In this document: one piece after another, positions 1 through 64,000 of the stretch
Layout: each line of letters opens with the position of its first letter
Position numbering within the stretch: the stretch's first letter is position 1
Origin: a virus
Lineage: Duplodnaviria > Heunggongvirae > Uroviricota > Caudoviricetes
Virus record (IMG/VR): IMGVR_UViG_3300037225_000328
Span: 45,793 to 109,792 of that record
Reading direction: 5' to 3' (one strand)
DNA length: 64,000 bases
Made by a program: the position numbers and the translations under genes
Notes under the pieces: generated by a model
Seen by the model: the letters and a program-made list of their open reading frames with translations, nothing else
Told to the model about the DNA's origin: nothing
Databases searched by the model: none

Positions 1-149
1 CATCAACACTGCTCCCTATCGCCATGTAGTTTGCTTGAGGAATTTTAGGGGCGCGAACCTCGGATAAATGTTGCAAATAAAAATCCTCAGGGCTTTTTTC
101 CCAAAGAGCTAAACTAGACGGGCTGAGGTAGGTAGGAATACGCATAAAA

Positions 150-638
150 TTATACCTTATTTAATACTGCAAATTTACCGTGATATTTTAATGCTGCTTC
201 ATTATAAGCTTTTGCTGCGTCTTTTTTATCATCAAAGAGTCCCAACCAAATTTCTTTCCAATTGATACAAATACGAGCTTGCCATTTATTGTGTTGTTTA
301 TTCCAAGTTACACCTTTATAGCCCGATTTATTATTTTTACGAATCCCCTGATTATGTTGATTTTGAGAATTAGTGGCAATTCGCAAGTTACTTCGTCTAT
401 TATTTAATCCATTTCTATCTCTATGATCAATCTTTTTCCCGGCGATATGAAGTCTCATTCTTTTTAAAATTTCTCGATGCATCCGAATACGTATTGTTTT
501 TAATCCAATTCTCACCGATCTTTTTGCATAGTGTGTTTTATGAATATAACACGCATACCACTTCCACTGCATCAAGAAATCATAATCTTGATCATCAACT
601 AACGCAAACTTACCTTGTGTCAATGGAATTCGTTTCAT
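150..638 (-). CDS. HNH-AP2 freestanding homing endonuclease-like protein (copy 1)
   Basis: HNH motif (IDHRDRNGLNNRRSNLRIAT) followed by an AP2-type DNA-binding domain (SGYKGVTWNK...AYNEAALKYHGKFAVLN). Conserved N-terminus IPLTQGKFALVDDQDYDFLMQWKWY is shared with three other copies. ATGA-type overlap with the ligase start at 635-638. Confidence 0.7.
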   Translation of the reverse strand: MKRIPLTQGKFALVDDQDYDFLMQWKWYACYIHKTHYAKRSVRIGLKTIRIRMHREILKRMRLHIAGKKIDHRDRNGLNNRRSNLRIATNSQNQHNQGIRKNNKSGYKGVTWNKQHNKWQARICINWKEIWLGLFDDKKDAAKAYNEAALKYHGKFAVLNKV

Positions 639-1720
639 TCTTCGTCTCGCTTTCTTAGGAGTCTTGCTTCTTTTGGAATTCCTTCATCACTTAGTTCACG
701 ATAAATAAATGTCACTGACTCACCCGTTGTATATTTAAGTCCTTGGGTTCCCTCTGGCATATCCTCACCAGGATGTTGTGCAGCATACTTTACACTTTCG
801 GTCTTAGCAAAAAGACGTTCTGAATCAGTAAGGCCGCCTAATTCAAGTCGCTTCCCTTTATAATCAACAATCAATGCCCCAATCTTACCAAGATGCTTGG
901 AACCTTTATTAGTCTCGCGTCCCGCTGTGAAACCTGTAATAGTTCCTTCAGCATCATTGAAGGGTTTATACTTTAACAGTGTACGCACACGGCGAGGCTC
1001 CCATTGAGACATAGGATCTCGAAGTACAATGCCTTCCCCTCCATCGGATACTGTTTTCTCTAAAATCTCTTCAATAACAGCCTCATAATTTTCTTCGGGC
1101 AATTTACGTTGACGAAGTAAATAAACAGGTCCATCATCAAAAGCTGCTCTAAGACATGTCAACTCTTCATCAAATGTTGCTCCATCTTGAACCCGCATGA
1201 AGCCACTACCAAGAATCTCATTTCGCCGGTGAATGAATTCTGATATCTTATCTGAGTTCATCTGACAATACATATTTGCATTACGAATTAATCCATCGAA
1301 TGCAAAATTATCCGGGTGTGGCGAACCAAACACTGCGTATTCAACATCTGACCAACCCGGTCCCGGTTCATCATCAGCACAAATCGACCGTAGAAGCTGA
1401 AAATTTCCTCGACCGGCCCATAGCTCTCCATCCAGCATTATCGGCGGAAGTTTATTAAGAAACCAATCGGGAGCCATAATAGGATTACCATACCGGCTCC
1501 ATAGGCCCGTTGACATTGGTTTGATACGATTTTTTTCATGCTGGGTTTTAGGATCTATTACTCCTGCCCACGGAACTTTTCGGGTTGGAATACCACGAGT
1601 TAATCCACCATCCCAAAAAGCACGAGTACCATCAAGCTTCTCGGATACATACCAACCAGCCACTTTATACTTTGTTGGTTGGTATTTATGAGCCAGCATT
1701 AGGAATTCACGAAGTTGCAT
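635..1720 (-). CDS. ATP-dependent DNA ligase
   Basis: Nucleotidyltransferase motifs: motif I KLDGTR, motif III LDGELW, motif IV EGIVLR, motif V LLKYK. Confidence 0.75.
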   Translation of the reverse strand: MQLREFLMLAHKYQPTKYKVAGWYVSEKLDGTRAFWDGGLTRGIPTRKVPWAGVIDPKTQHEKNRIKPMSTGLWSRYGNPIMAPDWFLNKLPPIMLDGELWAGRGNFQLLRSICADDEPGPGWSDVEYAVFGSPHPDNFAFDGLIRNANMYCQMNSDKISEFIHRRNEILGSGFMRVQDGATFDEELTCLRAAFDDGPVYLLRQRKLPEENYEAVIEEILEKTVSDGGEGIVLRDPMSQWEPRRVRTLLKYKPFNDAEGTITGFTAGRETNKGSKHLGKIGALIVDYKGKRLELGGLTDSERLFAKTESVKYAAQHPGEDMPEGTQGLKYTTGESVTFIYRELSDEGIPKEARLLRKRDEE

Positions 1721-1731
1721 CCTTAACTCCT

Positions 1732-2313
1732 TTACTTAACAGCATCAATAGCCGGGCGCTTCAATAGTTGCTCAATTCGGTATGTCAAATCCTTAACTTG
1801 TTTCATCAACTCCAATTTCTCTTCCGTTAGTTTCTTAATAGCCGGGGTAGCAACTTCAAGTTTTGCTATCAAATTCGCATTAGCTTGGGATAGCCTTGCA
1901 TTTTCAATCGCTAATTGTTCATTAGCCTGGCCTAAATCTTTCATCTGCTCTTCATCATCGTCCTTACCCGCTTGCAAAGCAGCATTTGCATCTGTAAGTT
2001 CCTTAATAAGACTCCCGGCTCGTTCCAATTCCTTCATCAATCGGGCCGATTCGGCTTCATTACTTCGTAAAGCTGCAACGGCTTTTACAAGTTTAGCATC
2101 CAATGCTTCAATTTCTCGTGATTGACGCACACAAACTTCCTGAGTTCGAGAGGCAAATTCAATAGCATTATCCGCAGCAATAATATCTACTTGACGAAAT
2201 GCCTGAGCCGTTTGAGTATTATTAACCAAATTTAAATACACATTAGTACCATAGTGATCCGCAGCAACCACAGCAAGCGCCAATAATGCAACAAGAGAAT
2301 AAAGATACTTCAT
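1732..2313 (-). CDS. N-terminally anchored or secreted coiled-coil protein (i-spanin-like topology)
   Basis: Hydrophobic N-terminus MKYLYSLVALLALAVVAA followed by an extended Ala/Glu/Leu/Lys-rich coiled coil. Confidence 0.4.
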   Translation of the reverse strand: MKYLYSLVALLALAVVAADHYGTNVYLNLVNNTQTAQAFRQVDIIAADNAIEFASRTQEVCVRQSREIEALDAKLVKAVAALRSNEAESARLMKELERAGSLIKELTDANAALQAGKDDDEEQMKDLGQANEQLAIENARLSQANANLIAKLEVATPAIKKLTEEKLELMKQVKDLTYRIEQLLKRPAIDAVK

Positions 2314-2960
2314 TGAATAGCCTCCACATACCGTTGATAAAGATTTAACCGCAATAAACTAATTGTTTGTTGACTTAATCCAACTTCTTCCCCAATTTCT
2401 GCATCCGTATAACCGGCTTCTCGCAATTCAAGAATTCGCCGTTCAATAGGCGTACTAATAATAGCCTCTAATGCATCCCGGAATTCAAAATCACTCTCAG
2501 TATCAACTGGTACTCCATCCAGCGCGTCATTTGAAAATTTCACAAGTGCTTCCTTTCCTTTTTTCCAGTTTCGTATTTGTGACATCACGGGAATTGGAAT
2601 AACTGAATTTTTCATCAGCATTTCATTAACTTGTTGAAGAACGGCAACCGCCGTATAATTTAATAGTTTTGTATGGTGGACAGGTGGATCTCCAGTTATA
2701 AATTTATCAACAAGAGTGACAACTGTTAATGCCGCCTCACTTACCATATCTTCTAATTCATTCCAATTTCCGGGATATACTGCAAGTATTGTTCCAACAC
2801 ATCGTTTAGCAACTAACATTAAATACTGAATTAATAGTTCTTTTGCCTTTTGGTCGCCCCAATATATCTGTGTTACTATCTCACCCAACTTATCAGCATC
2901 GGGAACTGATGGTAAATTATCCATTAGAGGATGATTAAACATTAATGGTTCAAGTTTCAT
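2310..2960 (-). CDS. phage sigma-factor-like protein
   Basis: C-terminal region-4-like HTH (RRILELREAGYTDAEIGEEVGLSQQTISLLRLNLYQR) and a region-2-like segment (LIQYLMLVAKRCVGTILAVY...LVDKF). Confidence 0.5.
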   Translation of the reverse strand: MKLEPLMFNHPLMDNLPSVPDADKLGEIVTQIYWGDQKAKELLIQYLMLVAKRCVGTILAVYPGNWNELEDMVSEAALTVVTLVDKFITGDPPVHHTKLLNYTAVAVLQQVNEMLMKNSVIPIPVMSQIRNWKKGKEALVKFSNDALDGVPVDTESDFEFRDALEAIISTPIERRILELREAGYTDAEIGEEVGLSQQTISLLRLNLYQRYVEAIQ

Positions 2961-3441
2961 TACTAGCCTCCATCCTAGTTAATTTCCATAAAATTCGGGG
3001 AAAGAAATTAAACTGAGGGTGTTCAGAAAATGAATAAATCTTTCCTGTTGGATCATAAATATGTTTCCCATCCCACGCTACTGAGTGACCTATTTTGTTT
3101 TTTCTTATTCCTTCGATTACTCCATTCTTACATTGAGTTAGATGCCGCAAAAATCGTGCCCAATTCCCCGCCTCATCTACGAAATAAATAGTCCGAATTT
3201 CAGAATAATCTGGAGTAATTTGAGGAAATAATTCAACCGGTGTGCCGGCCCAACCGAATTTTTGAATAGCTTCAATACACTCTTGTACATGAAAACCAGC
3301 ATGGAATCTTGGATTCTGGTAGGGACATTTACTCCCATCATGACCAATTTCATGAATCAAGACGCCAAACGGTATATCACAAGCAATTGCGAATGCAGTT
3401 GGGAGGCAGGACCAGGGGTTTGTGATGGGAATTTTAAACAT
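2950..3441 (-). CDS. hypothetical protein with HExxH (HEIGH) motif, possible metallopeptidase
   Basis: HEIGHDGS motif; conserved Cys near the N-terminus (WSCLPTAFAIACD). Confidence 0.3.
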   Translation of the reverse strand: MFKIPITNPWSCLPTAFAIACDIPFGVLIHEIGHDGSKCPYQNPRFHAGFHVQECIEAIQKFGWAGTPVELFPQITPDYSEIRTIYFVDEAGNWARFLRHLTQCKNGVIEGIRKNKIGHSVAWDGKHIYDPTGKIYSFSEHPQFNFFPRILWKLTRMEASNET

Positions 3442-3451
3442 GATGTTGCCT

Positions 3452-3643
3452 TTAATAAACAGTTTTAGTGGCTCGGCGGCCTTGTCCTTGCGTTTGTATA
3501 CGCTTCTTAGGAGCCTTCTTAGCCGCTGACTTCCCCATTACCTTAGAAGGGTCAAGAGCCTTTGGCTGCTTCGCTGGCTTCGCTAGCATGATACCACGAG
3601 TATCTTTAGCAGTTGGCGATGTAGGTTTAGGTGCGCGTTTCAT
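3452..3643 (-). CDS. small lysine-rich basic protein
   Basis: 63 aa; Lys/Ala/Pro-rich (AKKAPKKRIQTQGQGRR). Confidence 0.35.
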   Translation of the reverse strand: MKRAPKPTSPTAKDTRGIMLAKPAKQPKALDPSKVMGKSAAKKAPKKRIQTQGQGRRATKTVY

Positions 3644-3652
3644 AATTATCTC

Positions 3653-3868
3653 CTAGCAAGGCTGACGAAAACATGGTGGGACCAAAGCTGACAACACATA
3701 ATGAGCCGCCAGTGCAATACTAACAACAACGAGTACATAAAAAACAACAGAAGCACACATCGCCCCATAAGATTCCAGTGTGCCGTCCTTTGGACGATCT
3801 TCCTTTTCTACATAATCAACCATTGTTTGATGCAATTTACTAACAAAACCATTCAAAAATCTCTTCAT
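3653..3868 (-). CDS. small membrane protein
   Basis: Hydrophobic segment VVFYVLVVVSIALAAHYVLSAL. Confidence 0.4.
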   Translation of the reverse strand: MKRFLNGFVSKLHQTMVDYVEKEDRPKDGTLESYGAMCASVVFYVLVVVSIALAAHYVLSALVPPCFRQPC

Positions 3869-4023
3869 AATTTCTCCTCAACAAACGAACCTGCGGCTGT
3901 AAGAAATCCAACCATTGCTACAATACCTGCTACCGGTCCTGGCATACCCATATAATGCCATAGTACCACAGAACTAATTAACATAGTAGTGCCAAAAACT
4001 AATTGTAAAACTTTCATAATCAT
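3865..4023 (-). CDS. small membrane protein, 52 aa, below the ORF-track size cutoff
   Basis: Manual translation gives MIMKVLQLVFGTTMLISSVVLWHYMGMPGPVAGIVAMVGFLTAAGSFVEEKL. Its stop overlaps the ATG of the downstream gene (ATGA). Confidence 0.35.
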   Translation of the reverse strand: MIMKVLQLVFGTTMLISSVVLWHYMGMPGPVAGIVAMVGFLTAAGSFVEEKL

Positions 4024-4167
4024 AACTCCGGTTTTGTACTTTCGCTCCGAGCAACTGCAAGTCCTTGCTTAATTGCTCGCTTTTTTGCTCTCAAAGAACT
4101 TCCCTTGTCCCCTGCTTTATACGAATATTTCTTCTGTGAACCCCATTGCCAAGCGGGTTTACCTTTA

Positions 4168-4578
4168 TCAGTCGTTCGATGAACTGGCATCTTCATTCTC
4201 CAATTCTGCAAGAAGGGCATCTATATCAATAGGCCCCCAAGTCTTTTTCCAGTAATCCTTCCAATTAGGCCCCTTAAAAAGTTTCTCATATTCATCTTCT
4301 GTGGCGGCAGTTAGAAGCCATATTCCTGTTCCATATTTATCTAAAATAGGAAACTTAATCCGTTGTGCTTTAGTGAAAGTATACTCTCCAGGATTTTTTA
4401 CTTCCAACCAACGCTGACCCCACTTTGGATGGGTAATGTATAAATCGGGCAGCCCGAACTGCCATCCGATCCCTACAATTCTTTCCACATGCCAACCACG
4501 CTCCCGAAGAAAGCAACATATCTCCTTCTGGATTCCATACTCTGGTCCGTGGGCTTTACGAATCTTTGGTCGGTTCAT
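4168..4578 (-). CDS. VRR-NUC domain nuclease (PD-(D/E)XK)
   Basis: GLPDLYITH ... WLEVKNPG ... TKAQRIKF fits the VRR-NUC D...E.K pattern. Confidence 0.55.
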   Translation of the reverse strand: MNRPKIRKAHGPEYGIQKEICCFLRERGWHVERIVGIGWQFGLPDLYITHPKWGQRWLEVKNPGEYTFTKAQRIKFPILDKYGTGIWLLTAATEDEYEKLFKGPNWKDYWKKTWGPIDIDALLAELENEDASSSND

Positions 4579-4754
4579 GAAGATACCGGTACTTCTACTC
4601 CCTCAATTCGTACTAGCAACTTGCTTAAATCATCTCGGGTTTTTGTACGATACTCTGGAATACCCCAGTGGTGAGCTAGAGCCATTAATTGGGGAAGCGT
4701 TAAATTCGCTAACCAACCCTGTCGTTCTTCTATCGTTAGTGCCATAATAGTCTC

Positions 4755-5249
4755 CTATTTGTAATGATGAGCCGTTGTAACATCCCATCTTGTAGGTAGT
4801 TTATCTAAAATTTCAATATGTTGACGATCTCCTAATCCAACAGCCTTATAAAATGGACCCCATAATTGTTTATTTTCCCCGCTTCTCAGTATTGCACACC
4901 GATACGATAAGCAAACAGGACTTCTATACTTCCAAGGTAATCTGCAATCCCCATTCCAAAATCCATTAGTTTCGTCAAAAAGATTTAAAATAACATCAAA
5001 TGCCTCATTTGGTATTGCCTTCAAATAACCAAGACAACCAGCACACCCTAAACAACAACCACGTCGATCTGAACCTATCTTCTTCGTACACCCGTAACTC
5101 TCAAACCGGCAGCCAAAATCAATTTCAGAACACCGCTCAGCAATAAATTTCCATTCATCCCAGGTATATGAACCTTGCTTATCTCCAATCATTCGTTTAA
5201 AAATAGCTTCCCGATCTTTAAACGAATATTTTTTGAGCAGTGGAAACAA
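4755..5249 (-). CDS. cysteine-rich hypothetical protein
   Basis: Multiple CxxC-like clusters (GCCLGCAGCLGY, FGCRFESYGC). Confidence 0.4.
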   Translation of the reverse strand: MFPLLKKYSFKDREAIFKRMIGDKQGSYTWDEWKFIAERCSEIDFGCRFESYGCTKKIGSDRRGCCLGCAGCLGYLKAIPNEAFDVILNLFDETNGFWNGDCRLPWKYRSPVCLSYRCAILRSGENKQLWGPFYKAVGLGDRQHIEILDKLPTRWDVTTAHHYK

Positions 5250-5303
5250 TAGTCATCTTCATCTAACCAGATGTAACGACCTAATTTTTCACAGCCTTTA
5301 CAC

Positions 5304-5498
5304 TTACTGTCTGACATTTAATGGGCACTCCACCCCTTCAATTTGAGCAAGTTGTAATTTTAGCATATTGACATCCATTTCCTTCCACCGAATCAAGGAC
5401 CATTGTTGCGCTAAACCACGGACAGCATCATCAGAGAGGCTATTAAGCCAAGCAAGACGCCCTGATTTATTTAATAATGAGTTTCGTTGTGGAGGCAT
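5304..5498 (-). CDS. small SAP/Rho_N-like protein (paralog family member)
   Basis: MPPQ...AWLNSLSDDAVRGLAQQ resembles the two downstream paralogs. Confidence 0.35.
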   Translation of the reverse strand: MPPQRNSLLNKSGRLAWLNSLSDDAVRGLAQQWSLIRWKEMDVNMLKLQLAQIEGVECPLNVRQ

Positions 5499-5501
5499 AA
5501 A

Positions 5502-6128
5502 TCACCTATTATGTTTTCTAAGGTATTTAATTGCATTTTTAAGAACATTTATATCTTCATCAAAGAATCCCAGTGCTGCATTACATTTGTGACAAAGTAA
5601 GCCTCGAATCTTACCTGTTTTATGATTATGATCAACTGATAATCGTCGTTTAGATTTTTTACCACATATAGTACAACAATTATTTTGTTTTCTTTTTAAT
5701 TCATTGTATTGGGTTAAAGTAAGATTATAAATCTTTTTTAATCGAGATTTTTCTTTAGATTCTTTAACTTTAATCGTATTTGTTTCTCGATATCGTTTTC
5801 TATCTTGTAATCTTTGATCTCGATGTTTTTGATAGCTTTTTTGACTTGATTCTTGTCGTTCTTTTTTATGCTTATTATGATAATCTCGTTCATAATTAGA
5901 ATTCTTCTTTAATCTCTTTTTACGAGATTTTTTATTAGAAGCTCTTGATTGCTCTAAATGAGTGTCCCTATATTTACGTTTTTCTTCACTTCGTTTCTCC
6001 CGGTGTCTTGCATAAGATTCTCGATTTAAACGTCTGGTAGCCTCAAGGCGCTCTTGATGTGTATTGTAAAGTTTCTTACTCATTGAATTGTCTGATCTGT
6101 TTTTCTTGTACTTAACGGGTTGACACAT
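5502..6128 (-). CDS. HNH endonuclease, T4 endonuclease VII-like
   Basis: CTICGKK...VDHNHKTGKIRGLLCHKCNAALGFF; Lys/Arg-rich N-terminal half. Paralogous to 21904..22392. Confidence 0.65.
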   Translation of the reverse strand: MCQPVKYKKNRSDNSMSKKLYNTHQERLEATRRLNRESYARHREKRSEEKRKYRDTHLEQSRASNKKSRKKRLKKNSNYERDYHNKHKKERQESSQKSYQKHRDQRLQDRKRYRETNTIKVKESKEKSRLKKIYNLTLTQYNELKRKQNNCCTICGKKSKRRLSVDHNHKTGKIRGLLCHKCNAALGFFDEDINVLKNAIKYLRKHNR

Positions 6129-6289
6129 ATATCCATATACGTTAGTGCGCTGACCAACTGCGCGCTAGTCATCTTCATATAACTAGAGATACCTCGATCC
6201 TTAGCAAGTTGTTGTAATGTTGCTAAGGATAAAGTTTGAAGCCAGTTGTGTCTTTCGACAACTTCCATATTAAATTGTGGCCTTGGCAT
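6080..6289 (-). CDS. small SAP/Rho_N-like protein (paralog A)
   Basis: MPRP...WLQTLSLATLQQLAKDRGI...NPLST; tandem paralog of 6289..6495. Confidence 0.45.
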   Translation of the reverse strand: MPRPQFNMEVVERHNWLQTLSLATLQQLAKDRGISSYMKMTSAQLVSALTYMDICVNPLSTRKTDQTIQ

Positions 6290-6495
6290 TACAATCTCCT
6301 ATCATGTTTTGGGGTGCTTAATGGGTTAATAGTAGGTCCAAGTACCATGAGTTGTTGTAGTAAATACTTTCTTGGTAAAGTATCCGAATCCGGAATGCCA
6401 CGTTGCTTTGCCAACATTCGTAATCGTGTGTCATCAAGACTTTGTAGCCACATTTCTCGTTCTATTTCAAATTTTCCTGGGCTCGGTCTTGGCAT
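6289..6495 (-). CDS. small SAP/Rho_N-like protein (paralog B)
   Basis: MPRP...WLQSLDDTRLRMLAKQRGI...NPLST. Confidence 0.45.
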   Translation of the reverse strand: MPRPSPGKFEIEREMWLQSLDDTRLRMLAKQRGIPDSDTLPRKYLLQQLMVLGPTINPLSTPKHDRRL

Positions 6496-6506
6496 AATTA
6501 TCTCCT

Positions 6507-6875
6507 TTACAGGTCAGGTAACAATTCAATTTGTTCAGAAAATATAGCTACATGCTTTAAGCAGTACCAACATTGTTCATTTTGATTTTCTGACAAAGCT
6601 GGAATATGAACAATTCCACCTTTATAAATATCTTGAGCCTCCAATCCTGGTAGAAAGAATAAATAACCAGTTTCAACTCGATATGGATCCACAAAAGTAA
6701 TATTTACTTTCTGTCCGGCTCTAGCAAAGTCCCAATCTTCTCCAATTAATTTATCTTTTGGAAATTCAATATCATCAGTGCAACTTTGTATCAATAATGC
6801 GAGTAAACGACACAAACCTTCATTTTGTGCTAAGTGAACTGTAACATATCGGTGTATTAATTCTTGTTCATTCAT
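6507..6875 (-). CDS. hypothetical protein
   Basis: 122-aa ORF in the operon. Confidence 0.4.
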   Translation of the reverse strand: MNEQELIHRYVTVHLAQNEGLCRLLALLIQSCTDDIEFPKDKLIGEDWDFARAGQKVNITFVDPYRVETGYLFFLPGLEAQDIYKGGIVHIPALSENQNEQCWYCLKHVAIFSEQIELLPDL

Positions 6876-6909
6876 GTAAGCACTGGCTCCAATATAATAG
6901 TATTATTTT

Positions 6910-7394
6910 TCATTGCGCCCCACACCCAATATTTTCGTCAGGGTGAATTTTTTCTTGTGTTTTATGAAACCAATCAATTACATCAAGCAAATAATCCTGC
7001 CCTGTTTCTAACGCTCTTTTCTTACAAAGATCGACATCGGTATCTACAATCATGACATACCGCCGCCAGTCAACATCCGGTGAAGGCGTAAACATATCCC
7101 TATGCTTACGATTCAAACCAGTCGAATCTAAAATCACTGTCTTGTTTTCAGCCCAAAACAATGCCCGAATCATTGTGCGAGTTGTCGCCCAAACCTCATG
7201 TTCAATCGGCCCCCACCATCGACGGCCGGTGTAACATAGACGCAATGCGTCTGGAGAAACAATGGATATTTTTGTTGACAGGCCCATGTAGATTTGCCCG
7301 AACGAGGTAATCCAACCATCATGATTAGTCGGTTGCCTGTACATGTCAATCCGTCATATTGTGTTGTATCAATATCTCGATTATCAGTAATCAT
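6910..7394 (-). pseudogene. P-loop polynucleotide kinase (AAA_33/zeta-like), split by a -1 frameshift at an A5 run
   Basis: ORF 7170..7394 carries Walker A (MMVGLPRSGKSTWA). ORF 6910..7344, in the -1 frame, continues with ISIVSPDALRL...VILDSTGLNRKHRDMF. The frames meet at the minus-strand A5 run (plus coordinates 7269-7273). One extra A would give a continuous kinase. Confidence 0.6.
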
Positions 7395-7395
7395 A

Positions 7396-9798
7396 TTACC
7401 TCTTGTATGTAATGTGAACTAATTCGGAACTTGATTTCTTTTCCGCCCAATTTGCCATATTCAACATCCATTTCATTCCAATCAATGGGACTTGTTCCCG
7501 ATACGATTCAACGGCTTCGGTAACTACATCAGCCACTTGTTTAATAAAATTTGGATGAGTTACGCACATAATTTCATCATGCACATTAATTGGAGCAACC
7601 ACAAAGGGATTAACTCCATACGGTTGTAAATTCCAAATCTTCCGTTGTACTCGTTTAGTTATTTCAGCCCCAGGCGATTGAATTAAGTGATTATTGGCAG
7701 CCCTCATATCAGCAGCTTGAATCTGAAACGCAGCCCCATAAAGAGCACTGCTTACTGCCCCACCCACAGTTTGAATGCGATCTCGACGTACACATTTAAT
7801 TGGGCATTGCTTCCATAATTTTGGAGTATTTGAGGCCAGGTTAAATAGTGCTTTACAAATCTTATTCTCTAATGTAAAGTATCGTCGAAACCCCAGAAAT
7901 GTTTCTACATAGTCATCTGGATCATTCCACACAACTTGTGTACCGATACCACCGGGCTGACGCATTGAACAAAAGCTATCATAAATCCGCATACGGGCTT
8001 CCCCGATACCAGGATATTTGGAAACCCACCGACCGTATGCCGCCTCGGCTACTTTTAATGGTATACCTAGCTTCTGATTCCAGGTATTATAATCACCACC
8101 ATAAAAGAATCCAAACACCCCTTGCTTGCCTTTAGTATACATATCAAGAATCTTGCTACCATCAGAGGCAACTACTTCTTCATAAGTATGCCCTGGAAAT
8201 AACTCGACCCCCAATAAAGCGTGAATCTTTTTACCATCCAATAGTGTTTGATGAAGGGCCGGATCTTTAAATACCGCATCAGCTAATGTTACCTCGAATG
8301 AATCAAAGTCACCGCCACAAAGAACATAACCTGGCCAAGTCAATGGAAACATCTTTCTCACAACCTTAGCGTGAGAAATTCCCTGAGCATTCAAACCATC
8401 ACCGCCTGACATTCGTGATGATAGTGTGCCAATTACTTTGAAGCTAGCATGAAACCTACCGGCTTTTAACAGTTTTTTATACAGTTCAATTTCTTTATTC
8501 GCAATTTTAATTTCTAAAAGTTCTTGGGCACGTTTTGATGCTGGATGCTGACCTATTTGCAAAGCCCCTTTACCGCCGCATCGAAGACAGGGATTGCCTT
8601 TATCATCTGTTCCTGATGTTCCACATCTATCGCATGGTTCTTCTTTTTCAATATACCAATTTGCTCCATCTCGTATTTGTTCAAGATTTGCTTTTTTAGT
8701 TGATTCCTCCAAAAGCATAGCTTCCATATCATTCATACAAACTGTAATATAATGACGAACAGCCGGTGGTTTATTAATATTGATTGGAGAATTATCAACA
8801 ATCTTCTGAGCCCCTGTCATCAACTCTTCAATTCCTTCACGATCTATTGTGAAACCGTGCCAACGAACAGCGGCAACCATGTGTGCAAGAGTTGAATCAT
8901 CATCGCCTAATTCAGGACAACCAAAATGCTCATATAATTTGCGAGTATAAACAATATCATCACTCGCATACTCGCGGGCAGGTTCATTCGTTGCCCAATG
9001 TTCAATGTGTTTTGCAATCACACCGGGCCATGCAAATCCTATCGGCTCACCTTCATTATCATAAGCATCCCATAATGGGGGTTTTGCAACCGCTAACGCT
9101 GTCGGGGCATACCCTAATTCTGCGGGTCGATATTCACTTCCTAATTCAACATCCTTAAAATAATGTTTAGGTTTTAAGTTAAGTGCATACTCAGCAAGAT
9201 ATTTCAAACCGCCAGCCGCGTGAAATTTTAAGACAACATCTTTAAAGTCTTTATTAATTGCCCCTGTTTTCTTGCTAACAATATCCATCACCTTCCATCG
9301 AGGAGCCGACTTATCGACCGTTTTGGCGAAATAAATTCCATCAAGCTCAATAGTTTTTTCAAGATGCTCCGCAAGGGCCGGGGCAAGTGCGGCGGGTACT
9401 CGTCGTATTTTAATGTTCTCTCTTTCCATTAGTGATTGCATTGGACCTTTTCGAGAAATAAGCATAAGATCACAAGCGGCCACTGGTTTAATACAAGGGC
9501 CATCCATTCCATCTGCTTCACGCATTGCTATTTCATTAATGTGTTGTTCTGGAACCCAATCTCCTGGAAATAGTCGGAAGATCGTATACATCTTCGCTAA
9601 AAGAAACCAGTCGAAGGTGTTATTAAATCCAATATAATTATTCTCAGTAAATAATTCAATAAGTTTTAATGTTTCACTTATAGGTTGTCGCCAAGGCTCA
9701 TAAAGAATAATTGGTCCATCTTCAAGGGCATATTGAATCAACACTGCCATCGAGTGCAATCCGCAACTTTCACAATCAACAAAGATATTTTTAGACAT
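7396..9798 (-). CDS. family A DNA polymerase with N-terminal 3'-5' exonuclease
   Basis: Exo I FVDCES; motif A GGDFDSFEV; motif B KGKQGVFGFFYGG; motif C VHDEIMCV. Confidence 0.75.
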   Translation of the reverse strand: MSKNIFVDCESCGLHSMAVLIQYALEDGPIILYEPWRQPISETLKLIELFTENNYIGFNNTFDWFLLAKMYTIFRLFPGDWVPEQHINEIAMREADGMDGPCIKPVAACDLMLISRKGPMQSLMERENIKIRRVPAALAPALAEHLEKTIELDGIYFAKTVDKSAPRWKVMDIVSKKTGAINKDFKDVVLKFHAAGGLKYLAEYALNLKPKHYFKDVELGSEYRPAELGYAPTALAVAKPPLWDAYDNEGEPIGFAWPGVIAKHIEHWATNEPAREYASDDIVYTRKLYEHFGCPELGDDDSTLAHMVAAVRWHGFTIDREGIEELMTGAQKIVDNSPININKPPAVRHYITVCMNDMEAMLLEESTKKANLEQIRDGANWYIEKEEPCDRCGTSGTDDKGNPCLRCGGKGALQIGQHPASKRAQELLEIKIANKEIELYKKLLKAGRFHASFKVIGTLSSRMSGGDGLNAQGISHAKVVRKMFPLTWPGYVLCGGDFDSFEVTLADAVFKDPALHQTLLDGKKIHALLGVELFPGHTYEEVVASDGSKILDMYTKGKQGVFGFFYGGDYNTWNQKLGIPLKVAEAAYGRWVSKYPGIGEARMRIYDSFCSMRQPGGIGTQVVWNDPDDYVETFLGFRRYFTLENKICKALFNLASNTPKLWKQCPIKCVRRDRIQTVGGAVSSALYGAAFQIQAADMRAANNHLIQSPGAEITKRVQRKIWNLQPYGVNPFVVAPINVHDEIMCVTHPNFIKQVADVVTEAVESYREQVPLIGMKWMLNMANWAEKKSSSELVHITYKR

Positions 9799-10315
9799 TA
9801 TTCAAAACTGCAAATTCTTTATGATATTTAATTGCCGCTTCATTATAAGCTCTTGCTGCATCTTCTTTATCATCAAAATAACCTAGATGAATTCTTTTAT
9901 GTCTATAACAAATTTGACTGTGCCATTTTTTAAGACGCCTATTCCAACTAACACCTTTATAACCAGAAGTATTATCTTTTCTAATTCCTTGATTCATTTG
10001 ACTTTGAGAATTTGTTGAAATACGCAAATTATTTCTTTGATTATTAAGTCCATTTCTATCTACATGATCAACTTTTTTACTCTCAACATCGAGATTCATT
10101 CTTTCTGCAATAACTCGATGCATTTGAATTATAATATAATTTATTTTATTAGAATGTCTGTGTGCGTAGAAAAGTTTATTATAATATTTTTCTGCATACC
10201 ACTTCCATTGCATCAAGAACTCATAATCTTGATCATCAACTAACGCAAACTTGCCTTGTGTCAATTTAATCTTTTTCATAAAGAAGCCCGAATCTCTAAT
10301 ACTTGCCGCAGCCAC
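9791..10315 (-). CDS. HNH-AP2 homing endonuclease-like protein (copy 2)
   Basis: Same HNH and AP2 architecture. About 60 bp at the 5' end are nearly identical to copy 1 (plus 571-625 vs 10201-10262). Overlaps the DNA polymerase start by 8 nt. Confidence 0.7.
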   Translation of the reverse strand: MAAASIRDSGFFMKKIKLTQGKFALVDDQDYEFLMQWKWYAEKYYNKLFYAHRHSNKINYIIIQMHRVIAERMNLDVESKKVDHVDRNGLNNQRNNLRISTNSQSQMNQGIRKDNTSGYKGVSWNRRLKKWHSQICYRHKRIHLGYFDDKEDAARAYNEAAIKYHKEFAVLNNV

Positions 10316-10349
10316 TCGGTCAATATCGTTACACCCTAGCTAAGGAATC

Positions 10350-10748
10350 CTAGTCACCAGTATTAGAGTCTATAGGTTCACGGGCTGAATTCTCCCACAT
10401 TTCGTAGCTATAACCTTTTCCTCGAATACTGGCAGTGTTCACACATCCAGTAGTATAACGTCCGTCCTTCAATTTGAATATCATGTGCAAACCACGTACA
10501 ATCATACCTGCATATAGCGTGCCATCCTGATCAATACTACCGGCAAATTCAATTTGCTGCCGAGAAAATGGTCGTTTCCCCGCTCCACTGGCCCAAAGTT
10601 TATCTCCAATAGCAGTAGTAAACTCGTAGACCTGCGCCGTAGTTTCAATGTAAATAGTTGTTTCAGGTGGAAGCTTGGCAGGCTCAATTATACCTTCGGC
10701 TCGTTTTGCTTCCAAATCAGTTGGAGTTGGATATGTTGTAGGCACCAA
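10350..10748 (-). CDS. hypothetical protein
   Basis: 132-aa ORF. Confidence 0.4.
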   Translation of the reverse strand: MVPTTYPTPTDLEAKRAEGIIEPAKLPPETTIYIETTAQVYEFTTAIGDKLWASGAGKRPFSRQQIEFAGSIDQDGTLYAGMIVRGLHMIFKLKDGRYTTGCVNTASIRGKGYSYEMWENSAREPIDSNTGD

Positions 10749-11571
10749 TAAAATCCTTTACTTCTAAATTTCCTTTGTTGTATTTTATAAACATCTGTTG
10801 TAATTCGGAATCAATTTCATCGTTCGTTATCCCAAGACCGCCGGACCAAATTAACAGTTTTGCTAAAATACCTCCAAATCCATTATTAACAAGAAGTCGT
10901 AATCGTTCTTGAATATCAGCCGATGTTGGTGGTTTATAGGGATTTGTCCGAGTCTTAAACCCTTTGACAGTTCCTTTGTGACTTATGATCCGTTTAAAAA
11001 CATTAGTTCGACATTGAGCCGGGGCCGAATAAATAAGACGGATATCCGTTTGTGTAATTAATCCATTTGATGCGGCTTCTTGTATTGGCTCAGATAATTT
11101 CAAAAGCATGAAACGAATAGCCACCCAATCTCGGTGTTTTTTTATAGATGAGGCAATTCTACTATACGGAGTATTCTCTGGAAACATTCCAGCCAATCCC
11201 CGGGCCTCTTCTAATATGTTTAAATTATCTCTAGCAACATTCTCTAAAAAATTCGCAACTTTGGCATCTTCTTCGGTTAGTCCATATACTATTGTTGCTT
11301 TAATTTTTTCCATTCGCAAGATACGAGTACAGGCGGTAAAACGACGAAAACCTACGATTAACCTATAATCGTAGGTTTCTGGCATCTGAGGAACATCCGA
11401 CCGAGGTTGGACTACTATCGGAATCTGCAATCCTTTAGATTCAATTGACCGTGCTAATTCCTGCACGGATATAAGTGTAATACCCGACCGTGGGTTAAAC
11501 ATTGGTTCTAACCAGACTTTATTAACTGGAATATAATACGCCTCAGAACCAGGGACCACTTCTAAATCCAT
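10717..11571 (-). CDS. ParB/Srx-like nuclease domain protein
   Basis: ParB box II-like YRLIVGFRRFTAC. Confidence 0.5.
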   Translation of the reverse strand: MDLEVVPGSEAYYIPVNKVWLEPMFNPRSGITLISVQELARSIESKGLQIPIVVQPRSDVPQMPETYDYRLIVGFRRFTACTRILRMEKIKATIVYGLTEEDAKVANFLENVARDNLNILEEARGLAGMFPENTPYSRIASSIKKHRDWVAIRFMLLKLSEPIQEAASNGLITQTDIRLIYSAPAQCRTNVFKRIISHKGTVKGFKTRTNPYKPPTSADIQERLRLLVNNGFGGILAKLLIWSGGLGITNDEIDSELQQMFIKYNKGNLEVKDFIGAYNISNSN

Positions 11572-11601
11572 TAGATTTCTCCATGCGACAGATACAAAAA
11601 T

Positions 11602-11739
11602 TTAGCTGCATCCAGGTATGTCTGGCCTAAATTCAGTATCATATGAATCATCTAATAGATCCCCATCAAAACTTTCTTCTTCCTCTATCTCTTCAGGATC
11701 ACTTCCGTCCAGCATAACTAAATGCGGAAATTCATTCAT
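11602..11739 (-). CDS. small highly acidic protein (45 aa from the internal ATG)
   Basis: MNEFPHLVMLDGSDPEEIEEEESFDGDLLDDSYDTEFRPDIPGCS. The ATG at 11737-11739 overlaps the stop of the upstream gene (ATGA). The longer track ORF 11602..11817 is probably an upstream extension artefact. Confidence 0.4.
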   Translation of the reverse strand: MNEFPHLVMLDGSDPEEIEEEESFDGDLLDDSYDTEFRPDIPGCS

Positions 11740-12056
11740 GATGCACCATTTGGCCAAAATAGATGTCCACACAAACCGCCCAATACAAATGGGATAATTG
11801 GGTATGAACAAGCCCAAGTATAAAGCATTACACTAATCGAGGCATCTACCCCTCCGTTATTAATTGCAACAATATCGTACCCCGCCAATAAAGCAATTGT
11901 TGAAATAATCACATAGTATGTAAGATTTTTCCAATTCATAGTTCTACCTTCAACTGTTTTGATACAATGGCTCGCATATCTTTCAAATGTGCTTGGGTTG
12001 CAGCCAATGACCCAGCACTGCCCGCACCTTCTGTGGGACGAAGACCACATTGCCAT
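11736..12056 (-). CDS. membrane protein
   Basis: Two or three hydrophobic helices (YYVIISTIALLAGYDIVAI; IIPFVLGGLCGHLFW). Confidence 0.4.
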   Translation of the reverse strand: MAMWSSSHRRCGQCWVIGCNPSTFERYASHCIKTVEGRTMNWKNLTYYVIISTIALLAGYDIVAINNGGVDASISVMLYTWACSYPIIPFVLGGLCGHLFWPNGAS

Positions 12057-12304
12057 AGCATATCCATAAGATGCTGGGCATTATTACCAACTAAATTAAG
12101 AAGAGTCTTAGGTCGTGTTCCTTCTAAATATTGCTTCCAGATAATATCATCAGCATATAAAATTTCACCCGTGGGTAAATGCTTCCGAACAAGTAACCTT
12201 GTGTCATAATCCCATACGTCTTGAAAGGCTAAAACTTCAGTGTCACTTCGACATAGTTGCGATAATGCAATATCATTTGGCATCATATTGTTTCTCCAGA
12301 TCAT
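11936..12304 (-). CDS. hypothetical protein
   Basis: 122-aa ORF. Confidence 0.35.
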   Translation of the reverse strand: MIWRNNMMPNDIALSQLCRSDTEVLAFQDVWDYDTRLLVRKHLPTGEILYADDIIWKQYLEGTRPKTLLNLVGNNAQHLMDMLWQCGLRPTEGAGSAGSLAATQAHLKDMRAIVSKQLKVEL

Positions 12305-12519
12305 ATAATGTTTCCCCAGGACGTATATTCAAATCCCGCAACCACTAAGCAAAGTGATACTACAATCATCCGATAAAACTTCCGTGTAATAAAAAGGCAT
12401 ACATAAGAATGCCAGCTAAAACTAATGCCCCTAACATTATACCAACACCAACTAAAGCAACCCCTCCAAGAATAAATTTCCACATAATTTATACTCCGAA
12501 GTGAATTTCTCTGTGACAA
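12301..12519 (-). CDS. small Cys/Trp-rich membrane protein
   Basis: 72-aa hydrophobic ORF. Confidence 0.3.
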   Translation of the reverse strand: MSQRNSLRSINYVEIYSWRGCFSWCWYNVRGISFSWHSYVCLFITRKFYRMIVVSLCLVVAGFEYTSWGNII

Positions 12520-12922
12520 TTAGCACAAAGTAAATCACATTTATCAAGTTCTTTTTTTAGTTTTTTCCAATTTCTTCGTCTATTAGCCATTATTTCTTTT
12601 CTTTTTGGATCTCTATGATGAAATTCTAACGCTGCTAAACATTTATTATATCCACACTTTTTACATCCCCCCCCCCCCCGCCTTTGTATTGAATTGACTT
12701 TAATTTAATTTGTAAATAAAGATCATAATTACGGCATGATATACTACAATATAAAGCCCGAATATTTTTGGGTTGAAACCATTTCTTACAAGTTTTACAG
12801 CGTTTCTTTTTGTGTTTTACTTTTAATTTACTATTCCAATTCTTATAACTACATATTCGAGAACAAGTTTTATGATCCTTCCGTTTAGGTTTAAATGTTT
12901 GATGGCACCAAATACATCTCAT
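12489..12922 (-). pseudogene. zinc-ribbon HNH endonuclease interrupted by a G13 homopolymer (frameshifted or phase-variable)
   Basis: The track ORF 12635..12922 encodes a CxxC-rich N-terminus ending in GGGGGDV. The +1 frame after the G13 run (plus C13 at 12667-12679) reads GCKKCGYNKCLAALEFHHRDPKRKEIMANRRRNWKKLKKELDKCDLLCANCHREIHFGV*. This is a canonical HNH motif ending at 12489-12491. Confidence 0.6.
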
Positions 12923-14238
12923 TTAAGAGCCTCAATTTCTTCCATTAAATCAATCTTATAGCGTTGAGGCCCTTCTTTTTCATTCTCAGTTCTCAGTTTC
13001 ACTGGCAGTCTCCAAGTAATTCCATATTTAGGGTGGCAACCATGAAGTAATTGTGTTGGCTCTGAAAAACCAGAAAATGAATTATACGCATATGCATCTG
13101 TAGCAACCCACGTTCCATTTATAAGAAGTTCACCATCTAATTCACTTGTGGTTCCAGGTCTATGAAAATGTCCGCAACAATAATAACGAATACGAGTCCC
13201 GCCTTGAATACCCGATAAGGACATAATACGTTGCTGTTTGCGAGTTAAACCGTACCAGGGAATTCCCAAGGAACTTTTCACATCATCACCGTGAAATATA
13301 CAGAAGCCCACCCCGTTTATGTCAAGATTAATAGTCCATGAATCGGGTATAATAAAATTCACATTGTCAATATCTCGACAATAAAGCCGCGCAGTTTCCG
13401 CAATCAAATAATCCCAATTATCATGTGCGCCGTGATAGTCTTTCTTAATTGACCTGCGCCCATGATTACCTGGTACATAAACAATATTTACAGTTTCAAA
13501 ATAAGGTGATAAATCTCTAAACATTAAGGAATGAAGTTGTCCAATTGCTAAACAATTTTTAAAACAATTTCGGAAATAAGAACGTTCTGTATTTCCATGA
13601 ATCTCCCCACTAGTATGATCACCATATGCCAACACTGTAAGCACTGGAAATCGAAATGTTGGAGCTAAGGTCTGTTGAGTCCACTTCAAAACTGTATTTA
13701 CATACTGTTCGGCTCTTGCCATACTAATTTTAAAATCATGTGTCTCTAGTCCACCACATTCAATAGGACGAACAATCTGGTCATGATGTCCATCCGATAA
13801 ATGCATCACAAGATGTTCTTCAATCCGATCCTTCGGTTGCTCACCAATTTTTATCCACGGGGCTTTTGGTAAAGAGGTTAAAGGCTTGACGATGGTTTCC
13901 ATCTCGTCTACAACAGCCTTAAATAATCCATGTGTTTTTGTTATAGCCTTTAACTGGCGACGGGCTGAATTCCGTTCATCTGTTAAATGAACTACATCAG
14001 CCTCTAGTTCCATTATTTTTTCATTAGTTGGATCAAAAACAGGTAGAGGTTTATGTTGCCCACCTTGATGCTTTCGAGGCAATAAATCATCAGCGTCCCT
14101 ATGAACTCTTCCAGTTGCAATATCTGAAATTAAGGAGCGACTTACCCGAAATTTCTTAGCAATCTGAGGTTGCGTCAAAGTTCCTTCCAGCAACAATTCC
14201 TTAATATCACTTACTTTCTTCTGATTCAGTTTCATCAT
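12919..14238 (-). CDS. calcineurin-like metallophosphoesterase with N-terminal HTH
   Basis: Motifs GDHTSGEIHG, VPGNHG, HGDD, GHFH. N-terminal HTH QPQIAKKFRVSRSLISDIATGRV. Confidence 0.55.
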   Translation of the reverse strand: MMKLNQKKVSDIKELLLEGTLTQPQIAKKFRVSRSLISDIATGRVHRDADDLLPRKHQGGQHKPLPVFDPTNEKIMELEADVVHLTDERNSARRQLKAITKTHGLFKAVVDEMETIVKPLTSLPKAPWIKIGEQPKDRIEEHLVMHLSDGHHDQIVRPIECGGLETHDFKISMARAEQYVNTVLKWTQQTLAPTFRFPVLTVLAYGDHTSGEIHGNTERSYFRNCFKNCLAIGQLHSLMFRDLSPYFETVNIVYVPGNHGRRSIKKDYHGAHDNWDYLIAETARLYCRDIDNVNFIIPDSWTINLDINGVGFCIFHGDDVKSSLGIPWYGLTRKQQRIMSLSGIQGGTRIRYYCCGHFHRPGTTSELDGELLINGTWVATDAYAYNSFSGFSEPTQLLHGCHPKYGITWRLPVKLRTENEKEGPQRYKIDLMEEIEALK

Positions 14239-14431
14239 CGTCTCCTGGGGAATCTTGTGTTGTTAATGCCGGCATAGCACAAATACATATACCAAATGCT
14301 AAACATCCCGCAACGATAAATAGGCGCTCCATTAAAGGTGTCGGTCCATTGATTATATAAATAATCCCGCCACCAATAAGCGAGAGGAACATTAAAATAC
14401 CACAAATAAATGCTATGATACCATCAATCAT
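14207..14431 (-). CDS. small membrane protein
   Basis: Two hydrophobic helices. Confidence 0.35.
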   Translation of the reverse strand: MIDGIIAFICGILMFLSLIGGGIIYIINGPTPLMERLFIVAGCLAFGICICAMPALTTQDSPGDDDETESEESK

Positions 14432-14439
14432 AAATTACC

Positions 14440-15510
14440 TTAATGGGAATCTGTCTTTCTTACAGCTAGATAATCAACTGATACCGCCTTGGCAATCAAT
14501 CGTCCGCCCATAATATCTGAATACTCTTCATGAAGCGGTGTAATTACAATACCTTCTCGACCTTTAAATGAAGAATTAACCTCATTTGAATCAACAACAG
14601 TTGTAGGACCATCAACAAGCTGGTCAACAAGTTCCGGGTAAAATGGTCCCACATATAGAACTGGAACTGTTGGAATACAAAACCGCTTACAAGCCGCTTC
14701 TACCTCTCCCCAGTTAATATAGTTACCATCTACTGCCACATCAAATACTCGATAACCACTCTGACCTTCAACTCCATAATCCATAAACTGAATCTTAGAG
14801 CCGTAGATTTCTCCAAATACAATAACATTTGGCCCATAATTTTCTGCAAAATACCAAAGCATCGCTTTCATGTCTTCTGTCAATGGGAGCCAATAAAGTG
14901 TTCGATTGCTATTGGTGTCAAATTCTTTCTTATTCGTTTTATGAGAACCACAAAAGTAATCACCACCAAGAAGCGCAACACGAGAATTCGTCCCGTGAAT
15001 TTTCTCAGTAACTCTTATAGGAGTCCCCGTCTTAAATGCCCCTTTGAATCGAGCATTTCGATAGTTTTCAATATCAGTATAGCAATGAAACCGTGGATCA
15101 CTCTTAACTTGATCCCCAGTTTTATTCCACCAAAGCGGTTCCTTTGGTTCATATTTTACCCCGTGAAATCGATCTGTTAGATCCGTCCCAGCAGGAATAT
15201 CCTGAAGTCCCAGTACAAACCCAAAAGAAGGAACTCCGCGCAAACGGGCGGCTGCCACTCGGCAGTGAGTCTTCCGGCCATCTCCTGGGTAGATTTCTGA
15301 TTTAAGATATTTATCCACGCCCAATTGAGCAGCTATTTCTTCCGGTATCAAAATATCCGGAGGAAAATATGCAACCACATCACCGGGCTTAAATTCACCC
15401 CGACCCACGATAGTTGTATATTCACCAATTGTTGCAATATCAAGACGATCCGCATTAGGATGTGGTTTTACTGCGTCAATCTGTACCGTTATAATACGAA
15501 CGTCACTCAT
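14440..15510 (-). CDS. RNA ligase, Rnl2-like
   Basis: Motif I EKIHGTN (T4 Rnl2-type lysine nucleotidyltransferase); motif IV REGIVITP. Confidence 0.6.
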   Translation of the reverse strand: MSDVRIITVQIDAVKPHPNADRLDIATIGEYTTIVGRGEFKPGDVVAYFPPDILIPEEIAAQLGVDKYLKSEIYPGDGRKTHCRVAAARLRGVPSFGFVLGLQDIPAGTDLTDRFHGVKYEPKEPLWWNKTGDQVKSDPRFHCYTDIENYRNARFKGAFKTGTPIRVTEKIHGTNSRVALLGGDYFCGSHKTNKKEFDTNSNRTLYWLPLTEDMKAMLWYFAENYGPNVIVFGEIYGSKIQFMDYGVEGQSGYRVFDVAVDGNYINWGEVEAACKRFCIPTVPVLYVGPFYPELVDQLVDGPTTVVDSNEVNSSFKGREGIVITPLHEEYSDIMGGRLIAKAVSVDYLAVRKTDSH

Positions 15511-17147
15511 TTTCTCTCCATTAATTCGTCAATTGCTGTCACAAAATACTTTGGTTCCGGCGCTTCAAACAAAACCGATAAATCTAAACTTTGAACCCGA
15601 GAAGCCATTGTGTCCCGATAAGCACGATCTGTTACCATTTTCATAATCAATTGTTCATATTCTTGTTCTGTTGTGGCAACCAATTCACTCAACCCAACTC
15701 TACGGAGCAAATACGATGCCACTCGATTATACCATTGGTTTCCTTCCCAGGTGATAACCGGAATTCCAAGGAATAAAGCATCTACTACACTATTATACCC
15801 TCCCCACGGGTATGAGTCAAGTGAAAAATGTCCATCTTCCAGATTTTTTAGGTGTTGTTGATACGGCTGATTAGGATAATAAACCGCTTGCCCCTTAAAA
15901 ATATCATCCATATCTCGTAGAAAGGGGTATGCACAATTGTATCTATTAACACCGCAGCCAGGGAAGAAATGATAAATAATAGAGATGGGTGAACAAATTT
16001 GCACATCTCGAAGCAGTTTAAGAGTTGGATAATTGTACTTTGTGACGCCCCAAGGTACATTGACAATAACCGGCTCAGAAGCTTTCTGGGGCCGCGTGGG
16101 CACGCATGGCGGCCTTTCTGGGCGACTACCGCTCCCTGGTGCCAGAATTACTTTTTCATAATAATTCATTTCCAACAAATCTAATCGTTCAGCAGATTGT
16201 CCAGTAATAAAGTAATCAATTTGTGCCCCGAATGTCGAGCCAGGATTTCCATTTCCTGTTACTTGAATTGGCGCAATTCTACAATTTGCTAACATTACGG
16301 ACTCAATTGACATTCCTATATCACAAAAATAAACAAGTTGAAAATCATTTTCATAGATTTGAGACACATCCAGTTGTTTATTTTTATATTCAACACGTTT
16401 TACATTTTTAAACAATCTGGTATCAAGACGATTATCTTCTGGCCCCAAGGCTACTAATGTTACAGTGTACTTCCGGGCTAACTCTTCAATCAAACTATAC
16501 ATCGTCTTATAAACCGCATGGCCTTCTACCCAACGATCTGCGATAAACGCAATATTATCTGCTTTAGGTGTATTAATAAACTCTGGCGCATGTCTTTGAA
16601 AACCAGCATTAATCTGGCCTCTAACAATTGGGGACATTATGGGATCAATGTAACTCCCTAAGAAATAATTAGTCGTTGAACGAGACGTTGGTTGATAACG
16701 AACATCCAAAAATGAAAGATGCCACTTACTATTTTCCCATAACAATTCTGTAGTACGTCCTGCGGCCGGTTGTAAATACATATCATACCAAAGTGATGCT
16801 AATTCGGCATCATAGTCAAAAAATTCTCGGGGATTAATTTGAATTTGATTCCGAACAGTATATAAAATCATTTGCTTTGGATATGTCTTAGGTCTAGTGC
16901 GCAAAATCTCCAGTGTGGAGTCTGTCGTTTTAAATGAAGACATTGCAATCACATTTGCCAAAACATGATTCGCCGTTAAAAGTGCAATCGCTTCATCCCG
17001 AGTCAATAGAAAATTAGGATCTGAAAATGTATGAAGAATATTTTGTGCAAGTGTGTTAATCTTAATTGCCGAGGCGGGAGATATTTTATTATAACCCACT
17101 TGGCAATAATAAAAAAGTTCGTCAAATATCTGTTTAGAGGTCAACAT
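15507..17147 (-). CDS. GT41-family (OGT/SPY/HMW1C-like) glycosyltransferase, paralog 1
   Basis: C-terminal GGYNSVVDALFLGIPVITWEGNQWYNRVASYLLRRVGLSELVATTEQEYEQL matches the OGT catalytic-lobe pattern (G.T..ALW.G.P.VT.PGE..ASRVAAS.L..LGL.ELIA...EYE). No TPRs. Confidence 0.55.
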   Translation of the reverse strand: MLTSKQIFDELFYYCQVGYNKISPASAIKINTLAQNILHTFSDPNFLLTRDEAIALLTANHVLANVIAMSSFKTTDSTLEILRTRPKTYPKQMILYTVRNQIQINPREFFDYDAELASLWYDMYLQPAAGRTTELLWENSKWHLSFLDVRYQPTSRSTTNYFLGSYIDPIMSPIVRGQINAGFQRHAPEFINTPKADNIAFIADRWVEGHAVYKTMYSLIEELARKYTVTLVALGPEDNRLDTRLFKNVKRVEYKNKQLDVSQIYENDFQLVYFCDIGMSIESVMLANCRIAPIQVTGNGNPGSTFGAQIDYFITGQSAERLDLLEMNYYEKVILAPGSGSRPERPPCVPTRPQKASEPVIVNVPWGVTKYNYPTLKLLRDVQICSPISIIYHFFPGCGVNRYNCAYPFLRDMDDIFKGQAVYYPNQPYQQHLKNLEDGHFSLDSYPWGGYNSVVDALFLGIPVITWEGNQWYNRVASYLLRRVGLSELVATTEQEYEQLIMKMVTDRAYRDTMASRVQSLDLSVLFEAPEPKYFVTAIDELMERK

Positions 17148-18990
17148 AAAATGGACCTTTATCTCGGGACTTTTGAATTAGGTTATGATTTTCTAAAATA
17201 AAATCAAAGGCTTTAACGAACCACTGAGGTTCATCATTATCACAAAGAAGCGATTTTAACCGATCTACACTAGCAACCTGCGAGCGCGCTTCTTCTAATT
17301 TTTCAGATTTAGTTAATAACTCAACTGCTTTGTCAACATATTCTTCTTGACTCTTACAAACTAAATTGCTAAGTCCTACTCTCCGTAATAAAGCCGAGGA
17401 AGCACGATTATAAAATCGGGTCCCTTCAATTGCCAGGGCCGGGCACCCAACAAAGAAACTATCTACAATAGTATTGTAACCACCAAAGGGCCAGGAGTCC
17501 AATGCAATTGTCCCTTTTTCAAGTTCAATCAAATAGTCTTCATATGGTAACTCAGGTAATAAGACAAACTCATCACCAAACATCTGAGTTAAATCACGGA
17601 TACAAGGTATCATTGAATTATACCGCCCGATAGTCCACGCAGGGAAAAGACGTACCATTGAATTTGGCACTCGGTCTAAAATTTTACGAAGATTACAAAG
17701 CATTGTATAATTTATTTTTGGACTTGTCCATGCACAATTAATAATAGGTCTCTCAAACGATGGATTTCTTCGAGTATAATTAGGAAATACAGGGTGGGCT
17801 CCCAATCCTGGAACAAGAACTAATCTCTCACTATAATTTTCAAGAGCCTTTTCAGCTACTTCTGTTTCTTGTCCACCAATATAATAGTCACACAGCGAAC
17901 CAAATGTACTCGACGGATGCCCGTAACCTGTTACCATAATTGGAGCTAAGCGAAGATTGGCTAAAATTACAGATTCATTTGACATGCCCACATCGGGGAT
18001 ATAGGCTAAATGACAATCCAGTTTTTGAAAAATAGACAAATCCAAATTACCTTTTGAAATATCTCCGGTGCAAATTACATCTTTAAATTGAGTTTTTGCA
18101 AGCGATTCACTATCAACTCCCAAATGAACCAGTGTTAAATCATATTTCTTTCCTAAAGCTTCTAATTGGTGCGCACTACTCTTATAGACCGCACTGGTAG
18201 GATACCAGCGCCCTGTAATAACTGCGATTTTTTTCTTTGATGTTTTTACTGGGGTTTTAAAATATGGGACTCTATTCCGAATTTGTTGATTCAAAACTGT
18301 TTTTATTTCTCGATCTTTTTGAGGAATAGCATACGTACAATCAAAATACGCGGGTGATGTCAATAAAAGAACCATGTTAAATTTATCAGGAATTTTAGAG
18401 TAGTGCCTAGAAATATTATCTGCTAGTAATTTTGTAGGCGAGCCACAACTAGATGCTGAGTATGTAATCCACCACAATGTTGCTAATTTAGAATTCAAAT
18501 CAAAAAATACATCCTGATTAAACATTGGCTGATTTCGGCATGAATACATTACCAAAATCTTAGCAAAATTTCCTGTTTGATGCATGATATGACGCAATAA
18601 TGAATCCGTAGTTTCATAAGAGGAAACAGCAATCAAATTTGCCATCAAATGATTCATTGTTATTAACGTAGGAATATGATTCTCTGGAATATTAAATTCA
18701 GATTGCGAAAAAATAAATAAAATAGCTGCAACAGTATCATCCAATATAGACTGGTCTACTGACCCTATACTTGTATAGCATGAAGACTCAAAATCATGCA
18801 ACATATCAATAATTCGTTTGCAAACTTCGTCAAAATTATTCTGAGAATAAAGTTGCATTAACTCTTTTCCAGTAACATGGTGGTCAAATAATTTCATTGA
18901 ACCCTCTGAATTGTTTGTTGTCTTAAAGTAAACACTGGGCAAGTAATTCCTCTGGCAGTCAATTCTAAACAAATATCCTGAGTACGCCAA
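17134..18990 (-). CDS. GT41-family glycosyltransferase, paralog 2
   Basis: Paralogous to 15507..17147 throughout (MANLIAVSSYETTDS; GGYNTIVDSFFVGCPALAIEGTRFYNRASSALLRRVGLSNLVCKSQEEY). The true start is probably the ATG at 18897, just after the methyltransferase stop. Confidence 0.55.
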   Translation of the reverse strand: MAYSGYLFRIDCQRNYLPSVYFKTTNNSEGSMKLFDHHVTGKELMQLYSQNNFDEVCKRIIDMLHDFESSCYTSIGSVDQSILDDTVAAILFIFSQSEFNIPENHIPTLITMNHLMANLIAVSSYETTDSLLRHIMHQTGNFAKILVMYSCRNQPMFNQDVFFDLNSKLATLWWITYSASSCGSPTKLLADNISRHYSKIPDKFNMVLLLTSPAYFDCTYAIPQKDREIKTVLNQQIRNRVPYFKTPVKTSKKKIAVITGRWYPTSAVYKSSAHQLEALGKKYDLTLVHLGVDSESLAKTQFKDVICTGDISKGNLDLSIFQKLDCHLAYIPDVGMSNESVILANLRLAPIMVTGYGHPSSTFGSLCDYYIGGQETEVAEKALENYSERLVLVPGLGAHPVFPNYTRRNPSFERPIINCAWTSPKINYTMLCNLRKILDRVPNSMVRLFPAWTIGRYNSMIPCIRDLTQMFGDEFVLLPELPYEDYLIELEKGTIALDSWPFGGYNTIVDSFFVGCPALAIEGTRFYNRASSALLRRVGLSNLVCKSQEEYVDKAVELLTKSEKLEEARSQVASVDRLKSLLCDNDEPQWFVKAFDFILENHNLIQKSRDKGPFYVDL

Positions 18991-20123
18991 GGGGTTGTAA
19001 TAACAATCGCATCAGGTTTAATTTGCTCTATATCACCAGCATATCGAATCAACTGCCCGGTGCCGGGAACAAAACGACCAGCTTTATTTTTGTCTGAGTC
19101 AATTACGATAGGAAACTGGTCGCAATTAATACTAAACAAATTTAAAAATGTTGCGCCTTTTCCAGTGCCACCCCAAAACGCCAAGACTGGATATTCTTTT
19201 TGAAGTTGTGCTAAAGCCACTGGAACATTAGTAAGCTGACTTTGCCATTTATCTTCAAAGGCGTCAAATCTTTTCTTTATCACTTTAATGCCAAAATTAG
19301 AAGGTGTTACACAGGCTACTAGAACTTCTCCAGAATAATATGAATCCACACTATTAAGTACATAACTTGATGTACTTAACATTGTAGAGAGACTTCGACA
19401 ATTAAAATTAGACACATGTTCATATAAATAGTCGCCGCACCGCCCTAACTCCAAGGCATGGCTAAAACTAGGAACTTCATAAATACAAACAGGTTTCAAA
19501 TCATATTGTAGACTCCAATAGGCAATCTCAGCAATAAAGTCTCTTGGCTGTTCTAAATGTTCAATAACATGCCGACAAACAATTAAACCCGGTTGATATC
19601 GCTTTATATCTCGTTCAGGAACAAAATAGTCTTGTACTACTTCAAAATCAGTAATCTTCTTTGCTTCAATACCAGGCTCGAAACCCAAAAATTTTTCATC
19701 GGGTGCCCACTTCTTTAATAACGAAAAGAATTGACCATCGCCACAGCCAATATCAATAGCAACTTTATTATGCCATACATCTCGGTATTTAAACGCCAGT
19801 CGCCCAATATCACATAAATGTTCTTGCCATGCTCCGCCATTATTATACATTAAATTGGAATCCTCAGCGTAGGGGATTCTAGTATAATCAAATTGAATAT
19901 TCCACACATGCCCACAAAAGGCACACATTCTAAAATCCATTGGATACCGCAAAGCCTCAATCGCATCAATTTGACTTCGGGGCAAATTTAACGCTGCCAA
20001 TGGTTGTGGCCCGGGGTTAAAAAGAGGGTATGAAGTGGCGTGGCCGCAGGCGATGCATCTCATAATAATCCTCAATACTTTCTGCAATAACTTGTGGCGA
20101 TAAACTTTGCCATTGCTTTCCAT
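18894..20123 (-). CDS. SAM-dependent methyltransferase, sugar C-methyltransferase-like three-domain architecture
   Basis: N-terminal Zn-ribbon (CIACGH...CAFCGHVW). SAM motif I DIGCGDGQFF. C-terminal Methyltransf_14-like domain, as in TylCIII-family deoxysugar 3-C-methyltransferases. Confidence 0.55.
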   Translation of the reverse strand: MESNGKVYRHKLLQKVLRIIMRCIACGHATSYPLFNPGPQPLAALNLPRSQIDAIEALRYPMDFRMCAFCGHVWNIQFDYTRIPYAEDSNLMYNNGGAWQEHLCDIGRLAFKYRDVWHNKVAIDIGCGDGQFFSLLKKWAPDEKFLGFEPGIEAKKITDFEVVQDYFVPERDIKRYQPGLIVCRHVIEHLEQPRDFIAEIAYWSLQYDLKPVCIYEVPSFSHALELGRCGDYLYEHVSNFNCRSLSTMLSTSSYVLNSVDSYYSGEVLVACVTPSNFGIKVIKKRFDAFEDKWQSQLTNVPVALAQLQKEYPVLAFWGGTGKGATFLNLFSINCDQFPIVIDSDKNKAGRFVPGTGQLIRYAGDIEQIKPDAIVITTPWRTQDICLELTARGITCPVFTLRQQTIQRVQ

Positions 20124-20219
20124 CTAAAGAAATACCGCAGTAAACTTCCCGCCCATTTTTAGTTCGATGAATCGAAGCCACAACTCCTAAAGTACCCGTA
20201 GCACAACAACAAACTTTTC

Positions 20220-20474
20220 CTATTTTCGATTCTGGCATATTTCACAACCTTTTAATTTAAGAGTTTGTCCGTGACATTGCATTACAATTCTTGCGCAATG
20301 ACATGCATCATTGTGCAAAATAAATAATTCCCTAGAGAGGCAATCAGGCCACAATGAATAAAAACAAAATGGATTATTTGGATCTCGTTTATAGCCTTCA
20401 ATGTCTCTAGGCGGTTCCCAACTTTCTTTTTCATATAAAATAAAGCCATCAGATATTTGTGGAGACTTTAACAT
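20220..20474 (-). CDS. small Cys-rich (zinc-binding?) protein, paralog of 34511..34996
   Basis: EPPRDIEGYKRDPNNP...LWPDC...DACHCARIVMQC...C.ICQ is shared with 34511..34996. Confidence 0.45.
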   Translation of the reverse strand: MLKSPQISDGFILYEKESWEPPRDIEGYKRDPNNPFCFYSLWPDCLSRELFILHNDACHCARIVMQCHGQTLKLKGCEICQNRK

Positions 20475-21073
20475 GCTCTTGTTTCTGTAAAATTTATTGA
20501 ACTGTAAACAATACCTTGTGGATCTACTTCAATATGAAGATAAATAGTATCTGTCGTTGTGCCGTAAGCTTGAGCTAATAAATCAATTTGTGCCGCGACA
20601 CCTGCCTGGGTATTATAATACCCGATAACTCCAAATTGTGGAATTCTATAAGTCATATCAGAAAGAACAGATCCATCTAATCGACTCGTTATAATTACAC
20701 GAATATTTTCATACCCAGCATAATACGGGACGGACCTAGATTGTTGATGATTAATACAAGGCCCCCAACCACCGCCCCCACCTGAACAATCACCACACCA
20801 ACCTTTTCCTAAAGCTGTTTCAAGTTTGTCAATAATTCCAGTTTTCCATTTATCAATTGTTTCCTCAAAAGTATTCTCCGGGCAAATATGCTTTAATACC
20901 GCTTGAGCCTTTTTAATATCACTAACTGACCAAAGATGTGGATCTGTAACTTCATCTAATTTATCGGCTTTGGGGCATGTCCCAGGGGGGTTTTGACCTT
21001 GCTCATTAATATCATCAATCAATTTATTCCACTGATAAATTTTAAATGGTCCGCTGTCATAATATACACTCAT
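20468..21073 (-). CDS. hypothetical protein
   Basis: 201-aa ORF containing WCGDCSGGGGGWGPC. Confidence 0.4.
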   Translation of the reverse strand: MSVYYDSGPFKIYQWNKLIDDINEQGQNPPGTCPKADKLDEVTDPHLWSVSDIKKAQAVLKHICPENTFEETIDKWKTGIIDKLETALGKGWCGDCSGGGGGWGPCINHQQSRSVPYYAGYENIRVIITSRLDGSVLSDMTYRIPQFGVIGYYNTQAGVAAQIDLLAQAYGTTTDTIYLHIEVDPQGIVYSSINFTETRAC

Positions 21074-21609
21074 AGAAATCTCCCCAGAATTTCATCAAGC
21101 GAAAATGGACGCCATTCACCAAAAAGTCTATACGCATTATCCATACCAACATCAATCGCTCGACGACCTGGCCAGATTCTATTTAAAATTTCTTCCATTG
21201 AACCGTGGCAGTGACCATACAGATGAATTGAGCCATGCTCACGCGCCCTCCATGAAGCAAGTGGATAGTGAGACATGTGAATCTTTTGCTTACCAAACTT
21301 CCGATAAACCATATTATTCATCGACGAAACATGACTTCTCAAAGACGAGGAATCATGATTTCCAGTAACCACATGAATCTTTCGGCACTTAATTCGTTGA
21401 CGATAGTGTCCATACTTAGACGCCTTCCATGCAAAATCACCGAGTATCCATAACTCATCATTTGGCCACACATGTTCATTAATGCCATTAATAATCGCAG
21501 CATCCATCGCTGCAACATCACAACCAAATAAAGCGCTTCGCTCTGGTTGATGTCGTAGAATCCCGGCGTGTCCAAAATGTGTGTCAGCAGTCCAGAAGAT
21601 ATTAGGCAA
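21070..21609 (-). CDS. calcineurin-like metallophosphoesterase
   Basis: ADTHFGH, ILGDFA, VVTGNHD motifs. Confidence 0.6.
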   Translation of the reverse strand: MPNIFWTADTHFGHAGILRHQPERSALFGCDVAAMDAAIINGINEHVWPNDELWILGDFAWKASKYGHYRQRIKCRKIHVVTGNHDSSSLRSHVSSMNNMVYRKFGKQKIHMSHYPLASWRAREHGSIHLYGHCHGSMEEILNRIWPGRRAIDVGMDNAYRLFGEWRPFSLDEILGRFL

Positions 21610-21847
21610 GTTCAGCTAACTCCTTCTGTAACTGTGCAATCAGTTCCGTCAATTCAGCCTTCTTTGCTTCTCGTGCCTCCGTATACAAGCGTACTGCTTC
21701 ATCCGCAGCCGCCGTAAGTTCCTTACTCAAACGCCGAGCCGCCTTAGCCGTCAGCACAAAGGCATCAAAGGAAAAACTATCAGGATCGGTAATAACCACA
21801 TACATCTTACCATCCGTCAAACTCTCAAAAACACTAGCCTGTACCAT
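21602..21847 (-). CDS. hypothetical small helical protein
   Basis: Strong SD GAGGAG at plus 21856-21861 and a consensus promoter upstream. Confidence 0.45.
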   Translation of the reverse strand: MVQASVFESLTDGKMYVVITDPDSFSFDAFVLTAKAARRLSKELTAAADEAVRLYTEAREAKKAELTELIAQLQKELAELA

Positions 21848-21884
21848 TGTTCAATCTCCTCGTTAAAAAAGTTACCACTATTAC

Positions 21885-21912
21885 ATTATACCATCTCAAA
21901 CGGCTAAGTCAA
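21885..21912 (-). promoter_or_regulatory. sigma70-consensus promoter TTGACT-N16-TGgTATAAT
   Basis: Minus strand reads ctcTTGACTtagccgtttgagaTGgTATAATgtaa. The -35 lies at plus 21907-21912 and the -10 at plus 21885-21890, with a 16-nt spacer and an extended TG. Confidence 0.6.
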
Positions 21913-22392
21913 GAGATTTTTTCTTGATTTTATTTCTTCATCAGTAGGTTGTGAAGTATTTTGATCTAAATATTCGGCTGCCTTTCTTAAAAGCGTTGAA
22001 TTATCTTGAAATTGTCCTAATCCAAAATTACATCGACCACACAAAAGTCCGCGAACTTTTTTAGTTAAATGATCATGATCAACAAGAAAATTAGTATTAT
22101 ATTTACCCAACGGTAATTTGCTGCCACAAATAGCACAAACTCCATTTTGCTTTTTAAGCATAATATTATATTCTTGTAAAGTGGTATCGAAATTCTTTTT
22201 TAATTCTCTGTTACGGCCAATATCTGGATTTTCTTTGTTATACTTTTTAACACGTTGTTTTATTTTTTCCTTATGTCGTTGATAATGTTCTGCTTTTTGA
22301 ATTTTTAAACATGTTTTACAATATACATTCCTATAATCTCTATTAGAGTCTGTCAATAAAATTCCACATCTGGCACAGCCTTTTTCTTTCAT
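21904..22392 (-). CDS. HNH endonuclease, T4 endonuclease VII-like (second copy)
   Basis: CAICGSK...VDHDHLTKKVRGLLCGRCNFGLGQF. Confidence 0.65.
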   Translation of the reverse strand: MKEKGCARCGILLTDSNRDYRNVYCKTCLKIQKAEHYQRHKEKIKQRVKKYNKENPDIGRNRELKKNFDTTLQEYNIMLKKQNGVCAICGSKLPLGKYNTNFLVDHDHLTKKVRGLLCGRCNFGLGQFQDNSTLLRKAAEYLDQNTSQPTDEEIKSRKNLLT

Positions 22393-23564
22393 TGATATCC
22401 CCGTAACCAGTGTTCATCCGGTTTATCATGAAGTTCATACCAACCTTTCCCGTATAAATCTTGTAGTCGCTCAAAGTATGTTTGATATTGCCATTTTACA
22501 TTTTCCATTGAATAGAGTTTCACAGCCCTGTCGTGAGTATACTGTCTATCGAGTAATGGTACATTCCGCGCTGCATGGCAAAATTCATTCAGCGTGTGAC
22601 AACGAAATCCAGTGCGGCCATGTTCAACAGTTTCAGTAAAAGCCCCAAAATCTGTTGTGATAGCCGGCGTCCCGGCCATTTGTGATTCCACTGCGACCGC
22701 CCCGAAGGGCTCGATATATATGGTACTAATAAATGTACCTATAGCATTCTGATACAATTCGGCGCGTTTATTACCAGTGGCAAAACCTACATATTCTAAA
22801 TTATCACCTTCATAAACTGCACCGTCAGCACAGAAAATCTTATTCCCTTCAACCTTAGTGCAACCCTGTCCTGCAAGCTTCAATTTGACTCCGAGATTCT
22901 TGCAAGTTTCAACTGCGATGTGAATTCCTTTTCTCCGGATAAGTCGGCCAAGATATAGGTAATAATCTCCTTTTTTAAGTTGGAGAGGATAATCATCTGG
23001 ATTCAGATAATTAGGAATTACTGCATCATAGAGATGGCCATCAGGGTCATAACCACCTTGCGCACCCCATATCTTGTGCATATGAGAATAAGACTCAAAC
23101 ACACGATACTTAGTAAAAGTTCCATTATAACCAATGCCGTATTCAACAGCCATAAGTTCAGGAAGAGCATCTGCTACCGGCTTGCCAATTGTTCCGTTCA
23201 TTATACACAAGAAGTCCCCTGGCTTACAACGGCGCTTAATCGCTGCACTAGCGCGGGCATTCATCAGCTTCCAGTATTCAGCATTTCCAGACCAATCGAC
23301 TTCGTATAAGGCGTCGGGATTGTATTTACCAAAGTAACTTTCTTGTTCATTCTTTGACAAAATTTGAACGTGTTCGTCACATTCAGGGTTACTCCCTTCA
23401 ACTCCATAGTGAAATACCGTGTGGCCTAGAGATTTCATCATAGCACAAAAATGAAAAATCTTCATCGTGAAGGCGCACGCAGAGTGACTCATATTTGTGA
23501 CAGTGTGTGGTAGCGCAGGCACGTGAAATCTAAATGACTTTATCATGTATAACTCCTTCTTCAA
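22389..23564 (-). CDS. GT-B glycosyltransferase (GT4/GT1-like)
   Basis: EX7E-type motif EPFGAVAVESQMAGTPAITTDFGAFTETVEHGRTGF. Confidence 0.6.
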   Translation of the reverse strand: MKKELYMIKSFRFHVPALPHTVTNMSHSACAFTMKIFHFCAMMKSLGHTVFHYGVEGSNPECDEHVQILSKNEQESYFGKYNPDALYEVDWSGNAEYWKLMNARASAAIKRRCKPGDFLCIMNGTIGKPVADALPELMAVEYGIGYNGTFTKYRVFESYSHMHKIWGAQGGYDPDGHLYDAVIPNYLNPDDYPLQLKKGDYYLYLGRLIRRKGIHIAVETCKNLGVKLKLAGQGCTKVEGNKIFCADGAVYEGDNLEYVGFATGNKRAELYQNAIGTFISTIYIEPFGAVAVESQMAGTPAITTDFGAFTETVEHGRTGFRCHTLNEFCHAARNVPLLDRQYTHDRAVKLYSMENVKWQYQTYFERLQDLYGKGWYELHDKPDEHWLRGYQ

Positions 23565-25473
23565 TCTCGCTATAAATGCCCTGGAATTCCCCTAATGTCA
23601 TCTTCTCCAGATCCCTATTTTGCTTTAAAACTTTTAATACTGCCTCATCTGAGGAAAGATGGATGAGGTCTACAATCGTGCAACCCCGGTTCATATCAGC
23701 TCCAATTCTGTGAATTCTATCCTCACTTTGCGTCCGGCTCTCCGCTTCATAGCTATTTGACCAGTACACAGCCATCCGAGACTCTTGAAGATTTAATCCC
23801 ATTCCGCCACTTTTGGGGTGGGCCACAAAGGCTACACGAGAATTATCTAAATCAACCCAATAATCCAGAATATCTTTACCAGCAAGTTGCTTACCTTCAA
23901 CATCAAAAATTGAACCTCCACGACCATCCAATTGACAAACAGCCCACTTATTTTTTATACAAATTTTTGTAATTTTGTCAATTGAGCCAGTAAAGCCTGC
24001 AAAAATTACAATGCGACCTTGCTCTTCGCACTCATCTAGTAAATCAATTAAAGCCGGCTCTTTTGGACAAGCAACTTCCCGAACAATGCGTTCAATGTGA
24101 TCTACTTCCATCGATCCACCACATGTTCCACAGGGCCATGTTACTTTCGTCAAAGTAGCCACATATTCTGGATCTAGGTAATCTGTCATATCATAAACTT
24201 TTTCCTCATCATCAGGATCGATCCAGACTGGTTTTGTTCCATCTTGACAAACGGGGCATTTTGTTTTTCCAACTATCTTCTCACGATATTGGAATCCATC
24301 GCTTAACTCTCTGAGTAATGTCAATCCAACAATTGTACTAGGAGCTGAACCTAAAATTGACTGAGCAACTCGGAGTGTTGTTGGTGTCGGCTCACACTTA
24401 ACAATTCGATATTGTTTTTCAGGGAGATCCAGACAATCTTTCTTATGCTTTACTACAACTAATCCCTTTAAACGCTCATACAGATAATCGCATTCATTAA
24501 CGCTAGATTGAAATTGATGGGCTTCTGATTGCGTAGCCGAAGCAAATTCATCGTGCGGCCCGTCATCATAAAGCTTCCCACACACCGAACACTTAGCTTC
24601 ATCATCCTTCCAACCTATTCGGTGTGGATATACACCAGATAAGCCTTCTTTATTAACAATAAAAGCCAATCGCTTTTCAAAGGCTGAAGGATGTCCTTCT
24701 TTAATCCACCCTGGATATGCAATCTCGGTTTGGCTCCACCAATCTATCGGACTCTTCGGACTAGGTGTGCCGCTCATCAAAATTACATACCCTTCAAACC
24801 CCCAATCCGACCGAATCCCGTCGGCAAGAGCCTGTGCTGCTTGTGATCGCTGTGCATTGGCATTTTTGCAACGACTTGATTCGTCAAATATAACTCCATG
24901 TGGTGCTTGTCCTTCCCAATTCGCCATCCGTTTAACCAAACCCTCGTAAGTCATTACCTCAATATCAAGAGTCTTACTAACACCCCACTTTTTAAATTCT
25001 CGTTCAACTGCCAACAGCCCGCTTTTAGGCCCGATCCAAAACCACCGTGGGCGTTCCGACTTTTCCATGACTTCAATAGCCGATAAAGTTTTACCCGTTC
25101 CCATTTCTGCCGCCCAAATTTGGTAATGATAGGTAAGTCCTAAATTGCTCATATCCTTTTGATGTAGCATTAATGGGCGAGTATATGTATAACATTTAAC
25201 TTCTCTATCAAACCAAGAAAAAGGATTCTCCCCCATTAAAAATTGAAGTTGAATTCGGTTTCTAAGACAATCTTTTACCTTCCATACTTTACGGGGATTC
25301 TCTTCAGCAAAACCAAGCCATTTTGCTCCTTTCATACTTTTAATCTCGTCTTTTAACGCGAATGGGGATTTTAAGAAATAAATATATCCATCCTCATTAA
25401 AATCAAGTTTAGCGGGGGCTTTACGCCGCCCGCTTGAAGTTTCATAAATCAATTTCGTATCAATGATACTCAT
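23530..25473 (-). CDS. SNF2/DEAD-like helicase with Zn-finger inserts
   Basis: Motif I AAEMGTGKT; motif II IFDESSRCKN; motif VI QSEDRIHRIGA. CxxC inserts (KCSVCGK, KCPVCQD, WPCGTCGG). Confidence 0.7.
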   Translation of the reverse strand: MSIIDTKLIYETSSGRRKAPAKLDFNEDGYIYFLKSPFALKDEIKSMKGAKWLGFAEENPRKVWKVKDCLRNRIQLQFLMGENPFSWFDREVKCYTYTRPLMLHQKDMSNLGLTYHYQIWAAEMGTGKTLSAIEVMEKSERPRWFWIGPKSGLLAVEREFKKWGVSKTLDIEVMTYEGLVKRMANWEGQAPHGVIFDESSRCKNANAQRSQAAQALADGIRSDWGFEGYVILMSGTPSPKSPIDWWSQTEIAYPGWIKEGHPSAFEKRLAFIVNKEGLSGVYPHRIGWKDDEAKCSVCGKLYDDGPHDEFASATQSEAHQFQSSVNECDYLYERLKGLVVVKHKKDCLDLPEKQYRIVKCEPTPTTLRVAQSILGSAPSTIVGLTLLRELSDGFQYREKIVGKTKCPVCQDGTKPVWIDPDDEEKVYDMTDYLDPEYVATLTKVTWPCGTCGGSMEVDHIERIVREVACPKEPALIDLLDECEEQGRIVIFAGFTGSIDKITKICIKNKWAVCQLDGRGGSIFDVEGKQLAGKDILDYWVDLDNSRVAFVAHPKSGGMGLNLQESRMAVYWSNSYEAESRTQSEDRIHRIGADMNRGCTIVDLIHLSSDEAVLKVLKQNRDLEKMTLGEFQGIYSEIEEGVIHDKVI

Positions 25474-25967
25474 CTTAAATCTTCCAGATAAAAGGTTTGA
25501 CCTTGCGGGTGTTTTTTTCCAAAAACATCGGCTAATCCAATAGCTTGGAACTGTAAATACACTTTATCAAAACAAGCTCGAATCTCTTCATCTTGATCCT
25601 TCCGACAACCTCGCAAAACCGCCGATTTCCATTGTTTTAATGTACCCCCCACAATAAGGGCTTGAACCCCTCGTATTCGAGTCTCTGATAGTGCAAATCC
25701 CATACCGTCAAGAATCTCCATGATTAGAAGCATGTTTTGTTCATCCGCAGCTATGATGAATACAAAATACAACAAATTGTAGATATCTTGATAGTTTTTT
25801 GAATCTTTATTTCGGAACCCTGCCAAACACGCCATTAGATGGGGAAGTCCCGAAAGGCCAGCGGTGTCGGCTGCGCGTGCAGGAGAATAGCCTAACATCT
25901 CATTAGCAAGAGCTAAGAACGTAGGCAAATCATAGGCAGGTTTTGAAATCAATAAAACATCAATCAT
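25470..25967 (-). CDS. hypothetical protein
   Basis: 165-aa ORF; ATGA overlap with SNF2. Confidence 0.4.
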   Translation of the reverse strand: MIDVLLISKPAYDLPTFLALANEMLGYSPARAADTAGLSGLPHLMACLAGFRNKDSKNYQDIYNLLYFVFIIAADEQNMLLIMEILDGMGFALSETRIRGVQALIVGGTLKQWKSAVLRGCRKDQDEEIRACFDKVYLQFQAIGLADVFGKKHPQGQTFYLEDLR

Positions 25968-26047
25968 TAAGCGTCTTAACTAATTTCTCAAGTAACTCTT
26001 TAATTTGATCAATGAGTCTTAATTGTAATAGCAACTTTTCACGTTTC

Positions 26048-26269
26048 TTACTTGGGGGTGGTACATGTCCCATTCCACTTTCTCCAATTCCAAATTGCTA
26101 AAGCTAAACATACTAAATCAATAAACAAAGCACTCCACAATTGAATTTGAATTGCGTATAGTGACCAACCAATATTGCCGATAATACTAAATAACCAACC
26201 AATCTTCCTCTTTTTACCTGTGTAGTAAATAGACAATATGATAAATATATTTGATATCCAACCCAGCAT
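26048..26269 (-). CDS. small membrane protein (holin-like topology)
   Basis: 73 aa with 2-3 TM segments. Confidence 0.35.
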   Translation of the reverse strand: MLGWISNIFIILSIYYTGKKRKIGWLFSIIGNIGWSLYAIQIQLWSALFIDLVCLALAIWNWRKWNGTCTTPK

Positions 26270-26476
26270 TTATTTTCCCCATTTTATTTGATGCCAGAGT
26301 TCGTCATGAGGAACAAATAAACCAAGCTTTATCAAGATACATACCAACGTAAAAATAAGGCAGTTCCCCAAATTACCGAAGATATAGTAAGCTAACCACA
26401 AACAAATAAAATTTGAAATAAATTCCCAGGAAACCGCTTTTACAAAAGTCCGTTTAAACGAATGTGGTCTAACCAT
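26270..26476 (-). CDS. small membrane protein
   Basis: 68 aa with 2 TM segments. Confidence 0.35.
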   Translation of the reverse strand: MVRPHSFKRTFVKAVSWEFISNFICLWLAYYIFGNLGNCLIFTLVCILIKLGLFVPHDELWHQIKWGK

Positions 26477-27155
26477 GAATCCTCATCCTCCGTAATATTT
26501 CTAAAGCCATCGGTATAGCAGTATTAATAGTCACATCTTTTCGTTCTCTTAGTTTATATTCAATGGTGCTTGCTAGCTTATGCGCAGGTTCATACTTCCA
26601 TCCATTATGGGACATTACTTGATCTTCAATATACTCATGAGCAATAAGAAAAGGCCACTCCTCCGTGTGTGTAAGGGCCTCGATCCAAAGTTCATTCGTT
26701 GGTATAAATTTATACCGTGCGCCATTACCGCCCTCAATGAAATCTACTTTAAAGCGATTACGAATAATAAAACCATTGACTGTCCAGATGGTAAACTGCT
26801 CATAATTTGCTATGTGACTAACTCGAATATCGCCTGGTTGTTTTACCCTATAATTTGAGCGCATTTGTCTCTCATAAACTAACGCACGATTATAAGCCTC
26901 TTCCTTTGGCATCCCTCCAAGCATTAGCTTTTCACGCCAAAGTAAATTCGCAACAACAAATGGAATTTCAATTTGCGAGACATCATCTTCCACCCAAATC
27001 TCATTTTTAGGGACCAATAGGGGGAAATCTGTATGAATTGCGCTTTCTCCAAATTCTTCATTCCTGGGGCTAGAGTTTCTAACTTCTTCACCACAAACTG
27101 AAAAAGCCGTATATGGGCCATACTGCCCTATTTTTGTTTTTTGAAAATCTGGCAT
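26469..27155 (-). CDS. hypothetical protein
   Basis: 228-aa ORF. Confidence 0.4.
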   Translation of the reverse strand: MPDFQKTKIGQYGPYTAFSVCGEEVRNSSPRNEEFGESAIHTDFPLLVPKNEIWVEDDVSQIEIPFVVANLLWREKLMLGGMPKEEAYNRALVYERQMRSNYRVKQPGDIRVSHIANYEQFTIWTVNGFIIRNRFKVDFIEGGNGARYKFIPTNELWIEALTHTEEWPFLIAHEYIEDQVMSHNGWKYEPAHKLASTIEYKLRERKDVTINTAIPMALEILRRMRIHG

Positions 27156-27688
27156 TATTTAACCTCTGCCACAAATTGAACTTCCTTTGGCATCATACAA
27201 ACATTGTTGCTGCAAGCTGTATATCGAATTGTCCCTCGTACTGTGGGATACCCCTTTACAATATTAGGGAATCGTAATATAAATCCCCACACTACGGATC
27301 CTTCAAAAACCTCCCCGGATGCACTTAGCTCACTAATAACTACCGCAGGAATATAAAGACTTTCACCAATTATTTCAAAATTTGCACCTGATTCAATTGT
27401 AATCTGTGTGTATGGATTTGTTGAATTTGGAAGTTTAGGATAAATATGATACCCAGAAGAAATAATAGCCGTAACTTTTAAATCAAAATAACCTTCCCTG
27501 TCACACGGAGTCAATGTAGTTGAAATTGTTACCGGATTTTCAACAATAGGAGTCACAGATTGATCCGTGCAAAATGAACTAACAAGAGCCACGGCAACAA
27601 CAGCCAATACACCTAAACCTAAAATTGAGCGTGCATATTTCCACATTATTAAACTCCTAAACAACAGAAAGCCGGGAGCGGTCGCCAA
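27155..27688 (-). CDS. secreted or membrane-anchored protein
   Basis: N-terminal hydrophobic signal-like segment ILGLGVLAVVAVALVSSF. Confidence 0.4.
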   Translation of the reverse strand: MATAPGFLLFRSLIMWKYARSILGLGVLAVVAVALVSSFCTDQSVTPIVENPVTISTTLTPCDREGYFDLKVTAIISSGYHIYPKLPNSTNPYTQITIESGANFEIIGESLYIPAVVISELSASGEVFEGSVVWGFILRFPNIVKGYPTVRGTIRYTACSNNVCMMPKEVQFVAEVK

Positions 27689-27712
27689 TGCCGCTCCCGG
27701 TCAGAGACAAAA

Positions 27713-28453
27713 TTATCGAGCCCGGCGTTTAGTAGCTGGTGCTTCTTCAACCTTTTCCACTTCTCCACTCTTTAGAGCATAAAACTTCTTAATTTCATCC
27801 GTGACAACATCAATAGGTGGAAGATTAGTAAAAGGAGTGGTACATTGGAAACTTACTGGCACATGCCAACCCCATGAACCCTTTGTAATATACTTAGCCT
27901 TCAAAGTACATGGAAGTGGTCCACGCGCTTCAACAGTCTTTCCAGTCCTTTCACTGATTTGAGCGGCGGCTGCTGGAGAGATCGGACAGAAACTAAGAAA
28001 TCGAGTTGATTCCCTACGACCAGATGCCGTTCCAAAAAACAATTCATAGAACTGGGCCTTATTTCTCTCAAATACAAGAAAACAAACACCATACATACAA
28101 TGGCTATTATCTTCTTCATCGGACGCCTTTTTCATTCGCTGATATTCTGGCGACTGAGAATCATAACTTACAATAACATTATCCCGATCCGCCATATCAA
28201 TAGCCTTTGGTCGCCAGGCGAATGGTATAACATCAATCTCTGTTCCCAAATCTTCAATATTGTCTTCACTAACTGGAACCCCGTAATGTCCAGGGCCAAT
28301 TAACTGTAAATCAACATACTTACCTTTTGTATAAAGCTGAATACGTTGGAGAAAGGTTGAATTCTGAATAACCCCACGAAAAACATCCATACTGGGGGCT
28401 AGATCCGGCAATGATTCAACTTGATAAACTGGAACCAACTCATTCTTTGACAT
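27713..28453 (-). CDS. hypothetical protein
   Basis: 246-aa ORF with a basic C-terminal tail. Confidence 0.4.
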   Translation of the reverse strand: MSKNELVPVYQVESLPDLAPSMDVFRGVIQNSTFLQRIQLYTKGKYVDLQLIGPGHYGVPVSEDNIEDLGTEIDVIPFAWRPKAIDMADRDNVIVSYDSQSPEYQRMKKASDEEDNSHCMYGVCFLVFERNKAQFYELFFGTASGRRESTRFLSFCPISPAAAAQISERTGKTVEARGPLPCTLKAKYITKGSWGWHVPVSFQCTTPFTNLPPIDVVTDEIKKFYALKSGEVEKVEEAPATKRRAR

Positions 28454-28488
28454 AATAAACTCTCCTCTTTGAAATAGGAATCTAAAAA

Positions 28489-28674
28489 CTACTCTTCATC
28501 AATCGCGTGACCATATGCTGCAATAAATATATTTTGCTCAGTTGCTAAATCAGTTAATTGTCTCCGCAACCTAGCAATTGATTCTGTCTCCCAATTCTTT
28601 AAGTTACATTGTTTTGCTAATTTTCTTACTTCCCGAGTAGACAACTCTTCAATGATACTTTCAGGATTCTTCAT
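28489..28674 (-). CDS. small SAP/Rho_N-like protein
   Basis: LSTREVRKLAKQCNL. Confidence 0.35.
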   Translation of the reverse strand: MKNPESIIEELSTREVRKLAKQCNLKNWETESIARLRRQLTDLATEQNIFIAAYGHAIDEE

Positions 28675-29626
28675 TTAATGACTCTTGTATTGGTAGTTGT
28701 TGAATTAATTCATCATCCTGGCGATCCCGGCGGTCAGCCGTCCGATTTGCTATTTTAACTTGTTGTTCTTGAAATTTATCCTGGGCTCGTTTTATCTGAG
28801 CCACCATGCTATCAGGATCTAAGTGCAAAACCCATGCCAAAGCTAGGTTCCAGGCATCTAATGGTTTAGTTATATTATTTTTTACTAACAAAACTGGACC
28901 TAATAACTGATGTTTATGTTCTGCAACAATAACTCTATAAAACTGAAGATAGGGGTGTGGTTCAAAATGTGTTTTATAGAAATTACCAACCCGTTCTTCT
29001 ACGCGCTTACTCTTATACCCCCGCAACTGTTCACTACAAAAACGAGAAAATTCATTTGCTGGTTTTACAATTGCATCTTCCTCTAAATCGACTTGCATCC
29101 ATTTAGGAAGTTTAGCTAACATATAAGCAGAAGTAATAGGAATCTCGCCTCTATCGACCCTCTTTCCAATCTCAGAAATAAGATTTAACAATCCTAACAT
29201 TTTCTTAATCCAAGCTGGAGACTTACGTATATCTTTAGATAAACCAGCAAATGTCATTTTTGGATCCGCCATGAAAATTCGTTTCATTTGATTTGCAAAT
29301 GAAACGGGCTTTGTCATCTGTTTTATTGCATTTGCTTGTAATTGTATTCTAAGAACTTCGGCATCATCTGCTTCAACTATAATTGCAGGAATAAATTCAA
29401 GTTCTAAGTCTTTATAACATAACCAACGTTTCATTCCATCAACAATCTCATAACGATCTTCTTGGCGATTTGATGGTCTAACACAAATTGAATTGATTAA
29501 ACCAAAATCCTTAATCGAATCCCTAAGCTCCAAATAAGCAAGTGACTTTTTGTTTACCAACCGCATAAGTAAATATGGTTGAAAAATAATTTTCACTGGG
29601 ATCAATTCAACTCGTTCATTTGGCAT
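28661..29626 (-). CDS. ParB-like nuclease/partition-domain protein
   Basis: N-terminal ParB-like block (SICVRPSNRQEDRYEIVDGMKRW). Promoter and SD (ctcct at 29635-29639) lie immediately upstream. Confidence 0.5.
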   Translation of the reverse strand: MPNERVELIPVKIIFQPYLLMRLVNKKSLAYLELRDSIKDFGLINSICVRPSNRQEDRYEIVDGMKRWLCYKDLELEFIPAIIVEADDAEVLRIQLQANAIKQMTKPVSFANQMKRIFMADPKMTFAGLSKDIRKSPAWIKKMLGLLNLISEIGKRVDRGEIPITSAYMLAKLPKWMQVDLEEDAIVKPANEFSRFCSEQLRGYKSKRVEERVGNFYKTHFEPHPYLQFYRVIVAEHKHQLLGPVLLVKNNITKPLDAWNLALAWVLHLDPDSMVAQIKRAQDKFQEQQVKIANRTADRRDRQDDELIQQLPIQESLNEES

Positions 29627-29640
29627 ACAATTTTCTCCTA

Positions 29641-30069
29641 TACTACTTATGATACCATTTTGCCTCTCTTTACCAATAGAATCTAAAAATTTTTTGAGAA
29701 TCTTTTTGATTACATCTTATAGGGTATTTACTCTTCCCTAATAAGTCATATTATTTTTTACTTAATCTTTCAACAGTTAAGTCACAACTTGTTTTTATAA
29801 AAGAGAGTTATGTCATTAGAAGCCGAATTAACTATCTCTCAGACTACAACCAGTAGAAATAAAAATCAAATAAAGTTATATTATATATAGGAGATAATAC
29901 AGAAAATAGTTATTTTTCAAAATAATGCTATAACTTGATTCTATAACTAGATTTAGAATCCGCCTGTTGAATAATGAAGTAAATACCCTATAAGATGTAG
30001 TCAAAAAGATTCTCAAAAAAATCCAAGAATTCATTGGTACCAACCTATGAAATGGTATCATAAGTAGTA
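29641..30069. promoter_or_regulatory. symmetric inverted-repeat region with divergent promoters (candidate ori or centromere-like site)
   Basis: Perfect 20-bp inverted repeat tactacttatgataccattt (29641-29660) and aaatggtatcataagtagta (30050-30069). The arms extend to about 90 bp and include a 41-bp block with one mismatch. Each arm carries an outward-facing TTGGTA-N16-TGgTATCAT promoter. The central roughly 250 bp are very AT-rich. Confidence 0.55.
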
Positions 30070-30105
30070 TAGACCAAGAACCTGATATTGTAGCCGAGAA
30101 GTAAT

Positions 30106-32835
30106 ATGCCCAAAGTATCTGATGCAATAAAAACGTTTCTATCTCGTATCCATCATAATTGTCCAGAGATGGCGGCTTGGTACACTGATGGTATGGAGGT
30201 TCAGATAATGGCTGCCGCTGATAAAGGTGAGCCGGTAGCAGGTAAACGTAATACATGGAGTGATGGTATTACCGAATGGGGACATATTCGATTACCAAAA
30301 AATGCCGATACTGAACCTGTGGACAATGACTATGAGATGCGATGGCCTCTTCATGAGCATGTTGACTATATCGGTATGACGGGTTGGTGTTATAAAAATA
30401 AACGTTCGATTCGAGTAGGTTTCGATTTTGATTCAATTATGGGGCACGCTAATGGAGTTGGTGTCACCGATGATGAACTTTTAAGAGTTAGAGCCGCCGT
30501 TGAAAAAATACCCCAAGCGTGGTTATTTTACAGCACGGGTGGGTCGGGTCTTCACTTATATCTACCCTTCGATCCTGATAACGCCCCTGAAACAGTAAAC
30601 CACCATGAACATGCGGCACTTGCAAGATCCTGTTTAGGAGTTCTTTCTAACCTTGTAAACTATCCATTTGAAGCTGCTTTGGATGTTTGTGGTGGAAATA
30701 TGTGGATTTGGGGTCGTAAGATGACAAGTGATAATCACGGATTATCACTTATCAAGAAAGGCGAAGGATTCTTTGAACCGCCGCTTCATTGGCGAGATCA
30801 TATTTCTGTTGTTACTCGCAAACGAACAAAGATTCAAATTCACGGTGTGCCTGATGGTGAAGAAACAGATGTTGAAAATATGGCTGCCAGTCGTCGGTTG
30901 ATTCCTTTAGATGCAACACACCGTAAAATTATTGAAGAACTTCAAACACTTAATTATTCAACTTACTGGGTTGATGATCACAATATGCTTCAAACCCATA
31001 CTTGTGCTTTAAAAGAAGTGTTTAAAAGATTTGCAGAGCGTGGTGATCCATTACACGGTCAATATGACACATTGAGTGATGGCACGGACCCTGGAAAGCC
31101 AAATTGTTTTGCCTTTGCCTGCCTTGATGGTGTTTTTAAAGTTATTAGGTATGGAGAAAATAAATCTACGGAGCATGTCACATGGAGTAAAGACAATAAA
31201 GGAAGGGCATATTGTTATTTCAATCAAAAATTAGATTTAAACATTGCTGCCACGATTTTTGGTGGAATGGAAAATGCCTCCCGGGGTGGAGGCTATACTT
31301 TTCCAACAGCAGAAGAAGCTTTGGGAGCTATCAAGTCTCTCGGTTCATCATTTGATATACCCGCACAATTGGTGGGAAAACCCACAACGTTAAGAACACA
31401 TAAGGATGGTCGAGTAGTTGTTGAAATCAAAGCTAAAACAGATGATCCTGTCCCAGGTTTTATTCAAGAACGTGGTAAATTTGTAAAGCTTTTGAATGTC
31501 CAAGCAAGGCCAACTGCCGAAGATGATGAAAAAGTTGAAAAATTTGATTTGGAAACTTTAGATCAAATGGTTAGGGCACTTCTGACTGTAAATTTGGATG
31601 AGGCCGGTTGGGCTTTATACGACTCTGAATTTAATCATTGGACAAGACAAACAAAAGATAATATTCGATCGGCGCTTAAAGCTAAAAACTTTGACTCTGA
31701 CGCTACGGAAAAGATTATGGGGCACTCGGTAATGAAAGCTTGGTCCTTAGTAAATATACCATTTGCTGATGAACAACCTGGTAATCGACAGTGGAATATT
31801 AATGCGGCTCAGTTTCGTTTTGCTCCGACACCATATCCTGATGATATGACATCAATGCACCCCCACTGGGATTTAATTTTAGAACATTGTGGTGAAGATT
31901 TAACGCAAGCATTAAAACATAGTGAGTGGGCGCGTAAGAATAGTGTCTCAACTGGAAAAGATTATCTACTATATTGGATTGCTTCAATGTTTCGCAATCC
32001 CTTTGATCGACTGCCCTACCTATTCTTTTTTGGTCCACAGAATTCAGGAAAATCAATATTTCATGAAGCAATAGCACTTCTTGTAAAAGATGAAGTAGGT
32101 GTACAACCAGCCGATCAAGCTTTGACAAATCCTAATGGATTCAACGGTGAACTAGCAAACACCTTCTTATGTGTTGTTGAAGAAACAAACTTATCGAAAG
32201 AAAAATCGGCAGCATATAATAGAATCAAAGAGTGGACAATGGCTTTAATGATGTCTATTCATCCAAAGCGAATGCAAGTTTACAAACAACGAAATACAAC
32301 TCACTGGATTCAGTGTGCAAATGAAAGAACATACTGTCCTATTTTTCCAGGGGATACTCGTATAACAATGTCTTATGTGGGACCACTTGAAAGAGAAATT
32401 CCAAAGGATCAATTGATTAAGTTATTGGAGGCTGAAGCACCATATTTCATGGCGACTATATTATCTATTAAGTTGCCAGAAGCAGATGGTCGAGCAAAAA
32501 TCCCGGCTTTAATGACGGGCAGCAAAGAACAAGCGGCGTCTGCAAATCGAAATCCTTTGGAAGCATATTTAGAAGATATATGCCACCACTCACCCGGTTC
32601 CTTTATGTCTTTCAATGAGTTTATTGAACATTTTATGGATTCATTGCCATCAGTAGATCGGCCTCAATGGAATGAGCGGCGTATTCTTCAAGAATTACCA
32701 AATCAATACCCATCTGGACATTATAAAAAAGATAATAAGATTTATATCGGTAATGTATCTTTTACAAAACCCGAAGATTCACTAACACATAAGTTTATTT
32801 TTGAAAATGGACAATTGGAAAGGGTGCTATTGTGA
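30106..32835 (+). CDS. D5-like primase-helicase (prim-pol N-terminus plus SF3/P-loop NTPase C-terminus)
   Basis: Walker A FFFGPQNSGKS; Walker B FLCVVEE. The large N-terminal domain is typical of phage/plasmid primase-helicases. Confidence 0.6.
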   Translation: MPKVSDAIKTFLSRIHHNCPEMAAWYTDGMEVQIMAAADKGEPVAGKRNTWSDGITEWGHIRLPKNADTEPVDNDYEMRWPLHEHVDYIGMTGWCYKNKRSIRVGFDFDSIMGHANGVGVTDDELLRVRAAVEKIPQAWLFYSTGGSGLHLYLPFDPDNAPETVNHHEHAALARSCLGVLSNLVNYPFEAALDVCGGNMWIWGRKMTSDNHGLSLIKKGEGFFEPPLHWRDHISVVTRKRTKIQIHGVPDGEETDVENMAASRRLIPLDATHRKIIEELQTLNYSTYWVDDHNMLQTHTCALKEVFKRFAERGDPLHGQYDTLSDGTDPGKPNCFAFACLDGVFKVIRYGENKSTEHVTWSKDNKGRAYCYFNQKLDLNIAATIFGGMENASRGGGYTFPTAEEALGAIKSLGSSFDIPAQLVGKPTTLRTHKDGRVVVEIKAKTDDPVPGFIQERGKFVKLLNVQARPTAEDDEKVEKFDLETLDQMVRALLTVNLDEAGWALYDSEFNHWTRQTKDNIRSALKAKNFDSDATEKIMGHSVMKAWSLVNIPFADEQPGNRQWNINAAQFRFAPTPYPDDMTSMHPHWDLILEHCGEDLTQALKHSEWARKNSVSTGKDYLLYWIASMFRNPFDRLPYLFFFGPQNSGKSIFHEAIALLVKDEVGVQPADQALTNPNGFNGELANTFLCVVEETNLSKEKSAAYNRIKEWTMALMMSIHPKRMQVYKQRNTTHWIQCANERTYCPIFPGDTRITMSYVGPLEREIPKDQLIKLLEAEAPYFMATILSIKLPEADGRAKIPALMTGSKEQAASANRNPLEAYLEDICHHSPGSFMSFNEFIEHFMDSLPSVDRPQWNERRILQELPNQYPSGHYKKDNKIYIGNVSFTKPEDSLTHKFIFENGQLERVLL

Positions 32836-32989
32836 ATTACCGAATAGGAATTTATAGAACCACAGTCCGACACGGCTCCGTAATTGAAACTAAGCAAATT
32901 GCCGAGGTAGATTGTTTTGAATATCCCGGTGATTTACAGGAAATTGCAGAGCAATATGACGGTGATTTTGCAATAGTTGAAACTGAGGA

Positions 32990-33388
32990 TTGTATCGAGG
33001 AGTTAGTATGAATGAATTTCAAATGGCCGATAGTGGAGCACATCAATCCTTTGGTGAAGGACGAGCAATTCGAGATACCCCAACGAATAAACCTCGACCT
33101 GACCTGATCTCGCCGTTCGCTGAAGAGCGCCAAGGACACTGGCTCCGCATGGGCGCAGCAAAGTACGCCGAAAGGAACTGGGAGAAGGGGATGCCGTTCT
33201 CCCGTTGCGTGGCCTCCCTCAAGCGGCACGTCATGCGTTACCAGCAGGGGATGCGCGACGAGGACCATTTGGCCGCCATCATGTTCAACGCGATGGCCCT
33301 AATCCACTATGAGGAGATGATCGAACGGGGCGTGCTGCCAGCGGAACTCAACGATATGCCGACTTATCAATTATCGGAGAAATCCTAA
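32990..33388 (+). CDS. MazG-like dATP/dGTP pyrophosphohydrolase domain protein
   Basis: GAAKYAERNWEKG...LKRHVMRYQQG.RDEDHLAAIMFNAMAL fits the phage dNTP-PPase (MazG-like all-alpha) pattern. The 3' half is markedly GC-rich. Confidence 0.45.
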   Translation: MYRGVSMNEFQMADSGAHQSFGEGRAIRDTPTNKPRPDLISPFAEERQGHWLRMGAAKYAERNWEKGMPFSRCVASLKRHVMRYQQGMRDEDHLAAIMFNAMALIHYEEMIERGVLPAELNDMPTYQLSEKS

Positions 33389-33606
33389 TGGATTCAAAGC
33401 TTGCTAGACAGTTTATTGCTGGAAGTTTTGCGGATTTTTTAATCTTTCTTGCTGCACTTCCGGATCCAATTATTGTTGGAGGAACTTATCCGAGAAATAA
33501 GTTAATGCAGGCATTTCAAAGTTGGACTGAAATTAGAGATTTTAATACAAATAATGCCGATCTCTCAGCATGGAGAACAGCTTGCAGCCAGGGTGTGTTA
33601 AAATGA
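33388..33606 (+). CDS. hypothetical protein
   Basis: 72-aa ORF; ATGA overlap with the upstream gene. Confidence 0.35.
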   Translation: MDSKLARQFIAGSFADFLIFLAALPDPIIVGGTYPRNKLMQAFQSWTEIRDFNTNNADLSAWRTACSQGVLK

Positions 33607-34082
33607 AACAAATTCCACTCACACAAGGCAAGCTTACTTTAGTAGATGATCAAGATTATGATTTCTTGATGCAATGGAAATGGCATATTCAAAAAAGTCA
33701 CAAAACAATTTATGCGATACGAACTGATAATTTCAATCACACAACAATTCGGATGCATCGTATTATTGCAAAAAGAATGAGATTAGAAGGACATATAGAT
33801 CATAAAGATCAAAATGGATTAAATAATCAACGGGATAATTTGCGATTTGCGACAAACTCTCAACAAGGTGCAAACCAAAAGAAGCATAACAATAATACAT
33901 CAGGGTATAAGGGTGTCTATTGGAGAAAAGATAATCATAAATGGAGGGTAGAAATTAATGTCAATGGAAAAAGAATAAATTTAGGTTGTTTTGAAAATTC
34001 TAAAGATGCAGCAAGAGCTTATAATGAAGCAGCTATAAAATATCATGGTGAGTTTGCTGTTTTAAATGAGGTAATATTATGA
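33570..34082 (+). CDS. HNH-AP2 homing endonuclease-like protein (copy 3)
   Basis: IPLTQGKLTLVDDQDYDFLMQWKWH...IDHKDQNGLNNQRDNLRFATNSQ...AP2 domain. ATGA overlap with the DnaQ start. Confidence 0.7.
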   Translation: MENSLQPGCVKMKQIPLTQGKLTLVDDQDYDFLMQWKWHIQKSHKTIYAIRTDNFNHTTIRMHRIIAKRMRLEGHIDHKDQNGLNNQRDNLRFATNSQQGANQKKHNNNTSGYKGVYWRKDNHKWRVEINVNGKRINLGCFENSKDAARAYNEAAIKYHGEFAVLNEVIL

Positions 34083-34696
34083 CAACTCCCTACCCAAGTT
34101 TAACGTTGCAAGGTAATTTGATGGTCGCCATCGATGTTGAAACAACCGGAAGATTAGCCGGCCACCATGAAATTGTACAAATCGCGGCGCAACCACTTAA
34201 TACACAACTAGAACCTTTAGAAGGGGTTCTACCATTTTATATGAATATCCAACCTGAATATATTAATAGAATAGAACCTGACTCAATGCGTGTTCATGGT
34301 TTATCACTATCGAATCTTAAAGAGACAGGTTTGGAGAAATGGAAAGTTGCCGATTTATTTGATGAGTGGTTTCAACGGTTAGATTTACCACATCGGAAAT
34401 CTTTGATTCCATTGGCTCATAATTGGGCATTTGAAGCTGGGTTTCTAAAACACTGGTTAGGTTTAGAATCCTTCAGCCAATTTTTTCACCCCCACCCGCG
34501 AGATACAATGTTACTCGCTCTCAGCATCCAAGATCGGGCTGTCTTCCGGGGTGAGAATCTCCCCTTCAAGTCCTTTGGGTTGGGTGCTCTCTGCAAGTGG
34601 TTCGACATCCCTCTCGACGACCACCACGACGCTCTCGCTGACGCTCTCGCTGTTGCTAGGCTCTATAAAGGGCTCCTCTTGCTGGAGTTGATTTAA
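34079..34696 (+). CDS. DnaQ-like DEDDh 3'-5' exonuclease
   Basis: Exo I VAIDVETTG; Exo II HNWAFEAGFL; Exo III HHDALADALAVARLY. Confidence 0.65.
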   Translation: MTTPYPSLTLQGNLMVAIDVETTGRLAGHHEIVQIAAQPLNTQLEPLEGVLPFYMNIQPEYINRIEPDSMRVHGLSLSNLKETGLEKWKVADLFDEWFQRLDLPHRKSLIPLAHNWAFEAGFLKHWLGLESFSQFFHPHPRDTMLLALSIQDRAVFRGENLPFKSFGLGALCKWFDIPLDDHHDALADALAVARLYKGLLLLELI

Positions 34697-34996
34697 TAAT
34701 TGGCAATTCTGGCATGTTGATAAGTTTAAACGAGTATCTTTAAGTTTTGGATGTGTACATACCATCACTATTCGTACACAGCGACAACCTTCATCTCGCT
34801 GAACTAATGTACGATTTCTATAAGGGCAATCTTGCCACAGTGGTATAAATATCCAAGCATCAATTGTGCGTGGATTAGTGCCACGTCGTCGATACCCCTC
34901 CATATCTGGAGGCGGTTCACCGTGTCCCTTCATTGGGTAATAAGCAATACCATCTTGAAAGAATCTTGGCATATCATAAATTTTTGTGCGAGCCAT
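34511..34996 (-). CDS. Cys-rich protein, paralog of 20220..20474, with an acidic C-terminal tail
   Basis: Shared block EPPPDMEGYRRRGTNP...LWQDC...CRCVRIVMVC...CQNCQ. The last roughly 60 codons overlap the DnaQ 3' end on the opposite strand, so the extension may be spurious. Confidence 0.4.
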   Translation of the reverse strand: MARTKIYDMPRFFQDGIAYYPMKGHGEPPPDMEGYRRRGTNPRTIDAWIFIPLWQDCPYRNRTLVQRDEGCRCVRIVMVCTHPKLKDTRLNLSTCQNCQLLNQLQQEEPFIEPSNSESVSESVVVVVERDVEPLAESTQPKGLEGEILTPEDSPILDAESE

Positions 34997-35010
34997 TAAA
35001 TTTCTCCTAA

Positions 35011-35592
35011 TTAGCAGGGTCCATTAAAGTGAGTTACACTTTGTCCGGCATTCATTTTTTCATAGCCAAGTATCTTTAATGTTGTTACTGGGGCTATTTC
35101 TGTTAATCGAACACGGTGTATATAAATTCCAAATTGGCGTAATTGTTTTCTGCACGCATGGGTTAATTCATGGGCCACTTGACCAGTTATTTCTTTGCAA
35201 AGAGAATCATATTCCCAATGAGTAATTGTATCAACTACAACTGCCATCGAGATATCATTAACTGTGGTATCAACATCCCAATTATTTTTACCAATTGCCT
35301 GCATCACATTCTGTATTGAAAATACAATCAAAGCACCTACGGCAATTTGTTTCCCATCTTGGGTAACGAGGGATTGAGTTGGCAAGTGGTGGGTTTGTCT
35401 AGCTACAACAATAGTTTCCCAATCCGTGGTAAGTGGCCAAACCCAATGCCAACCAGGTTTCATTTCCTTTGCCCATTTTCCAAATCGCCACTTAACCCCG
35501 CCGTGTGTTAGACGAACAATAACAGGACGAGGAACAAATTTTAAAACTGCCTGAACAATATCATTTAGCCAAGAGAAATCCATATTATTCAT
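35011..35592 (-). CDS. SPFH/band-7 (stomatin/prohibitin/HflKC-like) domain protein
   Basis: VIVRLTHGGVKWRFGKWAKEMKPGWHWVWPLTTDWETIVVARQTHHLPTQSLVTQDGKQIAVGALIVFSIQNVMQAI fits the SPFH core pattern. Confidence 0.45.
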   Translation of the reverse strand: MNNMDFSWLNDIVQAVLKFVPRPVIVRLTHGGVKWRFGKWAKEMKPGWHWVWPLTTDWETIVVARQTHHLPTQSLVTQDGKQIAVGALIVFSIQNVMQAIGKNNWDVDTTVNDISMAVVVDTITHWEYDSLCKEITGQVAHELTHACRKQLRQFGIYIHRVRLTEIAPVTTLKILGYEKMNAGQSVTHFNGPC

Positions 35593-35980
35593 GTACCTGT
35601 TGAGTTAGAAAATCATCACCAATACCTTCATCATTAATATCAAGTTTACCTTGATTTTTTAACCAGTTTGCAGCATTGCAACATACATCAATGTGAGTTC
35701 CATCGTTTTGAATGTATACCCGGCAACTATTTTTAAAAGTAGGATTAAAACCATGACACTCCCGGCAACAGCAAGCTTGTTTCCAATCTTTTAATTGCCA
35801 ACATTTCTTAAAAATTTGTACATAAACTCGGCGACATTTTAAACATACTTTCCACCAGCTAGGCAATTCAACTGAATGAAATGGTTGATGACATAGCCGG
35901 CATTCTGTAGGCAATGTTACGCACCAAATTCGTGTAAAATTTGAATATTCAGCAGGAAGTTTTGTATAAGTATATCTCAT
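35585..35980 (-). CDS. Cys-rich zinc-binding protein (131 aa from ATG 35980)
   Basis: CRLCH...H, CLKC, CCCRECHG, CC clusters. The ATG lies 1 nt after the tail-fibre stop. The track's N-terminal extension overlaps the fibre gene in another frame and is rejected. Confidence 0.45.
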   Translation of the reverse strand: MRYTYTKLPAEYSNFTRIWCVTLPTECRLCHQPFHSVELPSWWKVCLKCRRVYVQIFKKCWQLKDWKQACCCRECHGFNPTFKNSCRVYIQNDGTHIDVCCNAANWLKNQGKLDINDEGIGDDFLTQQVHE

Positions 35981-35981
35981 A

Positions 35982-38900
35982 TTATGGCCCCGCTCCACTA
36001 GAACCACTAGGCCCACCGCCACCGCCGCCACCACTATTATCTGGTTGCAAGAAAGCAGTACCAGCTCCAAATTGTTGGCCTTCTTCATCATATCTGAAAT
36101 CAAAGTTAGTAGGTGTATTTGTATCGTCATCCCAATATGCTAATGTGTCACCTAACAAGTAATTTGTATCAGGGTCAATCTTCTTAAAGAATGTATCTAA
36201 TGTTGAAAGTGCTTGCGTGTTGGGATCATAGACATCAGTATTATGTAAATCTATATAATCATTAAAAACCCCAGCCGGAATTGGCGCTAGATCAAGTTTA
36301 TCAAATGGACTTAACATAATGGTTTCAGGATCAATGTGAGGCAGTGACGCATTAAATTTTGGTCGTCCTACAGGCGAATAAAATGGATTTGAAATCATTA
36401 CAGCTTTCGGGACAAACCCAACATCTGTAGGATTTCGATCACCATAGTCCGCGTGAGGTCCAAATCCAATATTTGTGCCACCAATAAAAATTACCCCCGG
36501 CGTTGTTGGAACATAGCCAACAGGTAAAATTCCAACTGCAAATGTCTCAAACCCAGCGCCACCAGCATACCCTTCTGCAATTTCTTGAGCAGTTGGAAAT
36601 TTTGTACCGGGTGGCAAAGATGCTGGCCAGAAAAAGGGATAAGGTGTCATTGTACCACTTTTAAGCGGCGTTAAACACTCAAAATCAATGGTATATTTAT
36701 CAGAGTTATATTGAGCCGACATTACAATAGCTTTTACGGGGTCATTGGAGACATATTTCTTGTCTCCAAAGTTTAAAAGCACTGTATCAAAAGTTTCTAT
36801 ATTAAGCTTTTGTAAAAACGTGCTAAACTTAACTCGCTTCCAGGTATTGGATTTTCTAATCATCCAAAATGTTGCTACTTTGTAAACTATATCTGGTTGA
36901 TTATAGATATACATATCATATGACTCTTCAAATAGTCCATATTTTTTAACATTGTGTCGAAGAATGATATGATTTTCACTGTCTTCATCCCACGTCATAT
37001 GCCAGTTTACAGTATCTTTAGTTACAATATCTTCGGTAGACGCACTAGTTGATGTTGACGCTGTTGTTAAATCAACTTCTATCCCTGTTTCAAAGTCAAT
37101 ATCATTTAAAGTAATAATACTATCAACGGTAGGTTCTTCCGCAATATATTTAATAAAGAATACTCGATCTTTAAGATACAAGGCGCATCTTGCTTGAAAT
37201 GCAATTTCATTTAAAACTTGAATGATATTTTTTCGATCCAAGATAGGAAAGTTTGCGGGGAAGTTTGCAAGTTTAGTTTTAACAACATTAAAACTTGCGG
37301 TATCCCATCTTAAGGAGGTATATTGTTGAATTAAATAAATCAAAATATCAACAATATTCGGACCTACAGACGAGTGAAAAGTAACATATAGAGTATCTTC
37401 CCACCCTTCGGAAGTATCTGCTTCAAGATCCGCAGTGGGTGTTAAAGCTTGGGCTTGGGCTAGTTGGTCAGTTAAATTATTATTTAGTGTTATAGTGCCA
37501 TCTGAGTTTATAATATATGTTGGAAAATCAACATAGCTACTTAAAGGTCTAGTAAGAATAATTTGAACGGCTGTTACTGGATATCGACTGTTGGGGTTTA
37601 CTGCCCCATAATTAACTGTTTTCACAGTATAATAGTTTGTTGGTAATGCTGTTAAAACCCGGGCCTGTCCGGGAGGTTGTTTATACGCCTTTACTGATAA
37701 TATTGTTCCAGGAACGATACTAGCAATATAAGTAAGACTTTCATCGCTGGCAATAGTAACATTAGTCCCCGGGTCTGCCCAAAAACTTTGAGGCGTATAA
37801 CTACTACTTGTATCTGGGTGTCCCCCACCGCTATGATTTTTATGGGCTTTGTCTTTTTGAGCTGAAGGTAATATTCCATCAGCAACAATAGTCCCCATAA
37901 CAAGTTTTCGGTTATCAACTATACTCCCGCCACCTCCACCTCCGCTACCACTGCTTCCACCACCGCCACCTCCACCTCCGCTACCACTGCTTCCACCACC
38001 GCCGCCACTTATTATAACCACGGCCCCCTGCATAACTGGTATTTGCATTTCAAAGTGAAAATGAATGCCAGCCCCCGGATCTGAAAAAGGTGTTGGAATT
38101 AATTGTCCACCAATTTGGACATAACTATCTTCTGGTGCATCATCGGCAACAATGCTGTCTTCTGTTGGACAACCAGGACTAAAACTACTACCGGCATCCT
38201 CATTAGCCTTATCCTGATTATCTGGATGATATCGGCTTGTAATTGTAAATAAAGCAGTGCCGGTGGGGTCTGTTCCAGTAGCCCCGCTAAAAGATCCGGT
38301 GAATAATCCTCCGCCAATATTTAAAGTTAAGGTAACATTTTGAGGAAAATCCTCACCCCCAATAATTTGAACAACGTCGGGGCCAGAACCTTTGGATGCT
38401 TCAGATTTAGATTTCGCAGCATGGCTAGTTGCTCGACAGGAGGCTCGCGCCTGGGCTTGTTGTTGCTGTTTCCGGCGGTCATCTTGTTGAGTAGCCCATT
38501 TATCATATTGATCTTGAATTTGCTGTTCGACTTTTGAAATTTGGTCATCAATTTCACTAGCTTTTTTTGTATACTGGTCAGCAGTCTTGGGAATTCTACT
38601 GGATAAGAAATCGGCCGCAACAGAATACGCGTCAGCACATTGTTTAAGAAAATCTAATTGAATCTCAGCCACACGAGTATCAGGTTCATCGGTTTCTGCT
38701 GTATCAGTATCAACTTGTTGATTATTTGCGGCCCATGTACCAATATTATTTGTGCCACTAACAATTCCAACCCCAGTCGTAAGAACACCTTTTATTGCTT
38801 TAGTAATTTGTAATGCGGGATAATCTAAAACGGTCCCAAAAGCCATCGGCCAGGGGCTACCTACTAAATCAGCCGGCACCCAAGGAAATTCACCTTCTTC

Positions 38901-39338
38901 AGCACTAAAACCAATTTCCTGATCTTGTAATTGATTTATTACAGAAAATGTTAGTGTTCGGTCATGTTCATTCCATGAAATGGGTGTACAGATTTGTCCA
39001 GAAAAAACAAGAAACTTATCAGTCCAATCTAAACCCTCAAACCACTGCCAAATTTTAGCCGGTTGTAAATGAAGATCATAGCTATTAAAAACATTCTTAA
39101 TGGCCCCATCAGTATCATCAAGTTTTATTTCAATTGTTTGTGATGAACCAACTTGGTCTAAACTCACAACATCATCAAGACTACCGATCTCTAAAATTCT
39201 TCCAATAGCTTGTGGGATTGTTTTATCGGCATACCAACTTGAGGATCCTGAAACCCATTGAACCTCCAAAATATTGATAGGAGCATTGCCGAATTTTGAG
39301 GTAATTTTTGTCAGTGCTGTAGGACTTAAATTACGCAT
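35982..39338 (-). CDS. large tail fibre/baseplate structural protein with a Gly/Ser linker
   Basis: 1118 aa, Thr/Asn/Gly-rich, with a (G)n-SSGS-(G)n linker and a Gly-rich C-terminus. Position is in the tail module. Confidence 0.5.
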   Translation of the reverse strand: MRNLSPTALTKITSKFGNAPINILEVQWVSGSSSWYADKTIPQAIGRILEIGSLDDVVSLDQVGSSQTIEIKLDDTDGAIKNVFNSYDLHLQPAKIWQWFEGLDWTDKFLVFSGQICTPISWNEHDRTLTFSVINQLQDQEIGFSAEEGEFPWVPADLVGSPWPMAFGTVLDYPALQITKAIKGVLTTGVGIVSGTNNIGTWAANNQQVDTDTAETDEPDTRVAEIQLDFLKQCADAYSVAADFLSSRIPKTADQYTKKASEIDDQISKVEQQIQDQYDKWATQQDDRRKQQQQAQARASCRATSHAAKSKSEASKGSGPDVVQIIGGEDFPQNVTLTLNIGGGLFTGSFSGATGTDPTGTALFTITSRYHPDNQDKANEDAGSSFSPGCPTEDSIVADDAPEDSYVQIGGQLIPTPFSDPGAGIHFHFEMQIPVMQGAVVIISGGGGGSSGSGGGGGGGGSSGSGGGGGGSIVDNRKLVMGTIVADGILPSAQKDKAHKNHSGGGHPDTSSSYTPQSFWADPGTNVTIASDESLTYIASIVPGTILSVKAYKQPPGQARVLTALPTNYYTVKTVNYGAVNPNSRYPVTAVQIILTRPLSSYVDFPTYIINSDGTITLNNNLTDQLAQAQALTPTADLEADTSEGWEDTLYVTFHSSVGPNIVDILIYLIQQYTSLRWDTASFNVVKTKLANFPANFPILDRKNIIQVLNEIAFQARCALYLKDRVFFIKYIAEEPTVDSIITLNDIDFETGIEVDLTTASTSTSASTEDIVTKDTVNWHMTWDEDSENHIILRHNVKKYGLFEESYDMYIYNQPDIVYKVATFWMIRKSNTWKRVKFSTFLQKLNIETFDTVLLNFGDKKYVSNDPVKAIVMSAQYNSDKYTIDFECLTPLKSGTMTPYPFFWPASLPPGTKFPTAQEIAEGYAGGAGFETFAVGILPVGYVPTTPGVIFIGGTNIGFGPHADYGDRNPTDVGFVPKAVMISNPFYSPVGRPKFNASLPHIDPETIMLSPFDKLDLAPIPAGVFNDYIDLHNTDVYDPNTQALSTLDTFFKKIDPDTNYLLGDTLAYWDDDTNTPTNFDFRYDEEGQQFGAGTAFLQPDNSGGGGGGGPSGSSGAGP

Positions 39339-39817
39339 TATAGTTCATCCTCATAGCCTTTAGGCACAACTTCAAATTCAAACTGAATGGAGGTATAATC
39401 TGATCCTACAGCGGGAGAAGGGCAACGAGATGATTGACCTCCTCCAGCTTCATCGGTTGTAAATTCAAATGGGCTATTGACTGCATACCCCACCCACTCA
39501 TTATTTAACCAATCTTTAACATATATCCGGGAAGCATAATATGAACGAAAAAATGCCTCAAGTTCTAATGCCTTATGAAAAGTCATTTTTACTGAAAATA
39601 GCAAACGGCGTCTATGATTTTGGTGTTTTACGTAGGTATAAAGTGCTCCATTGACGGCCCGTTTAATAGTGACCTCATCTTTTAGATTATAAGAATCATT
39701 CCAATCTGGACTTGGCAGAATGGATGTTGTTTGATTCAGGGGATAAGGGGCTGAAAATTGAATTGACATATTAATTAAGTTGATAAGTTGCCGTATTATC
39801 GAATGAAGAAGCGCCAC
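39338..39817 (-). CDS. tail/baseplate-associated protein
   Basis: 159-aa ORF; ATGA coupling within the tail module. Confidence 0.4.
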   Translation of the reverse strand: MALLHSIIRQLINLINMSIQFSAPYPLNQTTSILPSPDWNDSYNLKDEVTIKRAVNGALYTYVKHQNHRRRLLFSVKMTFHKALELEAFFRSYYASRIYVKDWLNNEWVGYAVNSPFEFTTDEAGGGQSSRCPSPAVGSDYTSIQFEFEVVPKGYEDEL

Positions 39818-42041
39818 TATTTAAATCTAACTCGCCACTAGCAGAGTGTATTACAACATCTTCAAGGTGTTGAATATTGATAAAATCAAAGAGATTCTTA
39901 GGATAAACTGCGTTTCGCTGAAGGATATCAGTAATTGGAAAATTAGATTCAGGCTGTCGATCAAAGAAGCCCTGTCGATTTGTATTACTATCAAAACTTA
40001 ATGGAGTTGATACATCTAATGGATACTCATGAGTAGTAATTTCAAAATGAACAGTAATGGAGTTATTTTCAATACCATTTCTTACTACTGGATCTTGTAT
40101 ATTAGTAATAACCCCTCTAAAGATTCGCCCCAACCAATCCCTAAAACCAATTTCTTGGCCTAGTGTGTCATCAAGAAATTGAAGAAATAGTTGAGTTGAA
40201 GCTTCAGTTAATGCAGTAAACGACATAACCATTGTGGTATCTTTGGGCCAACCTGGGTCGGCAAAGATAATCAATCGTCCTGCCCGTGTATTTCTATTAA
40301 TGCGTTGGAACATTAATTGATCTTTATTTCCGTAATCAGGTTTTCGGTGGGTAATCCATTCATAGATTGTTGCTGCTTCAAATGGATAATAGAATCGCAC
40401 ACCATCGGAATCAATTAATGTCGGTTCATCTGGAGACGGTGGAACAGGATAGCCTAATGTATCTTTATTCCCAACAAATGGATGATATTGTTTTCGGACA
40501 TCCTCATCTGTACTATAACCAAGACCACTAGAAAGAGCAATCTCGGTTATTGCTTGAAGTGAATTTCGTACAACATTTACTGTTGCAATATTATCAAATG
40601 GAAGTTGTTGAACCGCATCGGGGCCAGTAAAGGAACTTAATGACTGACCGAAGTTTACTTGAGTTTCAGCAGTAGCAAATGGTCCTAGATTTGCATAGTG
40701 GTCGAGTATTAAAGTCGTAGTTGCTGAGGCAGCAATAGCACTCGCTTTTAAATTAACAACTGATACAAAATGATTTGTTTGTAGATACTGATTTAAATGG
40801 GAGTTTTGTTTAACATTACAAATAACCTGTTGATCTAAACCAACGTAAGATATAATATATTGTAATGTATCAGGATCAAGTGTTAAGATTTTAGTGATAA
40901 GTTCTGACTTAGCACTAATATAATTTGGTTTTATAACCTGGACGGTTTGAGTTAAAGGAACCTGTTGTAATGGAACTGCAATATTATGGGTTATACTACT
41001 AGGAACAGCTATTTGACCCAGTAATAAAGGAGTTATTGCAGTAGCAGAATGGAAACTTTGTCTAACACTTTGAGTCAAGACAATTTGTGTTGAACATGAT
41101 TCTTTTATCAATCCCCGATCAACACTGTGATCCAATGTAAGTTGAGATGATACCCGTAACAGCCGGTCATAACTTGTGTTGCTATTAAAAGGTAGTGCGG
41201 TAGTTACAGTTCTAACTTTAACCCGAGTATCGGCATTTTGATTGTACGTTAAAGCTGTAAAAACTGAAACATATTTAGGGCCAATATAAGATAAAGTTTG
41301 ACCCAATGAAAGTGCGGTTGTTACTGTCTTATTAATTTGAACTGGTACTCTTGCAACTGTATTTAAAATAAGTTGAGAGGTAGCAATTGCAAACTGTGGA
41401 CCAACATATGTTGTTGTTTGTCCAAGAGTTAAAGCATGGGATAATGATTTGGTAATTGTTCGATTATGGCCAATAACTTGTTGAGTAAATGCTATCGGAG
41501 ATATAACAGTTTTCCGAAGAGTACCAACGTGGGCTGATGCAGTTTGGCCAAGTGACAGTGTTGTTGTAGCAGTTCTAGGAGTTGGTACAATCTGAGTTTG
41601 AGTTAATTGTTGAGTAAAGGCAACTGAATTACTTATATTATAGTGTACCGAGCCATGAAGAGCGACTAATTGAGTTAGTGGAAAGTTAGTAGAAACAGAT
41701 TTGGTATGAAGATTTGATATAACGGCTGATTGCGTTAATGATAAAGCGCTGGTTACTAAATGCCCTACATATGCAACACTAATATCTTGACCAAAAGTAG
41801 TTGCGGTCGCTAGCGACCGCAACCAATTACTGCCACTTAAAGCAAGAGTATCATTAAAAGCGGTAGCTGTATCAACACTCAATTGTCCATTATGCAGAAC
41901 ATTTAAACTATCACCAAATGTTATAGGAGTGATAAGTTCATATGCTGGCCCCAATACTTCAACATATTGTTGAGTAACTCGGAGCGCACCGCTACCGGGG
42001 CCTAATACTTCAACATATTGTTGAGTAGTTCTAAGAGCCAT
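39771..42041 (-). CDS. repetitive tail fibre-like protein
   Basis: Many roughly 20-aa repeats (T..ALSLGQT..Y.GP); N-terminal 17-aa tandem duplication. Confidence 0.5.
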   Translation of the reverse strand: MALRTTQQYVEVLGPGSGALRVTQQYVEVLGPAYELITPITFGDSLNVLHNGQLSVDTATAFNDTLALSGSNWLRSLATATTFGQDISVAYVGHLVTSALSLTQSAVISNLHTKSVSTNFPLTQLVALHGSVHYNISNSVAFTQQLTQTQIVPTPRTATTTLSLGQTASAHVGTLRKTVISPIAFTQQVIGHNRTITKSLSHALTLGQTTTYVGPQFAIATSQLILNTVARVPVQINKTVTTALSLGQTLSYIGPKYVSVFTALTYNQNADTRVKVRTVTTALPFNSNTSYDRLLRVSSQLTLDHSVDRGLIKESCSTQIVLTQSVRQSFHSATAITPLLLGQIAVPSSITHNIAVPLQQVPLTQTVQVIKPNYISAKSELITKILTLDPDTLQYIISYVGLDQQVICNVKQNSHLNQYLQTNHFVSVVNLKASAIAASATTTLILDHYANLGPFATAETQVNFGQSLSSFTGPDAVQQLPFDNIATVNVVRNSLQAITEIALSSGLGYSTDEDVRKQYHPFVGNKDTLGYPVPPSPDEPTLIDSDGVRFYYPFEAATIYEWITHRKPDYGNKDQLMFQRINRNTRAGRLIIFADPGWPKDTTMVMSFTALTEASTQLFLQFLDDTLGQEIGFRDWLGRIFRGVITNIQDPVVRNGIENNSITVHFEITTHEYPLDVSTPLSFDSNTNRQGFFDRQPESNFPITDILQRNAVYPKNLFDFINIQHLEDVVIHSASGELDLNSGASSFDNTATYQLN

Positions 42042-43102
42042 TAGACAGCCTCAATACCAAATTGTGCCGCATTGACAGTAGTTTGTGTCCAGGCAGCATT
42101 TGCATTTCCTGGATCACCTTCTAACATTCTAGTTTTTAAGGTGTATGAGTTAGCAGTTAATCCCTGACCAGTATCACTATTATCTGTTCCATTAGATTTA
42201 CAGTGTGTATATAGAGAATATGAATTAGCATCTGTTAATTCTGCCACTGTACTTATTTGTATGCCTTTAATATTGGTCGCAATAACTGATAAATCGTCAT
42301 AGTTATATAAATCTTCATTTGTTGAGACAGTTGTTTGAACATAACTTGTTGTATCATACTGGGACTCATTTACTCTTGCATAGTTACTACCCGAGTCTGG
42401 AGTAAATTGTGTTATATCTCCTGAAGCATTAGGACGTAAGGTTGAAACTCTCATATTGCCTAAAAAGTCATTATTTACTGAGCCAGTAGCATCAAGAAAA
42501 TAAAGATCATCAAAATAATTTTCTACACTTCCAGATATACCCATCCCCGAGATGTAAAAACCATCATGATATGAATGTGTTCCTTGTTTAGTATTTGCAC
42601 TAGCACTTGTTAATCCAGCAATTGTATTTCCATTAATTCGAGTTTCGTAAGTCCCTCCTGATGTAGCGCATTTAACTTTTAATTCAAAATAGTACCAAGC
42701 GCCGGTAACAATTCCCACACTTATAGGGCCTGCAAGACTCGAACCACCTCGATATATATAAAGTTGACCGCTTGTATTCATTTGTAAATTTACGCCAAGG
42801 GTGGTATCATCATACAATGAAATAAAATTAACCGGACCTACTCCTGGAAGGGAGTTAAATTTAATAGCAACACCAATAACAACAGTATCACTATTTGTCC
42901 AATCTGGACTTTTTACTACTCCAAGATCCGTATAAAGTCCATAGATAATACTTAATGAATGACCACCTAAGCGTCCATCCCTAACTTTCATTATAGTAGG
43001 AACGGCTGCTGTATATTTAAGTCCTACAACACCAGTTGGAAGCGGCGCACTTCCAACACTGTCGCCGTAAGAGTCAAAACCATCAATCCAAAGTAGGGCC
43101 AT
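42041..43102 (-). CDS. tail-associated structural protein
   Basis: 353 aa, Thr/Ser/Asn/Gly-rich, in the tail module. Confidence 0.4.
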   Translation of the reverse strand: MALLWIDGFDSYGDSVGSAPLPTGVVGLKYTAAVPTIMKVRDGRLGGHSLSIIYGLYTDLGVVKSPDWTNSDTVVIGVAIKFNSLPGVGPVNFISLYDDTTLGVNLQMNTSGQLYIYRGGSSLAGPISVGIVTGAWYYFELKVKCATSGGTYETRINGNTIAGLTSASANTKQGTHSYHDGFYISGMGISGSVENYFDDLYFLDATGSVNNDFLGNMRVSTLRPNASGDITQFTPDSGSNYARVNESQYDTTSYVQTTVSTNEDLYNYDDLSVIATNIKGIQISTVAELTDANSYSLYTHCKSNGTDNSDTGQGLTANSYTLKTRMLEGDPGNANAAWTQTTVNAAQFGIEAV

Positions 43103-43121
43103 AAAGTCACCTTTATATTAA

Positions 43122-43152
43122 CCGGCAGGGTGGGTTTTACCCCACCCGCCGG
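43122..43152 (-). other. GC-rich hairpin in an intergenic spacer (possible attenuator or RNA stability element)
   Basis: The gggtggg/cccaccc stem extends through ccggc/gccgg with a 1-nt bulge. The following U-tract is weak. Confidence 0.3.
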
Positions 43153-43182
43153 GCTGACGAGGGAGAGATTTGTTGCATCCAA

Positions 43183-43785
43183 TTAGGATGTGATAGTGTA
43201 AGTGACCTTGAGTTGGTCTCCATTTTGCACCGAGACAGAGCTACTAAAATCAGCGGTAGCCCATAATGTTCCACCACCAGCCGCATCATTCTTGGTATTG
43301 GCAGCAGTGCCACCACCAGCCACCAAGACGCCGTGTACGGTCCCGTTGGCTGTGATATTATAAATCATCGCGGAACTGTTTGTCATGCTTGGAGGAGCCC
43401 CAGAAGCCGCCCCTTCCGGCCATTCGGGACGGGTTAGCGTATTATCAGCATTGTTAGCATCCGTATAGTTAGTAAATTCCTTCCATTGGTTTGCTCCATT
43501 AATCTGAGCATATGTATCGGTAGCAGCCTCAGCCGTAAAGTTGGCATTGTCTACTAAACCTGTGAACCAGGTGGCAATTTGTGTAGTATTGTGGAAGCCA
43601 ACGTTCAAAAGCTTTGCCTTGCCTTCATTAGTCAAACCATTGTTGACTTCAAATTCGTTGATTTTTTCTCCATCCCGCCAGTGTTCAATACGGACACGGC
43701 CACGAAGACTGGTCGGTGTGACTACTGGTTTGGCGGCCCGAACAACTTCGCATCCCGCCGTTTGAGCAATTTCTAATCGGTTCAT
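43183..43785 (-). CDS. tail-associated structural protein
   Basis: 200 aa, Thr/Asn/Gly-rich, immediately downstream of the tape measure. Confidence 0.4.
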   Translation of the reverse strand: MNRLEIAQTAGCEVVRAAKPVVTPTSLRGRVRIEHWRDGEKINEFEVNNGLTNEGKAKLLNVGFHNTTQIATWFTGLVDNANFTAEAATDTYAQINGANQWKEFTNYTDANNADNTLTRPEWPEGAASGAPPSMTNSSAMIYNITANGTVHGVLVAGGGTAANTKNDAAGGGTLWATADFSSSVSVQNGDQLKVTYTITS

Positions 43786-43802
43786 AAGAATCTCCTGTTA
43801 AA

Positions 43803-46800
43803 CTATAGTTTACTCGTCCCTCGCCGCAACTCACGACGAAGTGCGGTCGCAATTTCACGAGCAGTTTGCCGACTTGGACCACCGCCAGTAACACTTACAT
43901 TAATATCACCGAAGTTGGTTACTGAACCACCCTCTGCGCGCCCTTGTGGGGCCAAGCCAGCGTTCATTCCCACAAGTTGGCTATAAAATCTCCGTGAAGC
44001 TTGTGCATTCATTACAAATTCACCTGGAGTTAACATAACGGGTACGGTATCCGTTCCTCTTCCACCCATTGCTAGACCTCGTATTGATCCACCAAAAGCT
44101 GCAAATTGGCCTCCACTAGCTTGAGCCATTGCATCCGCCGCAGACCAAGCATATGAAGCAACTTCAGCCAGTGTACTAGCTAGATCAGAAGCAGCACTAT
44201 CAGAACTTGAAATATTTCGATCTAATTGAGCGGCTCCATCACTAGCACCTTTACTTGCATCCTTTACTCCACCCATAGCTTTTTCAAGTGCAGCCGCCCC
44301 TTCAGGCATTTTCAATAATTCGGCTCGGATGCCTTGGAAGAATTGCAGTATTGCATCTCGTTTTTGTTCTAAGGCTTGGAGCGAATTTTCGTCAAAACCT
44401 AGAGAAAGTTTCTTTTCTCGAAGTTCACTTTCCTGTGTAACAATATTAGAAAGAAGTTTTTGTATTCCGGCAAGATTTGATTGTAATTCCGGGTGTCGAG
44501 TTAATTCAGCATTGAAGGTTTTTTGATATGCTGTAAGTTTACTAAAGGCATCAACAATTGCATTATAACTTTCCGCAGTCCCAGGTGGAAGTTTTAATGC
44601 TTCTTGTGTTTGTTTTAAAATCTCATTATAACTTGCCCGAAATTCTTCGAGTTTCTTAACAACACCTGGACCAGCAAATGGACTTGCTTCCATGAATGTT
44701 GGAGAAATTCGAGTTTTTTGATACATAGTATCTATTCGGTCTGTAAGTTCCTTTGCAGCCGTTCCCGCTATTTTCATTCCAGCAGCATATGAATCTAATT
44801 GAGTGCGCTGTTGTTGAATTTCACTGGTTAATCGACTTAATTCTGTGCTCCAATCCGGTAGTCGCATTGTTGCAAAATCAGGAAATAATTTTTTCATTGA
44901 TTCTGGAACAAGTTTTGAAAACCCTAAGAATTGCGCATTAAACTTTGTAAAGTCAGCTTCAATTTGAACTTTGATTGATGGTAATTGGGCACCAAATGCT
45001 GCAATCTTGGAAGCAAGATCCAAAAGACCTAGCTGTTGAGCCATGTCTAGTTTTTTACCACCTAGACTTCGTTCAATAATAGCAGGCAATCGACCCATTG
45101 CCTCTTCAGCTTTTTTAAATCCTGCCTCCATTTGTTCAGGAGATTTTGCCCCCTCTGTATTATATCTCTTCAAACCTTCTGTTATCTCGGCAACCGCTTG
45201 CTTCATATCCTCATAAACCTGTCGCTCAATAGGCGCTCGGGCTTCTGCGGCAGCTTGTTCTTGTGAGATTAACTGTCTACGCTGATTTATTACAGCATTT
45301 AATGCAGTATAATAGTTTCGTTCACGGTTATGGTAGCTTTCTAGCATACTACCAGAATAACCCATTTGAATAGCTTGGTCGGTAGCATTTTTAGCATACT
45401 TGCCACCTTCTTCAATTAATTGTTTTGCAGCATTTATTTCTTCTTCTGTTTTAGCAATTCTCAGGTTTGAAAGCCCCAATGTCATTAGACTTTCTGCCTG
45501 GTCAGATTTCATTTTTAATTGAACCCATTCAGTTTGACCTAGTAATCTAAATTGGAACTCTCGGTCCAAATAGGTCATATTTTGCTTGCTCTGCTCCTGA
45601 TTTAATTCCTGTTGTTTCTTTATTGAGCCAGCAATAATAGTATCTAAATGTTGAATGACACTTTCTTCTGCTTTTAGCATATCATTTAAGCGAGAATGAA
45701 TTGTGTCAACAAATGCCTTATTCTGAGATTGCAATGCACTATTTAAAGGTTGCATTAGTAATGTCATTGCTGAAACAACTTGCTGAGCCTCTTTATTTTG
45801 TTGAGTATCAGCTTGTCGTAATAAATCTCGTTGTTTTGCAAGAAACTTTGAAAGTTCTGCTAATTGCTTTTCTTGGGAGTCTTTTTGTTTTTGGAGTTCC
45901 TTACCCCAGTCCATAGTTGAAGGTTTTATAAGTTCACCGATAGCAAAACCAGCAGCAAATGCAGCAAAATAAGGATTAATGCCAAGAATCATGGCTTTTA
46001 AACCAGCCAAGGCACTTGTAGCAGTTGTTGCACCAGTAGCAAAGGTAGTGAAAAATCTTGTAACTCCAATACCTACTAATAGGGTTAGAGCCCCTCGTAA
46101 TAAATCTACATTTTTAACAATAGCTGTAAAGCCTTCAGCAAGTAATATTAATGAAGGTAATAGTCTTGCACCTGTATCCATAAAGGTATTTTTTAACTCA
46201 GTCCAAGCTTTTTCAGCTTGTTTTGCTGGGGTATCTAAGACAAGTTTTGCCGCAGCTTCAACAACACCCTCTTGGGCATTTTTCATAGCATTAAAATTTT
46301 CAGCCAATTTCTGGGCGTGGCCGCCAGTAGTTTGTAACACACCGGTCATTGCCCGAATATTTTTGAAGAATTCTGACATTTCCTGAGTGCTGCCGTGGGC
46401 ATGTTCACTTAGATTCTGTAATAATGGAACTAAACCACCAAAGAGGGTTATTGCCTGTTGTGCGTTTTCAACGCCCCACTCTGATTTCATCAAATCTTTT
46501 AGTTCTTTTGTTGGTTTTAATAGCTGATTAAAAACTGCTCGTAATTGAGTAGCCGCTGTATCAACTTTAACACCAGCAATTGTCATGGTGTCCATTGTTG
46601 CCATAACTTCTTCAAAACTAGCACCCATCTCCTTAGCAACTGGAAGTACCCGGCCTAGAGTATCGGCTAACTCATTAGCATGGTATCGACCACGTTGAAC
46701 CGCTGTAAATAGAACATCGGTAACATGAGCAGCATCCCCGGCTGCAAGGCCATAGCTATTTAATACGGCTGTTAAAGCTTTATCGGAATCAGCTAAACTA

Positions 46801-47726
46801 GTATTTGTTGCAATAGAAAATTTTAAGGCTTGGTCCAAAACCATAATAGATTCAGTAGTAGTTCCAACTCTAGCTGATAATTCTTGATAATAGCCTTCAG
46901 CAATGTCCTTGGCTGCTACACCATATTTATTTGACATTTCAATAATCGTATCGCCTAATTCTCGAATATCACCTTGGGTTTTCTTGAATGGGTCGCCCAT
47001 GATGGTGACATCTTCAGCGATTCGTTTTCCAAAATCGACAGATTCTCTAACTCCTTCTTGAAGTAAAGAAATAAATCCACGGATTAAAGTGTGGACAGCC
47101 GTGGCCTGCATAATCATATACATTTGCTGCCAAGAAAGACCAATGCCTCGGGTCGCATTGGCTGCTTCATTTGCCATTTGTTGGTGGGCAGTTTTAACCG
47201 ATTGAGCTAAATTGGCAGCTTTATTTGCTGCACCAGTCACTACTGTTCCATTATTATTCCAGGCAGCCGTGACTTGATCTAAAGAGAGTTTATTTGCGGA
47301 CGCAAATTGTGCTAAATTTGAAATAGCGCTTGCGTAAGCCCGTTTACTCGCGTCCGATGCCTTCATAGGAACAGATCCTAAAGCATCTCCTAATTGTTGA
47401 ATTTGTTGAACATAATTTGATAAATCTGGTGGTGGAGCATTTATGGCACCAACAGATGAGGTAGCTGCTTGTGCTTTGGATGATGCGGTTGCTGCCTGGG
47501 ATTGAGCATTAGTTAAAGCCTCAATAGCTTTTTTCGCTGCGGTGGCAGCATTTTCCATTGCTTTAAATTGGCTTACAGCCGTACCCCCGATCGAATTCCA
47601 TTGAGAAATAGAAGTCCCCGTATTACCCAACATCTCATTTAAAGATTGTAAGGCAGTATTAAGCAAATTAATATTTGCTATTGCCTGGGAGGCTTCAAAA
47701 CCTAAAGTTTGGGTAATATCAGGCAT
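43803..47726 (-). CDS. tail tape measure protein
   Basis: 1307 aa, Ala/Gln/Leu/Lys-rich and alpha-helical, with hydrophobic mid-region segments. Sits downstream of the capsid and major tail genes. Confidence 0.65.
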   Translation of the reverse strand: MPDITQTLGFEASQAIANINLLNTALQSLNEMLGNTGTSISQWNSIGGTAVSQFKAMENAATAAKKAIEALTNAQSQAATASSKAQAATSSVGAINAPPPDLSNYVQQIQQLGDALGSVPMKASDASKRAYASAISNLAQFASANKLSLDQVTAAWNNNGTVVTGAANKAANLAQSVKTAHQQMANEAANATRGIGLSWQQMYMIMQATAVHTLIRGFISLLQEGVRESVDFGKRIAEDVTIMGDPFKKTQGDIRELGDTIIEMSNKYGVAAKDIAEGYYQELSARVGTTTESIMVLDQALKFSIATNTSLADSDKALTAVLNSYGLAAGDAAHVTDVLFTAVQRGRYHANELADTLGRVLPVAKEMGASFEEVMATMDTMTIAGVKVDTAATQLRAVFNQLLKPTKELKDLMKSEWGVENAQQAITLFGGLVPLLQNLSEHAHGSTQEMSEFFKNIRAMTGVLQTTGGHAQKLAENFNAMKNAQEGVVEAAAKLVLDTPAKQAEKAWTELKNTFMDTGARLLPSLILLAEGFTAIVKNVDLLRGALTLLVGIGVTRFFTTFATGATTATSALAGLKAMILGINPYFAAFAAGFAIGELIKPSTMDWGKELQKQKDSQEKQLAELSKFLAKQRDLLRQADTQQNKEAQQVVSAMTLLMQPLNSALQSQNKAFVDTIHSRLNDMLKAEESVIQHLDTIIAGSIKKQQELNQEQSKQNMTYLDREFQFRLLGQTEWVQLKMKSDQAESLMTLGLSNLRIAKTEEEINAAKQLIEEGGKYAKNATDQAIQMGYSGSMLESYHNRERNYYTALNAVINQRRQLISQEQAAAEARAPIERQVYEDMKQAVAEITEGLKRYNTEGAKSPEQMEAGFKKAEEAMGRLPAIIERSLGGKKLDMAQQLGLLDLASKIAAFGAQLPSIKVQIEADFTKFNAQFLGFSKLVPESMKKLFPDFATMRLPDWSTELSRLTSEIQQQRTQLDSYAAGMKIAGTAAKELTDRIDTMYQKTRISPTFMEASPFAGPGVVKKLEEFRASYNEILKQTQEALKLPPGTAESYNAIVDAFSKLTAYQKTFNAELTRHPELQSNLAGIQKLLSNIVTQESELREKKLSLGFDENSLQALEQKRDAILQFFQGIRAELLKMPEGAAALEKAMGGVKDASKGASDGAAQLDRNISSSDSAASDLASTLAEVASYAWSAADAMAQASGGQFAAFGGSIRGLAMGGRGTDTVPVMLTPGEFVMNAQASRRFYSQLVGMNAGLAPQGRAEGGSVTNFGDINVSVTGGGPSRQTAREIATALRRELRRGTSKL

Positions 47727-47734
47727 ATTTTATC

Positions 47735-48298
47735 CTATAATATTGTTCGAGAACCATATCGTGAAACTGAAATTTTTACATGATCCCACGGATTGGGAAG
47801 ATGCGTTTCTCGGGCACTTTTTTCAAATGCTGCCGCGCCTTTAGCTTGAAAATGATATGGTCCAGGACGTTTTAATCGAGAAAAGACAGCCGAATCTCCG
47901 CCTTGATTAGCATCATTATATTCATTAAAAGTTAAATAATGTAAATCATTTGTGTATTCAAAATGATACTTGCCAGCGGTGGCATCAATTATCAACCGGC
48001 CAGTACCACATTGGGCTCCTAATGAAATTCTATTCAAAGCTGCGGCATGACCTGGGTGATTTTTTTCACCAGTTCCAGTCCATGCTACAGATTCAATAGG
48101 AATAGAAAATGAAATAATAGTAGCAAGTTGCAGGAATGTAGCGCGCGATGCTCCACTCCAAACAGGAATTACTGATAAAATGGTATTTATATATTCAAAG
48201 ACACCTTTAGCCAACGCTTCCATGAGAGTCTTATCCAAAGCCTTCATGTATGAAGCCAGATTTATTTGAGGCTTTTCAAAGGTCGCTGAGAATTTCAT
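47735..48298 (-). CDS. tail assembly-associated protein
   Basis: Position between the major tail and tape measure genes. Confidence 0.35.
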   Translation of the reverse strand: MKFSATFEKPQINLASYMKALDKTLMEALAKGVFEYINTILSVIPVWSGASRATFLQLATIISFSIPIESVAWTGTGEKNHPGHAAALNRISLGAQCGTGRLIIDATAGKYHFEYTNDLHYLTFNEYNDANQGGDSAVFSRLKRPGPYHFQAKGAAAFEKSARETHLPNPWDHVKISVSRYGSRTIL

Positions 48299-48428
48299 TG
48301 TACCGTGCCACCGTGAGATTTTATTTGAAACTCGTCCTCATCGTGGGATCTTACTTGATCATAAGCAAGTAATAAAGCTTGTGTCCAGACATCACAATTA
48401 TCCCATGTATCTCTAACGCCTGGTGGTT

Positions 48429-48977
48429 TTATGCTGAAGCGTTCACAGGCTCTCCAGACGGCATAGTCACCTGTTCTGTACTCTGGCCAGATGATTCTTC
48501 TGACTCCTTCACCTGACCACGTAAAAAAAGCTTTCGGGCTTCTTCAAGCTTTTTCTCATCCAGAGCATTAGCTTGCATAACACAGACAATAACTCGATTG
48601 ATTTCAATATTAGAAAGACCACCATCATGTAGATCCTTCATATAGTTAGTCCAGGTACTTGGATTATCTATATTAACGGTCGTCCATTCAATTTCACTGG
48701 GCTCCAGAGTTTTAATCACAAGATAAGCAAGACGCTTATTTTGATATGCCTCTAATACTGACTTATACCCCGGGTCATCAGGATTAGGTACAAATCCATC
48801 TTTTGTTCTCTTACCCGGAGGCTTGGGCTCAGGACAAAGTTTTTCAAATGTTTCCATATCAAGTACCGCTCGCGCACGGATAACAATCTGTTGATCACCA
48901 CGAGGCAATACTAAAAGTTCTTCATTGGGGCCTTTTACTTCGATACCACCGATTTTCATATTTTTCTCCCTTATCAA
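48429..48977 (-). CDS. tail assembly chaperone-like protein
   Basis: Position upstream of the tape measure. The probable true start is ATG 48959 with SD gggag (plus 48966-48970); the track start is a TTG. Confidence 0.4.
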   Translation of the reverse strand: MIREKNMKIGGIEVKGPNEELLVLPRGDQQIVIRARAVLDMETFEKLCPEPKPPGKRTKDGFVPNPDDPGYKSVLEAYQNKRLAYLVIKTLEPSEIEWTTVNIDNPSTWTNYMKDLHDGGLSNIEINRVIVCVMQANALDEKKLEEARKLFLRGQVKESEESSGQSTEQVTMPSGEPVNASA

Positions 48978-48982
48978 AACGT

Positions 48983-49016
48983 GAATTGAACCGGGTCATT
49001 TGACCCGGTTCAATTC
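48983..49016 (-). terminator. rho-independent terminator-like hairpin after the major tail gene
   Basis: Perfect palindrome gaattgaaccgggtca-tt-tgacccggttcaattc (16-bp arms), followed on the minus strand by ACGUUUUGAU. Confidence 0.5.
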
Positions 49017-49024
49017 GGTTTAAA

Positions 49025-49801
49025 TTACGCACTTGGGGATAGACGATCCTCAACTGTTGATGTTCTTGAAACCGTAGCCTCAACAACATTGCACTTACCA
49101 GTTACCGCAATCGTTGCATCCTTGAAATTAAATTCCAAAGTTTCATAACGAAATGCCGGTAGTGATGTGACTTCATGTTCCGCAGTTCCACAAGGTTGCT
49201 TATGGAAAACTTCAACGTCAACGGCATAAGGTCGGCATAGATCCGAGTCGGCACTTACCCATTCTTTCGCTCCGTTGATTTGTTTCAAAGCGTCAACGGG
49301 AGTTACCTCTTCGCTGGTGCCAGTTGTAACAAATTCATAGAGGAAATCAGTCTTGACATCCACTGGTTTTTCGTCCCCGAACTTGACTTCATCAAGTAAA
49401 CTTCTATCCAAAGTGTACTTGTAATCACGGTGTTCGGTGTAGGTTAAATTACCTTCACCGATGTGAATATCAAGTTGCTGTGGTAAGAAGGTTATTACAT
49501 CGTTTGCTAATGGAGCATTTGCACCCCAAGCAGGCGAAAAATTAATAGACGTGACAATGTTTGTATTATTAGTAATAGTACGTCCTGTCACGATATAAAC
49601 TGTTGTGTTGTTATTGGTGTTAACAGTAAATCTTGCACCAATTGGGACAAGTTCAGAATCTATTGCCCGCGTCATATTAACAGTATTAGCAGTAAATGAT
49701 ACATTTGTATCGTTTGCTGTACCATTTGCATTAACGGTGGCTGTACCTGCTGTCCCGTCTCGAAAGCGGATCGTACAATCTCGCAATTGAAGTTGGGCCA
49801 T
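49025..49801 (-). CDS. major tail (tube) protein
   Basis: 258 aa, Thr/Asn-rich and beta-rich. The gene order and the terminator immediately downstream suggest high expression. Confidence 0.45.
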   Translation of the reverse strand: MAQLQLRDCTIRFRDGTAGTATVNANGTANDTNVSFTANTVNMTRAIDSELVPIGARFTVNTNNNTTVYIVTGRTITNNTNIVTSINFSPAWGANAPLANDVITFLPQQLDIHIGEGNLTYTEHRDYKYTLDRSLLDEVKFGDEKPVDVKTDFLYEFVTTGTSEEVTPVDALKQINGAKEWVSADSDLCRPYAVDVEVFHKQPCGTAEHEVTSLPAFRYETLEFNFKDATIAVTGKCNVVEATVSRTSTVEDRLSPSA

Positions 49802-49814
49802 ATTGGACTCCTCT

Positions 49815-50327
49815 TTATCTGGTTGGGTTTAGTAGCATTTCAAACATACCATCCACTGCGGACTCACGGATAAGAGTATCAGATGTACCCATTCGACTAA
49901 TTTGTCCGAAATGAATTACTCTTACGCCTCCATCGCGTGTTTTTTTTACCCGTAGGCATTCTAAAAATGATCCATCATCTTCAGGATCTTGTCCATGACG
50001 ATAAATAGGTATTGGTTTATCCATAATCGCTTGGAAAGCACCCGCCCATTCTTGTAATCTATATGCATCATTATCATCACCTTGCATATAATCCACTAAT
50101 AAAATATTAATAGGCATTTGCACTTGATAAATTCCAGCACTGATTTCAAAAATAAACGGGCCATTTAATCTCAATTCAGCATGAGACGCTCTAAGATTTT
50201 CTGGTTGTCGGTCATCAATTCCTTCAACAATTAATGGTAATGATAAACTATTAGCAGTTGTCTTCATCAGATTTGCTGTTGAAGACCAAATCCATTTTCC
50301 CCAACGAGGTCGTTCATCTATTGCCAT
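49815..50327 (-). CDS. head-tail joining/tail completion protein
   Basis: Position in the morphogenesis module. Confidence 0.35.
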   Translation of the reverse strand: MAIDERPRWGKWIWSSTANLMKTTANSLSLPLIVEGIDDRQPENLRASHAELRLNGPFIFEISAGIYQVQMPINILLVDYMQGDDNDAYRLQEWAGAFQAIMDKPIPIYRHGQDPEDDGSFLECLRVKKTRDGGVRVIHFGQISRMGTSDTLIRESAVDGMFEMLLNPTR

Positions 50328-50977
50328 TAGTTTACTCCTACTGATTGATCTAACAATATATCCGTAATACTAGACCGTTGATATAAGTCATTTGAAAGTT
50401 CAACATTTTGGTCTAATGACATATTAGTTGTACTAAAGCCTAAGTCTATGTGACCTTCAGTAGTTGCCTCGGATGTTTGATTTAAAGCAAGGTTTGTTCG
50501 ACTTAATCTCTGATGGAGATAATGATAAGTATTTGGAACTTGTGGTTCGGCAAAAGTTTCTTTTCCAACCACATTCCATCCAGTATGGAATTCAAACTCC
50601 TCATAACTTTTTATTTCATACCGACGATTATTATAGAGAATAAAATCATCCTTACTGAAATTAAAATCTGAAGGTACATCCTGAGCATCAATAATAAATT
50701 GACGAGTTCCAGCATCATAACTTCCACCGTAAACCATCATCTTATTTGCGGCCACAATTGTAATTGAGGTAGCAATTTCCCTAGCAACTTTTACGGGTAA
50801 AATAATGCCACGGGGTATCCGAGTGATAGTATAAAATTTAGTCTTGATACCTGTATCATATACGGTTTCTGCGGATACCAATTTATAGACTGTAATTGGA
50901 CCACCAAACTGGCGTTTAAGCTGGTATAGTAGTAATCGAATTCGTCTGTTAAGATTGGGATTTACAGAAATTGGCAT
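50327..50977 (-). CDS. head-tail joining/structural protein
   Basis: Position in the module; ATGA coupling. Confidence 0.35.
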   Translation of the reverse strand: MPISVNPNLNRRIRLLLYQLKRQFGGPITVYKLVSAETVYDTGIKTKFYTITRIPRGIILPVKVAREIATSITIVAANKMMVYGGSYDAGTRQFIIDAQDVPSDFNFSKDDFILYNNRRYEIKSYEEFEFHTGWNVVGKETFAEPQVPNTYHYLHQRLSRTNLALNQTSEATTEGHIDLGFSTTNMSLDQNVELSNDLYQRSSITDILLDQSVGVN

Positions 50978-50979
50978 AA

Positions 50980-51303
50980 TTACTCCAGTGTTTCAGGTTG
51001 ATCGGGTATTACTTCCCACCGTGGACATTTACCACATACACGATCAATAATTCGTCCAATCCATTTTAAACACTCCGAATTATTTGTTAAACTCACTGTT
51101 GTTTTCTTTAGTAAATCAACTAAGGTATCACGTTGGTATTTTTCTAATTCTTCAACTCTAATGGTTAGTCGGTCTTCTCGACGCCAATCACGCCAGATAA
51201 AGAAAAGAATTATTCCGATCCACGGACCAAATTCTCTCAATAGCATCCAAAATGCATCCAATGTCATATCCGTATCCTCCTTAGTTTGAGAAGAACCCAG
51301 CAA
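50980..51303 (-). CDS. small membrane-associated protein
   Basis: The probable true start is ATG 51267, with SD aaggagga 5 nt upstream. The track start at 51303 is TTG and lies inside the terminator hairpin. Confidence 0.4.
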   Translation of the reverse strand: MLGSSQTKEDTDMTLDAFWMLLREFGPWIGIILFFIWRDWRREDRLTIRVEELEKYQRDTLVDLLKKTTVSLTNNSECLKWIGRIIDRVCGKCPRWEVIPDQPETLE

Positions 51304-51323
51304 CCGCTTTTGCGGTTGCTGGG
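51296..51323 (-). terminator. rho-independent terminator-like hairpin after the major capsid gene
   Basis: cccagcaaccgc-tttt-gcggttgctggg (12-bp stem), followed on the minus strand by UUCUUCUC. Confidence 0.5.
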
Positions 51324-51339
51324 ATTAAATCAACTCAAA

Positions 51340-52794
51340 TTAGCCAAGTAAAACGCAACCAAGACGTGCATCTAGTAACGCAATACCGGCCAAGAGGTCC
51401 AATGTTACCACTGTACCTTGGGCAGCAATTTGGTACTGCATGGTGACACGCATGGCGATATCGTTGTAGTTAGCAACCTGTGACCGAACACCCATTGCGG
51501 TGTTTGGTAGGGCTAGCGGACGAGATACCAATGCGAGTGCGTCCTTGTGCATTGCCAAATTGAAGGTTCCAGCGGGACCTGGGAATGCTTTTTGAGCATT
51601 CGTAAGGGCTACTTCAAAGGGTCGATCAAGCCAAACAATCCACTGAGCGGCGTTGGTTGGATCAACATAACCTTCGATTATGGTGTAAAGCCGACGATTT
51701 GCACCTGGAGCGCCAAAAGCGATCAACTGACCAACCTTGGGAGCCTCATTCCAACTGCCAAGAGTAATTCCCTTGGAGTAGAGTGCTGCATAGTCACCAA
51801 CTACGGCACACTGTTTGTAAACTGTGACCGTAGAGGCGTTGGTAACAGCATACTTTAGAGGTGAGGCTGTACCATCGGTGTTGCCAAGGCTAACACCTGT
51901 GGTGTCGCCACCATTTAGAGTACGAGCAATTACCGTAGTCGGCTGCCCTTCGTCATCAAACACGGCGAATTCACCGACAGCGACATTATAACCAGTTATA
52001 GTAACAGCCATGTTACCAGTTGTACCGGCTGACTCAGCGCCGTTGGCAGTGCCATCGACATAATCTGAGGTAGCCTTAGTATTAGCTGGCATGTTCTGGT
52101 CCATGTAGGTATCAAAACCAAGAACACGACCTAGAGATGCTTCACGCAATGCTGCACCACCATCACCACGTTGATAAGCGGCAATGAATAGTTCAGTTTG
52201 CAACATAGCAGTTTCGGCTCCTGGAGCCAAAATCATGTTACGGCCTTGTGGATAAGCTAGATTCCGGTTTAACTGTTCACGGGCGTCAAGAATAGTATCC
52301 TTGGCGTTGGTGGAAGTTAATGCCTGAAGCTTGCCAGCTTTGTTGGCTAGGAACTTGTGAACATGGCCCAAAATGGCACGGTCAATACCACGGGCAATGC
52401 CTTGCATACCAGGTAGCAAGTAAATCTGGATCAAGTCTTGGAATGACTTGCTAGCTTCACCGTCCTTGATGGTAAAGCTGACATAGAAGTGTTGGTTCAA
52501 GGCCACCTGAACGTTTAGAGCGGTAGCATCCTGAAGAACGATGCTATCAGCATCTTCCTTCCGCTTGCTCTTAAATACGCCGGGCCGACGAGTATTTACC
52601 ACGTCGCCGAAGTTTGCAACTTCCATAGAAAAATCACGGTGAACTAAGCTTGCAGCCACCATGTTCTCTTCAAGGATTGCTAGACCTTCGTGTGCCCATA
52701 ATTCGGGAACGAAGGAATCAACACCGGTGCCACCAGTATCAAAGTTGTTGTCGTAACAAGCCAAAGCTGCTTGCATTTTGTAGAGATCGAACAT
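51340..52794 (-). CDS. major capsid protein (putative)
   Basis: 484 aa; sits between the scaffold-like coiled-coil gene and the terminator; size and composition fit a capsid protein. Confidence 0.5.
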   Translation of the reverse strand: MFDLYKMQAALACYDNNFDTGGTGVDSFVPELWAHEGLAILEENMVAASLVHRDFSMEVANFGDVVNTRRPGVFKSKRKEDADSIVLQDATALNVQVALNQHFYVSFTIKDGEASKSFQDLIQIYLLPGMQGIARGIDRAILGHVHKFLANKAGKLQALTSTNAKDTILDAREQLNRNLAYPQGRNMILAPGAETAMLQTELFIAAYQRGDGGAALREASLGRVLGFDTYMDQNMPANTKATSDYVDGTANGAESAGTTGNMAVTITGYNVAVGEFAVFDDEGQPTTVIARTLNGGDTTGVSLGNTDGTASPLKYAVTNASTVTVYKQCAVVGDYAALYSKGITLGSWNEAPKVGQLIAFGAPGANRRLYTIIEGYVDPTNAAQWIVWLDRPFEVALTNAQKAFPGPAGTFNLAMHKDALALVSRPLALPNTAMGVRSQVANYNDIAMRVTMQYQIAAQGTVVTLDLLAGIALLDARLGCVLLG

Positions 52795-52843
52795 TTTGTT
52801 TTCTCCATAATATAGTTAGGTTTTGTAATTACGAAACCTCACA

Positions 52844-53698
52844 TTATCGGGTTTTCTTCAAACCCAAAGCAGCGGGATTTTCTTTGCGTAGTTTAATGTA
52901 CTGTTCCGTAGTGAGTTTACGGGGATCAACACGCCCATCCGCACCCGGAGCTAAGCCCCCGGTAGCTGACCCGGATCCAAGGCCACTTACGACATTGGAA
53001 TTAAATAAATTACCGTACTGTTGGCCCAATTCCTTCATTCGACGAACTGCCTCTTCAGGAGTTCGACGAGTCATGATTGATGCTCCTGTATTGGTATCAA
53101 CATCAGGAAAATCAACCATTGGAACTAAGTCCCCAGTTGGTTGTCCATCGGCCAATTCTTCGACCATACGAGTCATAGGACGAAGTAGACCTACAATTTG
53201 ATTTGGATTGTAAGCATCGTTAGACATTGCAGCATCCAGTAAAGCGCGATCAGTCACAGAACTCTTGTATTTGGCTTCCCAAATTACTACTGATTCTTTC
53301 AACTTTTGAGTATCTTCTTGATATCTCTTTTCTAATGCTTTCTTATCCATTTCTAATTGCATTTCTTTTGATGAGAAACGCTTTTGAACATCATCTAACT
53401 GGTCCTGTAACTTGGCTTTTTGTTCGGTAGTTAGATTTTGATTTTCCAAAGCCTCCTTGTAAGCACCTTCTAGTGCTTCTAACTTTTCCTTATTTTTTCG
53501 GCGATCTTCAGCCATGTAACGATTAACGTCTTCTTGGGTGAATACCTTTGGGGCTCCACCAGCACTTCCACCAGCATTGCTGTTAGCATTGCCGCCAGTA
53601 TTGCTATCAAATAGATCGCCAGCATTTGGCCCTGCACCACTACCATCTGCGCCATCATAAGCAGCCAAAGTAACTGGGGCTAGGTAATTAATATTCAT
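52844..53698 (-). CDS. scaffolding protein
   Basis: Gly/Asn/Ala-rich N-terminus, then a long charged coiled coil (EKLEALEGAYKEALENQNLTTEQKAKLQDQLDDVQKRF), directly upstream of the capsid gene. Confidence 0.5.
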   Translation of the reverse strand: MNINYLAPVTLAAYDGADGSGAGPNAGDLFDSNTGGNANSNAGGSAGGAPKVFTQEDVNRYMAEDRRKNKEKLEALEGAYKEALENQNLTTEQKAKLQDQLDDVQKRFSSKEMQLEMDKKALEKRYQEDTQKLKESVVIWEAKYKSSVTDRALLDAAMSNDAYNPNQIVGLLRPMTRMVEELADGQPTGDLVPMVDFPDVDTNTGASIMTRRTPEEAVRRMKELGQQYGNLFNSNVVSGLGSGSATGGLAPGADGRVDPRKLTTEQYIKLRKENPAALGLKKTR

Positions 53699-53711
53699 GC
53701 GTTTCTCCTTA

Positions 53712-54230
53712 TTAAACCCTACTGGTTTTTACAGCTTTGCCATCTCGAATAAACGGCTTTAGAATTCTCCATGCCGTCGCACTCGGAATGCCAGCAACCA
53801 GATGTTCAATCGGTTGTTGGATACGATTGTAGGTGGTTCGTATGCCAGCATAACCTTGGCTTACAACAGCCAAGTTCTCTAACTCTACGTCAGGTTCAAC
53901 TCCATCTAATAATGCAAAAGCAATTTCGTAACATGCTCGTTTAATTTGATCGGGCACAACGGTATCGCTTCCACGCGGGAATTCCAATTCCTGTGAAACC
54001 TCAGCAGTGCGAATAGCAGCGGGGTTAACCTCTGATATATCTAATACACCACTGAGTAAGCTATCAACTGGATGTTTATAGCCTTTAAAGTTTAAATTGT
54101 CAATCGCATGGGTTGCTGCTAGCAATGCCTTAGTTTGATCTTCTGGGGATGAATTATCCCAAACAATTGAATGCAAACGTTCTGAAAAATAGGCATTTGC
54201 TTCAGCGAGTGTTGCATAGGCGGTTGACAT
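53712..54230 (-). CDS. head-tail connector/adaptor-like protein
   Basis: 172 aa; position and resemblance to gp6-type adaptors (AEANAYF...DQTKALLAATHAID). Confidence 0.35.
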   Translation of the reverse strand: MSTAYATLAEANAYFSERLHSIVWDNSSPEDQTKALLAATHAIDNLNFKGYKHPVDSLLSGVLDISEVNPAAIRTAEVSQELEFPRGSDTVVPDQIKRACYEIAFALLDGVEPDVELENLAVVSQGYAGIRTTYNRIQQPIEHLVAGIPSATAWRILKPFIRDGKAVKTSRV

Positions 54231-54241
54231 GGTAATATTCC

Positions 54242-54439
54242 TTACTTAACGGTATTATAGGTGTTTGTATCACCAGAAACATCGCCACCACGAGGGCCAA
54301 TGTCGCCTTCTTCTTTTTCCTCTGCGGGAGTTTCTCGAAGATTTTCTACTGGGGGCATCGCATAAGCTTCAAATCCTTCAAAGGGATTAGAACGTAATGC
54401 ACCCTCTGGTTTGTCCGCAGTAACAGTTCTCCAGTCCAT
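54242..54439 (-). CDS. small acidic protein
   Basis: 65-aa ORF. Confidence 0.3.
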   Translation of the reverse strand: MDWRTVTADKPEGALRSNPFEGFEAYAMPPVENLRETPAEEKEEGDIGPRGGDVSGDTNTYNTVK

Positions 54440-54454
54440 ATTTAATTCTCCTTG

Positions 54455-55081
54455 TTAATTTAAGTATTTGTAACCATCTGGAAACTTTCCAGATTTTTTC
54501 CAACGTTGGAATTTGTATTTAAGATTTCCTGGTTTGATACCCAAAGTCTTTTCAGCAAAGCATAGACTCTTATAAACAATATTATTAACCAATACTTTTC
54601 TAGGTTTATGGTATCCTGCTTGTTTTTTAAATTCTAACGAGCGTTTTTTACCTTTATTTGCTTGGCTAATTTTTTGTTTATGCTCTTCAGAAAACTTTTT
54701 TCCGAGATTTGATTTATTGCCTTTTGCAGCAAGACTCATTTTTTGTTTGGTTTCCGTAGAATGTTTTTTGCCTGCCCATGACGGAGGCACTCCACCCCCT
54801 TCATGAATATTATAACCATTAGGTTTTTGTGTATTATATTCTTTAATCTTTTCGATTTCAAGAAATTTAATAAAACTCTCATTTTCGTCTTGTCGAAGAA
54901 TCTCAAATATAAAGTTTTCTTTACCATATTTTTTAATGGCGTTGAAAACTAATATTGAACCATTGCCAGAAAAATGTTGATATTTACGTTTTTCTGGATC
55001 GGTTGTAATCCCAATATAGGATTTATTATTCAACAGATTAGTGAGTTTATACAAGTACCACATAAACTTATTATAAACCAA
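54455..55081 (-). CDS. GIY-YIG homing endonuclease
   Basis: WYLYKLTNLLNNKSYIGITTDPEKRKYQH GIY-YIG core, with a Lys-rich DNA-binding C-terminus (NUMOD-like). Confidence 0.7.
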   Translation of the reverse strand: MVYNKFMWYLYKLTNLLNNKSYIGITTDPEKRKYQHFSGNGSILVFNAIKKYGKENFIFEILRQDENESFIKFLEIEKIKEYNTQKPNGYNIHEGGGVPPSWAGKKHSTETKQKMSLAAKGNKSNLGKKFSEEHKQKISQANKGKKRSLEFKKQAGYHKPRKVLVNNIVYKSLCFAEKTLGIKPGNLKYKFQRWKKSGKFPDGYKYLN

Positions 55082-55317
55082 AAGATATAATATCTATCAG
55101 GCGACTGCGATGTAGTTAAAGGCTGTGCTTTTCTAACATCGGGATTTTCTTGCAAATCTCGCGGCGCGGGCTTGTCTTGCTCATAATCGCCTGTTTCAGC
55201 AGCATAATTTTCATCACTGTATGCTGAAAAGTTTTCAAAACCTGGCATAGCATCGCGTTCGCCTGATTCTTTATTCACCCCACTACGGTCTAAGGACACA
55301 AATCCTGGTTTATTCAT
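55030..55317 (-). CDS. small Pro/Gly-rich protein with KPGF/AMPGFE motifs (paralog C)
   Basis: ATG 55317 (MNKPGFVSLD...AMPGFENFS) lies 1 nt after the stop of the upstream paralog. Confidence 0.4.
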   Translation of the reverse strand: MNKPGFVSLDRSGVNKESGERDAMPGFENFSAYSDENYAAETGDYEQDKPAPRDLQENPDVRKAQPLTTSQSPDRYYIFWFIISLCGTCINSLIC

Positions 55318-55318
55318 T

Positions 55319-55603
55319 TTACTTTCCAATACTAGGTTGACTAGTTTTACTTGCAGGTGGGTATACACCCTGACCATAACCAGAACCACTGGTTGGCGCT
55401 GAGACAGATTTATAACTATTCAGCCCCTCGAAGCCTGGCATTGCGTCCTTGCTTGGTGCATCCACATTCCGTCCAAACCCTGGTTTAACAGATGCAGGTT
55501 TCGCCATAGATTGATTCTCTGTTTCTGGTGTGTGGGACCCACCTTTTGGCATTCGTTGAGGATCACTCCCCATTGGTTTTCCCATCATATCATCCATTAC
55601 CAC
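55319..55603 (-). CDS. small Pro/Gly-rich protein with KPGF/AMPGFE motifs (paralog B)
   Basis: ...AKPASVKPGFGRNVDAPSKDAMPGFEGLNSYKS... Confidence 0.4.
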   Translation of the reverse strand: MVMDDMMGKPMGSDPQRMPKGGSHTPETENQSMAKPASVKPGFGRNVDAPSKDAMPGFEGLNSYKSVSAPTSGSGYGQGVYPPASKTSQPSIGK

Positions 55604-55812
55604 ACCTTTGTCCTTCCACCCTTTTTTCCAATTTGTCCGGCCGTTTTGCCGACATTATCAACTACACCGCCAGTTCCATCGGGCTTGTCTTCTCCCTGTG
55701 GGTGAGTATCTGGCTCAACCCATTCGCCACTAGTAGACCGTGCTGGCCCTTTAACTGGTTCAGTGAACCGGGTTCCCATCTCTCCTACACCTTTTTCTCC
55801 GAATTTAGGCAT
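55597..55812 (-). CDS. small Gly/Lys-rich protein (paralog A, MPKFGE motif)
   Basis: 71-aa ORF upstream of paralogs B and C. Confidence 0.4.
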   Translation of the reverse strand: MPKFGEKGVGEMGTRFTEPVKGPARSTSGEWVEPDTHPQGEDKPDGTGGVVDNVGKTAGQIGKKGGRTKVW

Positions 55813-55839
55813 TGTTATGCTCCTTGTTAAAAAGTTAAA

Positions 55840-56346
55840 TTATTCTAATAAAAGTTTAAACCATCGAGGAATTCCATTTTCAATGGTTAATTCATAAGAA
55901 CCATCTTCAGTTGGTTGTGCTGGAACCCAAGCATTTACACCGCTAGCTCCTCTTACTCCAGCGTGTCCAGCGGCTCCTGTTGGCCCAGAGGCACCAGACG
56001 GGCCAACTGCTCCAGTAGCGCCTGTAGTCCCTTTAAGTCCGGTAGGACCTGAAGCACCAGATGCACCACTTGAGCCAACTGCTCCTGTAGCTCCAGCGAC
56101 TCCTGTAGCTCCAGCGGCTCCTGTAGCTCCAGCGGCTCCTGTAGCTCCTGTAGGTCCTAATGAAGGACCGATTGGTCCGGTAGGGCCAATTTTTGTTTTT
56201 ACATAAGTTTCAACTGATATTACTTCAGTAGATAATGCATCATAATCTGCTGAATCAGGTACTTGATCCTCTTGACGAGAGGCCCTATTAGTGCCATCAA
56301 GTCCATCCCAGACTTCACCGGGGAATACTGATGTTTGTTGTGACAT
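55840..56346 (-). CDS. collagen-like (G-X-Y) fibre protein, short paralog
   Basis: About 30 G-X-Y triplets. The N-terminal domain is shared with the other two collagen-like genes ([34 protein letters not shown]). Confidence 0.7.
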
Positions 56347-56355
56347 TGTAGTCTC

Positions 56356-56877
56356 CTATTCTGAAATCATGGGTTGCCAAGTAGCATTACCATTTTCAAC
56401 AACCAACTTGTAATGTGCGTCAGCCGATGGTTGCGAAGGAACCCAGGCAGAACCAGCGCCCGTGGGGCCGGCGGCTCCTGTGGCACCTGTAGGTCCTGTT
56501 GGACCGGAACCCGTAGCTCCAGTTGCACCTGTAGCCCCAGTTGCACCAGTTGGTCCTGATGGTCCCCCACCAGGTCCGACTGCACCAGTAGCTCCTACGG
56601 TTCCAGTAGCTCCATTGGCTCCGGTCGCCCCAGCTACTCCAGTAGCTCCGGTTGCTCCACTCACTCCTCCTGCGGGACCTGTAGGACCGGTGGCACCAGT
56701 AGCACCAGTTGCTCCGATTGGATTACTATTAAGATAAGTTTCTACTCCAATCGCTTCTGCGGATAATGCGTCATAATCTGCTGAATCAGGTACTTGATCC
56801 TCTTGACGAGAGGCCCGATTAGTACCCTCTATTCCATCCCAGACTGTACTGGGAAATCTTGCTGTTTGAGTTGCCAT
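56356..56877 (-). CDS. collagen-like (G-X-Y) fibre protein, short paralog
   Basis: (GATGPTG)n repeats; the same N-terminal domain. Confidence 0.7.
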
Positions 56878-56901
56878 TCTTTTCTCCTATTTTGTTAAAG
56901 G

Positions 56902-62103
<5,202 letters not shown>

Positions 62104-62202
62104 TTATGCTGTATCTGTAACCCATGTGGCAATGCCACTATTTATTTGAAGTCGATAAAAGCCATTACTTACCGGGGGTGGTGGTAAACCCATAAATCAC
62201 CA

Positions 62203-62505
62203 TTAATGAATCTGTTCTTCACCATAATAAGTTATATTTAACACACCGTTAGCTGTTGCATCAATAAATTGGATGGCACCTAAATCACCATCATAATCAA
62301 GCGCTGAATTAACAGTTAAAAGCATTCCAACATTATTTGTTGGGGCTGTGCCATCATCGCGCCATCGAACGCTGCTCGTTTCAGCTTGTATCAAAGCGCT
62401 AAGCGCACTCCGTGGAGCTAAGCTAACAGCACTGGATAGATTGGTAATTTGTTGGTATCCCAGGGCTTTTCGATGCCCGTGAACGATGAATACTGGGAGA
62501 GCCAT
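62203..62505 (-). CDS. hypothetical protein
   Basis: 100-aa ORF upstream of the collagen-like genes. Confidence 0.4.
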   Translation of the reverse strand: MALPVFIVHGHRKALGYQQITNLSSAVSLAPRSALSALIQAETSSVRWRDDGTAPTNNVGMLLTVNSALDYDGDLGAIQFIDATANGVLNITYYGEEQIH

Positions 62506-62534
62506 GTTATATTTTCCTTTTTATTTAAATTTAC

Positions 62535-62562
62535 TTGACTTTTAAGTAATTTATGATATACT
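62535..62562 (+). promoter_or_regulatory. sigma70-like promoter TTGACT-N16-TATACT for the plus-strand HNH-AP2 gene
   Basis: -35 at 62535-62540 and -10 at 62557-62562. The SD aggag at 62568-62572 precedes the likely true ATG at 62580. Confidence 0.4.
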
Positions 62563-63071
62563 TAAATAGGAGATATTTTATGTGGATCTTATTAACAAAA
62601 GGCCAAAAAACCTGGGTGGATGATATTGATAGTGATTTAGCTAATTATAAGTGGTATTATCATATTAATCACAAAGGTGGTACTGGTTATGCTGCAAGAA
62701 TGATTGGAGGCCGAAAACATAAAAAAGTTCTCTTTATGCACAATGTTATTGCTGACCGAATGGGATTAATACATTCACGTAAAGATACAATTGATCATAG
62801 AGATCGGAATAAATTAAATAATTCGCGCTCAAATCTTCAAATATCCAACTCATCGCTTCAGGAAGTTAATAAAGGTTTAACAAAACAAAATTCCACAGGC
62901 TATAAAGGAGTTTCTTTTCATACAGGGACTCAAAAATATCGGGCAGTGATTACGGTTAATGGAAAACAGATTCATATCGGCGAATTTAAAACTCCACAAG
63001 AAGCTGCATTAGCATATAATCTTAAAGCTCTTGAAATTTGGGGTCTTCGGGCTTGGTTAAATCTTATTTAA
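62553..63071 (+). CDS. HNH-AP2 homing endonuclease-like protein (copy 4)
   Basis: ILLTKGQKTWVDDIDSDLANYKWYY...IDHRDRNKLNNSRSNLQISNSS...AP2 domain. The likely true start is 62580. Convergent, with a 4-nt overlap to the minus-strand structural gene. Confidence 0.65.
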   Translation: MIYLNRRYFMWILLTKGQKTWVDDIDSDLANYKWYYHINHKGGTGYAARMIGGRKHKKVLFMHNVIADRMGLIHSRKDTIDHRDRNKLNNSRSNLQISNSSLQEVNKGLTKQNSTGYKGVSFHTGTQKYRAVITVNGKQIHIGEFKTPQEAALAYNLKALEIWGLRAWLNLI

Positions 63072-63928
63072 ATCTTTTTTCCCTTGCCCCTTATAGGTTT
63101 TTTCTTATCTTCTGACAAAGTAGTATCTTGCGCTGCTATTTTCTCTTCGCTTGCTGCTTGTCGATTAATAGCAAGATCCTTCAGTCCTCGCGCTGCCGCC
63201 CACTGTGGATTGGGAGTATTGGGATCTATGGGACTTGCAACTTGAGTTTTATGATTCAACTCCCCTTTGTTGACAACTGCTTTATTAGCAGGATCTTGGG
63301 CAGGGGGGGTGGGTTTATCGGGTTCTTTTGGAGTCTTTTCAGGTTCTTTTGGAAGTTTCTCAGGCTCTTTTAAAGACTCTGGGGGGTTTTCTGGTGAAGT
63401 TTGTCCATTTTGTCCTTGTGCAGCCCCTCCAAATCCCTGTGTTTGAGCCTGTGCAATACGTTGAATTCGTTGTTGATGGTCATCTCTAGCTTTTAGATAT
63501 TCATCGTCATCAAATCCTAGTGCAATTGATGCTTGTTGCTCACCGACTAGTCCGTTGATTGAAGCTTGAATAATGACATTGGGATCACTGGTTGTATAAC
63601 TAGCAGAGTCAATTTCTTTAAAAACTTCTTGAAGTTTGTCTGTTGGAACTCGTGATCCAAGAAGAGTCAATACCAAGTCTTTTGCTAATTCTTTTTTAGC
63701 CTGGCGACCCGGAACGGTAGCTAAAAGTGCTGATAAATCCTTGGCTTCAGCAATTCTATCAAGATTTTTAGTTAAATTATAGCGATCTGGGTATTTAACA
63801 TGAGCAATTCTTCGCTTTTTTATGTTTTTTTCTTCATAACAAGCCCAATAATCAGCAATTCTTCGTTCCGCAATCTCCAAAACAAAGCCAATATGAGCCA
63901 ATCCGGCCTCTAACCCTTGTCCAACCAT
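63068..63928 (-). CDS. structural protein, C-terminal part (possibly portal); the ORF continues past the window end
   Basis: The frame stays open to position 64000. The C-terminus is low-complexity (PEKLPKEPEKTPKEPDKPTPP). The gene lies at the head end of the morphogenesis module. Confidence 0.3.
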   Translation of the reverse strand: MVGQGLEAGLAHIGFVLEIAERRIADYWACYEEKNIKKRRIAHVKYPDRYNLTKNLDRIAEAKDLSALLATVPGRQAKKELAKDLVLTLLGSRVPTDKLQEVFKEIDSASYTTSDPNVIIQASINGLVGEQQASIALGFDDDEYLKARDDHQQRIQRIAQAQTQGFGGAAQGQNGQTSPENPPESLKEPEKLPKEPEKTPKEPDKPTPPAQDPANKAVVNKGELNHKTQVASPIDPNTPNPQWAAARGLKDLAINRQAASEEKIAAQDTTLSEDKKKPIRGKGKKI

Positions 63929-64000
63929 TTCTTTTACTTCAGCCGAGAATGGCCGACCAGATTTATTGAGTACGCTTAAATGTACTAATTTACGAATTTG

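Follow-up and report, generated by a model that had tools for sequence, protein, structure and literature searches.

Free-standing homing endonuclease genes, including an HNH-AP2 family of nine copies, in the genome of an uncultivated tailed phage

Background

HNH-AP2 proteins are an already described family of homing endonucleases (PMC2248197, PMC10448857). Both papers credit the definition of this family, HNH(N)-AP2, to Magnani et al. 2004. Multi-copy HNH-AP2 families are present in the Xanthomonas phages Xp10, OP1 and Xop411 (PMC2248197) and in the Vibrio phage ICP1 (PMC10448857), and several HNH endonuclease genes are listed also for phages T5, T1, Rtp and RB16/RB43 (PMC2248197).

The DNA analysed here is a stretch of 64,000 nucleotides, referred to as the window, from an uncultivated tailed phage of peat or soil metagenomes with a genome of approximately 110 kb. 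A first-pass annotation of the window had claimed at least 8 homing endonuclease genes (HEGs) in these 64 kb, four of them encoding HNH-AP2 proteins of shared architecture, and had taken them as a sign of active intergenomic homing and ongoing duplication.

Results and discussion

The claimed number was borne out, with eight endonuclease genes in the window confirmed by Pfam and PHROG matches, one of which is frameshifted. Four have the HNH_3 and AP2 domains, two are of the Endonuclease_7 type, one is GIY-YIG/NUMOD3 and one is a split zinc-ribbon HNH gene. When contigs identical to the window in the overlap were used to extend beyond both of its ends, the total came to approximately 15, consisting of 9 HNH-AP2, 3 EndoVII, 2 GIY-YIG and 1 split HNH gene. 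The GC content of the HEGs is 28–34%, against 39–40% for the genome. No introns were found in the window with Rfam, therefore the HEGs are regarded as free-standing. The polymerase, ligase and exonuclease genes that flank them are uninterrupted, and the HEGs sit between genes, outside introns and inteins.

Each of the four HNH-AP2 genes of the window overlaps a conserved core gene at a start or stop codon, in agreement with the first-pass annotation. HA1 (150..638, minus strand; 162 aa) has an ATG that overlaps the stop codon of the ATP-dependent DNA ligase gene (635..1720, minus strand) as ATGA. HA2 (9791..10279, minus strand), of 162 aa from the ATG at 10279 in an ORF that reaches a GTG at 10315, has its stop in an 8-nt overlap with the start of the family A DNA polymerase gene (7396..9798, minus strand). 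HA3 (33603..34082, plus strand; 159 aa; ORF from 33570) has an ATGA overlap at each end, with a 72-aa gene upstream and with a DnaQ-like (RNase_T) exonuclease gene downstream (34079..34696, plus strand). HA4 (62580..63071, plus strand; 163 aa; ORF from 62553) is a divergent copy, 40–42% identical to the others. Its neighbours are on the other strand, and it is convergent with the portal gene (PHROG 145), the 3' part of which is in the window (63068..64000, minus strand; 651 aa in full), with the two stop codons overlapping. Upstream of HA4 is a sigma-70-like promoter match, by consensus only, of TTGACT-16-TATACT with a TG, followed by an AGGAG Shine-Dalgarno sequence (62535..62562, plus strand). 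Paralog alignment and the gene calls in other assemblies suggest that the true starts of HA2, HA3 and HA4 lie inside the earlier ORF calls, making these genes shorter.

The shared architecture was confirmed by Pfam, with HNH_3 (PF13392) in the N-terminal half and AP2 (PF00847) in the C-terminal part of all four ORFs. The HNH_3 scores are 29.5 bits for HA1, 31.3 for HA2, 27.8 for HA3 and 19.0 for HA4, with a cut-off of 24.8. HA4 is slightly under both of the curated Pfam cut-offs, yet it aligns throughout and retains the D-H...N...N residues. D71, H72, N84 and N96 are invariant across the four window copies; among 60 family members D71, N80 and N84 never vary, and conservation of H72 and N96 is 90% or higher. 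The catalytic D-H...N...N is kept in all nine copies of the genome. The nuclease module has an I-HmuI-like fold, and the HNH part has no sequence-level match in the PDB.

For each of the four HNH-AP2 sites there are 2 to 5 syntenic relatives, 48–74% identical in protein sequence, that lack the insert. The HA1 site is empty in contigs L001 and L034, and there is no HNH-AP2 gene upstream of the polymerase gene in L001, L033, L034, L040 and L043. Around the HA3 site, L049 and the P0126 contigs, with DnaQ 74% and 70% identical respectively, have the same gene order except that the site is empty. In L047 and L048 the portal gene is not followed by an HNH-AP2 gene. A tblastn search of about 140 kb of the relatives' loci found no HNH-AP2 gene. 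Related phages with every copy at the same position would, according to the first-pass annotation, have spoken against recent mobility; at 4 out of 4 sites there are relatives without the copy. L001 and L034 are collinear and 74–97% identical in nucleotide sequence over aligned blocks, and genes of the EndoVII and zinc-ribbon HNH types are present in one and missing from the other as clean indels of ORF size. The site of the second GIY-YIG gene, outside the window, is empty in L045, which has an 80% identical terminase.

Within the population itself the picture is uniform. Contigs from approximately 10 independent assemblies encode 100%-identical HNH-AP2 proteins at the same sites, and no presence/absence polymorphism of these genes was found among them, every contig carrying the genes. 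No relatives between 80% and 100% identity were found, the nearest true relatives having at most 80% protein identity. The proposal of active intergenomic homing went beyond what these contigs contain, and neither a polymorphic site nor a co-conversion tract was seen for the HNH-AP2 genes. This lack of polymorphism among close relatives weakens the case for mobility at present but leaves the assignment to the family untouched.

The best DNA match between the window paralogs is 86 nt at 91% identity, between 553-638 at the 5' end of HA1 (minus strand) and 10194-10279 at the 5' end of HA2. These coordinates are near those of the first-pass annotation (571-625 and 10201-10262). The HA1 5' end (555-639) also matches the HA3 5' end (33602-33686), as the complement, over 85 nt at 87%. 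The 86-nt stretch encodes a conserved N-terminal motif, with 25 out of 29 amino acids identical, in biased AT-rich codons, and codon analysis shows synonymous identity in the shared 5' stretch to be raised modestly. The shared 5' DNA is real, but its earlier description as near-identical over about 60 bp overstated a conserved motif in biased codons. Over the whole gene, HA1, HA2 and HA3 are 71–73% identical in nucleotide sequence, and HA4 shares merely a 33-nt patch with them. The homology of the paralogs ends at their start and stop codons, with flanks that do not align, and all four window copies are exact ORF-sized inserts.

For the nine genomic copies (36 pairs), dS is 0.78–1.9 in every pair and dN/dS is 0.2–0.5. 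Amino acid identity between the paralogs is 40–65%, and they are about as far from one another as they are from many foreign members of the family. No degenerate HNH-AP2 remnants were found in the window with tblastn (E<=1e-3). Judged by these substitution rates, the HNH-AP2 copies are old and under purifying selection. The suggestion of ongoing duplication finds no support in this divergence or in the identical, fixed copies of the population contigs. With dS at about 0.8 or more and the genes fixed in the sampled population, they are best seen as an established and maintained HEG load, rather than a current burst.

The two Endonuclease_7-type genes are E7a (5502..6128, minus strand), with a basic N-terminal extension (Pfam E=3e-23; PHROG endonuclease VII), and E7b (21904..22392, minus strand), with an N-terminal zinc ribbon (Pfam E=1e-21). 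Their Endonuclease_7 (PF02945) scores are 81.8 and 76.7 bits, with a cut-off of 23.6. E7a has a positional counterpart in L001 that is missing as a clean ORF-sized indel from L034 and L033, and in L038 an EndoVII homolog is immediately upstream of the polymerase gene. No polymorphism was seen for E7a and E7b themselves. Endonuclease_7 proteins can be Holliday-junction resolvases instead of HEGs, and the third copy, which is outside the window and encodes 104 aa, may be one. The GIY-YIG gene with NUMOD3 (54455..55063, minus strand; 202 aa; ORF reaching a TTG at 55081) is in the head-gene block. Its GIY-YIG and NUMOD3 scores of 40.7 and 42.2 bits are each over their own cut-off, and it matches PHROG 314, 'homing endonuclease', at E=6e-44. 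In L047 and L048 it has no homolog between the portal and head genes, in an interval that itself differs greatly.

The zinc-ribbon HNH gene (12489..12922, minus strand) is split by a frameshift at a run of 13 G (12667..12679, minus strand; C on the plus strand), the sole homopolymer of its kind in the window when runs of at least 9 G/C or at least 11 A/T are considered. A run of 14 or 11 G would restore the reading frame; at 13 G the HNH half is out of frame. When repaired by the addition of one G, the protein matches PHROG 2255, 'HNH endonuclease', over residues 13-143 (E=7e-23), and a match across the junction of the zinc ribbon and HNH parts is seen only with this repair. Along its whole length the repaired gene has 50% identity with an unbroken ORF of L001 (4067-4549), a zinc-ribbon HNH gene that is absent from L034. 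The frameshift recurs in two assemblies, the run having the same length in the independent Logan contig L007.

Origin and maintenance of the HNH-AP2 genes

It is probable that this phage accumulated its large set of free-standing HEGs by intronless homing, and that the set is now an established load with no current burst. This reading is built upon the domains, catalytic residues and fold of the proteins, the ORF-sized placement, empty sites and low GC of the genes, their purifying selection and their lineage-specific clades; cleavage, the target sites and present-day mobility are what we infer from it. The HNH-AP2 protein combines an I-HmuI-like N-terminal DNA-binding and HNH nuclease module with an AP2 domain, also DNA-binding, at the C-terminus. 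When the phage infects a cell together with a relative in which the gene is missing, the enzyme would recognise a long site within the adjacent conserved gene or next to it and would nick or cut there. Repair from the endonuclease-bearing genome would then transfer the gene, along with part of its flanks, to the relative's genome, and occasional insertions at new sites would generate the family of paralogs.

The paralogs could instead each have been acquired independently, from HNH-AP2 genes pooled in the environment, rather than by duplication in this genome. In favour of this, the family has thousands of members (5,765 matches at E<=1e-5, and at least 505 IMG/VR loci). The nearest neighbours of HA3, HA7 and HA8 are foreign, HA4 is an outlier at its 40–42% identity, and HA1 is hardly closer to HA2 (65%) than to foreign members (approximately 62–63%). 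The sole close 'foreign' match, P0002, also 65% identical to HA1, however belongs to the same clone and is chimeric between HA5 and HA9. In a neighbour-joining tree of 124 family members, drawn from the top 120 matches to HA1 and without bootstrap support, 8 out of the 9 genomic paralogs fall in two clades made up of this genome's copies plus P0002, which fits expansion within the lineage. Separate arrival is therefore doubtful, and past insertion and expansion within the lineage are supported.

Alternatively, the genes may be former HEGs that have been domesticated, now fixed and immobile and maintained by selection because they are useful to the phage, for instance in the cutting of co-infecting relatives (marker exclusion), in nicking during replication or recombination, or, in the case of HA4 with its place next to the portal gene, in packaging. 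This would account for the intact state of all nine copies and for dN/dS of 0.2–0.5 in spite of dS of at least 0.8, since a purely selfish gene is expected to decay once fixed, and the copies are fixed and identical in every assembly. The ATGA overlaps with the ligase and exonuclease genes would allow translational coupling, and HA4 adjoins the portal gene, with the terminase gene close by, and is preceded by a promoter-like site of its own. On the other hand, relatives replicate without any copy at these sites, one HEG of the same genome is frameshifted, which indicates that decay does occur, and persisting opportunities for homing would also produce purifying selection. The known HNH proteins associated with packaging belong to a different HNH family that lacks AP2. 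Domestication, in any of these roles, is accordingly considered unlikely, and accumulation by homing remains the preferred reading.

In one contig, L053, the DNA on the left of HA5 continues, base for base, into that on the right of HA9, with the crossover inside 27 nt common to both genes. This perfect HA5×HA9 chimera either represents a deletion variant or is an artefact of the assembly. If real, it would be a variant without at least approximately 14 kb, including three further HNH-AP2 genes, produced by ectopic recombination between dispersed HEGs. It is tempting to suppose that the HEG paralogs are reshaping the genome now, as in L053, and, separately, that the 13-G run does not mark a dead gene but acts as a slippage-controlled switch to keep the expression of a toxic endonuclease low, but these two ideas taken together are speculative and improbable. 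That the repeated HNH-AP2 genes are themselves an artefact of assembly or gene calling, as might be thought from L053 and from the short-read contigs (L003, L005, L006, L055 and L056) that break inside the conserved HA 5' ends, is effectively ruled out, because every copy with its unique flanks recurs unchanged in independent assemblies (JGI, ENA and Logan) made from different samples and the copies differ from each other by 27–50% in nucleotide sequence.

Comparison with known systems

The understanding of elements of this kind is unchanged by these genes. With approximately 15 endonuclease genes, 9 of one family, against no HNH-AP2 and few other types in the examined stretches of its relatives, the phage does provide a contrast that can be used to ask why HEG load varies so, a question described as open (PMC10448857). 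The four pairs of empty and filled sites are also substrates for mapping the target sites of HNH-AP2 enzymes.

The C-terminal module of I-HmuI is a helix-turn-helix, whereas here it is AP2. I-HmuI (PDB 1U3E), an HNH nicking homing endonuclease of the Bacillus phage SPO1, is encoded in an intron, unlike the free-standing genes of this phage.

Phage T4 has 15 HEGs in 169 kb, and the load here, about 15 in approximately 110 kb, is similar. As the first-pass annotation had recognised, the arrangement resembles the seg (GIY-YIG) and mob (HNH) genes of T4, in that small AT-rich genes of the free-standing HEG type are located between conserved replication and structural genes and the same sites are empty in relatives. 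Homing has been demonstrated experimentally in T4, while here the genes are known from sequence alone. The dominant family here is HNH-AP2, which T4 does not have (PMC10448857).

Phages Xp10, OP1 and Xop411 share with this phage the N-terminal H-N-N HNH without cysteine dyads, the C-terminal AP2 and the length of approximately 160 aa, as well as several dispersed copies per genome at positions that vary among related phages and with unconserved flanks. HEG density is also comparable, at 8 per 64 kb here and 6–8 per 44 kb in those phages. Truncated and degenerate copies are present there, whereas all nine copies here are apparently intact. The IPA-HNH HEGs of ICP1 likewise combine HNH and AP2 (PMC10448857), and include a copy inactivated by a frameshift, which here affects a different HNH type. 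The ICP1 proteins are too divergent for Pfam HNH_3, while 3 out of 4 copies in the window pass its cut-off. Set beside these systems, the HEG load of this phage is unusually large but conventional, an instance of an already known type of element.

HNH-AP2 genes at core gene junctions

Four HNH-AP2 genes are present in the window, each with a Pfam HNH_3 domain followed by an AP2 domain (4/4 ORFs). The first-pass annotation had placed each of them against a conserved core gene, and all four junctions are as it described. HA1 (150-638, minus strand) starts within the end of the ligase gene, its ATG overlapping the stop codon there (ATGA), the stop of HA2 (9791-10279, minus strand) and the start of the DNA polymerase gene share 8 nt, and HA3 (33603-34082, plus strand), beside the DnaQ-like exonuclease gene, has an ATGA overlap at either end. 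HA4 (62580-63071, plus strand) is convergent with the portal gene on the opposite strand and has its own promoter-like site and Shine-Dalgarno sequence. Alignment and other gene calls give shorter true starts for HA2 (10279), HA3 (33603) and HA4 (62580). A start for HA4 at 62553 was rejected, with no exact-protein match from there.

HA1, HA2 and HA3 are 64-66% identical to one another as proteins and 71-73% as DNA, and HA4 is about 43% identical to the other copies. Homology between copies runs from the ATG to the stop codon, with flanks that fail to align. The catalytic D-H, N and N residues do not vary among the window copies and are conserved in 60 members of the family. This family is very large, with 5,765 database matches at E<=1e-5 and at least 505 IMG/VR loci.

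The phage population and its relatives

The GC content of the window is approximately 40%, its genes are mostly on the minus strand, and the content is typical of a tailed phage. The products include a family A DNA polymerase, an ATP-dependent ligase, the DnaQ-like exonuclease, a DUF5906 primase/helicase, an SNF2 helicase, two ParB-like proteins, a major head protein, a tape measure and a portal. Megablast of 25 kb of the window found no match to GenBank phages, all tblastn matches of the polymerase to GenBank phages were below 28% identity, and the GenBank phage collection searched holds no cultured relative. A scan of viral contigs with the primase/helicase found no relative.

Exact-protein look-up found window proteins on contigs from metagenomes, the longest of 109,792 bp. 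These contigs derive from JGI samples 3300037087-89, from several Logan runs and from ENA assemblies that bear the label WOOD18. This is a single clonal population, met in about ten assemblies. An apparent 86% match to the DnaQ-like exonuclease (P0122) was rejected as a close relative, since it belongs to the same clone and differs by an in-frame deletion of 84 nt. One contig of the clone, L062, has an 84-nt in-frame deletion within the exonuclease gene (window positions 34252-34334 missing) and is otherwise 100% identical.

Near 30 kb, both the coding strand and the cumulative GC skew switch. A 62-nt inverted repeat, 87% complementary (29671-29732 and 29978-30039), lies there in the divergent intergenic region between a ParB-like gene (minus) and the primase/helicase gene (plus), which makes this a candidate for a replication origin or for a region of divergent promoters. 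At 15507-18990, two paralogous glycosyltransferase genes of the GT41 type lie side by side, each approximately 38-39% identical to a single homolog in the relative L001; a methyltransferase gene and an RNA ligase gene (14440-15510) are next to them. The stretch 55840-62103 holds three genes with collagen-like (Gly-X-Y) repeats, one of which encodes 1,733 aa. Their GC is as high as 49-55%, against approximately 40% elsewhere, and repeats of about 912-918 nt occur inside them. Different assemblies are broken or disagree in this region (L013 versus L014), and homologs of these genes are absent from the portal-to-head intervals of the relatives L047 and L048.

Empty sites

Syntenic relatives were gathered using the polymerase, portal and exonuclease proteins, and all four HNH-AP2 sites (4/4) are empty in relatives. 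At the HA1 site, the ligase gene of L001 and L034 is followed directly by a homolog of the 328-aa gene that is downstream of HA1 here. There is no HNH-AP2 gene upstream of the polymerase in L001, L033, L034, L040 and L043, and in L038 the HA2 site is occupied by an Endonuclease_7 gene instead. The HA3 site is empty in L049 (exonuclease 74% identical) and in the P0126 contigs (70%), with nothing between a 75-aa gene and the exonuclease gene. Apart from HA3, these relatives share the gene order of the window at this locus, which runs from the primase/helicase through a small gene, a dGTP pyrophosphohydrolase-like gene and the 75-aa gene to the exonuclease. No such gene as HA4 is present past the portal gene in L047 and L048. 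A tblastn search with HA1-HA6 and P0011 (HA8) found no HNH-AP2 in the relative loci then collected, approximately 140 kb by our tally.

L001 and L034 are collinear, and their aligned blocks are 74-97% identical in nucleotide sequence. Between them there are clean ORF-sized indels, which correspond exactly to two genes of the Endonuclease_7 type and the zinc-ribbon HNH gene (2231-2779, 4067-4549 and 13589-14173 in L001). These are clear filled-site and empty-site pairs for both endonuclease types, which therefore appear to behave as optional inserts in this phage group as well.

Endonuclease genes across the genome

The earlier count of at least eight homing-endonuclease genes in 64 kb is correct, since the remaining four were also confirmed: two Endonuclease_7 genes, one GIY-YIG+NUMOD3 gene and a zinc-ribbon HNH gene (12489-12922) broken by a frameshift at a 13-G run. 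Repair by one G gives a match to PHROG 2255 'HNH endonuclease' that spans the junction, and the repaired protein, recognised by PHROGs and not by Pfam, shares 50% identity along its whole length with an intact ORF that occupies this position in L001. The run (12667-12679, on the coding minus strand) is the sole such homopolymer in the window (>=9 G/C or >=11 A/T). Its length is equal in the Logan contig L007, an independent assembly, and the frame would be regained with 14 or 11 G. Neither tRNAs nor Rfam families were found in the window and, with no Rfam introns, the endonuclease genes are free-standing.

Contigs identical to the window in overlap and reaching past its ends provided the genome beyond it. 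There, L002/L054 carry the HNH-AP2 genes HA5 and HA6 and L050 carries HA7-HA9, five more in all. One additional gene of each of two other types brings the Endonuclease_7 genes to three and the GIY-YIG genes to two. The site of the second GIY-YIG gene is empty in L045 (terminase 80% identical). L045 also encodes, in its terminase-portal interval (8934-9734), a 266-aa protein with two Endonuclease_7 domains, where the window's phage has a 104-aa copy with one. In total there are approximately 15 endonuclease genes per roughly 110 kb, and the GC content of the endonuclease genes is 28-34%, against 39-40% for the genome.

Age and origin of the copies

A repeat finder recovered, as 553-638 against 10194-10279 (86 nt, 91% identity), the DNA stretch that had been reported as shared by HA1 and HA2, and matching inverted pairs with HA3. 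The first 29 codons are 82-90% identical as DNA in pairs among HA1, HA2, HA3, HA5 and HA6, largely because the amino acids there are nearly all conserved. In the same pairs, the same codon is used at conserved residues at a frequency of 0.67-0.90 in this segment versus 0.57-0.70 in the rest. With the distant HA4 as baseline, the frequency is approximately 0.57, which reflects a strong AT-rich codon bias. Recent gene conversion of the 86-nt stretch was rejected because the codon excess is small and, for HA1-HA2 (19/22 versus 53/76), non-significant by our own estimate.

Across all 36 pairs of the nine copies, dS is 0.78-1.9 and dN/dS is 0.2-0.5 (Nei-Gojobori). In all population contigs the proteins are 100% identical and at the same positions. 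Length differences at the sites of HA3 (170/166/159 aa) and HA9 (170 versus 110 aa) were rejected as alleles, being differing start calls on identical proteins and identical DNA, respectively. The dS values, the small codon excess and the identity of the copies across the population are evidence against recent duplication or homing.

In a neighbour-joining tree of the nine copies and 115 other family members, without bootstrap support, eight of the nine fall in two clades, {HA1, HA2, HA5, HA9} and {HA3, HA6, HA7, HA8}, both free of genuinely foreign sequence. This grouping favours expansion within the lineage. By raw identity, the nearest neighbours of several copies are foreign. P0002 was rejected as a close foreign homolog of HA5, since it is chimeric between HA5 and HA9 and its flanks match the same clone at 100%.

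This chimera is on a single contig (L053 1-6235) and is base-perfect. To L053, HA5 contributes its left flank and its first 217 nt, 100% identical through codon ~72, and HA9 contributes its 3' part and the flank to its right, also at 100%. The junction (4034-4060; parents L002 11443-15502 and L050 8344-10569) lies inside a 27-nt stretch identical in HA5 and HA9, and its 53-mer is absent from IMG/VR. L053 is either a deletion variant (at least ~14 kb) through recombination between paralogs or a MEGAHIT assembly chimera. Five short-read contigs (L003, L005, L006, L055 and L056) terminate inside the conserved 5' end of HA1, after 53-57 nt of it; the paralog family is thus a cause of fragmentation when this phage is assembled.

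Mechanism and comparison with known systems

Intronless homing is the most likely mechanism: I-HmuI-like HNH-AP2 endonucleases would have spread beside conserved genes in this way, and occasional ectopic insertion may have given rise to the family. The main rival is that the copies, fixed and intact, may now be retained for a role that benefits the phage, such as the exclusion of co-infecting relatives. The interpretation in the first-pass annotation is partly supported: the mobile-element nature that it proposed holds, as do the empty sites, and the recent or ongoing activity is not upheld. For the HNH-AP2 genes, the sequences show the placement, the empty sites, the composition and the selection, and we infer cleavage, targets and present mobility.

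Multiple copies of HNH-AP2 genes are already known in phages, and the novelty is low. The Xanthomonas phages Xp10, OP1 and Xop411 carry dispersed multi-copy HNH(N)-AP2 genes at variable positions, with 6-8 copies per ~44 kb, and multiple HNH endonuclease genes are listed for T5, T1, Rtp and RB16/RB43 (PMC2248197). HNH+AP2 homing-endonuclease genes are described in ICP1, with the original description attributed to Magnani et al. 2004 (PMC10448857). The density of homing-endonuclease genes in the window's phage is high, yet has precedent in Xp10, OP1 and Xop411.

Follow-up and report, generated by a model that had tools for sequence, protein, structure and literature searches.

The locus described here raises the question of what a long homopolymer is doing inside a phage gene, namely whether a run of 13 guanines in the middle of a predicted HNH endonuclease gene is a switch, a sign of gene decay, a site of programmed recoding or an error of sequencing and assembly. 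The window, by which we mean the whole analysed stretch of 64,000 nucleotides, is part of a tailed-phage genome with genes for a DNA polymerase, a helicase, a primase, a tape-measure protein, a major head protein, a collagen-like tail fibre, ParB and an RNA ligase; no tRNA genes were found in it. Among cultured phages, the region from 10 to 16 kb gave no megablast match and the fused protein discussed below no tblastn match, and the exonuclease encoded next to the tract has only distant relatives there, with less than 28% identity. The locus is read from the minus strand and consists of the following features, in the order of transcription.

12919..14238, minus strand: upstream neighbour, a metallophosphoesterase-type exonuclease of 438/439 aa (phrog_284 exonuclease, E=4e-36)
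12922-12635, minus strand: ORF A, 95 aa, MRCIWCHQ...IQYKGGGGGDVKSVDIINV
12667..12679, minus strand: poly-G tract, the length-variable element, G13 on the coding strand and C13 on the plus strand
12665-12489, minus strand: HNH nuclease core, 58 codons followed by a stop codon (12489-12491), in frame -1 relative to ORF A, GGGGCKKCGYNKCLAALEFHHRDPKRKEIMANRRRNWKKLKKELDKCDLLCANCHREIHFGV
12366..12485, minus strand: downstream neighbour, a hydrophobic ORF of 39 aa which starts 3 nt past the HNH stop

The tract occupies the position of a junction, Y-K-G-G-x-C, which is conserved in the HNH family. It is unique in the window, where all other runs of G or C are of 7 nt or less, and its length is far beyond chance, which predicts about 2e-4 runs of that length or longer if bases are independent and about 1e-3 in a first-order Markov model. 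Upstream of it, ORF A encodes two zinc-ribbon repeats of the form CxxC...CxxxC (C3/C6...C20/C24 and C42/C45...C59/C63), which are followed by a long helix, the glycine run, 10 out-of-frame codons and a stop. Downstream, the shifted frame encodes the motifs of an HNH core, that is a CKKC zinc knuckle, EFHH, N136, CANCH and REIH (CKKCGY..ALEFHHRDP..LLCANCHREIH). That C13 on the plus strand splits an HNH gene into a zinc-ribbon ORF and a downstream HNH core had been proposed in the first-pass annotation and was found to be so; the downstream frame, there labelled +1, is however -1. The accompanying statement that one extra G, or two fewer, would fuse the frames held when tract lengths from 2 to 20 were simulated, as fusion occurred at n=2, 5, 8, 11, 14, 17 and 20 and truncation at all other lengths. 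The repeat thus lies inside an ORF and is so placed that a change in its length shifts the reading frame, as is characteristic of contingency loci. With G14 the fusion is 144 aa long, and the G14 and G17 products come to 144-145 aa. Because the downstream frame has no ATG, GTG or TTG ahead of the catalytic residues, its first start being the M at 12590, the HNH half could be produced as a fusion only. The exact 95-aa protein of ORF A is recorded in JGI and Logan assemblies, and with G13 it is the expected product of what we call the OFF allele, so that the earlier assertion that the 95-aa ORF is not the real product was overstated. Gene callers report just a 95-aa hypothetical protein at this locus, which matters for the annotation of viral metagenomes.

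Read across the junction, the G14 fusion matches phrog_2255 (HNH endonuclease) in one stretch covering residues 13-143 with E=7e-23, and besides this family four other HNH PHROGs, the E values of the PHROG matches including 7e-23, 1e-16 and 4e-13. A search of 5.8 billion proteins gave 1314 homologues, many of which are complete, with 149-172 aa in a single ORF and 43-53% identity; together with the match across the junction, these single ORFs bear out the interpretation of the locus as one split gene. All 20 invariant columns of a 21-sequence alignment are kept in the fused protein of the window, and 16 of these 20 lie downstream of the tract. The HNH motif residues H103/H104, N136 and H138 are invariant and H142 is nearly so, all being encoded in the downstream frame of the window, and the zinc-site cysteines C88, C91, C134 and C137 are likewise invariant columns, with the first CxxC pair directly after the tract. 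The catalytic His/Asn/His motif and the two CxxC pairs place the predicted fusion in the HNH (beta-beta-alpha-metal) superfamily, and the damage to the gene, as judged from the residues kept, is one of the reading frame alone.

Other profile and structure searches gave less. Pfam PF01844 passed marginally with the C-terminal 62 aa (21.5 bits, the cutoff being 21.4) and was without a match in the scan of the whole fused protein at E<=0.01, and an NCBIfam scan of the protein gave no match. The same holds for Pfam NinG (PF05766, the lambda NinG/Rap family), which did not match the fused protein at E<=0.01; three of the homologues (P0002, P0003 and P0011) carry a precomputed PF05766 match. A sequence search against solved structures returned nothing significant, the best match being one of 18 residues with McrA (E=0.5). 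The G17 form, modelled with confidence by AlphaFold2 (mean pLDDT of 89), has the glycine run in a loop between the helix 61-81 and the HNH zinc knuckle; the model may resemble solved HNH domains, a Foldseek comparison with the PDB giving nothing significant. In about 100 homologues the junction is rigid, Y-[KL]-G-G-x-C-x-x-C-G-Y, and a glycine run is present there in none of them. A tract of G5 would restore the canonical spacing exactly (YKGGGC, as in the homologue P0101), and longer in-frame tracts add 1-4 glycines. Since the tract sits in the modelled loop, in-frame changes of its length are plausibly tolerated by the protein. For the downstream frame dN/dS was not usable, as the nearest homologue is about 50% identical with saturated synonymous sites and the close copies are identical.

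The exonuclease upstream is conserved across the phage group and served as the anchor for finding related loci; its 438-aa form is present in protein records, from which the 439-aa form is absent. The ATG of ORF A overlaps the exonuclease stop codon (ATGA). Promoter-like sites were found neither within the HNH gene nor within the 39-aa ORF, and no terminator-like sites were found between the 3' half of the exonuclease gene and the middle of the 39-aa ORF (12413-12396, minus strand), the nearest such sites lying within these two reading frames. A plus-strand gene, or a promoter or terminator signal, behind the tract was considered and rejected, as none accounts for it.

Relatives of the exonuclease with 49-70% identity occur on 40 IMG/VR contigs, and on no such contig does an HNH homologue lie within 6 kb. 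The exactly corresponding slot after the exonuclease is occupied by an intact 156-aa HNH homologue (49.7% identity) in L055 (JGI 3300037067, Ga0378408_0000111), a landfill phage contig of 175 kb whose exonuclease is 69.6% identical to that of the window; some of the relatives are of landfill-leachate origin. The first-pass reading depended on the downstream HNH frame being conserved in relatives, and in L055 it is, at the same genomic position. The L055 junction, AAA GGC GGT AAA TGT (KGGKC), is free of a tract, which on this comparison is a derived feature of the window's lineage. The G+C content of the HNH gene is 28-33% against 39-44% in its neighbours; for the copy in the window it is 28% without the tract, with 39-41% in the surrounding DNA. 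The gene is thus accessory, compositionally foreign and patchily distributed at one genomic position, being present in the window and L055 and absent within 6 kb of the exonuclease in the 40 IMG/VR relatives, a distribution as known for homing endonuclease genes. Because of these three properties its profile is that of a free-standing homing-type endonuclease, and it probably encodes a homing-type nuclease. Free-standing HNH homing endonucleases of phages are exemplified by the mob genes of T4. Like the phage HNH homing endonucleases (PHROG 2255/3106/1271), the gene in the window is small, has an N-terminal DNA-binding module and low G+C, and is tightly packed beside a conserved gene in a patchily occupied slot; unlike them, it is interrupted by a tract found in no homologue, and its homing and target cleavage are putative.

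The slot itself varies beyond the HNH gene. At about 7250-8250 of the related loci L003-L042 a different gene follows the exonuclease in almost every relative, the unrelated contents including ParB, AAA-type kinase-like, small Cys-rich and acidic proteins and others, so that the slot is hypervariable in the accessory genes it holds. Where the window has only a 74-aa ORF between its RNA ligase and exonuclease genes, L055 has a T4 endonuclease VII-like gene (PF02945, 2153-2701), and mobile nuclease genes seem to accumulate in this replication module. In L005 (IMGVR_UViG_3300037067_017894, about 4430-5300), the RNA ligase gene contains about 290 additional codons, inserted in frame, with motifs of the LAGLIDADG type (LLGDGCL, FWYMDDGSL); the insertion resembles an intein carrying a homing endonuclease and is absent from the RNA ligase gene of the window (14440-15510). 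In L004 (IMGVR_UViG_3300037067_008629), near 5037, the RNA ligase homologue shifts frame between residues 141 and 142 beside a short C run (GATCCCCGATTC); either a frameshift or an error in the assembly of that contig may be behind this.

Other assemblies of the same phage were recovered by exact-protein look-ups, and outside the tract they are 100% identical to the window over 0.9-6.3 kb. Their tract lengths, any single one of which, the 13 of the window included, may be in error by one nucleotide, and the resulting states are as follows.

Window and JGI contig of 109.8 kb with the same 95-aa protein (P0122): G13, OFF
Logan SRR11594358 (L002/L043): G13, OFF
ENA ERZ27254251 (L001), 920-bp contig named k141_...: G4, OFF
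JGI 3300037088 (L051), 33.9-kb contig beginning 18 nt upstream of the tract: G4, OFF
JGI contig of 47.4 kb (P0121), whose end cuts the gene short at '...YKGGGGGGGC': G17, in frame (ON)
Logan SRR11568998 (L044), contig end GGC+G17, with a partner contig (L049) that begins exactly at ATGT: at least G17
JGI 3300037089 (L045), contig stopping 8 nt before the tract: tract not spanned
Logan SRR23247747 (L047), contig beginning GGGG-ATGT inside the tract: at least G4

Tract length, which the first-pass annotation had proposed to compare in related copies, is thus not fixed but polymorphic among otherwise identical genomes (G4, G13, G17 and at least G17), as is typical of contingency loci, the independent observations numbering 3-5 as several of the assemblies are perhaps from the same or related samples or reads. 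Intermediate lengths of 5-12 were not seen among the assemblies. Five contigs are broken at or beside the tract; heterogeneity within samples is read from these breaks alone, and contigs may break as well where long runs of G are poorly sequenced. All contigs that span the whole gene are OFF, with G4 or G13, the sole ON allele is the partial G17 gene at a contig end, and a complete ON protein was not found in a collection of 15 billion proteins. Over the up to 6.3 kb compared, in at least five samples, the tract is the only variable site except for one mismatch in a further contig, L054. That assemblies break here also matters for the contiguity of viral metagenomes.

The L054 contig (ENA ERZ28655897, WOOD18-1_SAMN07125091) covers 12016-12554 of the window without reaching the tract, and its one mismatch in 539 bp is the sole substitution among the near-identical copies. 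Across runs submitted over several years, the phage population appears nearly clonal.

Four explanations of this pattern can be set against each other. It could be thought to be technical, the true tract being G14 (or G11), the gene intact and G13 a consensus error from PCR or cluster slippage, since long homopolymers are the classic site of consensus errors of plus or minus one nucleotide and the five contig breaks show that the site is hard to assemble. We hold this to be very unlikely: G13 was reproduced by a second assembler (Logan), albeit possibly from the same reads, and G4, likewise out of frame, comes from a contig assembled with 141-mers. The lengths G4, G13 and G17 are 4-13 nt apart, which is far above the Illumina homopolymer error, and the flanks are invariant but for the one mismatch, all of which points to a real mutational hot spot. 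An artefact is accordingly an unlikely cause of the whole pattern and a possible cause of the exact value of 13. The initial choice offered for the tract, a slipped-strand switch or a sequencing error, can be narrowed to real length instability, which is favoured by the G4/G13/G17 alleles and the contig breaks; whether switching is adaptive is a separate matter, to which the low likelihood given further below applies. Programmed recoding, by which ribosomal -1 frameshifting or RNA-polymerase slippage would yield a little fusion protein beside abundant zinc-ribbon protein, we regard as very improbable. The shift needed is indeed -1, and the G run is formally slippery (X XXY YYZ) and Shine-Dalgarno-like. 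A DNA-binding ORF joined at a homopolymer to a catalytic domain in the -1 frame moreover parallels the IS3/IS1 transposases, and IS elements express OrfA and OrfAB via -1 frameshifting or transcriptional slippage. The likeness is however one of layout only, as a downstream stimulatory structure is lacking (the 141 nt at 12560-12700, minus strand, fold with -9.6 kcal/mol, more weakly than shuffled sequences, for which the mean is -13.5; z=+1.8), a search of Rfam gave no match, the split is not conserved, with about 100 homologues including L055 at the same position reading the junction in one frame, and tract length varies, G4 being unable to slip. It counts further against recoding that the documented cases of transcriptional slippage concern A/T runs for the most part.

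The explanation that we favour, and consider reasonably probable, is that the hypermutable poly-G run toggles the accessory HNH nuclease gene by replication slippage, with the copy in the window being OFF. A free-standing HNH gene in the phage replication module, for a protein with two zinc ribbons at the N-terminus, then a helix, and the HNH domain at the C-terminus, would have had the GG-x codons at its conserved YKGGxC junction expanded into a long poly-G run, whose instability most likely arises by slipped-strand mispairing during phage DNA replication. Changes that are not a multiple of 3 would then move the HNH domain reversibly in or out of frame, so that ON alleles (G14, G17) would give zinc ribbons plus HNH, a predicted nuclease of 144-145 aa with extra glycines in a surface loop, and the OFF allele of the window (G13) the 95-aa zinc-ribbon protein only, while G4 would be a short collapsed allele, locked OFF, with its stability presumed from its length. 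Neutral decay of a selfish homing-type gene, pseudogenised at an accidental unstable run with length noise and with G4 as the collapsed end state, shares the mutational instability with such switching and differs from it in selective meaning alone; we consider it possible, though rather unlikely. It would account for all measured lengths but the partial G17 being out of frame and for the whole-gene contigs being OFF, which, like the lack of lengths from 5 to 12 and the 9-nt difference between alleles that is large for stepwise slippage, counts against switching. G4 is also too short for ready reversion, the tract occurs in none of about 100 homologues, and an accessory, patchy gene of foreign composition is what is expected of homing genes cycling through invasion and decay. 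On the other hand, the 58-codon HNH frame has acquired no stop and lost no invariant residue, several samples retain a tract of 13-17 G and an in-frame G17 allele exists, all of which fit switching; as all copies are otherwise identical, the time elapsed is too short for decay to be seen either way. That toggling has been selected, the locus being a contingency locus which hedges bets on a costly nuclease, with the zinc-ribbon-HNH enzyme as its ON and the 95-aa zinc-ribbon DNA-binding module as its OFF product, appears doubtful to us and clearly less likely than decay. The ON enzyme would in that case home into HNH-less relatives during co-infection, or attack the DNA of the host or of competitors, and the OFF protein could act as an antagonist or immunity factor by occupying the target of the enzyme. 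With a selected locus of this kind, the OrfA/OrfAB logic of IS elements would have a heritable counterpart, and the locus would be the first case from a natural population of homopolymer phase variation controlling a phage nuclease. If switching is neutral, the locus is an ordinary snapshot of a decaying selfish nuclease gene.

Toggling by a homopolymer has counterparts in bacteria and phages. Neisseria, Haemophilus, Helicobacter and Campylobacter have phase-variable restriction-modification and other contingency genes with poly-G/C tracts, which like the tract in the window are G/C homopolymers in the ORF of a DNA-acting enzyme and there act as slipped-strand ON/OFF switches; these are many selected loci in cellular genomes, in contrast to a single locus in a phage window. 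Among phages, the Fletchervirus phages of Campylobacter have hypermutable poly-G tracts of 7-11 G in their receptor-binding genes, with a demonstrated effect on host range (Sorensen et al. 2021, Cell Rep 35:109214, as cited in PMC12633550). In both cases poly-G lies inside a phage coding gene and its length shifts the frame, which in Fletchervirus results in ON/OFF subpopulations, whereas the phage considered here is uncultured and known from sequence alone, its tract has 13-17 G (plus G4) and the gene concerned is a nuclease gene of DNA metabolism. Homopolymer contingency loci with reversible frameshifts by polymerase slippage have been reported, across all functional classes of genes, for T2/T4 (agt, rIIA) and many further phages (Gomez, Barrick & Waters 2025 preprint, PMC12633550). 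These loci are short, with runs from 6 nucleotides upwards, mostly of A/T, and with mutation rates measured in culture, while the tract in the window is much longer and the evidence for its instability is polymorphism between metagenomes. Poly-G tracts have also been noted in the BPP-1 methylase gene and a baseplate gene of PB1-like phages (PMC12633550).

Poly-G switching in phages is therefore already known, and new are the gene class, a free-standing HNH nuclease, and the unusual tract length of 13-17 G. In the literature, no precedent was found that links homing endonucleases or homing-type HNH genes to homopolymer frameshift tracts. Phage homopolymer contingency loci have been recognised only lately, in Campylobacter phage receptor-binding genes in 2021 and in T-even phages in the 2025 preprint, and the present locus would extend the idea to an uncultured environmental phage, to a tract of 13-17 G and to a free-standing HNH gene, with evidence from natural populations.

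Some further features of the window were observed. Its next-longest G runs, G7 at 63303-63309 and G6 at 63381-63386 (plus strand), lie inside a 286-aa minus-strand ORF (63068-63928) which is uninterrupted. Two pairs of ORFs, 17134-18990/18894-20123 and 35585-36130/35982-39338 (minus strand), overlap by about 100-150 nt, which may reflect mis-set starts, real overlaps or frameshifts. An ORF of 1733 aa (56902-62103, minus strand) contains many repeated stretches that match collagen-like tail-fibre PHROGs, with E down to 4e-124, and is probably behind the rise in G+C to 49-55% at 56-62 kb as compared with about 40% elsewhere.

Follow-up and report, generated by a model that had tools for sequence, protein, structure and literature searches.

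The window, a stretch of 64,000 nucleotides of DNA from a phage of the class Caudoviricetes, carries genes for two glycosyltransferases of family GT41, a methyltransferase (MT), a glycosyltransferase of family GT4 and three collagen-like proteins (Table 1). On the ORF map, all the genes named in the earlier note lie on the minus strand. The region 15507-23564 is embedded in a replication/repair module encoding an RNA ligase, an exonuclease, an SNF2 helicase, ParB and PolA. The MT and GT4 genes are not contiguous: three small ORFs and genes for a 201-aa protein, a Metallophos_2 phosphoesterase and an endonuclease VII lie in between. Gene-content searches spanned 74 kb of the ~110-kb genome; because no integrase was seen in these 74 kb, the phage appears to be lytic.

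Table 1. Positions and identities of the genes considered in the window.
Feature	Coordinates	Strand	Description
GT41-A	15507..17147	-	HMW1C/NGT-fold glycosyltransferase, 546 aa, paralog of GT41-B
GT41-B	17134..18897	-	HMW1C/NGT-fold glycosyltransferase, 587 aa, all-alpha domain + GT-B, core glycosyltransferase of the cassette
MT	18894..20063	-	NDP-sugar C-methyltransferase-type, TylC3/MtmC/TcaB9/KijD1 architecture, 389 aa
201-aa protein of no assigned family and Metallophos_2 phosphoesterase (21070-21609)	20468..21609	-	no glycosylation tie
Endonuclease VII-type nuclease	21904..22392	-	Pfam Endonuclease_7 1.3e-21; phrog_2914
GT4	22389..23564	-	retaining GT-B, EX7E motif; Pfam Glycos_transf_1, phrog_3408
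GIY-YIG/NUMOD3 homing endonuclease	54455..55081	-	Pfam GIY-YIG and NUMOD3
Two small collagen-like proteins, 168 and 173 aa	55840..56877	-	Pfam Collagen 1e-13 and 1.7e-07
Large collagen-like fibre protein, 1733 aa	56902..62103	-	Pfam Collagen 1.4e-48, 7 stretches

Profile and structure comparisons uphold the gene family assignments of the earlier note, with refinements. For the two large proteins, membership of GT41 is indicated by Pfam (PF13844, for GT41-A), by sequence matches in the PDB and by Foldseek (TM-scores of about 0.8). GT41-A matches the Pfam family at 1.2e-13, with a weak HMW1C_N match, and finds AaNGT and ApNGT in the PDB at about 1e-19. The GT41-B ORF extends from 17134 to 18990 but its true start is the ATG at 18897, which overlaps the stop codon of the MT gene (ATGA); the resulting protein is 100% identical to P0001. 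Its best PDB sequence match is ApNGT (3q3e, 1.5e-28), and with its AF2 model (pLDDT 92.7) Foldseek places ApNGT and AaNGT on top (TM 0.78-0.82), OGT and SPY reaching about 0.55. Against the NCBIfam NGTferase model it scores 111 bits, for a cutoff of 1000. The two proteins are full-length paralogs (36% identity). In the family alignment, the donor site is kept (K441 and G370 in 31/31 sequences, N521 in 29/31, D525 in 28/31); GT41-A retains the equivalents of K441, N521 and D525, yet carries H371->N and T438->G. The NGT acceptor residues R177, H214 and D215 are not conserved in this alignment. Hence, the phage enzymes differ from NGT in keeping the UDP-sugar site without the residues that read the acceptor, and they are HMW1C/NGT-like rather than OGT-like; of the "OGT/HMW1C-type" catalytic lobe described previously, the HMW1C/NGT side stands and the OGT side does not. 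Because the fold is HMW1C/NGT-like and the acceptor-reading residues are absent, the sequences do not allow a linkage to be deduced, whether to the O of Thr or to the N of Asn.

The MT ORF (18894-20123) matches Pfam Methyltransf_14, _23 and _13. Translation probably starts at Met21, in view of the family alignment and of a pLDDT below 50 for residues 1-18. The family profile matches 4rv9 (3.5e-22) and TcaB9 (8e-19) end to end, and the top 18 Foldseek matches of the AF2 model (pLDDT 90.7) are all sugar C3-methyltransferases. Conserved features include the two CxxC pairs, IDIGCGDG and, within YEHVSNF, an E-H dyad, so that the enzyme keeps the Zn-Cys4 site, SAM motif and dyad of sugar C3-methyltransferases. 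Both approaches agree with the sugar 3-C-methyltransferase architecture already recognised, of the TylC3/TcaB9/KijD1 type. The gene is translationally coupled to GT41-B.

For the GT4 enzyme, Glycos_transf_1 (3.5e-16), phrog_3408 (1.4e-79) and the EX7E motif (residues 285-293) agree with the family first proposed; Met7 is the likely start. The three collagen-like genes are found a short way upstream of the scaffold and major head genes rather than in the tail-fibre region. Their collagen-like nature is confirmed by Pfam, but the share of G-X-T triplets varies among them: Thr occupies position Y in 74% of the 180 triplets of the large protein and in 61% of the 23 G-X-Y triplets of 56356-56877, against just 36% of the 25 triplets of 55840-56346. 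The large protein consists of G-X-T runs interspersed with a globular module that occurs three times, followed by a C-terminal domain.

The distribution of these genes in related phages separates them. The MT and GT41 genes form a cassette of order MT->GT41(->GT41), an MT immediately preceding GT41 in 34/36 viral loci. In a large clade of environmental phages, it occupies a variable site with the SNF2 helicase on one side and the exonuclease on the other; it is found in 26 of 78 exonuclease-anchored replication modules and is missing from 52, where a trypsin-like peptidase, an N6/N4 methyltransferase or Ro60 takes the slot. Among cassette-bearing relatives, the GT41-A paralog is restricted to L008-L011, L028/29 and L041. 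Judged from sequence, MT-GT41 is an independent, mobile accessory cassette. For GT41 and collagen-like genes, whose co-occurrence across phage genomes was proposed earlier for a survey, no linkage was found: no collagen-like ORF lies near any of the 36 viral GT41 loci. Many of the loci compared here are related metagenomic contigs, so that the counts are not phylogenetically independent. Likewise, none of the eight cassette-bearing contigs with 8 kb or more of sequence upstream of the major capsid protein (MCP) gene has a collagen-like gene at the syntenic site. Conversely, neither a GT41 nor an MT homolog occurs within 80 GT4 loci, and a relative (L148/L209) has a collagen-GT4 module without the cassette. 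An 83-kb contig with collagen-like ORFs (L099), which should span the cassette slot, was not among the hits of a GT41 scan that picked up 25 of 26 known positives.

The GT4 gene behaves differently. Here it lies beside the endonuclease VII-type gene, 33 kb from the fibre genes, and does not adjoin them. However, the enzyme is 63-72% identical to GT4s encoded at the head site of clade relatives, where they directly adjoin collagen-like G-X-T genes. L209 belongs to the same clade and has no GT41; its gene order is collagen-collagen-GT4-[53712 homolog]-scaffold-MCP. Comparison with L209, L102, L104, L111 and L119 shows that the homing endonuclease gene of the window occupies the exact GT4 position of the relatives, with the collagen-like genes on one side and the 53712 homolog on the other. 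GT4 is directly adjacent in 7/9 collagen-positive MCP loci, and the two features are associated at informative MCP loci (table 5/1/1/20, p=4e-4). More broadly, a collagen-like ORF is nearby in 39/80 viral GT4 loci, as compared to 0/80 exonuclease-anchored and 0/36 GT41 control loci (p=7e-15); among fully flanked GT4 loci, 27/37 have one and 10/37 have none within 10 kb. After de-replication, the link holds in 15/27 lineages. It is also seen in 3/3 cyanomyophage lineages (ACG-2014f, S-CAM7 and S-CBWM1).

Taken together, these data make us lean, with some reserve, towards a model in which the 8-kb region comprises two independent accessory protein-glycosylation modules along with unrelated genes. 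Its substrates, donors and linkages are inferred from the folds, motifs, gene linkage and distributions described above. In module A (15507-20063), translationally coupled as MT->GT41-B->GT41-A, the MT would tailor a nucleotide-sugar, or the sugar once transferred, and the GT41 enzyme(s) would move a UDP/dTDP-type sugar onto a protein of the surface-filament type. The substrate of sugar C3-methyltransferases is an NDP-4-keto sugar; a search of 74 kb of the ~110-kb genome yielded neither a dehydratase nor a ketoreductase, which counts against this mechanism. In module B (22389-23564), GT4 would glycosylate the collagen-like fibre proteins encoded at 55840-62103. Because its close relatives adjoin collagen-like fibre genes in many phages, GT4 probably glycosylates such fibres, and the 1733-aa protein is its predicted substrate. 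The linkage would most likely be to the O of Thr in the G-X-T repeats, as in Clostridioides difficile, where SgtA, encoded beside bclA3, places beta-O-GlcNAc on Thr of collagen repeats (PMC7157674). Nevertheless, the phage GT4 falls outside the SgtA family, and the acceptor residue and linkage are proposed only by analogy. Also counting against module B are the distance of GT4 from the fibre genes in this genome and the frequent use of lipid- or sugar-linked acceptors by GT4 enzymes. The earlier view that the phage glycosylates its Thr-rich collagen-like fibres would therefore survive through GT4, and not through the GT41 pair.

During infection, the cassette might act on a protein of the virion, on the flagellin of the host or on some other host protein. 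Its closest bacterial homologs are flagellin-MT-GT41 operons in Planctomycetes. Of the nine bacterial loci that best match the phage GT41, six have giant flagellins directly upstream, the top match (L289) being arranged flagellin-flagellin-MT-GT41 and also containing the closest cellular MT; in Sulfurimonas, a Thr/Asp-rich repeat protein is encoded directly upstream of MT-GT41. Enterobacterial flagellin glycosylation islands are typified by GT41+MTase fusions (PMC4875605). In gene content, the cassette thus resembles bacterial flagellin-glycosylation genes. It may then be imagined that the cassette modifies flagellin or another host protein, for superinfection exclusion, host takeover or counter-defence, with no virion target. 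The position among early/replication genes, in a slot otherwise occupied by a trypsin-like peptidase, is in line with this idea, as is the fact that neither a phage flagellin-like protein nor a structural feature co-varying with the cassette was found when looked for. We nonetheless consider it unlikely, since no PADLOC model matches the cassette, where a gene sits in a phage genome says little about its target, and the papers searched describe no phage that glycosylates the flagellin of its host.

A single pathway, in which the GT41s would start O-glycosylation at Thr of the G-X-T fibres, the MT would supply a C-methyl sugar and GT4 would extend the glycan, appears quite unlikely. All its components do occur together in this genome, GT41-subfamily relatives show linkage to filament proteins rich in Thr/Ser (flagellins, and the repeat protein of Sulfurimonas), and Actinobacillus has an NGT + GT4 pairing. 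Yet every distribution described above for the cassette, the GT4 loci, L148/L209 and L099 goes against it. The idea of one cluster of four enzymes does not hold, as the genes are non-contiguous and the cassette and GT4 distribute independently; a GT41-based fibre pathway is likewise disfavoured by the absence of collagen-like genes from the 36 GT41 loci and from the syntenic site of eight cassette-bearing relatives.

Hypermodification of phage DNA bases against restriction by the GT41s and/or GT4, as in T4, RB69, DLP3 and TET-linked systems, is very improbable, although the genes sit in the replication module beside SNF2 helicase, nuclease and ParB genes. GT4-fold enzymes of other phages glycosylate 5-hydroxy- or 5-hydroxymethyl-cytosine DNA, and RL38J1 gp151 shares with the GT4 of the window its top structural match, 7fg9 (PMC13326640). 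Phages also have ParB-dependent thymidine dioxygenases (PMC13229309). However, known viral DNA glycosyltransferase families (GT-A/JGT-like, T4 beta-GT-like) do not include GT41 (bioRxiv 10.1101/2023.12.21.572611). The GT4 matches no RB69-, DLP3- or RL38J1-type phage, even at E<=10, and the conserved proteins of no assigned family beside ParB2 have no dioxygenase signature. A thymidylate-synthase-like hydroxylase, dCTPase, dNMP kinase, C5-MTase or 5mYOX/TET was not found in 74 kb of the ~110-kb genome, which thus gave no support for DNA glycosylation, and the cellular GT41 relatives adjoin flagellins while the GT4 relatives adjoin collagen-like genes.

Host-envelope remodelling is the usual annotation for phage glycosyltransferases of fibre regions. 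That GT4, and perhaps the cassette too, would remodel LPS or another envelope glycan is in keeping with the PHROG category of phrog_3408 ('moron/auxiliary metabolic'), with weak NCBIfam matches of GT4 to glycan-assembly enzymes, and with pelagiphage and actinophage studies reading fibre-region glycosyltransferases as host-surface or DNA modifiers (PMC7029224, PMC10202952), but is hardly credible given that GT4 adjoins, specifically and often immediately, same-strand collagen-like ORFs in the lineages counted above, that it comes without genes for a flippase, a polymerase or a lipid carrier and that the phage is apparently lytic.

As for the unrelated genes of the two-module model, the phosphoesterase is also found in cassette-negative relatives, in some of which the 201-aa protein is located elsewhere. 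The endonuclease VII-type gene overlaps the 3' end of GT4 and may be a mobile nuclease. As a separate observation, PADLOC returns a REase_II-like match for this gene.

The glycosyltransferases of this genome fall into two modules. In one, there is a GT4 enzyme whose orthologs are linked with collagen-like fibre genes. In the other, a methyltransferase (MT) precedes two GT41 paralogs, GT41-B and then GT41-A. The earlier note had treated these enzymes as one cluster, which would O-glycosylate the Thr-rich collagen-like fibres. All of its genes were found again, but they do not form an uninterrupted cluster and are surrounded by replication genes. The window derives from a novel phage; Megablast of the region against 50,697 phage records gave no nucleotide match.

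Positions and features of the genes discussed (window coordinates)
Feature	Position	Strand	Remarks
Replication/repair module	150-29626	minus	DNA ligase, sigma-like factor, PolA, two ParB-like proteins, exonuclease, RNA ligase, SNF2 helicase, HNH/EndoVII/GIY-YIG nucleases
HNH/AP2 nuclease genes	150-638, 9791-10315, 33570-34082		
EndoVII genes	5502-6128, 21904-22392		
GT41-A	15507-17147	minus	inside replication/repair module
GT41-B	17134-18897	minus	starts at the ATG at 18897 (587 aa); same sequence as database protein P0001
MT, three-domain	18894-20063	minus	likely start Met21 (389 aa)
Between MT and GT4			three small ORFs, a 201-aa unknown, a phosphoesterase, endonuclease VII (21904-22392)
GT4	22389-23564	minus	inside replication/repair module; overlaps EndoVII-type nuclease gene
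Tape measure	43803-47726		structural module
Tail-tube-position protein	49025-49801		258 aa
Major head protein	51340-52794		structural module
Scaffold	52844-53698		structural module
GIY-YIG homing endonuclease	54455-55081		with a 172-aa gene, separates collagen-like genes from scaffold/head genes
Three collagen-like genes	55840-62103		just upstream of scaffold and head genes

The GT4 enzyme matches PF00534 (3.5e-16) and carries an EX7E motif, E285-x7-E293, invariant in the family. Its closest PDB entry is 7fg9, a cyanobacterial alpha-1,2-glucosyltransferase (1.5e-44), and, among solved structures, glucosylsucrose synthase and pteridine glucosyltransferases are the nearest to it. Alignment searches retrieved at least 395 viral relatives in IMG/VR, the best 80 loci of which were analysed. 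A locus was considered collagen-linked when a collagen-like ORF with 10 or more triplets lay on the same strand within 10 kb of the GT4 gene. By this definition, 39/80 of these best loci are collagen-linked, often with only 12-40 bp between the two genes, as compared with 0/80 and 0/36 in control sets (Fisher p~7e-15). The link is found at 27 of the 37 fully flanked loci, 21 of the 37 having the collagen-like gene within 3 kb, and it persists after de-replication (15/27 clusters at 70% identity). Neither GT41 nor MT occurs in any of the 80 GT4 loci; the four enzymes do not make up one conserved cluster.

In the window, 33 kb separate the GT4 gene from the fibre genes; adjacency is found in the loci of its orthologs. 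Head regions of 80 related contigs were fetched with a 14-sequence alignment of the major head protein (MCP), a single-sequence search having reached 3 loci and a 42-sequence alignment being too divergent for pattern search. GT4 abuts a collagen-like gene in 7 of the 9 collagen-positive MCP loci. Where at least 6 kb upstream of MCP was available, the 2x2 table of GT4 and collagen-like genes reads 5/1/1/20 (p=4e-4). In contig 3300041955_001975, a relative that has collagen-like genes (locus L209) and is devoid of the MT-GT41 cassette (locus L148), two collagen-like genes and GT4 follow each other between the counterparts of the window genes at 63068 and 53712, before the scaffold and MCP genes. 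The window displays exactly this order, save that the GIY-YIG endonuclease takes the place of GT4. Moreover, the window GT4 is 63-72% identical to these head-site GT4s and only 32-34% identical to a second subfamily encoded after PolA. From this identity and the synteny with L209, it follows that the window GT4 is the ortholog of the collagen-adjacent enzyme and was displaced in this genome.

The association extends to cultured phages. Searching sequenced phages with GT4 by tblastn gave matches in Synechococcus cyanomyophages and in a few fragments of gut phages, and in no others. In 3/3 cyanophage lineages, the GT4 homologue and large collagen-like proteins whose triplets are Thr-rich are encoded 0-2 genes apart, in the baseplate/fibre module, and in two of them a 2OG-Fe(II) oxygenase is also nearby. 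In ACG-2014f (NC_047713.1, 13861-19337; L206) and S-CAM7 (NC_031927.1, 12914-20410; L208), the collagen-like gene(s), GT4 and the oxygenase form a tight group. This oxygenase, annotated PiuC and prolyl-hydroxylase-like, recalls the hydroxylation and glycosylation of collagen; such oxygenases are rare in the rest of the GT4 family (5/80 loci).

Concerning the fibres, the large protein of the window contains 180 G-X-Y triplets, of which 74% have Thr as residue Y. Its gene (56902-62103, 1733 aa) is built from three near-identical units of ~400 aa, each consisting of a collagen run and a globular module of ~180 aa for which no match was found in the PDB. Its GC content is 0.53-0.55, as against ~0.39 for the genome, which may come in part from Gly/Thr/Pro/Ala codons; recent acquisition or internal duplication of the gene is another possible source.

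The link to fibres does not extend to the GT41 enzymes: no collagen-like ORF was found in the 36 GT41 loci, in 80 loci anchored on the exonuclease or, among cassette-bearing contigs with at least 8 kb upstream of MCP, in that upstream region (0/8). Of the 26 cassette-positive contigs known independently from the exonuclease anchor, 25 were also detected by a GT41 pattern scan. The 83-kb collagen-positive contig L099, where the scan detected nothing, is therefore probably truly without GT41. An apparent association of GT4 with MT-GT41 in the clade (4/12 vs 1/30, p=0.018) was set aside, since the GT4s concerned belong to the subfamily found after PolA and the contigs are closely related. Thus, the comparative data back the glycosylation of collagen-like fibres but assign it to GT4 and not to the GT41 enzymes.

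A precedent is known in bacteria. In C. difficile, SgtA, a GT-A/WcaA-like enzyme with TPRs encoded next to bclA3, adds beta-O-GlcNAc to Thr residues of collagen repeats (PMC7157674). As in this system, and as for Bacillus BclA, the phage glycosyltransferase gene adjoins a Thr-rich G-X-T gene, here in the relatives of the window and in cyanomyophages. The enzymes nevertheless belong to different families, the phage GT4 being a retaining GT-B enzyme with an EX7E motif and no homology to SgtA. Furthermore, the predicted phage substrate, with its putative glycan, is a virion fibre instead of a spore coat protein. Another comparison may be made with mycobacteriophages, whose glycosyltransferases, as Freeman and colleagues are said to have described in 2023, act with methyltransferases to modify the phage's own virion proteins, at the C-termini of capsid and tail-tube subunits (cited in PMC12619734). 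Phage-encoded glycosyltransferases that may modify virion proteins, and a methyltransferase, occur here as well; however, a collagen-like fibre is predicted as the target, and other glycosyltransferase families are involved.

The MT-GT41 cassette has a distinct distribution. Homologues of GT41-B number in the hundreds, many on phage-sized contigs; tblastn of GT41-B against the 50,697 records retrieved no sequenced phage encoding it. In the viral loci fetched with the GT41 alignment, MT is directly upstream of GT41 in 34/36 cases. The position of the cassette is constant: primase, ParB2, two conserved unknowns and SNF2 come first, then, after a variable stretch, MT, GT41, optionally GT41-A and the RNA ligase, followed by the exonuclease, ParB1 and PolA. 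The GT41-A paralog is found in only part of the cassette-bearing phages. Using the exonuclease as an anchor, the replication module was sampled independently of GT41; 26 loci have the cassette and 52 do not. In the latter, the slot between SNF2 and the exonuclease is short. A trypsin-like peptidase is its usual occupant, and an N6/N4 DNA methylase or Ro60/TROVE is found there in some cases. MT-GT41 is an independent accessory module. The slot itself (equivalent to window 14238-23530; L126-L205) is an accessory hot spot, occupied by MT-GT41 in about a third of members; in cassette-free slots the peptidase has ~330 aa, and one Ro60/TROVE case adjoins the RNA ligase. In a related phage contig, that of the database protein P0002, a radical-SAM/SPASM protein (~270-300 aa) is encoded two genes downstream of GT41.

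MT has the three-domain build of NDP-hexose C-methyltransferases (TylC3/MtmC, TcaB9, KijD1): a Cys4 zinc domain at the N-terminus, a class-I SAM domain and, at the C-terminus, a domain that binds nucleotide sugars. Invariant in the family are C23/C26/C67/C70, which make up two CxxC pairs, as well as the SAM motif IDIGCGDG and a C-terminal Rossmann-like motif, WGGTGKG. The invariant E235-H236 pair in YEHVSNF aligns with 'HEH' of 4rv9 (MtmC) and 'DEH' of TcaB9 in the catalytic region, the numbering of the TcaB9 dyad (E224/H225) being taken from PDB mutant titles. Profile comparison with the PDB retrieves sugar 3-C-methyltransferases (4rv9, TcaB9, KijD1) aligned end to end (3.5e-22 to 1e-15), and the 18 best Foldseek matches of the MT model (pLDDT 90.7) are all MtmC/KijD1/TcaB9. 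These data agree with the deoxysugar 3-C-methyltransferase type originally suggested from the domain architecture. No 4,6-dehydratase or ketoreductase for an NDP-4-keto sugar was found in the window, in the 10-kb flank beside it (L004) or beside the cassette in phage and bacterial loci. This sugar may possibly be supplied by the host. As to the gene limits, the longest ORF (18894-20123, 409 aa) is over-extended, the start at Met21 agreeing with the family alignment; the public gene call, P0121 (368 aa), starts past the first CxxC pair and truncates the zinc domain.

GT41-A and GT41-B are full-length paralogs (36% identity). Sequence searches keep both in family GT41, as first proposed, with HMW1C-like N-glycosyltransferases (NGTs) as the best relatives of solved structure (ApNGT, 1.5e-28 over residues 129-589). 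The AF2 model of GT41-B (pLDDT 92.7) superposes in Foldseek on ApNGT and AaNGT over ~610-640 columns, all-alpha domain included, with TM values of 0.78-0.82. GT41-A gives a weak Pfam match to HMW1C_N, and no TPRs were matched by Pfam in either protein, the N-terminal TPR superhelix by which OGT/SPINDLY-type enzymes present Ser/Thr substrates being missing. Hence, of the OGT/HMW1C-type catalytic lobe without TPRs recognized by the earlier note, the HMW1C side holds; resemblance to OGT is limited to the C-lobe by sequence, and OGT, SPY and XcOGT reach a TM of only ~0.55 on the GT41-B model.

For the residue check, an ApNGT fragment was aligned to a profile of 31 phage and cellular family members, a sequence-profile comparison rather than a structural superposition. 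Among the residues of the UDP-sugar site of ApNGT (G370/H371, T438, K441, N521 and D525, some of them named in PMC10507012), conservation is 31/31 for K441 and G370, 29/31 for H371 and N521 and 28/31 for D525; in GT41-A, H371 is changed to N and T438 to G. The acceptor side is different. In AaNGT, Arg177, His214 and Asp215 of the all-alpha domain read the N-X-S/T acceptor, and the R177A and D215A variants are inactive (PMC10507012). In the 31-member profile, R177 lies in an insertion without counterpart, D215 is Pro in 22/31, H214 is Ala, Thr or Ser, and Gln469 is Arg in 27/31. Because the donor site is kept and the acceptor residues are altered, GT41-A and GT41-B are NGT-fold enzymes with a different acceptor pocket, and neither N- nor O-linkage can be deduced. 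The sole NCBIfam match is the NGT equivalog NF049992, with scores of 89 and 111 bits against a cutoff of 1000.

Thus, the phage enzymes share with HMW1C-like NGTs the all-alpha and GT-B folds, the conserved UDP-binding residues and their only NCBIfam match, but differ by absent or replaced acceptor-reading residues and by a score far under the equivalog cutoff. NGTs, which transfer hexose to Asn in the N-X-S/T sequons of an adhesin, are known to act on adhesins or other large filament proteins of the cell surface. Unlike the situation with those NGTs, two-partner-secretion adhesin genes do not accompany the phage GT41, which instead has a sugar C-methyltransferase as its partner. The collagen-like fibre shows no enrichment in N-X-S/T sequons (10 observed vs 14.6 expected). 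The tail-tube-like protein is enriched in them (z=3.4; 9 observed vs 3.6 expected), and all lie within its first ~90 residues, a region generally Asn/Thr-rich in its homologues. This cluster was rejected as a signal of a GT41 target because counts in the homologues ignore the cassette (0-4 in GT41-positive phages, 1 in a GT41-negative one).

Bacterial relatives offer a clue to the origin of the cassette. Among bacteria, it is mostly Planctomycetota, Pseudanabaena-type cyanobacteria and Verrucomicrobiota that encode this GT41 subfamily. Only 9/80 bacterial loci have MT beside GT41, and flagellin adjoins the glycosyltransferase in 7/80. Giant flagellins (900-1,100 aa; Pfam Flagellin_N and Flagellin_C) are directly upstream in 6 of the 9 bacterial loci closest to the phage GT41. 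The best match, L289 from Pirellulales, reads flagellin-flagellin-MT-GT41, and the same contig carries the closest cellular homologue of MT, P0143. In an alphaproteobacterium, flagellin is flanked by five GT41 paralogs and MT. From these neighbourhoods we conclude that the cassette would be a flagellin-glycosylation-type protein-modification module captured by phages. It is separate from the GT4 module. In Enterobacteriaceae, nearly all GT41s of flagellin glycosylation islands carry a methyltransferase domain (PMC4875605). The phage cassette resembles such islands in that its nearest cellular MT and GT41 homologues are directly downstream of giant planctomycete flagellins and also beside an alphaproteobacterial flagellin. 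On another hand, neither the window nor any of the viral loci examined yielded a flagellin-like ORF, and the phage MT is a separate TcaB9-type protein, not a fused generic AdoMet-MTase. In Sulfurimonas hongkongensis (AUPZ01000010.1; L046 6835-9726), a 963-aa Thr/Asp/Gly/Ala-rich repeat protein without Pfam domain lies between a phage-type integrase and MT-GT41, directly upstream of the latter; this protein is a candidate for what the cassette, here on a mobile island, modifies in nature. UvrA, Nramp, cytochrome c peroxidase, DUF3467 and BBP7 porin genes also recur in the bacterial neighbourhoods, which was judged to reflect lineage synteny and not functional partnership. In a 5.2-Mb planctomycete-like genome (L045 6079-11767), a radical-SAM/SPASM protein of ~270-300 aa is encoded directly upstream of MT-GT41-GT41. 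In Oscillatoria salina (L002 6744-11782), two paralogs of the GT41 subfamily flank a Condensation/PapA_C-type acyltransferase, without MT, which suggests that acylation is a different tailoring chemistry on the same scaffold in cyanobacteria.

It may also be envisaged that the glycosyltransferases modify the bases of the phage DNA. GT-B enzymes encoded among replication genes would fit such a role, and some viral DNA glycosyltransferases are GT4-fold, in phages making 5-hydroxycytosine (PMC13326640). However, known viral DNA glycosyltransferases are JGT-like GT-A or T4-betaGT-like GT-B enzymes, whose genes adjoin a C5-methyltransferase and 5mYOX or thymidylate-synthase-like hydroxylases (bioRxiv 10.1101/2023.12.21.572611); GT41 is not among them. 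The T4 alpha/beta-GT, RB69/DLP3 arabinosyltransferase and TET-linked systems, similar to the present one by their GT-B enzymes amid replication genes, some of them GT4-fold, always include a maker of hydroxylated pyrimidine (ThyS-like or 5mYOX). No such maker was found in the 74 kb examined: in the 64 kb and the 10-kb flank, of a genome of ~110 kb, the searches gave no hydroxylase, ThyS-like protein, dCTPase, nucleotide kinase, C5-MTase, 5mYOX/TET or dioxygenase, and the last unscreened large ORF turned out to be a DnaQ-like exonuclease. In addition, GT4 searches at E<=10 find no RB69-, DLP3- or RL38J1-type phage, and the gene linkage observed here is to protein genes (flagellin, collagen-like). 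On the 74 kb covered, DNA modification is therefore unlikely. ParB-dependent thymidine dioxygenases exist (PMC13229309), and a dioxygenase hidden beside ParB2 was considered and rejected: profiles of 27713-28453 and 25470-25967 match nothing in PDB, Pfam or NCBIfam, and both are without an HxD...H triad. A PADLOC scan of the cluster matched only EndoVII, to a nuclease model.

Considering these data together, a dedicated GT4 family (at least 395 IMG/VR loci) would glycosylate the collagen-like fibres of many aquatic phages, including the cultured cyanomyophages ACG-2014f, S-CAM7 and S-CBWM1; separately, one clade would have captured from a planctomycete-like host a flagellin-glycosylation cassette, composed of a sugar C-methyltransferase and NGT-fold GT41, for a new protein target. 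Its functional terms being drawn from folds, motifs and gene linkage, we hold this joint proposal at slightly under even confidence. In the literature searched, neither module was found described in phages. To our knowledge, phage virion glycosylation is known experimentally almost solely from mycobacteriophages. If the proposal is true, glycosylation of fibres would be another of its forms, widely distributed but not recognised until now. Glycosyltransferases encoded in fibre regions of phages are routinely taken as modifiers of DNA or host LPS (PMC7029224, PMC10202952), to which the lineage-spanning link between GT4 and G-X-T genes offers a concrete, testable alternative. Collagen-like phage fibres may be sugar-coated, like bacterial BclA proteins and giant-virus fibrils, and such a coat would matter for how the host is recognised, how stable the fibre is and how well it is shielded from immunity or proteases. 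The cultured cyanophages S-CBWM1 and S-CAM7 make this idea directly testable. As for MT-GT41, an NGT-fold subfamily with a rebuilt acceptor pocket would be of interest for glyco-engineering, and the cassette points to an uncharacterised planctomycete flagellin glycosylation taken over by phages. More generally, glyco-enzymes sharing one phage genome need not belong to one pathway.

Several other features of the genome deserve mention. Protein 63068-63928 has no matching database record. Free-standing nuclease genes, of three families, are unusually many, and several occupy exact sites where relatives hold other genes or nothing, as does the GIY-YIG gene at the ancestral site of GT4. These positions suggest that accessory genes are shuffled by homing endonucleases. 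Two ParB-like proteins are encoded (28661-29626 and 10717-11571), and ParB2 is trailed in every clade member by a conserved 246-aa unknown (27713-28453 in the window). Finally, the RNA ligase (14440-15510) and a PNK-like protein (6910-7344), together with Ro60/TROVE in one relative (L135 5821-7434), suggest that phages of this clade are able to repair RNA.

Follow-up and report, generated by a model that had tools for sequence, protein, structure and literature searches.

The 479-bp non-coding gap between a ParB-like gene on its left and a primase-helicase gene on its right (positions 29627–30105 of the window, by which we mean the whole 64-kb stretch of phage DNA analysed) is filled by one mirrored element, and this element is most likely an on/off switch common to both gene sets combined with a replication start site. 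The gap is the point of divergence of a leftward gene block of ~29–29.5 kb and a rightward block of 4.6 kb. According to our composite model, twin promoter/operator arms would be read by one phage protein and an iteron origin would lie in the centre; promoter activity, protein binding and origin function are each predicted, and we put the probability of the full composite a little short of even. The window itself belongs to a siphovirus-like phage, with genes for a DNA polymerase A, a ligase, exonucleases, a SNF2 helicase and several glycosyltransferases, and structural genes for a tape-measure protein, a major head protein and a collagen-like fibre.

The outer ends of the element are formed by a perfect terminal inverted repeat, which the repeat finder placed at 29638–29660 (CTATACTACTTATGATACCATTT) and 30050–30072. 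An earlier note on this DNA had described this repeat as 20 bp long; it is indeed perfect and its length is 23 bp. The 23-mer has two matches in 64 kb at up to three mismatches, with zero expected; the left copy lies on the minus strand and reads AAATGGTATCATAAGTAGTATAG outward, and the right copy lies on the plus strand. Inside it, a second inverted repeat of 62 nt with 87% identity spans 29671–29732 and 29978–30039. The resulting arms are 95 nt each (29638–29732 and 29978–30072) and share 82% identity overall when aligned. They enclose a centre of 245 bp (29733–29977) with an AT content of 74.7%, against 59.3% for the window. The arms of ~90 bp, the AT-rich centre of ~250 bp and the position between the ParB-like and primase-helicase genes that the same note had proposed were thus all borne out, and the element proved to take up the entire intergenic gap. 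Alignment of the arms with each other revealed a mosaic in which some segments are perfectly kept and others are fully diverged. Among the kept segments is a 42-bp block (left copy 29690–29731, plus strand; right copy 29979–30020, minus strand), reported previously as 41 bp with one mismatch, of which the single mismatch stands (T/C at 29710/30000). Only two copies of this block occur across the 64 kb, where none is expected by chance. The left copy holds an inward-facing TCTTATAGGGT and covers approximately −46 to −87 relative to the predicted transcript start, and we consider the block a candidate protein-binding site, either an operator or an activator site. The hexamer TATAGG is enriched in the gap, with four copies in its 479 bp and 24 in the whole window.

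Each arm carries an outward promoter-like site. The left site (29676–29649, minus strand) comprises the −35 hexamer TTGGTA at 29676–29671, a 16-nt spacer, a TG extension and the −10 hexamer TATCAT at 29654–29649; the right site (30034–30061, plus strand) has the same TTGGTA, 16-nt spacer, TG and TATCAT. These sites had been written as TTGGTA-N16-TGgTATCAT, which holds for the hexamers and their orientation; the 16 nt are the distance from hexamer to hexamer, with 13 nt before the TG. In both arms we found the features of extended −10 sigma-70 promoters: a spacer within 16–18 nt separates the −35 hexamer from a −10 hexamer whose second base is A and whose sixth is T, and a TG lies one base before the −10 hexamer. 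Comparison of the arms shows no difference in the −35 hexamer or in the TG/−10/+1 region, and one matching position of 10 in the 10-nt spacer core. Identical hexamers around an unrelated spacer core are the pattern expected of promoters under selection. The left 23-mer spans the TG extension, the −10 hexamer and approximately +1 to +6, and its outer end merges into the Shine-Dalgarno sequence of the ParB-like gene (TATAGGAG). The left transcript is predicted to start ~15–20 nt upstream of the ParB ATG, with a short leader that opens at this Shine-Dalgarno sequence, and the right transcript would have a leader of ~38–45 nt ahead of the primase-helicase ATG.

Extended −10 sites are rare in the window: only eight occur in the 64 kb and only four good ones stand in front of genes, the left site included. 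A generic promoter scan performed overall at chance level in this AT-rich stretch (six found versus 6.6 expected). Two other gene blocks are preceded by sites of this TG-extended design (TTGACT-N13-TGnTATAAT/TATACT), at 21912–21885 and 62535–62562. The former, a minus-strand promoter with the sequence TTGACT-N13-TGgTATAAT, has TGGTATNAT in common with the 23-mer, and approximately seven of 10 further downstream bases match if a 1-nt gap is allowed; the resemblance of the terminal repeat to the −10 region at 21885–21912 suggested earlier is therefore modest. For the present genome we regard the promoter reading as good on sequence grounds, promoter activity itself being a prediction.

The sequence of the element is not an assembly artefact, as it was reproduced by three independent assemblies. 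Two Logan contigs (L008 and L010) cover the region from 29635 onward with zero mismatches, and four others (L001–L004) cover the left flank up to 29662–29774. Logan contigs in two unrelated SRA runs end at 29662 and begin at 29635, an overlap of 28 nt; we take the Logan graph to have been built with k = 31, in which case an overlap of k−1 = 30 nt would be expected. These ends look like dead ends rather than graph branches, as they would if the left box were a physical genome terminus or a cleavage site such as a cos site, a short terminal repeat or a nick. We consider this barely credible: other assemblies and the window itself read through the position, the right copy of the box gives no break, an end at this point would part the ParB gene from its promoter, and no terminase gene was recognised near the element or anywhere in the 64-kb window. 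In four samples the assemblies are all interrupted within the repeat, and another contig (L009) starts with 12 nt that are the reverse complement of 29732–29743, joined to the right-arm block with the right-arm SNP. These 12 nt and the 21 common nt add up to 33, presumably a SPAdes k-mer size. In practice, short-read assemblies of these phages are interrupted by the repeat at a location that can be foreseen.

The gene to the left of the element (28661–29626, minus strand) encodes a 321-residue protein with a ParB N-terminal domain and a ParB-type HTH, and it is the first gene of the ~29–29.5-kb leftward block, which is devoted to replication and DNA metabolism. The N-terminal domain was recognised by Pfam (ParB_N, E = 5.9e-13), with HTH_ParB borderline (22.4 bits versus a cut-off of 22.6), and residues 4–190 match the PDB sequences of Spo0J, Noc, ParB and KorB with E-values from 1.6e-9 to 1.6e-4. 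The box II motif for CTP binding reads DGMKRWLC rather than GERRxRA, and only DGxxR is kept across 59 homologues. The adjoining ParB-family gene raises the possibility that the repeats are a parS-like centromere that keeps the phage as a plasmid, and the parS of P1 is likewise large and asymmetric, with short boxes arrayed around a bend site. We judge a partition role quite improbable. Among the ~55 ORFs scanned in the 64-kb window there is no ParA-type ATPase (nor did we recognise an RNA polymerase, an integrase or a recombinase), the canonical parS sequence TGTTNCACGTGAAACA, a palindrome of ~16 bp, has no match at up to three mismatches in 29627–30105, and the CTP-binding motif is degenerate. 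Moreover, relatives lie inside Mb-sized Planctomycetota contigs, as expected of integrated rather than plasmid-like elements, and none was found in PLSDB. The suggestion that the element is origin-like or centromere-like therefore survives in its first half, with the origin plausible from the hexamers, the layout of a relative and the initiator class described below.

The gene to the right (30106–32835, plus strand) encodes a 909-residue primase-helicase with an AEP-type N-terminal part and a DUF5906 SF3 helicase toward the C-terminus. The AEP-type motifs, DxD at residues 107–109 and STGGSGLH at 143–150, are invariant in 65 homologues. The C-terminal part is a helicase of the D5/NrS-1-type SF3 class (Pfam DUF5906) followed by a small alpha/beta domain. 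The AF2 model of the protein (pLDDT 89) was compared with known structures by Foldseek, which matched the NrS-1 C-terminal region (E = 1.5e-12), ASFV PrimPol and the poxvirus MPXV E5, as well as the SaPI5 primase-helicase (E = 4.7e-9) and PriRep1 with dsDNA (E = 6e-7) (7ola, 7pds); hhalign against the NrS-1 gp28 helicase gave a probability of 91%. Based on these structural matches, we assign the protein to the AEP-primase/SF3-helicase enzymes of the self-loading initiator class.

The AT-rich centre (29733–29977) is a candidate origin and DNA-unwinding region. It contains seven AGTTA(A/T) hexamers, at 29775, 29806, 29874 and 29908 on the plus strand and at 29828, 29930 and 29943 on the minus strand, and a TATATATAGG core near 29880–29891. 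Shuffled sequences contained 1.09 such hexamers on average and none of 1,000 shuffles reached seven, the motif having been picked after inspection of relatives; this is the densest cluster in the 64 kb. The hexamers of the window are degenerate, and their order of orientation (+ + − + + − −) is not neatly symmetric. The arrangement is clearer in the three closest relatives (L006, L012 and L005; 62–66% primase identity). The intergenic region of L006 has 12 AGTTAA copies, including three in tandem on the minus strand (5658/5667/5676), a palindromic AT-rich core of ~70 bp and three in tandem on the plus strand (5751/5760/5769). There are 11 AGTTAA copies in L012, with some runs at 11–12-bp spacing, and six AGTTGT(TTT) copies in symmetric pairs in L005.

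In SaPI origins, six to 12 penta- or hexanucleotide iterons are divided equally between the two sides of an AT-rich region, in opposite orientations, and the SaPI Rep helicase self-loads with one hexamer per side of the origin (PMC9371898). This layout is matched exactly by L006, and the initiator in both systems is a primase-helicase of the same fold class; the window has its seven degenerate hexamers in a centre of 75% AT. Based on the iteron-like hexamers, the SaPI-like layout of L006 and the class of the neighbouring initiator, an origin in the AT-rich centre is plausible by analogy. The two systems differ in that the SaPI origin lies just downstream of rep, whereas here the candidate origin lies upstream of the initiator gene, between divergent operons. 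The mirrored promoter-like arms and the paired ParB-like gene are likewise absent from SaPI origins.

Raw GC skew tracks gene direction only. Plus-strand skew at four-fold sites was negative in the left block (−0.146) and positive in the right (+0.219), both blocks being minus-strand-coded, and the bootstrap 95% interval of the difference excludes zero. The change of sign between two minus-strand blocks has the polarity that an origin between them would give. The strongest values lie in capsid genes, so that codon bias is a confounder, and the cumulative minimum is a broad plateau at ~27–38 kb that cannot pinpoint an origin.

To place the element in a wider context, we gathered 80 JGI loci, 27 loci from GTDB genomes and several contigs found via exact protein look-up. 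Relatives of the primase-helicase were absent from INPHARED (DNA and protein), IMG/VR (protein) and PLSDB; a 36-mer of the arm block had no match in IMG/VR, and the ParB-like protein found only weak matches in INPHARED, at 25–30% identity. The primase-helicase has hundreds of metagenomic homologues. The GTDB matches are almost all Planctomycetota MAGs, with contigs of up to 6.6 Mb, and at least the distant relatives are therefore prophage-like. The module of ParB-like gene (minus strand), intergenic region and AEP-primase/SF3-helicase gene (plus strand) is conserved in ~75 metagenomic and Planctomycetota-MAG loci, with a divergent ParB-like gene in nearly every locus that has enough upstream DNA.

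In 45 of 62 non-redundant loci, a sequence upstream of the ParB gene recurs reverse-complemented upstream of the primase gene. These mirrored boxes were called at a score of at least 14; with 20 dinucleotide shuffles run for each locus, no shuffled sequence scored above 14. All 45 box-bearing loci have exactly two copies of their box, both within this intergenic region, and the box is therefore not a general phage promoter. In most loci the left box lies 0–30 nt from the ParB start codon, and the right box lies mostly 25–130 nt before the primase start codon; the position next to the start codon is kept across genomes at 40% protein identity. The box sequences themselves are genome-specific and share only a loose core (T-R-T-A-R-G / TATAGG). 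A Gibbs motif search over the boxes recovered T-R-T-A-R-G as a weak common core of 7.9 bits, and TATAGG is the 6-mer most often common to the relatives' boxes. The endings of the boxes (...TATAGG(G)AG) superficially resemble T7-type promoters. A promoter for a T7-type, single-subunit RNA polymerase was rejected, given the mere two copies of the box and the lack of an RNA polymerase among the scanned ORFs, as was a sigma-54 reading of the TGGCA... boxes, in which inspection showed the −12 GC element to be absent.

The hexamers of the window are not recognisable at homologous positions in L005, L006, L012 or the GC-rich relatives: TATCAT of the window is aligned with CCTCAT in L005 and CGTCAT in L012, and the GC-rich loci have no consistent sigma-70-like −35/−10 pair with correct spacing. 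The promoter reading is thus perhaps lineage-specific, or else the boxes are operators or leaders rather than promoter cores; the hosts of the relatives may also use different promoter consensus sequences. Instead of a standard promoter, the clade conserves a mirrored box that is specific to each genome and adjoins the start codon of the ParB gene. A box of this kind is in keeping with recognition by a phage protein, be it at an operator, a leader or an initiation site.

The two arms of the element evolve in concert. Among 22 pairs of related genomes, 63 arm differences were mirrored in the other arm and 34 were confined to one arm. Several of the loci below the box threshold have strong inverted repeats farther from the ParB gene, with extra coding sequence between (86 nt at 99% identity in L013, 290 nt at 94% in L052 and 167 nt in L018). 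With arms of 86–290 nt at 94–99% identity in some relatives, the likeness of the arms could have arisen by gene conversion instead of selection. An explanation built on this holds that the palindrome is maintained by recombination, the arms being homogenised intramolecularly and the centre perhaps inverting, without any sequence-specific recognition of the arms. The concerted evolution and the very long, near-perfect arms of some relatives agree with it, and so do the inverted 12-nt junction in L009 and the assembly breaks inside the repeat in four samples. We nevertheless find it distinctly unlikely to account for the element. The mosaic of perfectly kept and fully diverged arm segments argues for selection, the start-codon-adjacent position has outlasted divergence to 40% protein identity, and no recombinase gene was found in the window; the L009 junction, at 12 nt, could be an assembler artefact.

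Symmetry of the region is also associated with the ParB gene. When a palindrome-aware finder was applied to the 600 nt upstream of the primase gene in the GTDB loci, the repeat was present in 10 of 13 loci with a ParB gene and in one of eight without (Fisher p = 0.0075, for a small sample of phylogenetically related loci). These counts link the mirror symmetry with the presence of a divergent ParB gene, and not with that of the primase gene alone, and on these sequence comparisons the case for an operator common to both arms is strengthened, not proven. Box similarity correlates almost equally with ParB identity and with primase identity (Spearman 0.18–0.21); ParB, primase and box thus co-diverge equally, and covariation does not tell which of the two proteins reads the boxes.

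These results also bear on whether the element is purely an origin palindrome, in which the repeats would be a loading pad for two opposed SF3 hexamers or a pair of priming sites and the likeness to promoters would be incidental. In seven loci with compact intergenic regions of 130–220 nt (L066, L084, L051, L065, L056, L087 and L055), the entire region is a single 72–90-bp palindrome in which a short variable segment separates an outer box from an inner palindrome (TTTTCAGA-N5-TCTGAAAA in L084 and TTTCTAAG-N4-CTTAGAAA in L056). A length of 72–90 bp is close to the footprint of a double hexamer at the SV40 and papillomavirus origins. The helicase fold of the present protein matches head-to-head double hexamer or dodecamer structures (9im3, 8ww7), and iterons and an AT-rich core are present. 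As at the core origins of SV40 large T antigen and papillomavirus E1, where two opposed hexamers load, a mirror-symmetric site adjoins AT-rich DNA, and the palindromes of the compact relatives are comparable in size. In the window, however, the halves stand 245 bp apart, too far for one double hexamer, and pairs of recognition motifs are not evident within them. The symmetry vanishes in ParB-less relatives: the repeat is missing upstream of the primase in seven of eight such loci, where one would expect an origin needed by the helicase to have been retained. The tie of the left box to the ParB start codon (0–30 nt) is not required of an origin either.

The recognition site of the NrS-1 primase is TTTGGTTA (PMC8718748), and its distribution cuts both ways for an origin-only element. 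Exact copies stand at the box ends in one subclade (L051, L087 and L114), and L065 has a copy with one mismatch. Across the family the distribution of best matches equals that of shuffles, with no enrichment, and in the NrS-1 genome the site occurs once versus 1.8 expected. We give the match little weight. Weighing these points, we regard an element that is an origin and nothing more as unlikely.

The composite of switch and origin would account for the element as the entire regulatory region of a divergent, conserved replication module, organised as a long-range palindrome. Each arm would constitute one outward transcription unit, which in the present genome would be a host-type extended −10 promoter; the left arm would drive the ParB-like gene and the 29-kb replication/DNA-metabolism block and the right arm the primase-helicase operon. 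We propose that the 23-bp −10/+1 box and the 42-bp block have stayed the same on both sides because a single DNA-binding protein of the phage reads the two arms. The ParB-like HTH protein would be the most likely candidate for this role, as an autoregulator comparable to KorB, VirB or BisD, and as a consequence both operons would be switched together. The centre, with AGTTA(A/T) hexamers in both orientations, would be the replication origin, at which the adjacent self-loading AEP-primase/SF3-helicase would assemble in SaPI-like fashion, and its opening could be assisted by transcription that runs outward from the arms.

In RK2, KorB controls trfA, among other operons. More generally, ParB-family proteins regulate transcription on mobile elements (PMC11790492, PMC10770331, PMC12409273). 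As with the KorB, VirB and BisD CTP clamps of plasmids and ICEs, the present system has a ParB-family HTH protein on a mobile element with no ParA in the window, and repeated sites at its own promoter region and at that of a replication gene, where binding is predicted. Two kinds of difference are apparent. KorB operators are 13-bp palindromes at 12 places on the plasmid, whereas the boxes described here are asymmetric, 23–42 bp long, exactly two in number and mirrored. In addition, the CTP-binding motif is not conserved here, and no KorA-like partner is known. Divergent loci of the TetR, MerR and LysR type are comparable in that a regulator gene diverges from its target, with a central palindrome in the compact relatives (L084 and L056). 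Unlike at those loci, the symmetry here reaches beyond an operator to the start codons, and in the present genome a 245-bp iteron-bearing insert pushes the halves apart.

The ingredients of this arrangement are each known, namely divergent promoters, iteron origins beside Pri-Rep-type initiators and ParB-family regulators. For their combination, above all for a long-range mirror pair that recurs throughout the clade, differs from genome to genome and is linked to a ParB gene, we found no description in the literature. It is conceivable, if on balance doubtful, that the element represents an undescribed origin/switch design in a large clade of uncultured tailed phages and prophages, many of them Planctomycetota-associated. 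Under this design, genome-specific mirror boxes read by a ParB-family protein no longer engaged in partition would bracket an iteron origin and gate both transcription of the replication genes and loading of the AEP-primase/SF3-helicase. Boxes and protein would then co-evolve, so that each phage would have a private replication "lock". If true, this would allow the replication start and the early switch of a widespread but uncultured group of phages and prophages to be approached from sequence, and would contribute a phage case to the growing number of ParB-family proteins with a regulatory and not a partitioning function. With their mirror symmetry and genome-specific sequences, the boxes make the module easy to locate in metagenomes, and they offer a testable case of co-evolution between a protein and its DNA site.

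Further identities for the region were examined and set aside. A MITE or other transposable element was excluded, the element being syntenic across the clade and single-copy in the 64 kb, and its ends show no target-site duplication (flanks ...CTC and ACC...). A hairpin telomere, i.e., a protelomerase target, was rejected since the centres are not palindromic and no protelomerase was recognised among the scanned ORFs. Small ORFs in the centre (26–35 aa) received no support, and an Rfam scan of the region returned only a sub-threshold potC match (21.7 bits versus a gathering score of 44). As single-stranded DNA, the gap region folds into one long hairpin (z = −11), as is expected of any such repeat.

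In the GC-rich relatives of this locus, we identified a common 12-bp element, GCGTGTAAACGC, located between the right mirrored box and the ribosome-binding site of the primase gene (related loci L024, L026, L049, L045, L046, L051 and L048). The orientation of this leader element varies, and it reads GCGTTTACACGC in L045, L046 and L051. Because the element is found in either orientation, it points to a site acting at the DNA level rather than an RNA hairpin. The window itself lacks GCGTGTAAACGC. Nearly all relatives of the primase-helicase among genome contigs L092-L118 came from MAGs of Planctomycetota (Pirellulales, Planctomycetaceae, Thermoguttaceae and Gemmataceae). Since some of these relatives sit within contigs of 0.5-6.6 Mb, the clade includes Planctomycetota prophages. 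The phage in the window has a GC content of 39%.

Some assemblies from public reads were interrupted at the left copy of the repeat. In two different SRA runs, Logan contigs stop at 29662 and begin at 29635 (contigs L001, L002, L008 and L010), and thus overlap by 28 nt (29635-29662), corresponding to the left 23-mer with three and two flanking bases. The Logan graph is built with k=31, for which an overlap of 30 nt (k-1) is expected. Based on this discrepancy, the contig ends resemble dead ends, or junctions between variants, flanking the left copy rather than a simple repeat-induced branch. At the inner junction of the left arm, the first 12 nt of the ENA contig L009 are the reverse complement of 29732-29743 and are fused to the right-arm copy of the 42-bp block, including the right-arm SNP (L009 1-33 versus window 29711-29743 and 29979-30000). 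Two readings fit this junction: a variant produced by inversion or gene conversion, or an artefact of the assembler arising from a 33-mer.

The plus-strand GC skew at four-fold degenerate sites was -0.146 at 0-29.6 kb versus +0.219 at 35-62 kb, both of which are blocks of minus-strand genes, and the minimum of the cumulative skew formed a plateau at 27-38 kb. The leftward block also contains a second ParB-like gene on the minus strand (10717-11571; 284 aa, ParB_N and HTH_ParB domains), beside an HNH-AP2 gene, and no sequence resembling the terminal repeat was found near it. Within the structural block, a non-coding gap holds a parS-like near-palindrome, TGTATCACCAGAAACA (54266-54281), which matches canonical parS at 13/16 positions; this match may be due to chance. 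Inside the first ParB coding sequence, a perfect 11-bp inverted repeat, CGTTTCATTTG ... CAAATGAAACG (29278-29308), is predicted to form a terminator-like hairpin on either strand.

The replication block encodes a MazZ-like dATP/dGTP diphosphohydrolase domain, three glycosyltransferases and a C-methyltransferase-like protein (32990-33388, 15507-18990, 22389-23564 and 18894-20123), and this gene content suggests that the phage DNA is modified. No PurZ-like gene was present among the scanned ORFs of the window. The minus strand encodes a 216-aa protein (2310-2960) whose similarity to GerE/LuxR-type HTH and to sigma-70 region 4 is weak and sub-threshold, making it a possible phage transcription factor.

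The window also carries four HNH-AP2 homing-endonuclease-like genes (150-638, 9791-10315, 33570-34082 and 62553-63071, the fourth with an AP2 match only) and two endonuclease VII genes (5502-6128 and 21904-22392). A strong predicted promoter (62535-62562) immediately precedes one HNH-AP2 gene. The stretch holding the minus-strand collagen-like tail-fibre gene (56902-62103, 1733 aa) has a GC content of 49-56% versus approximately 39% elsewhere. Three copies of the 16-mer TGTTACAGGTGTTACA, 918 and 912 bp apart, indicate that this gene contains large internal repeats.
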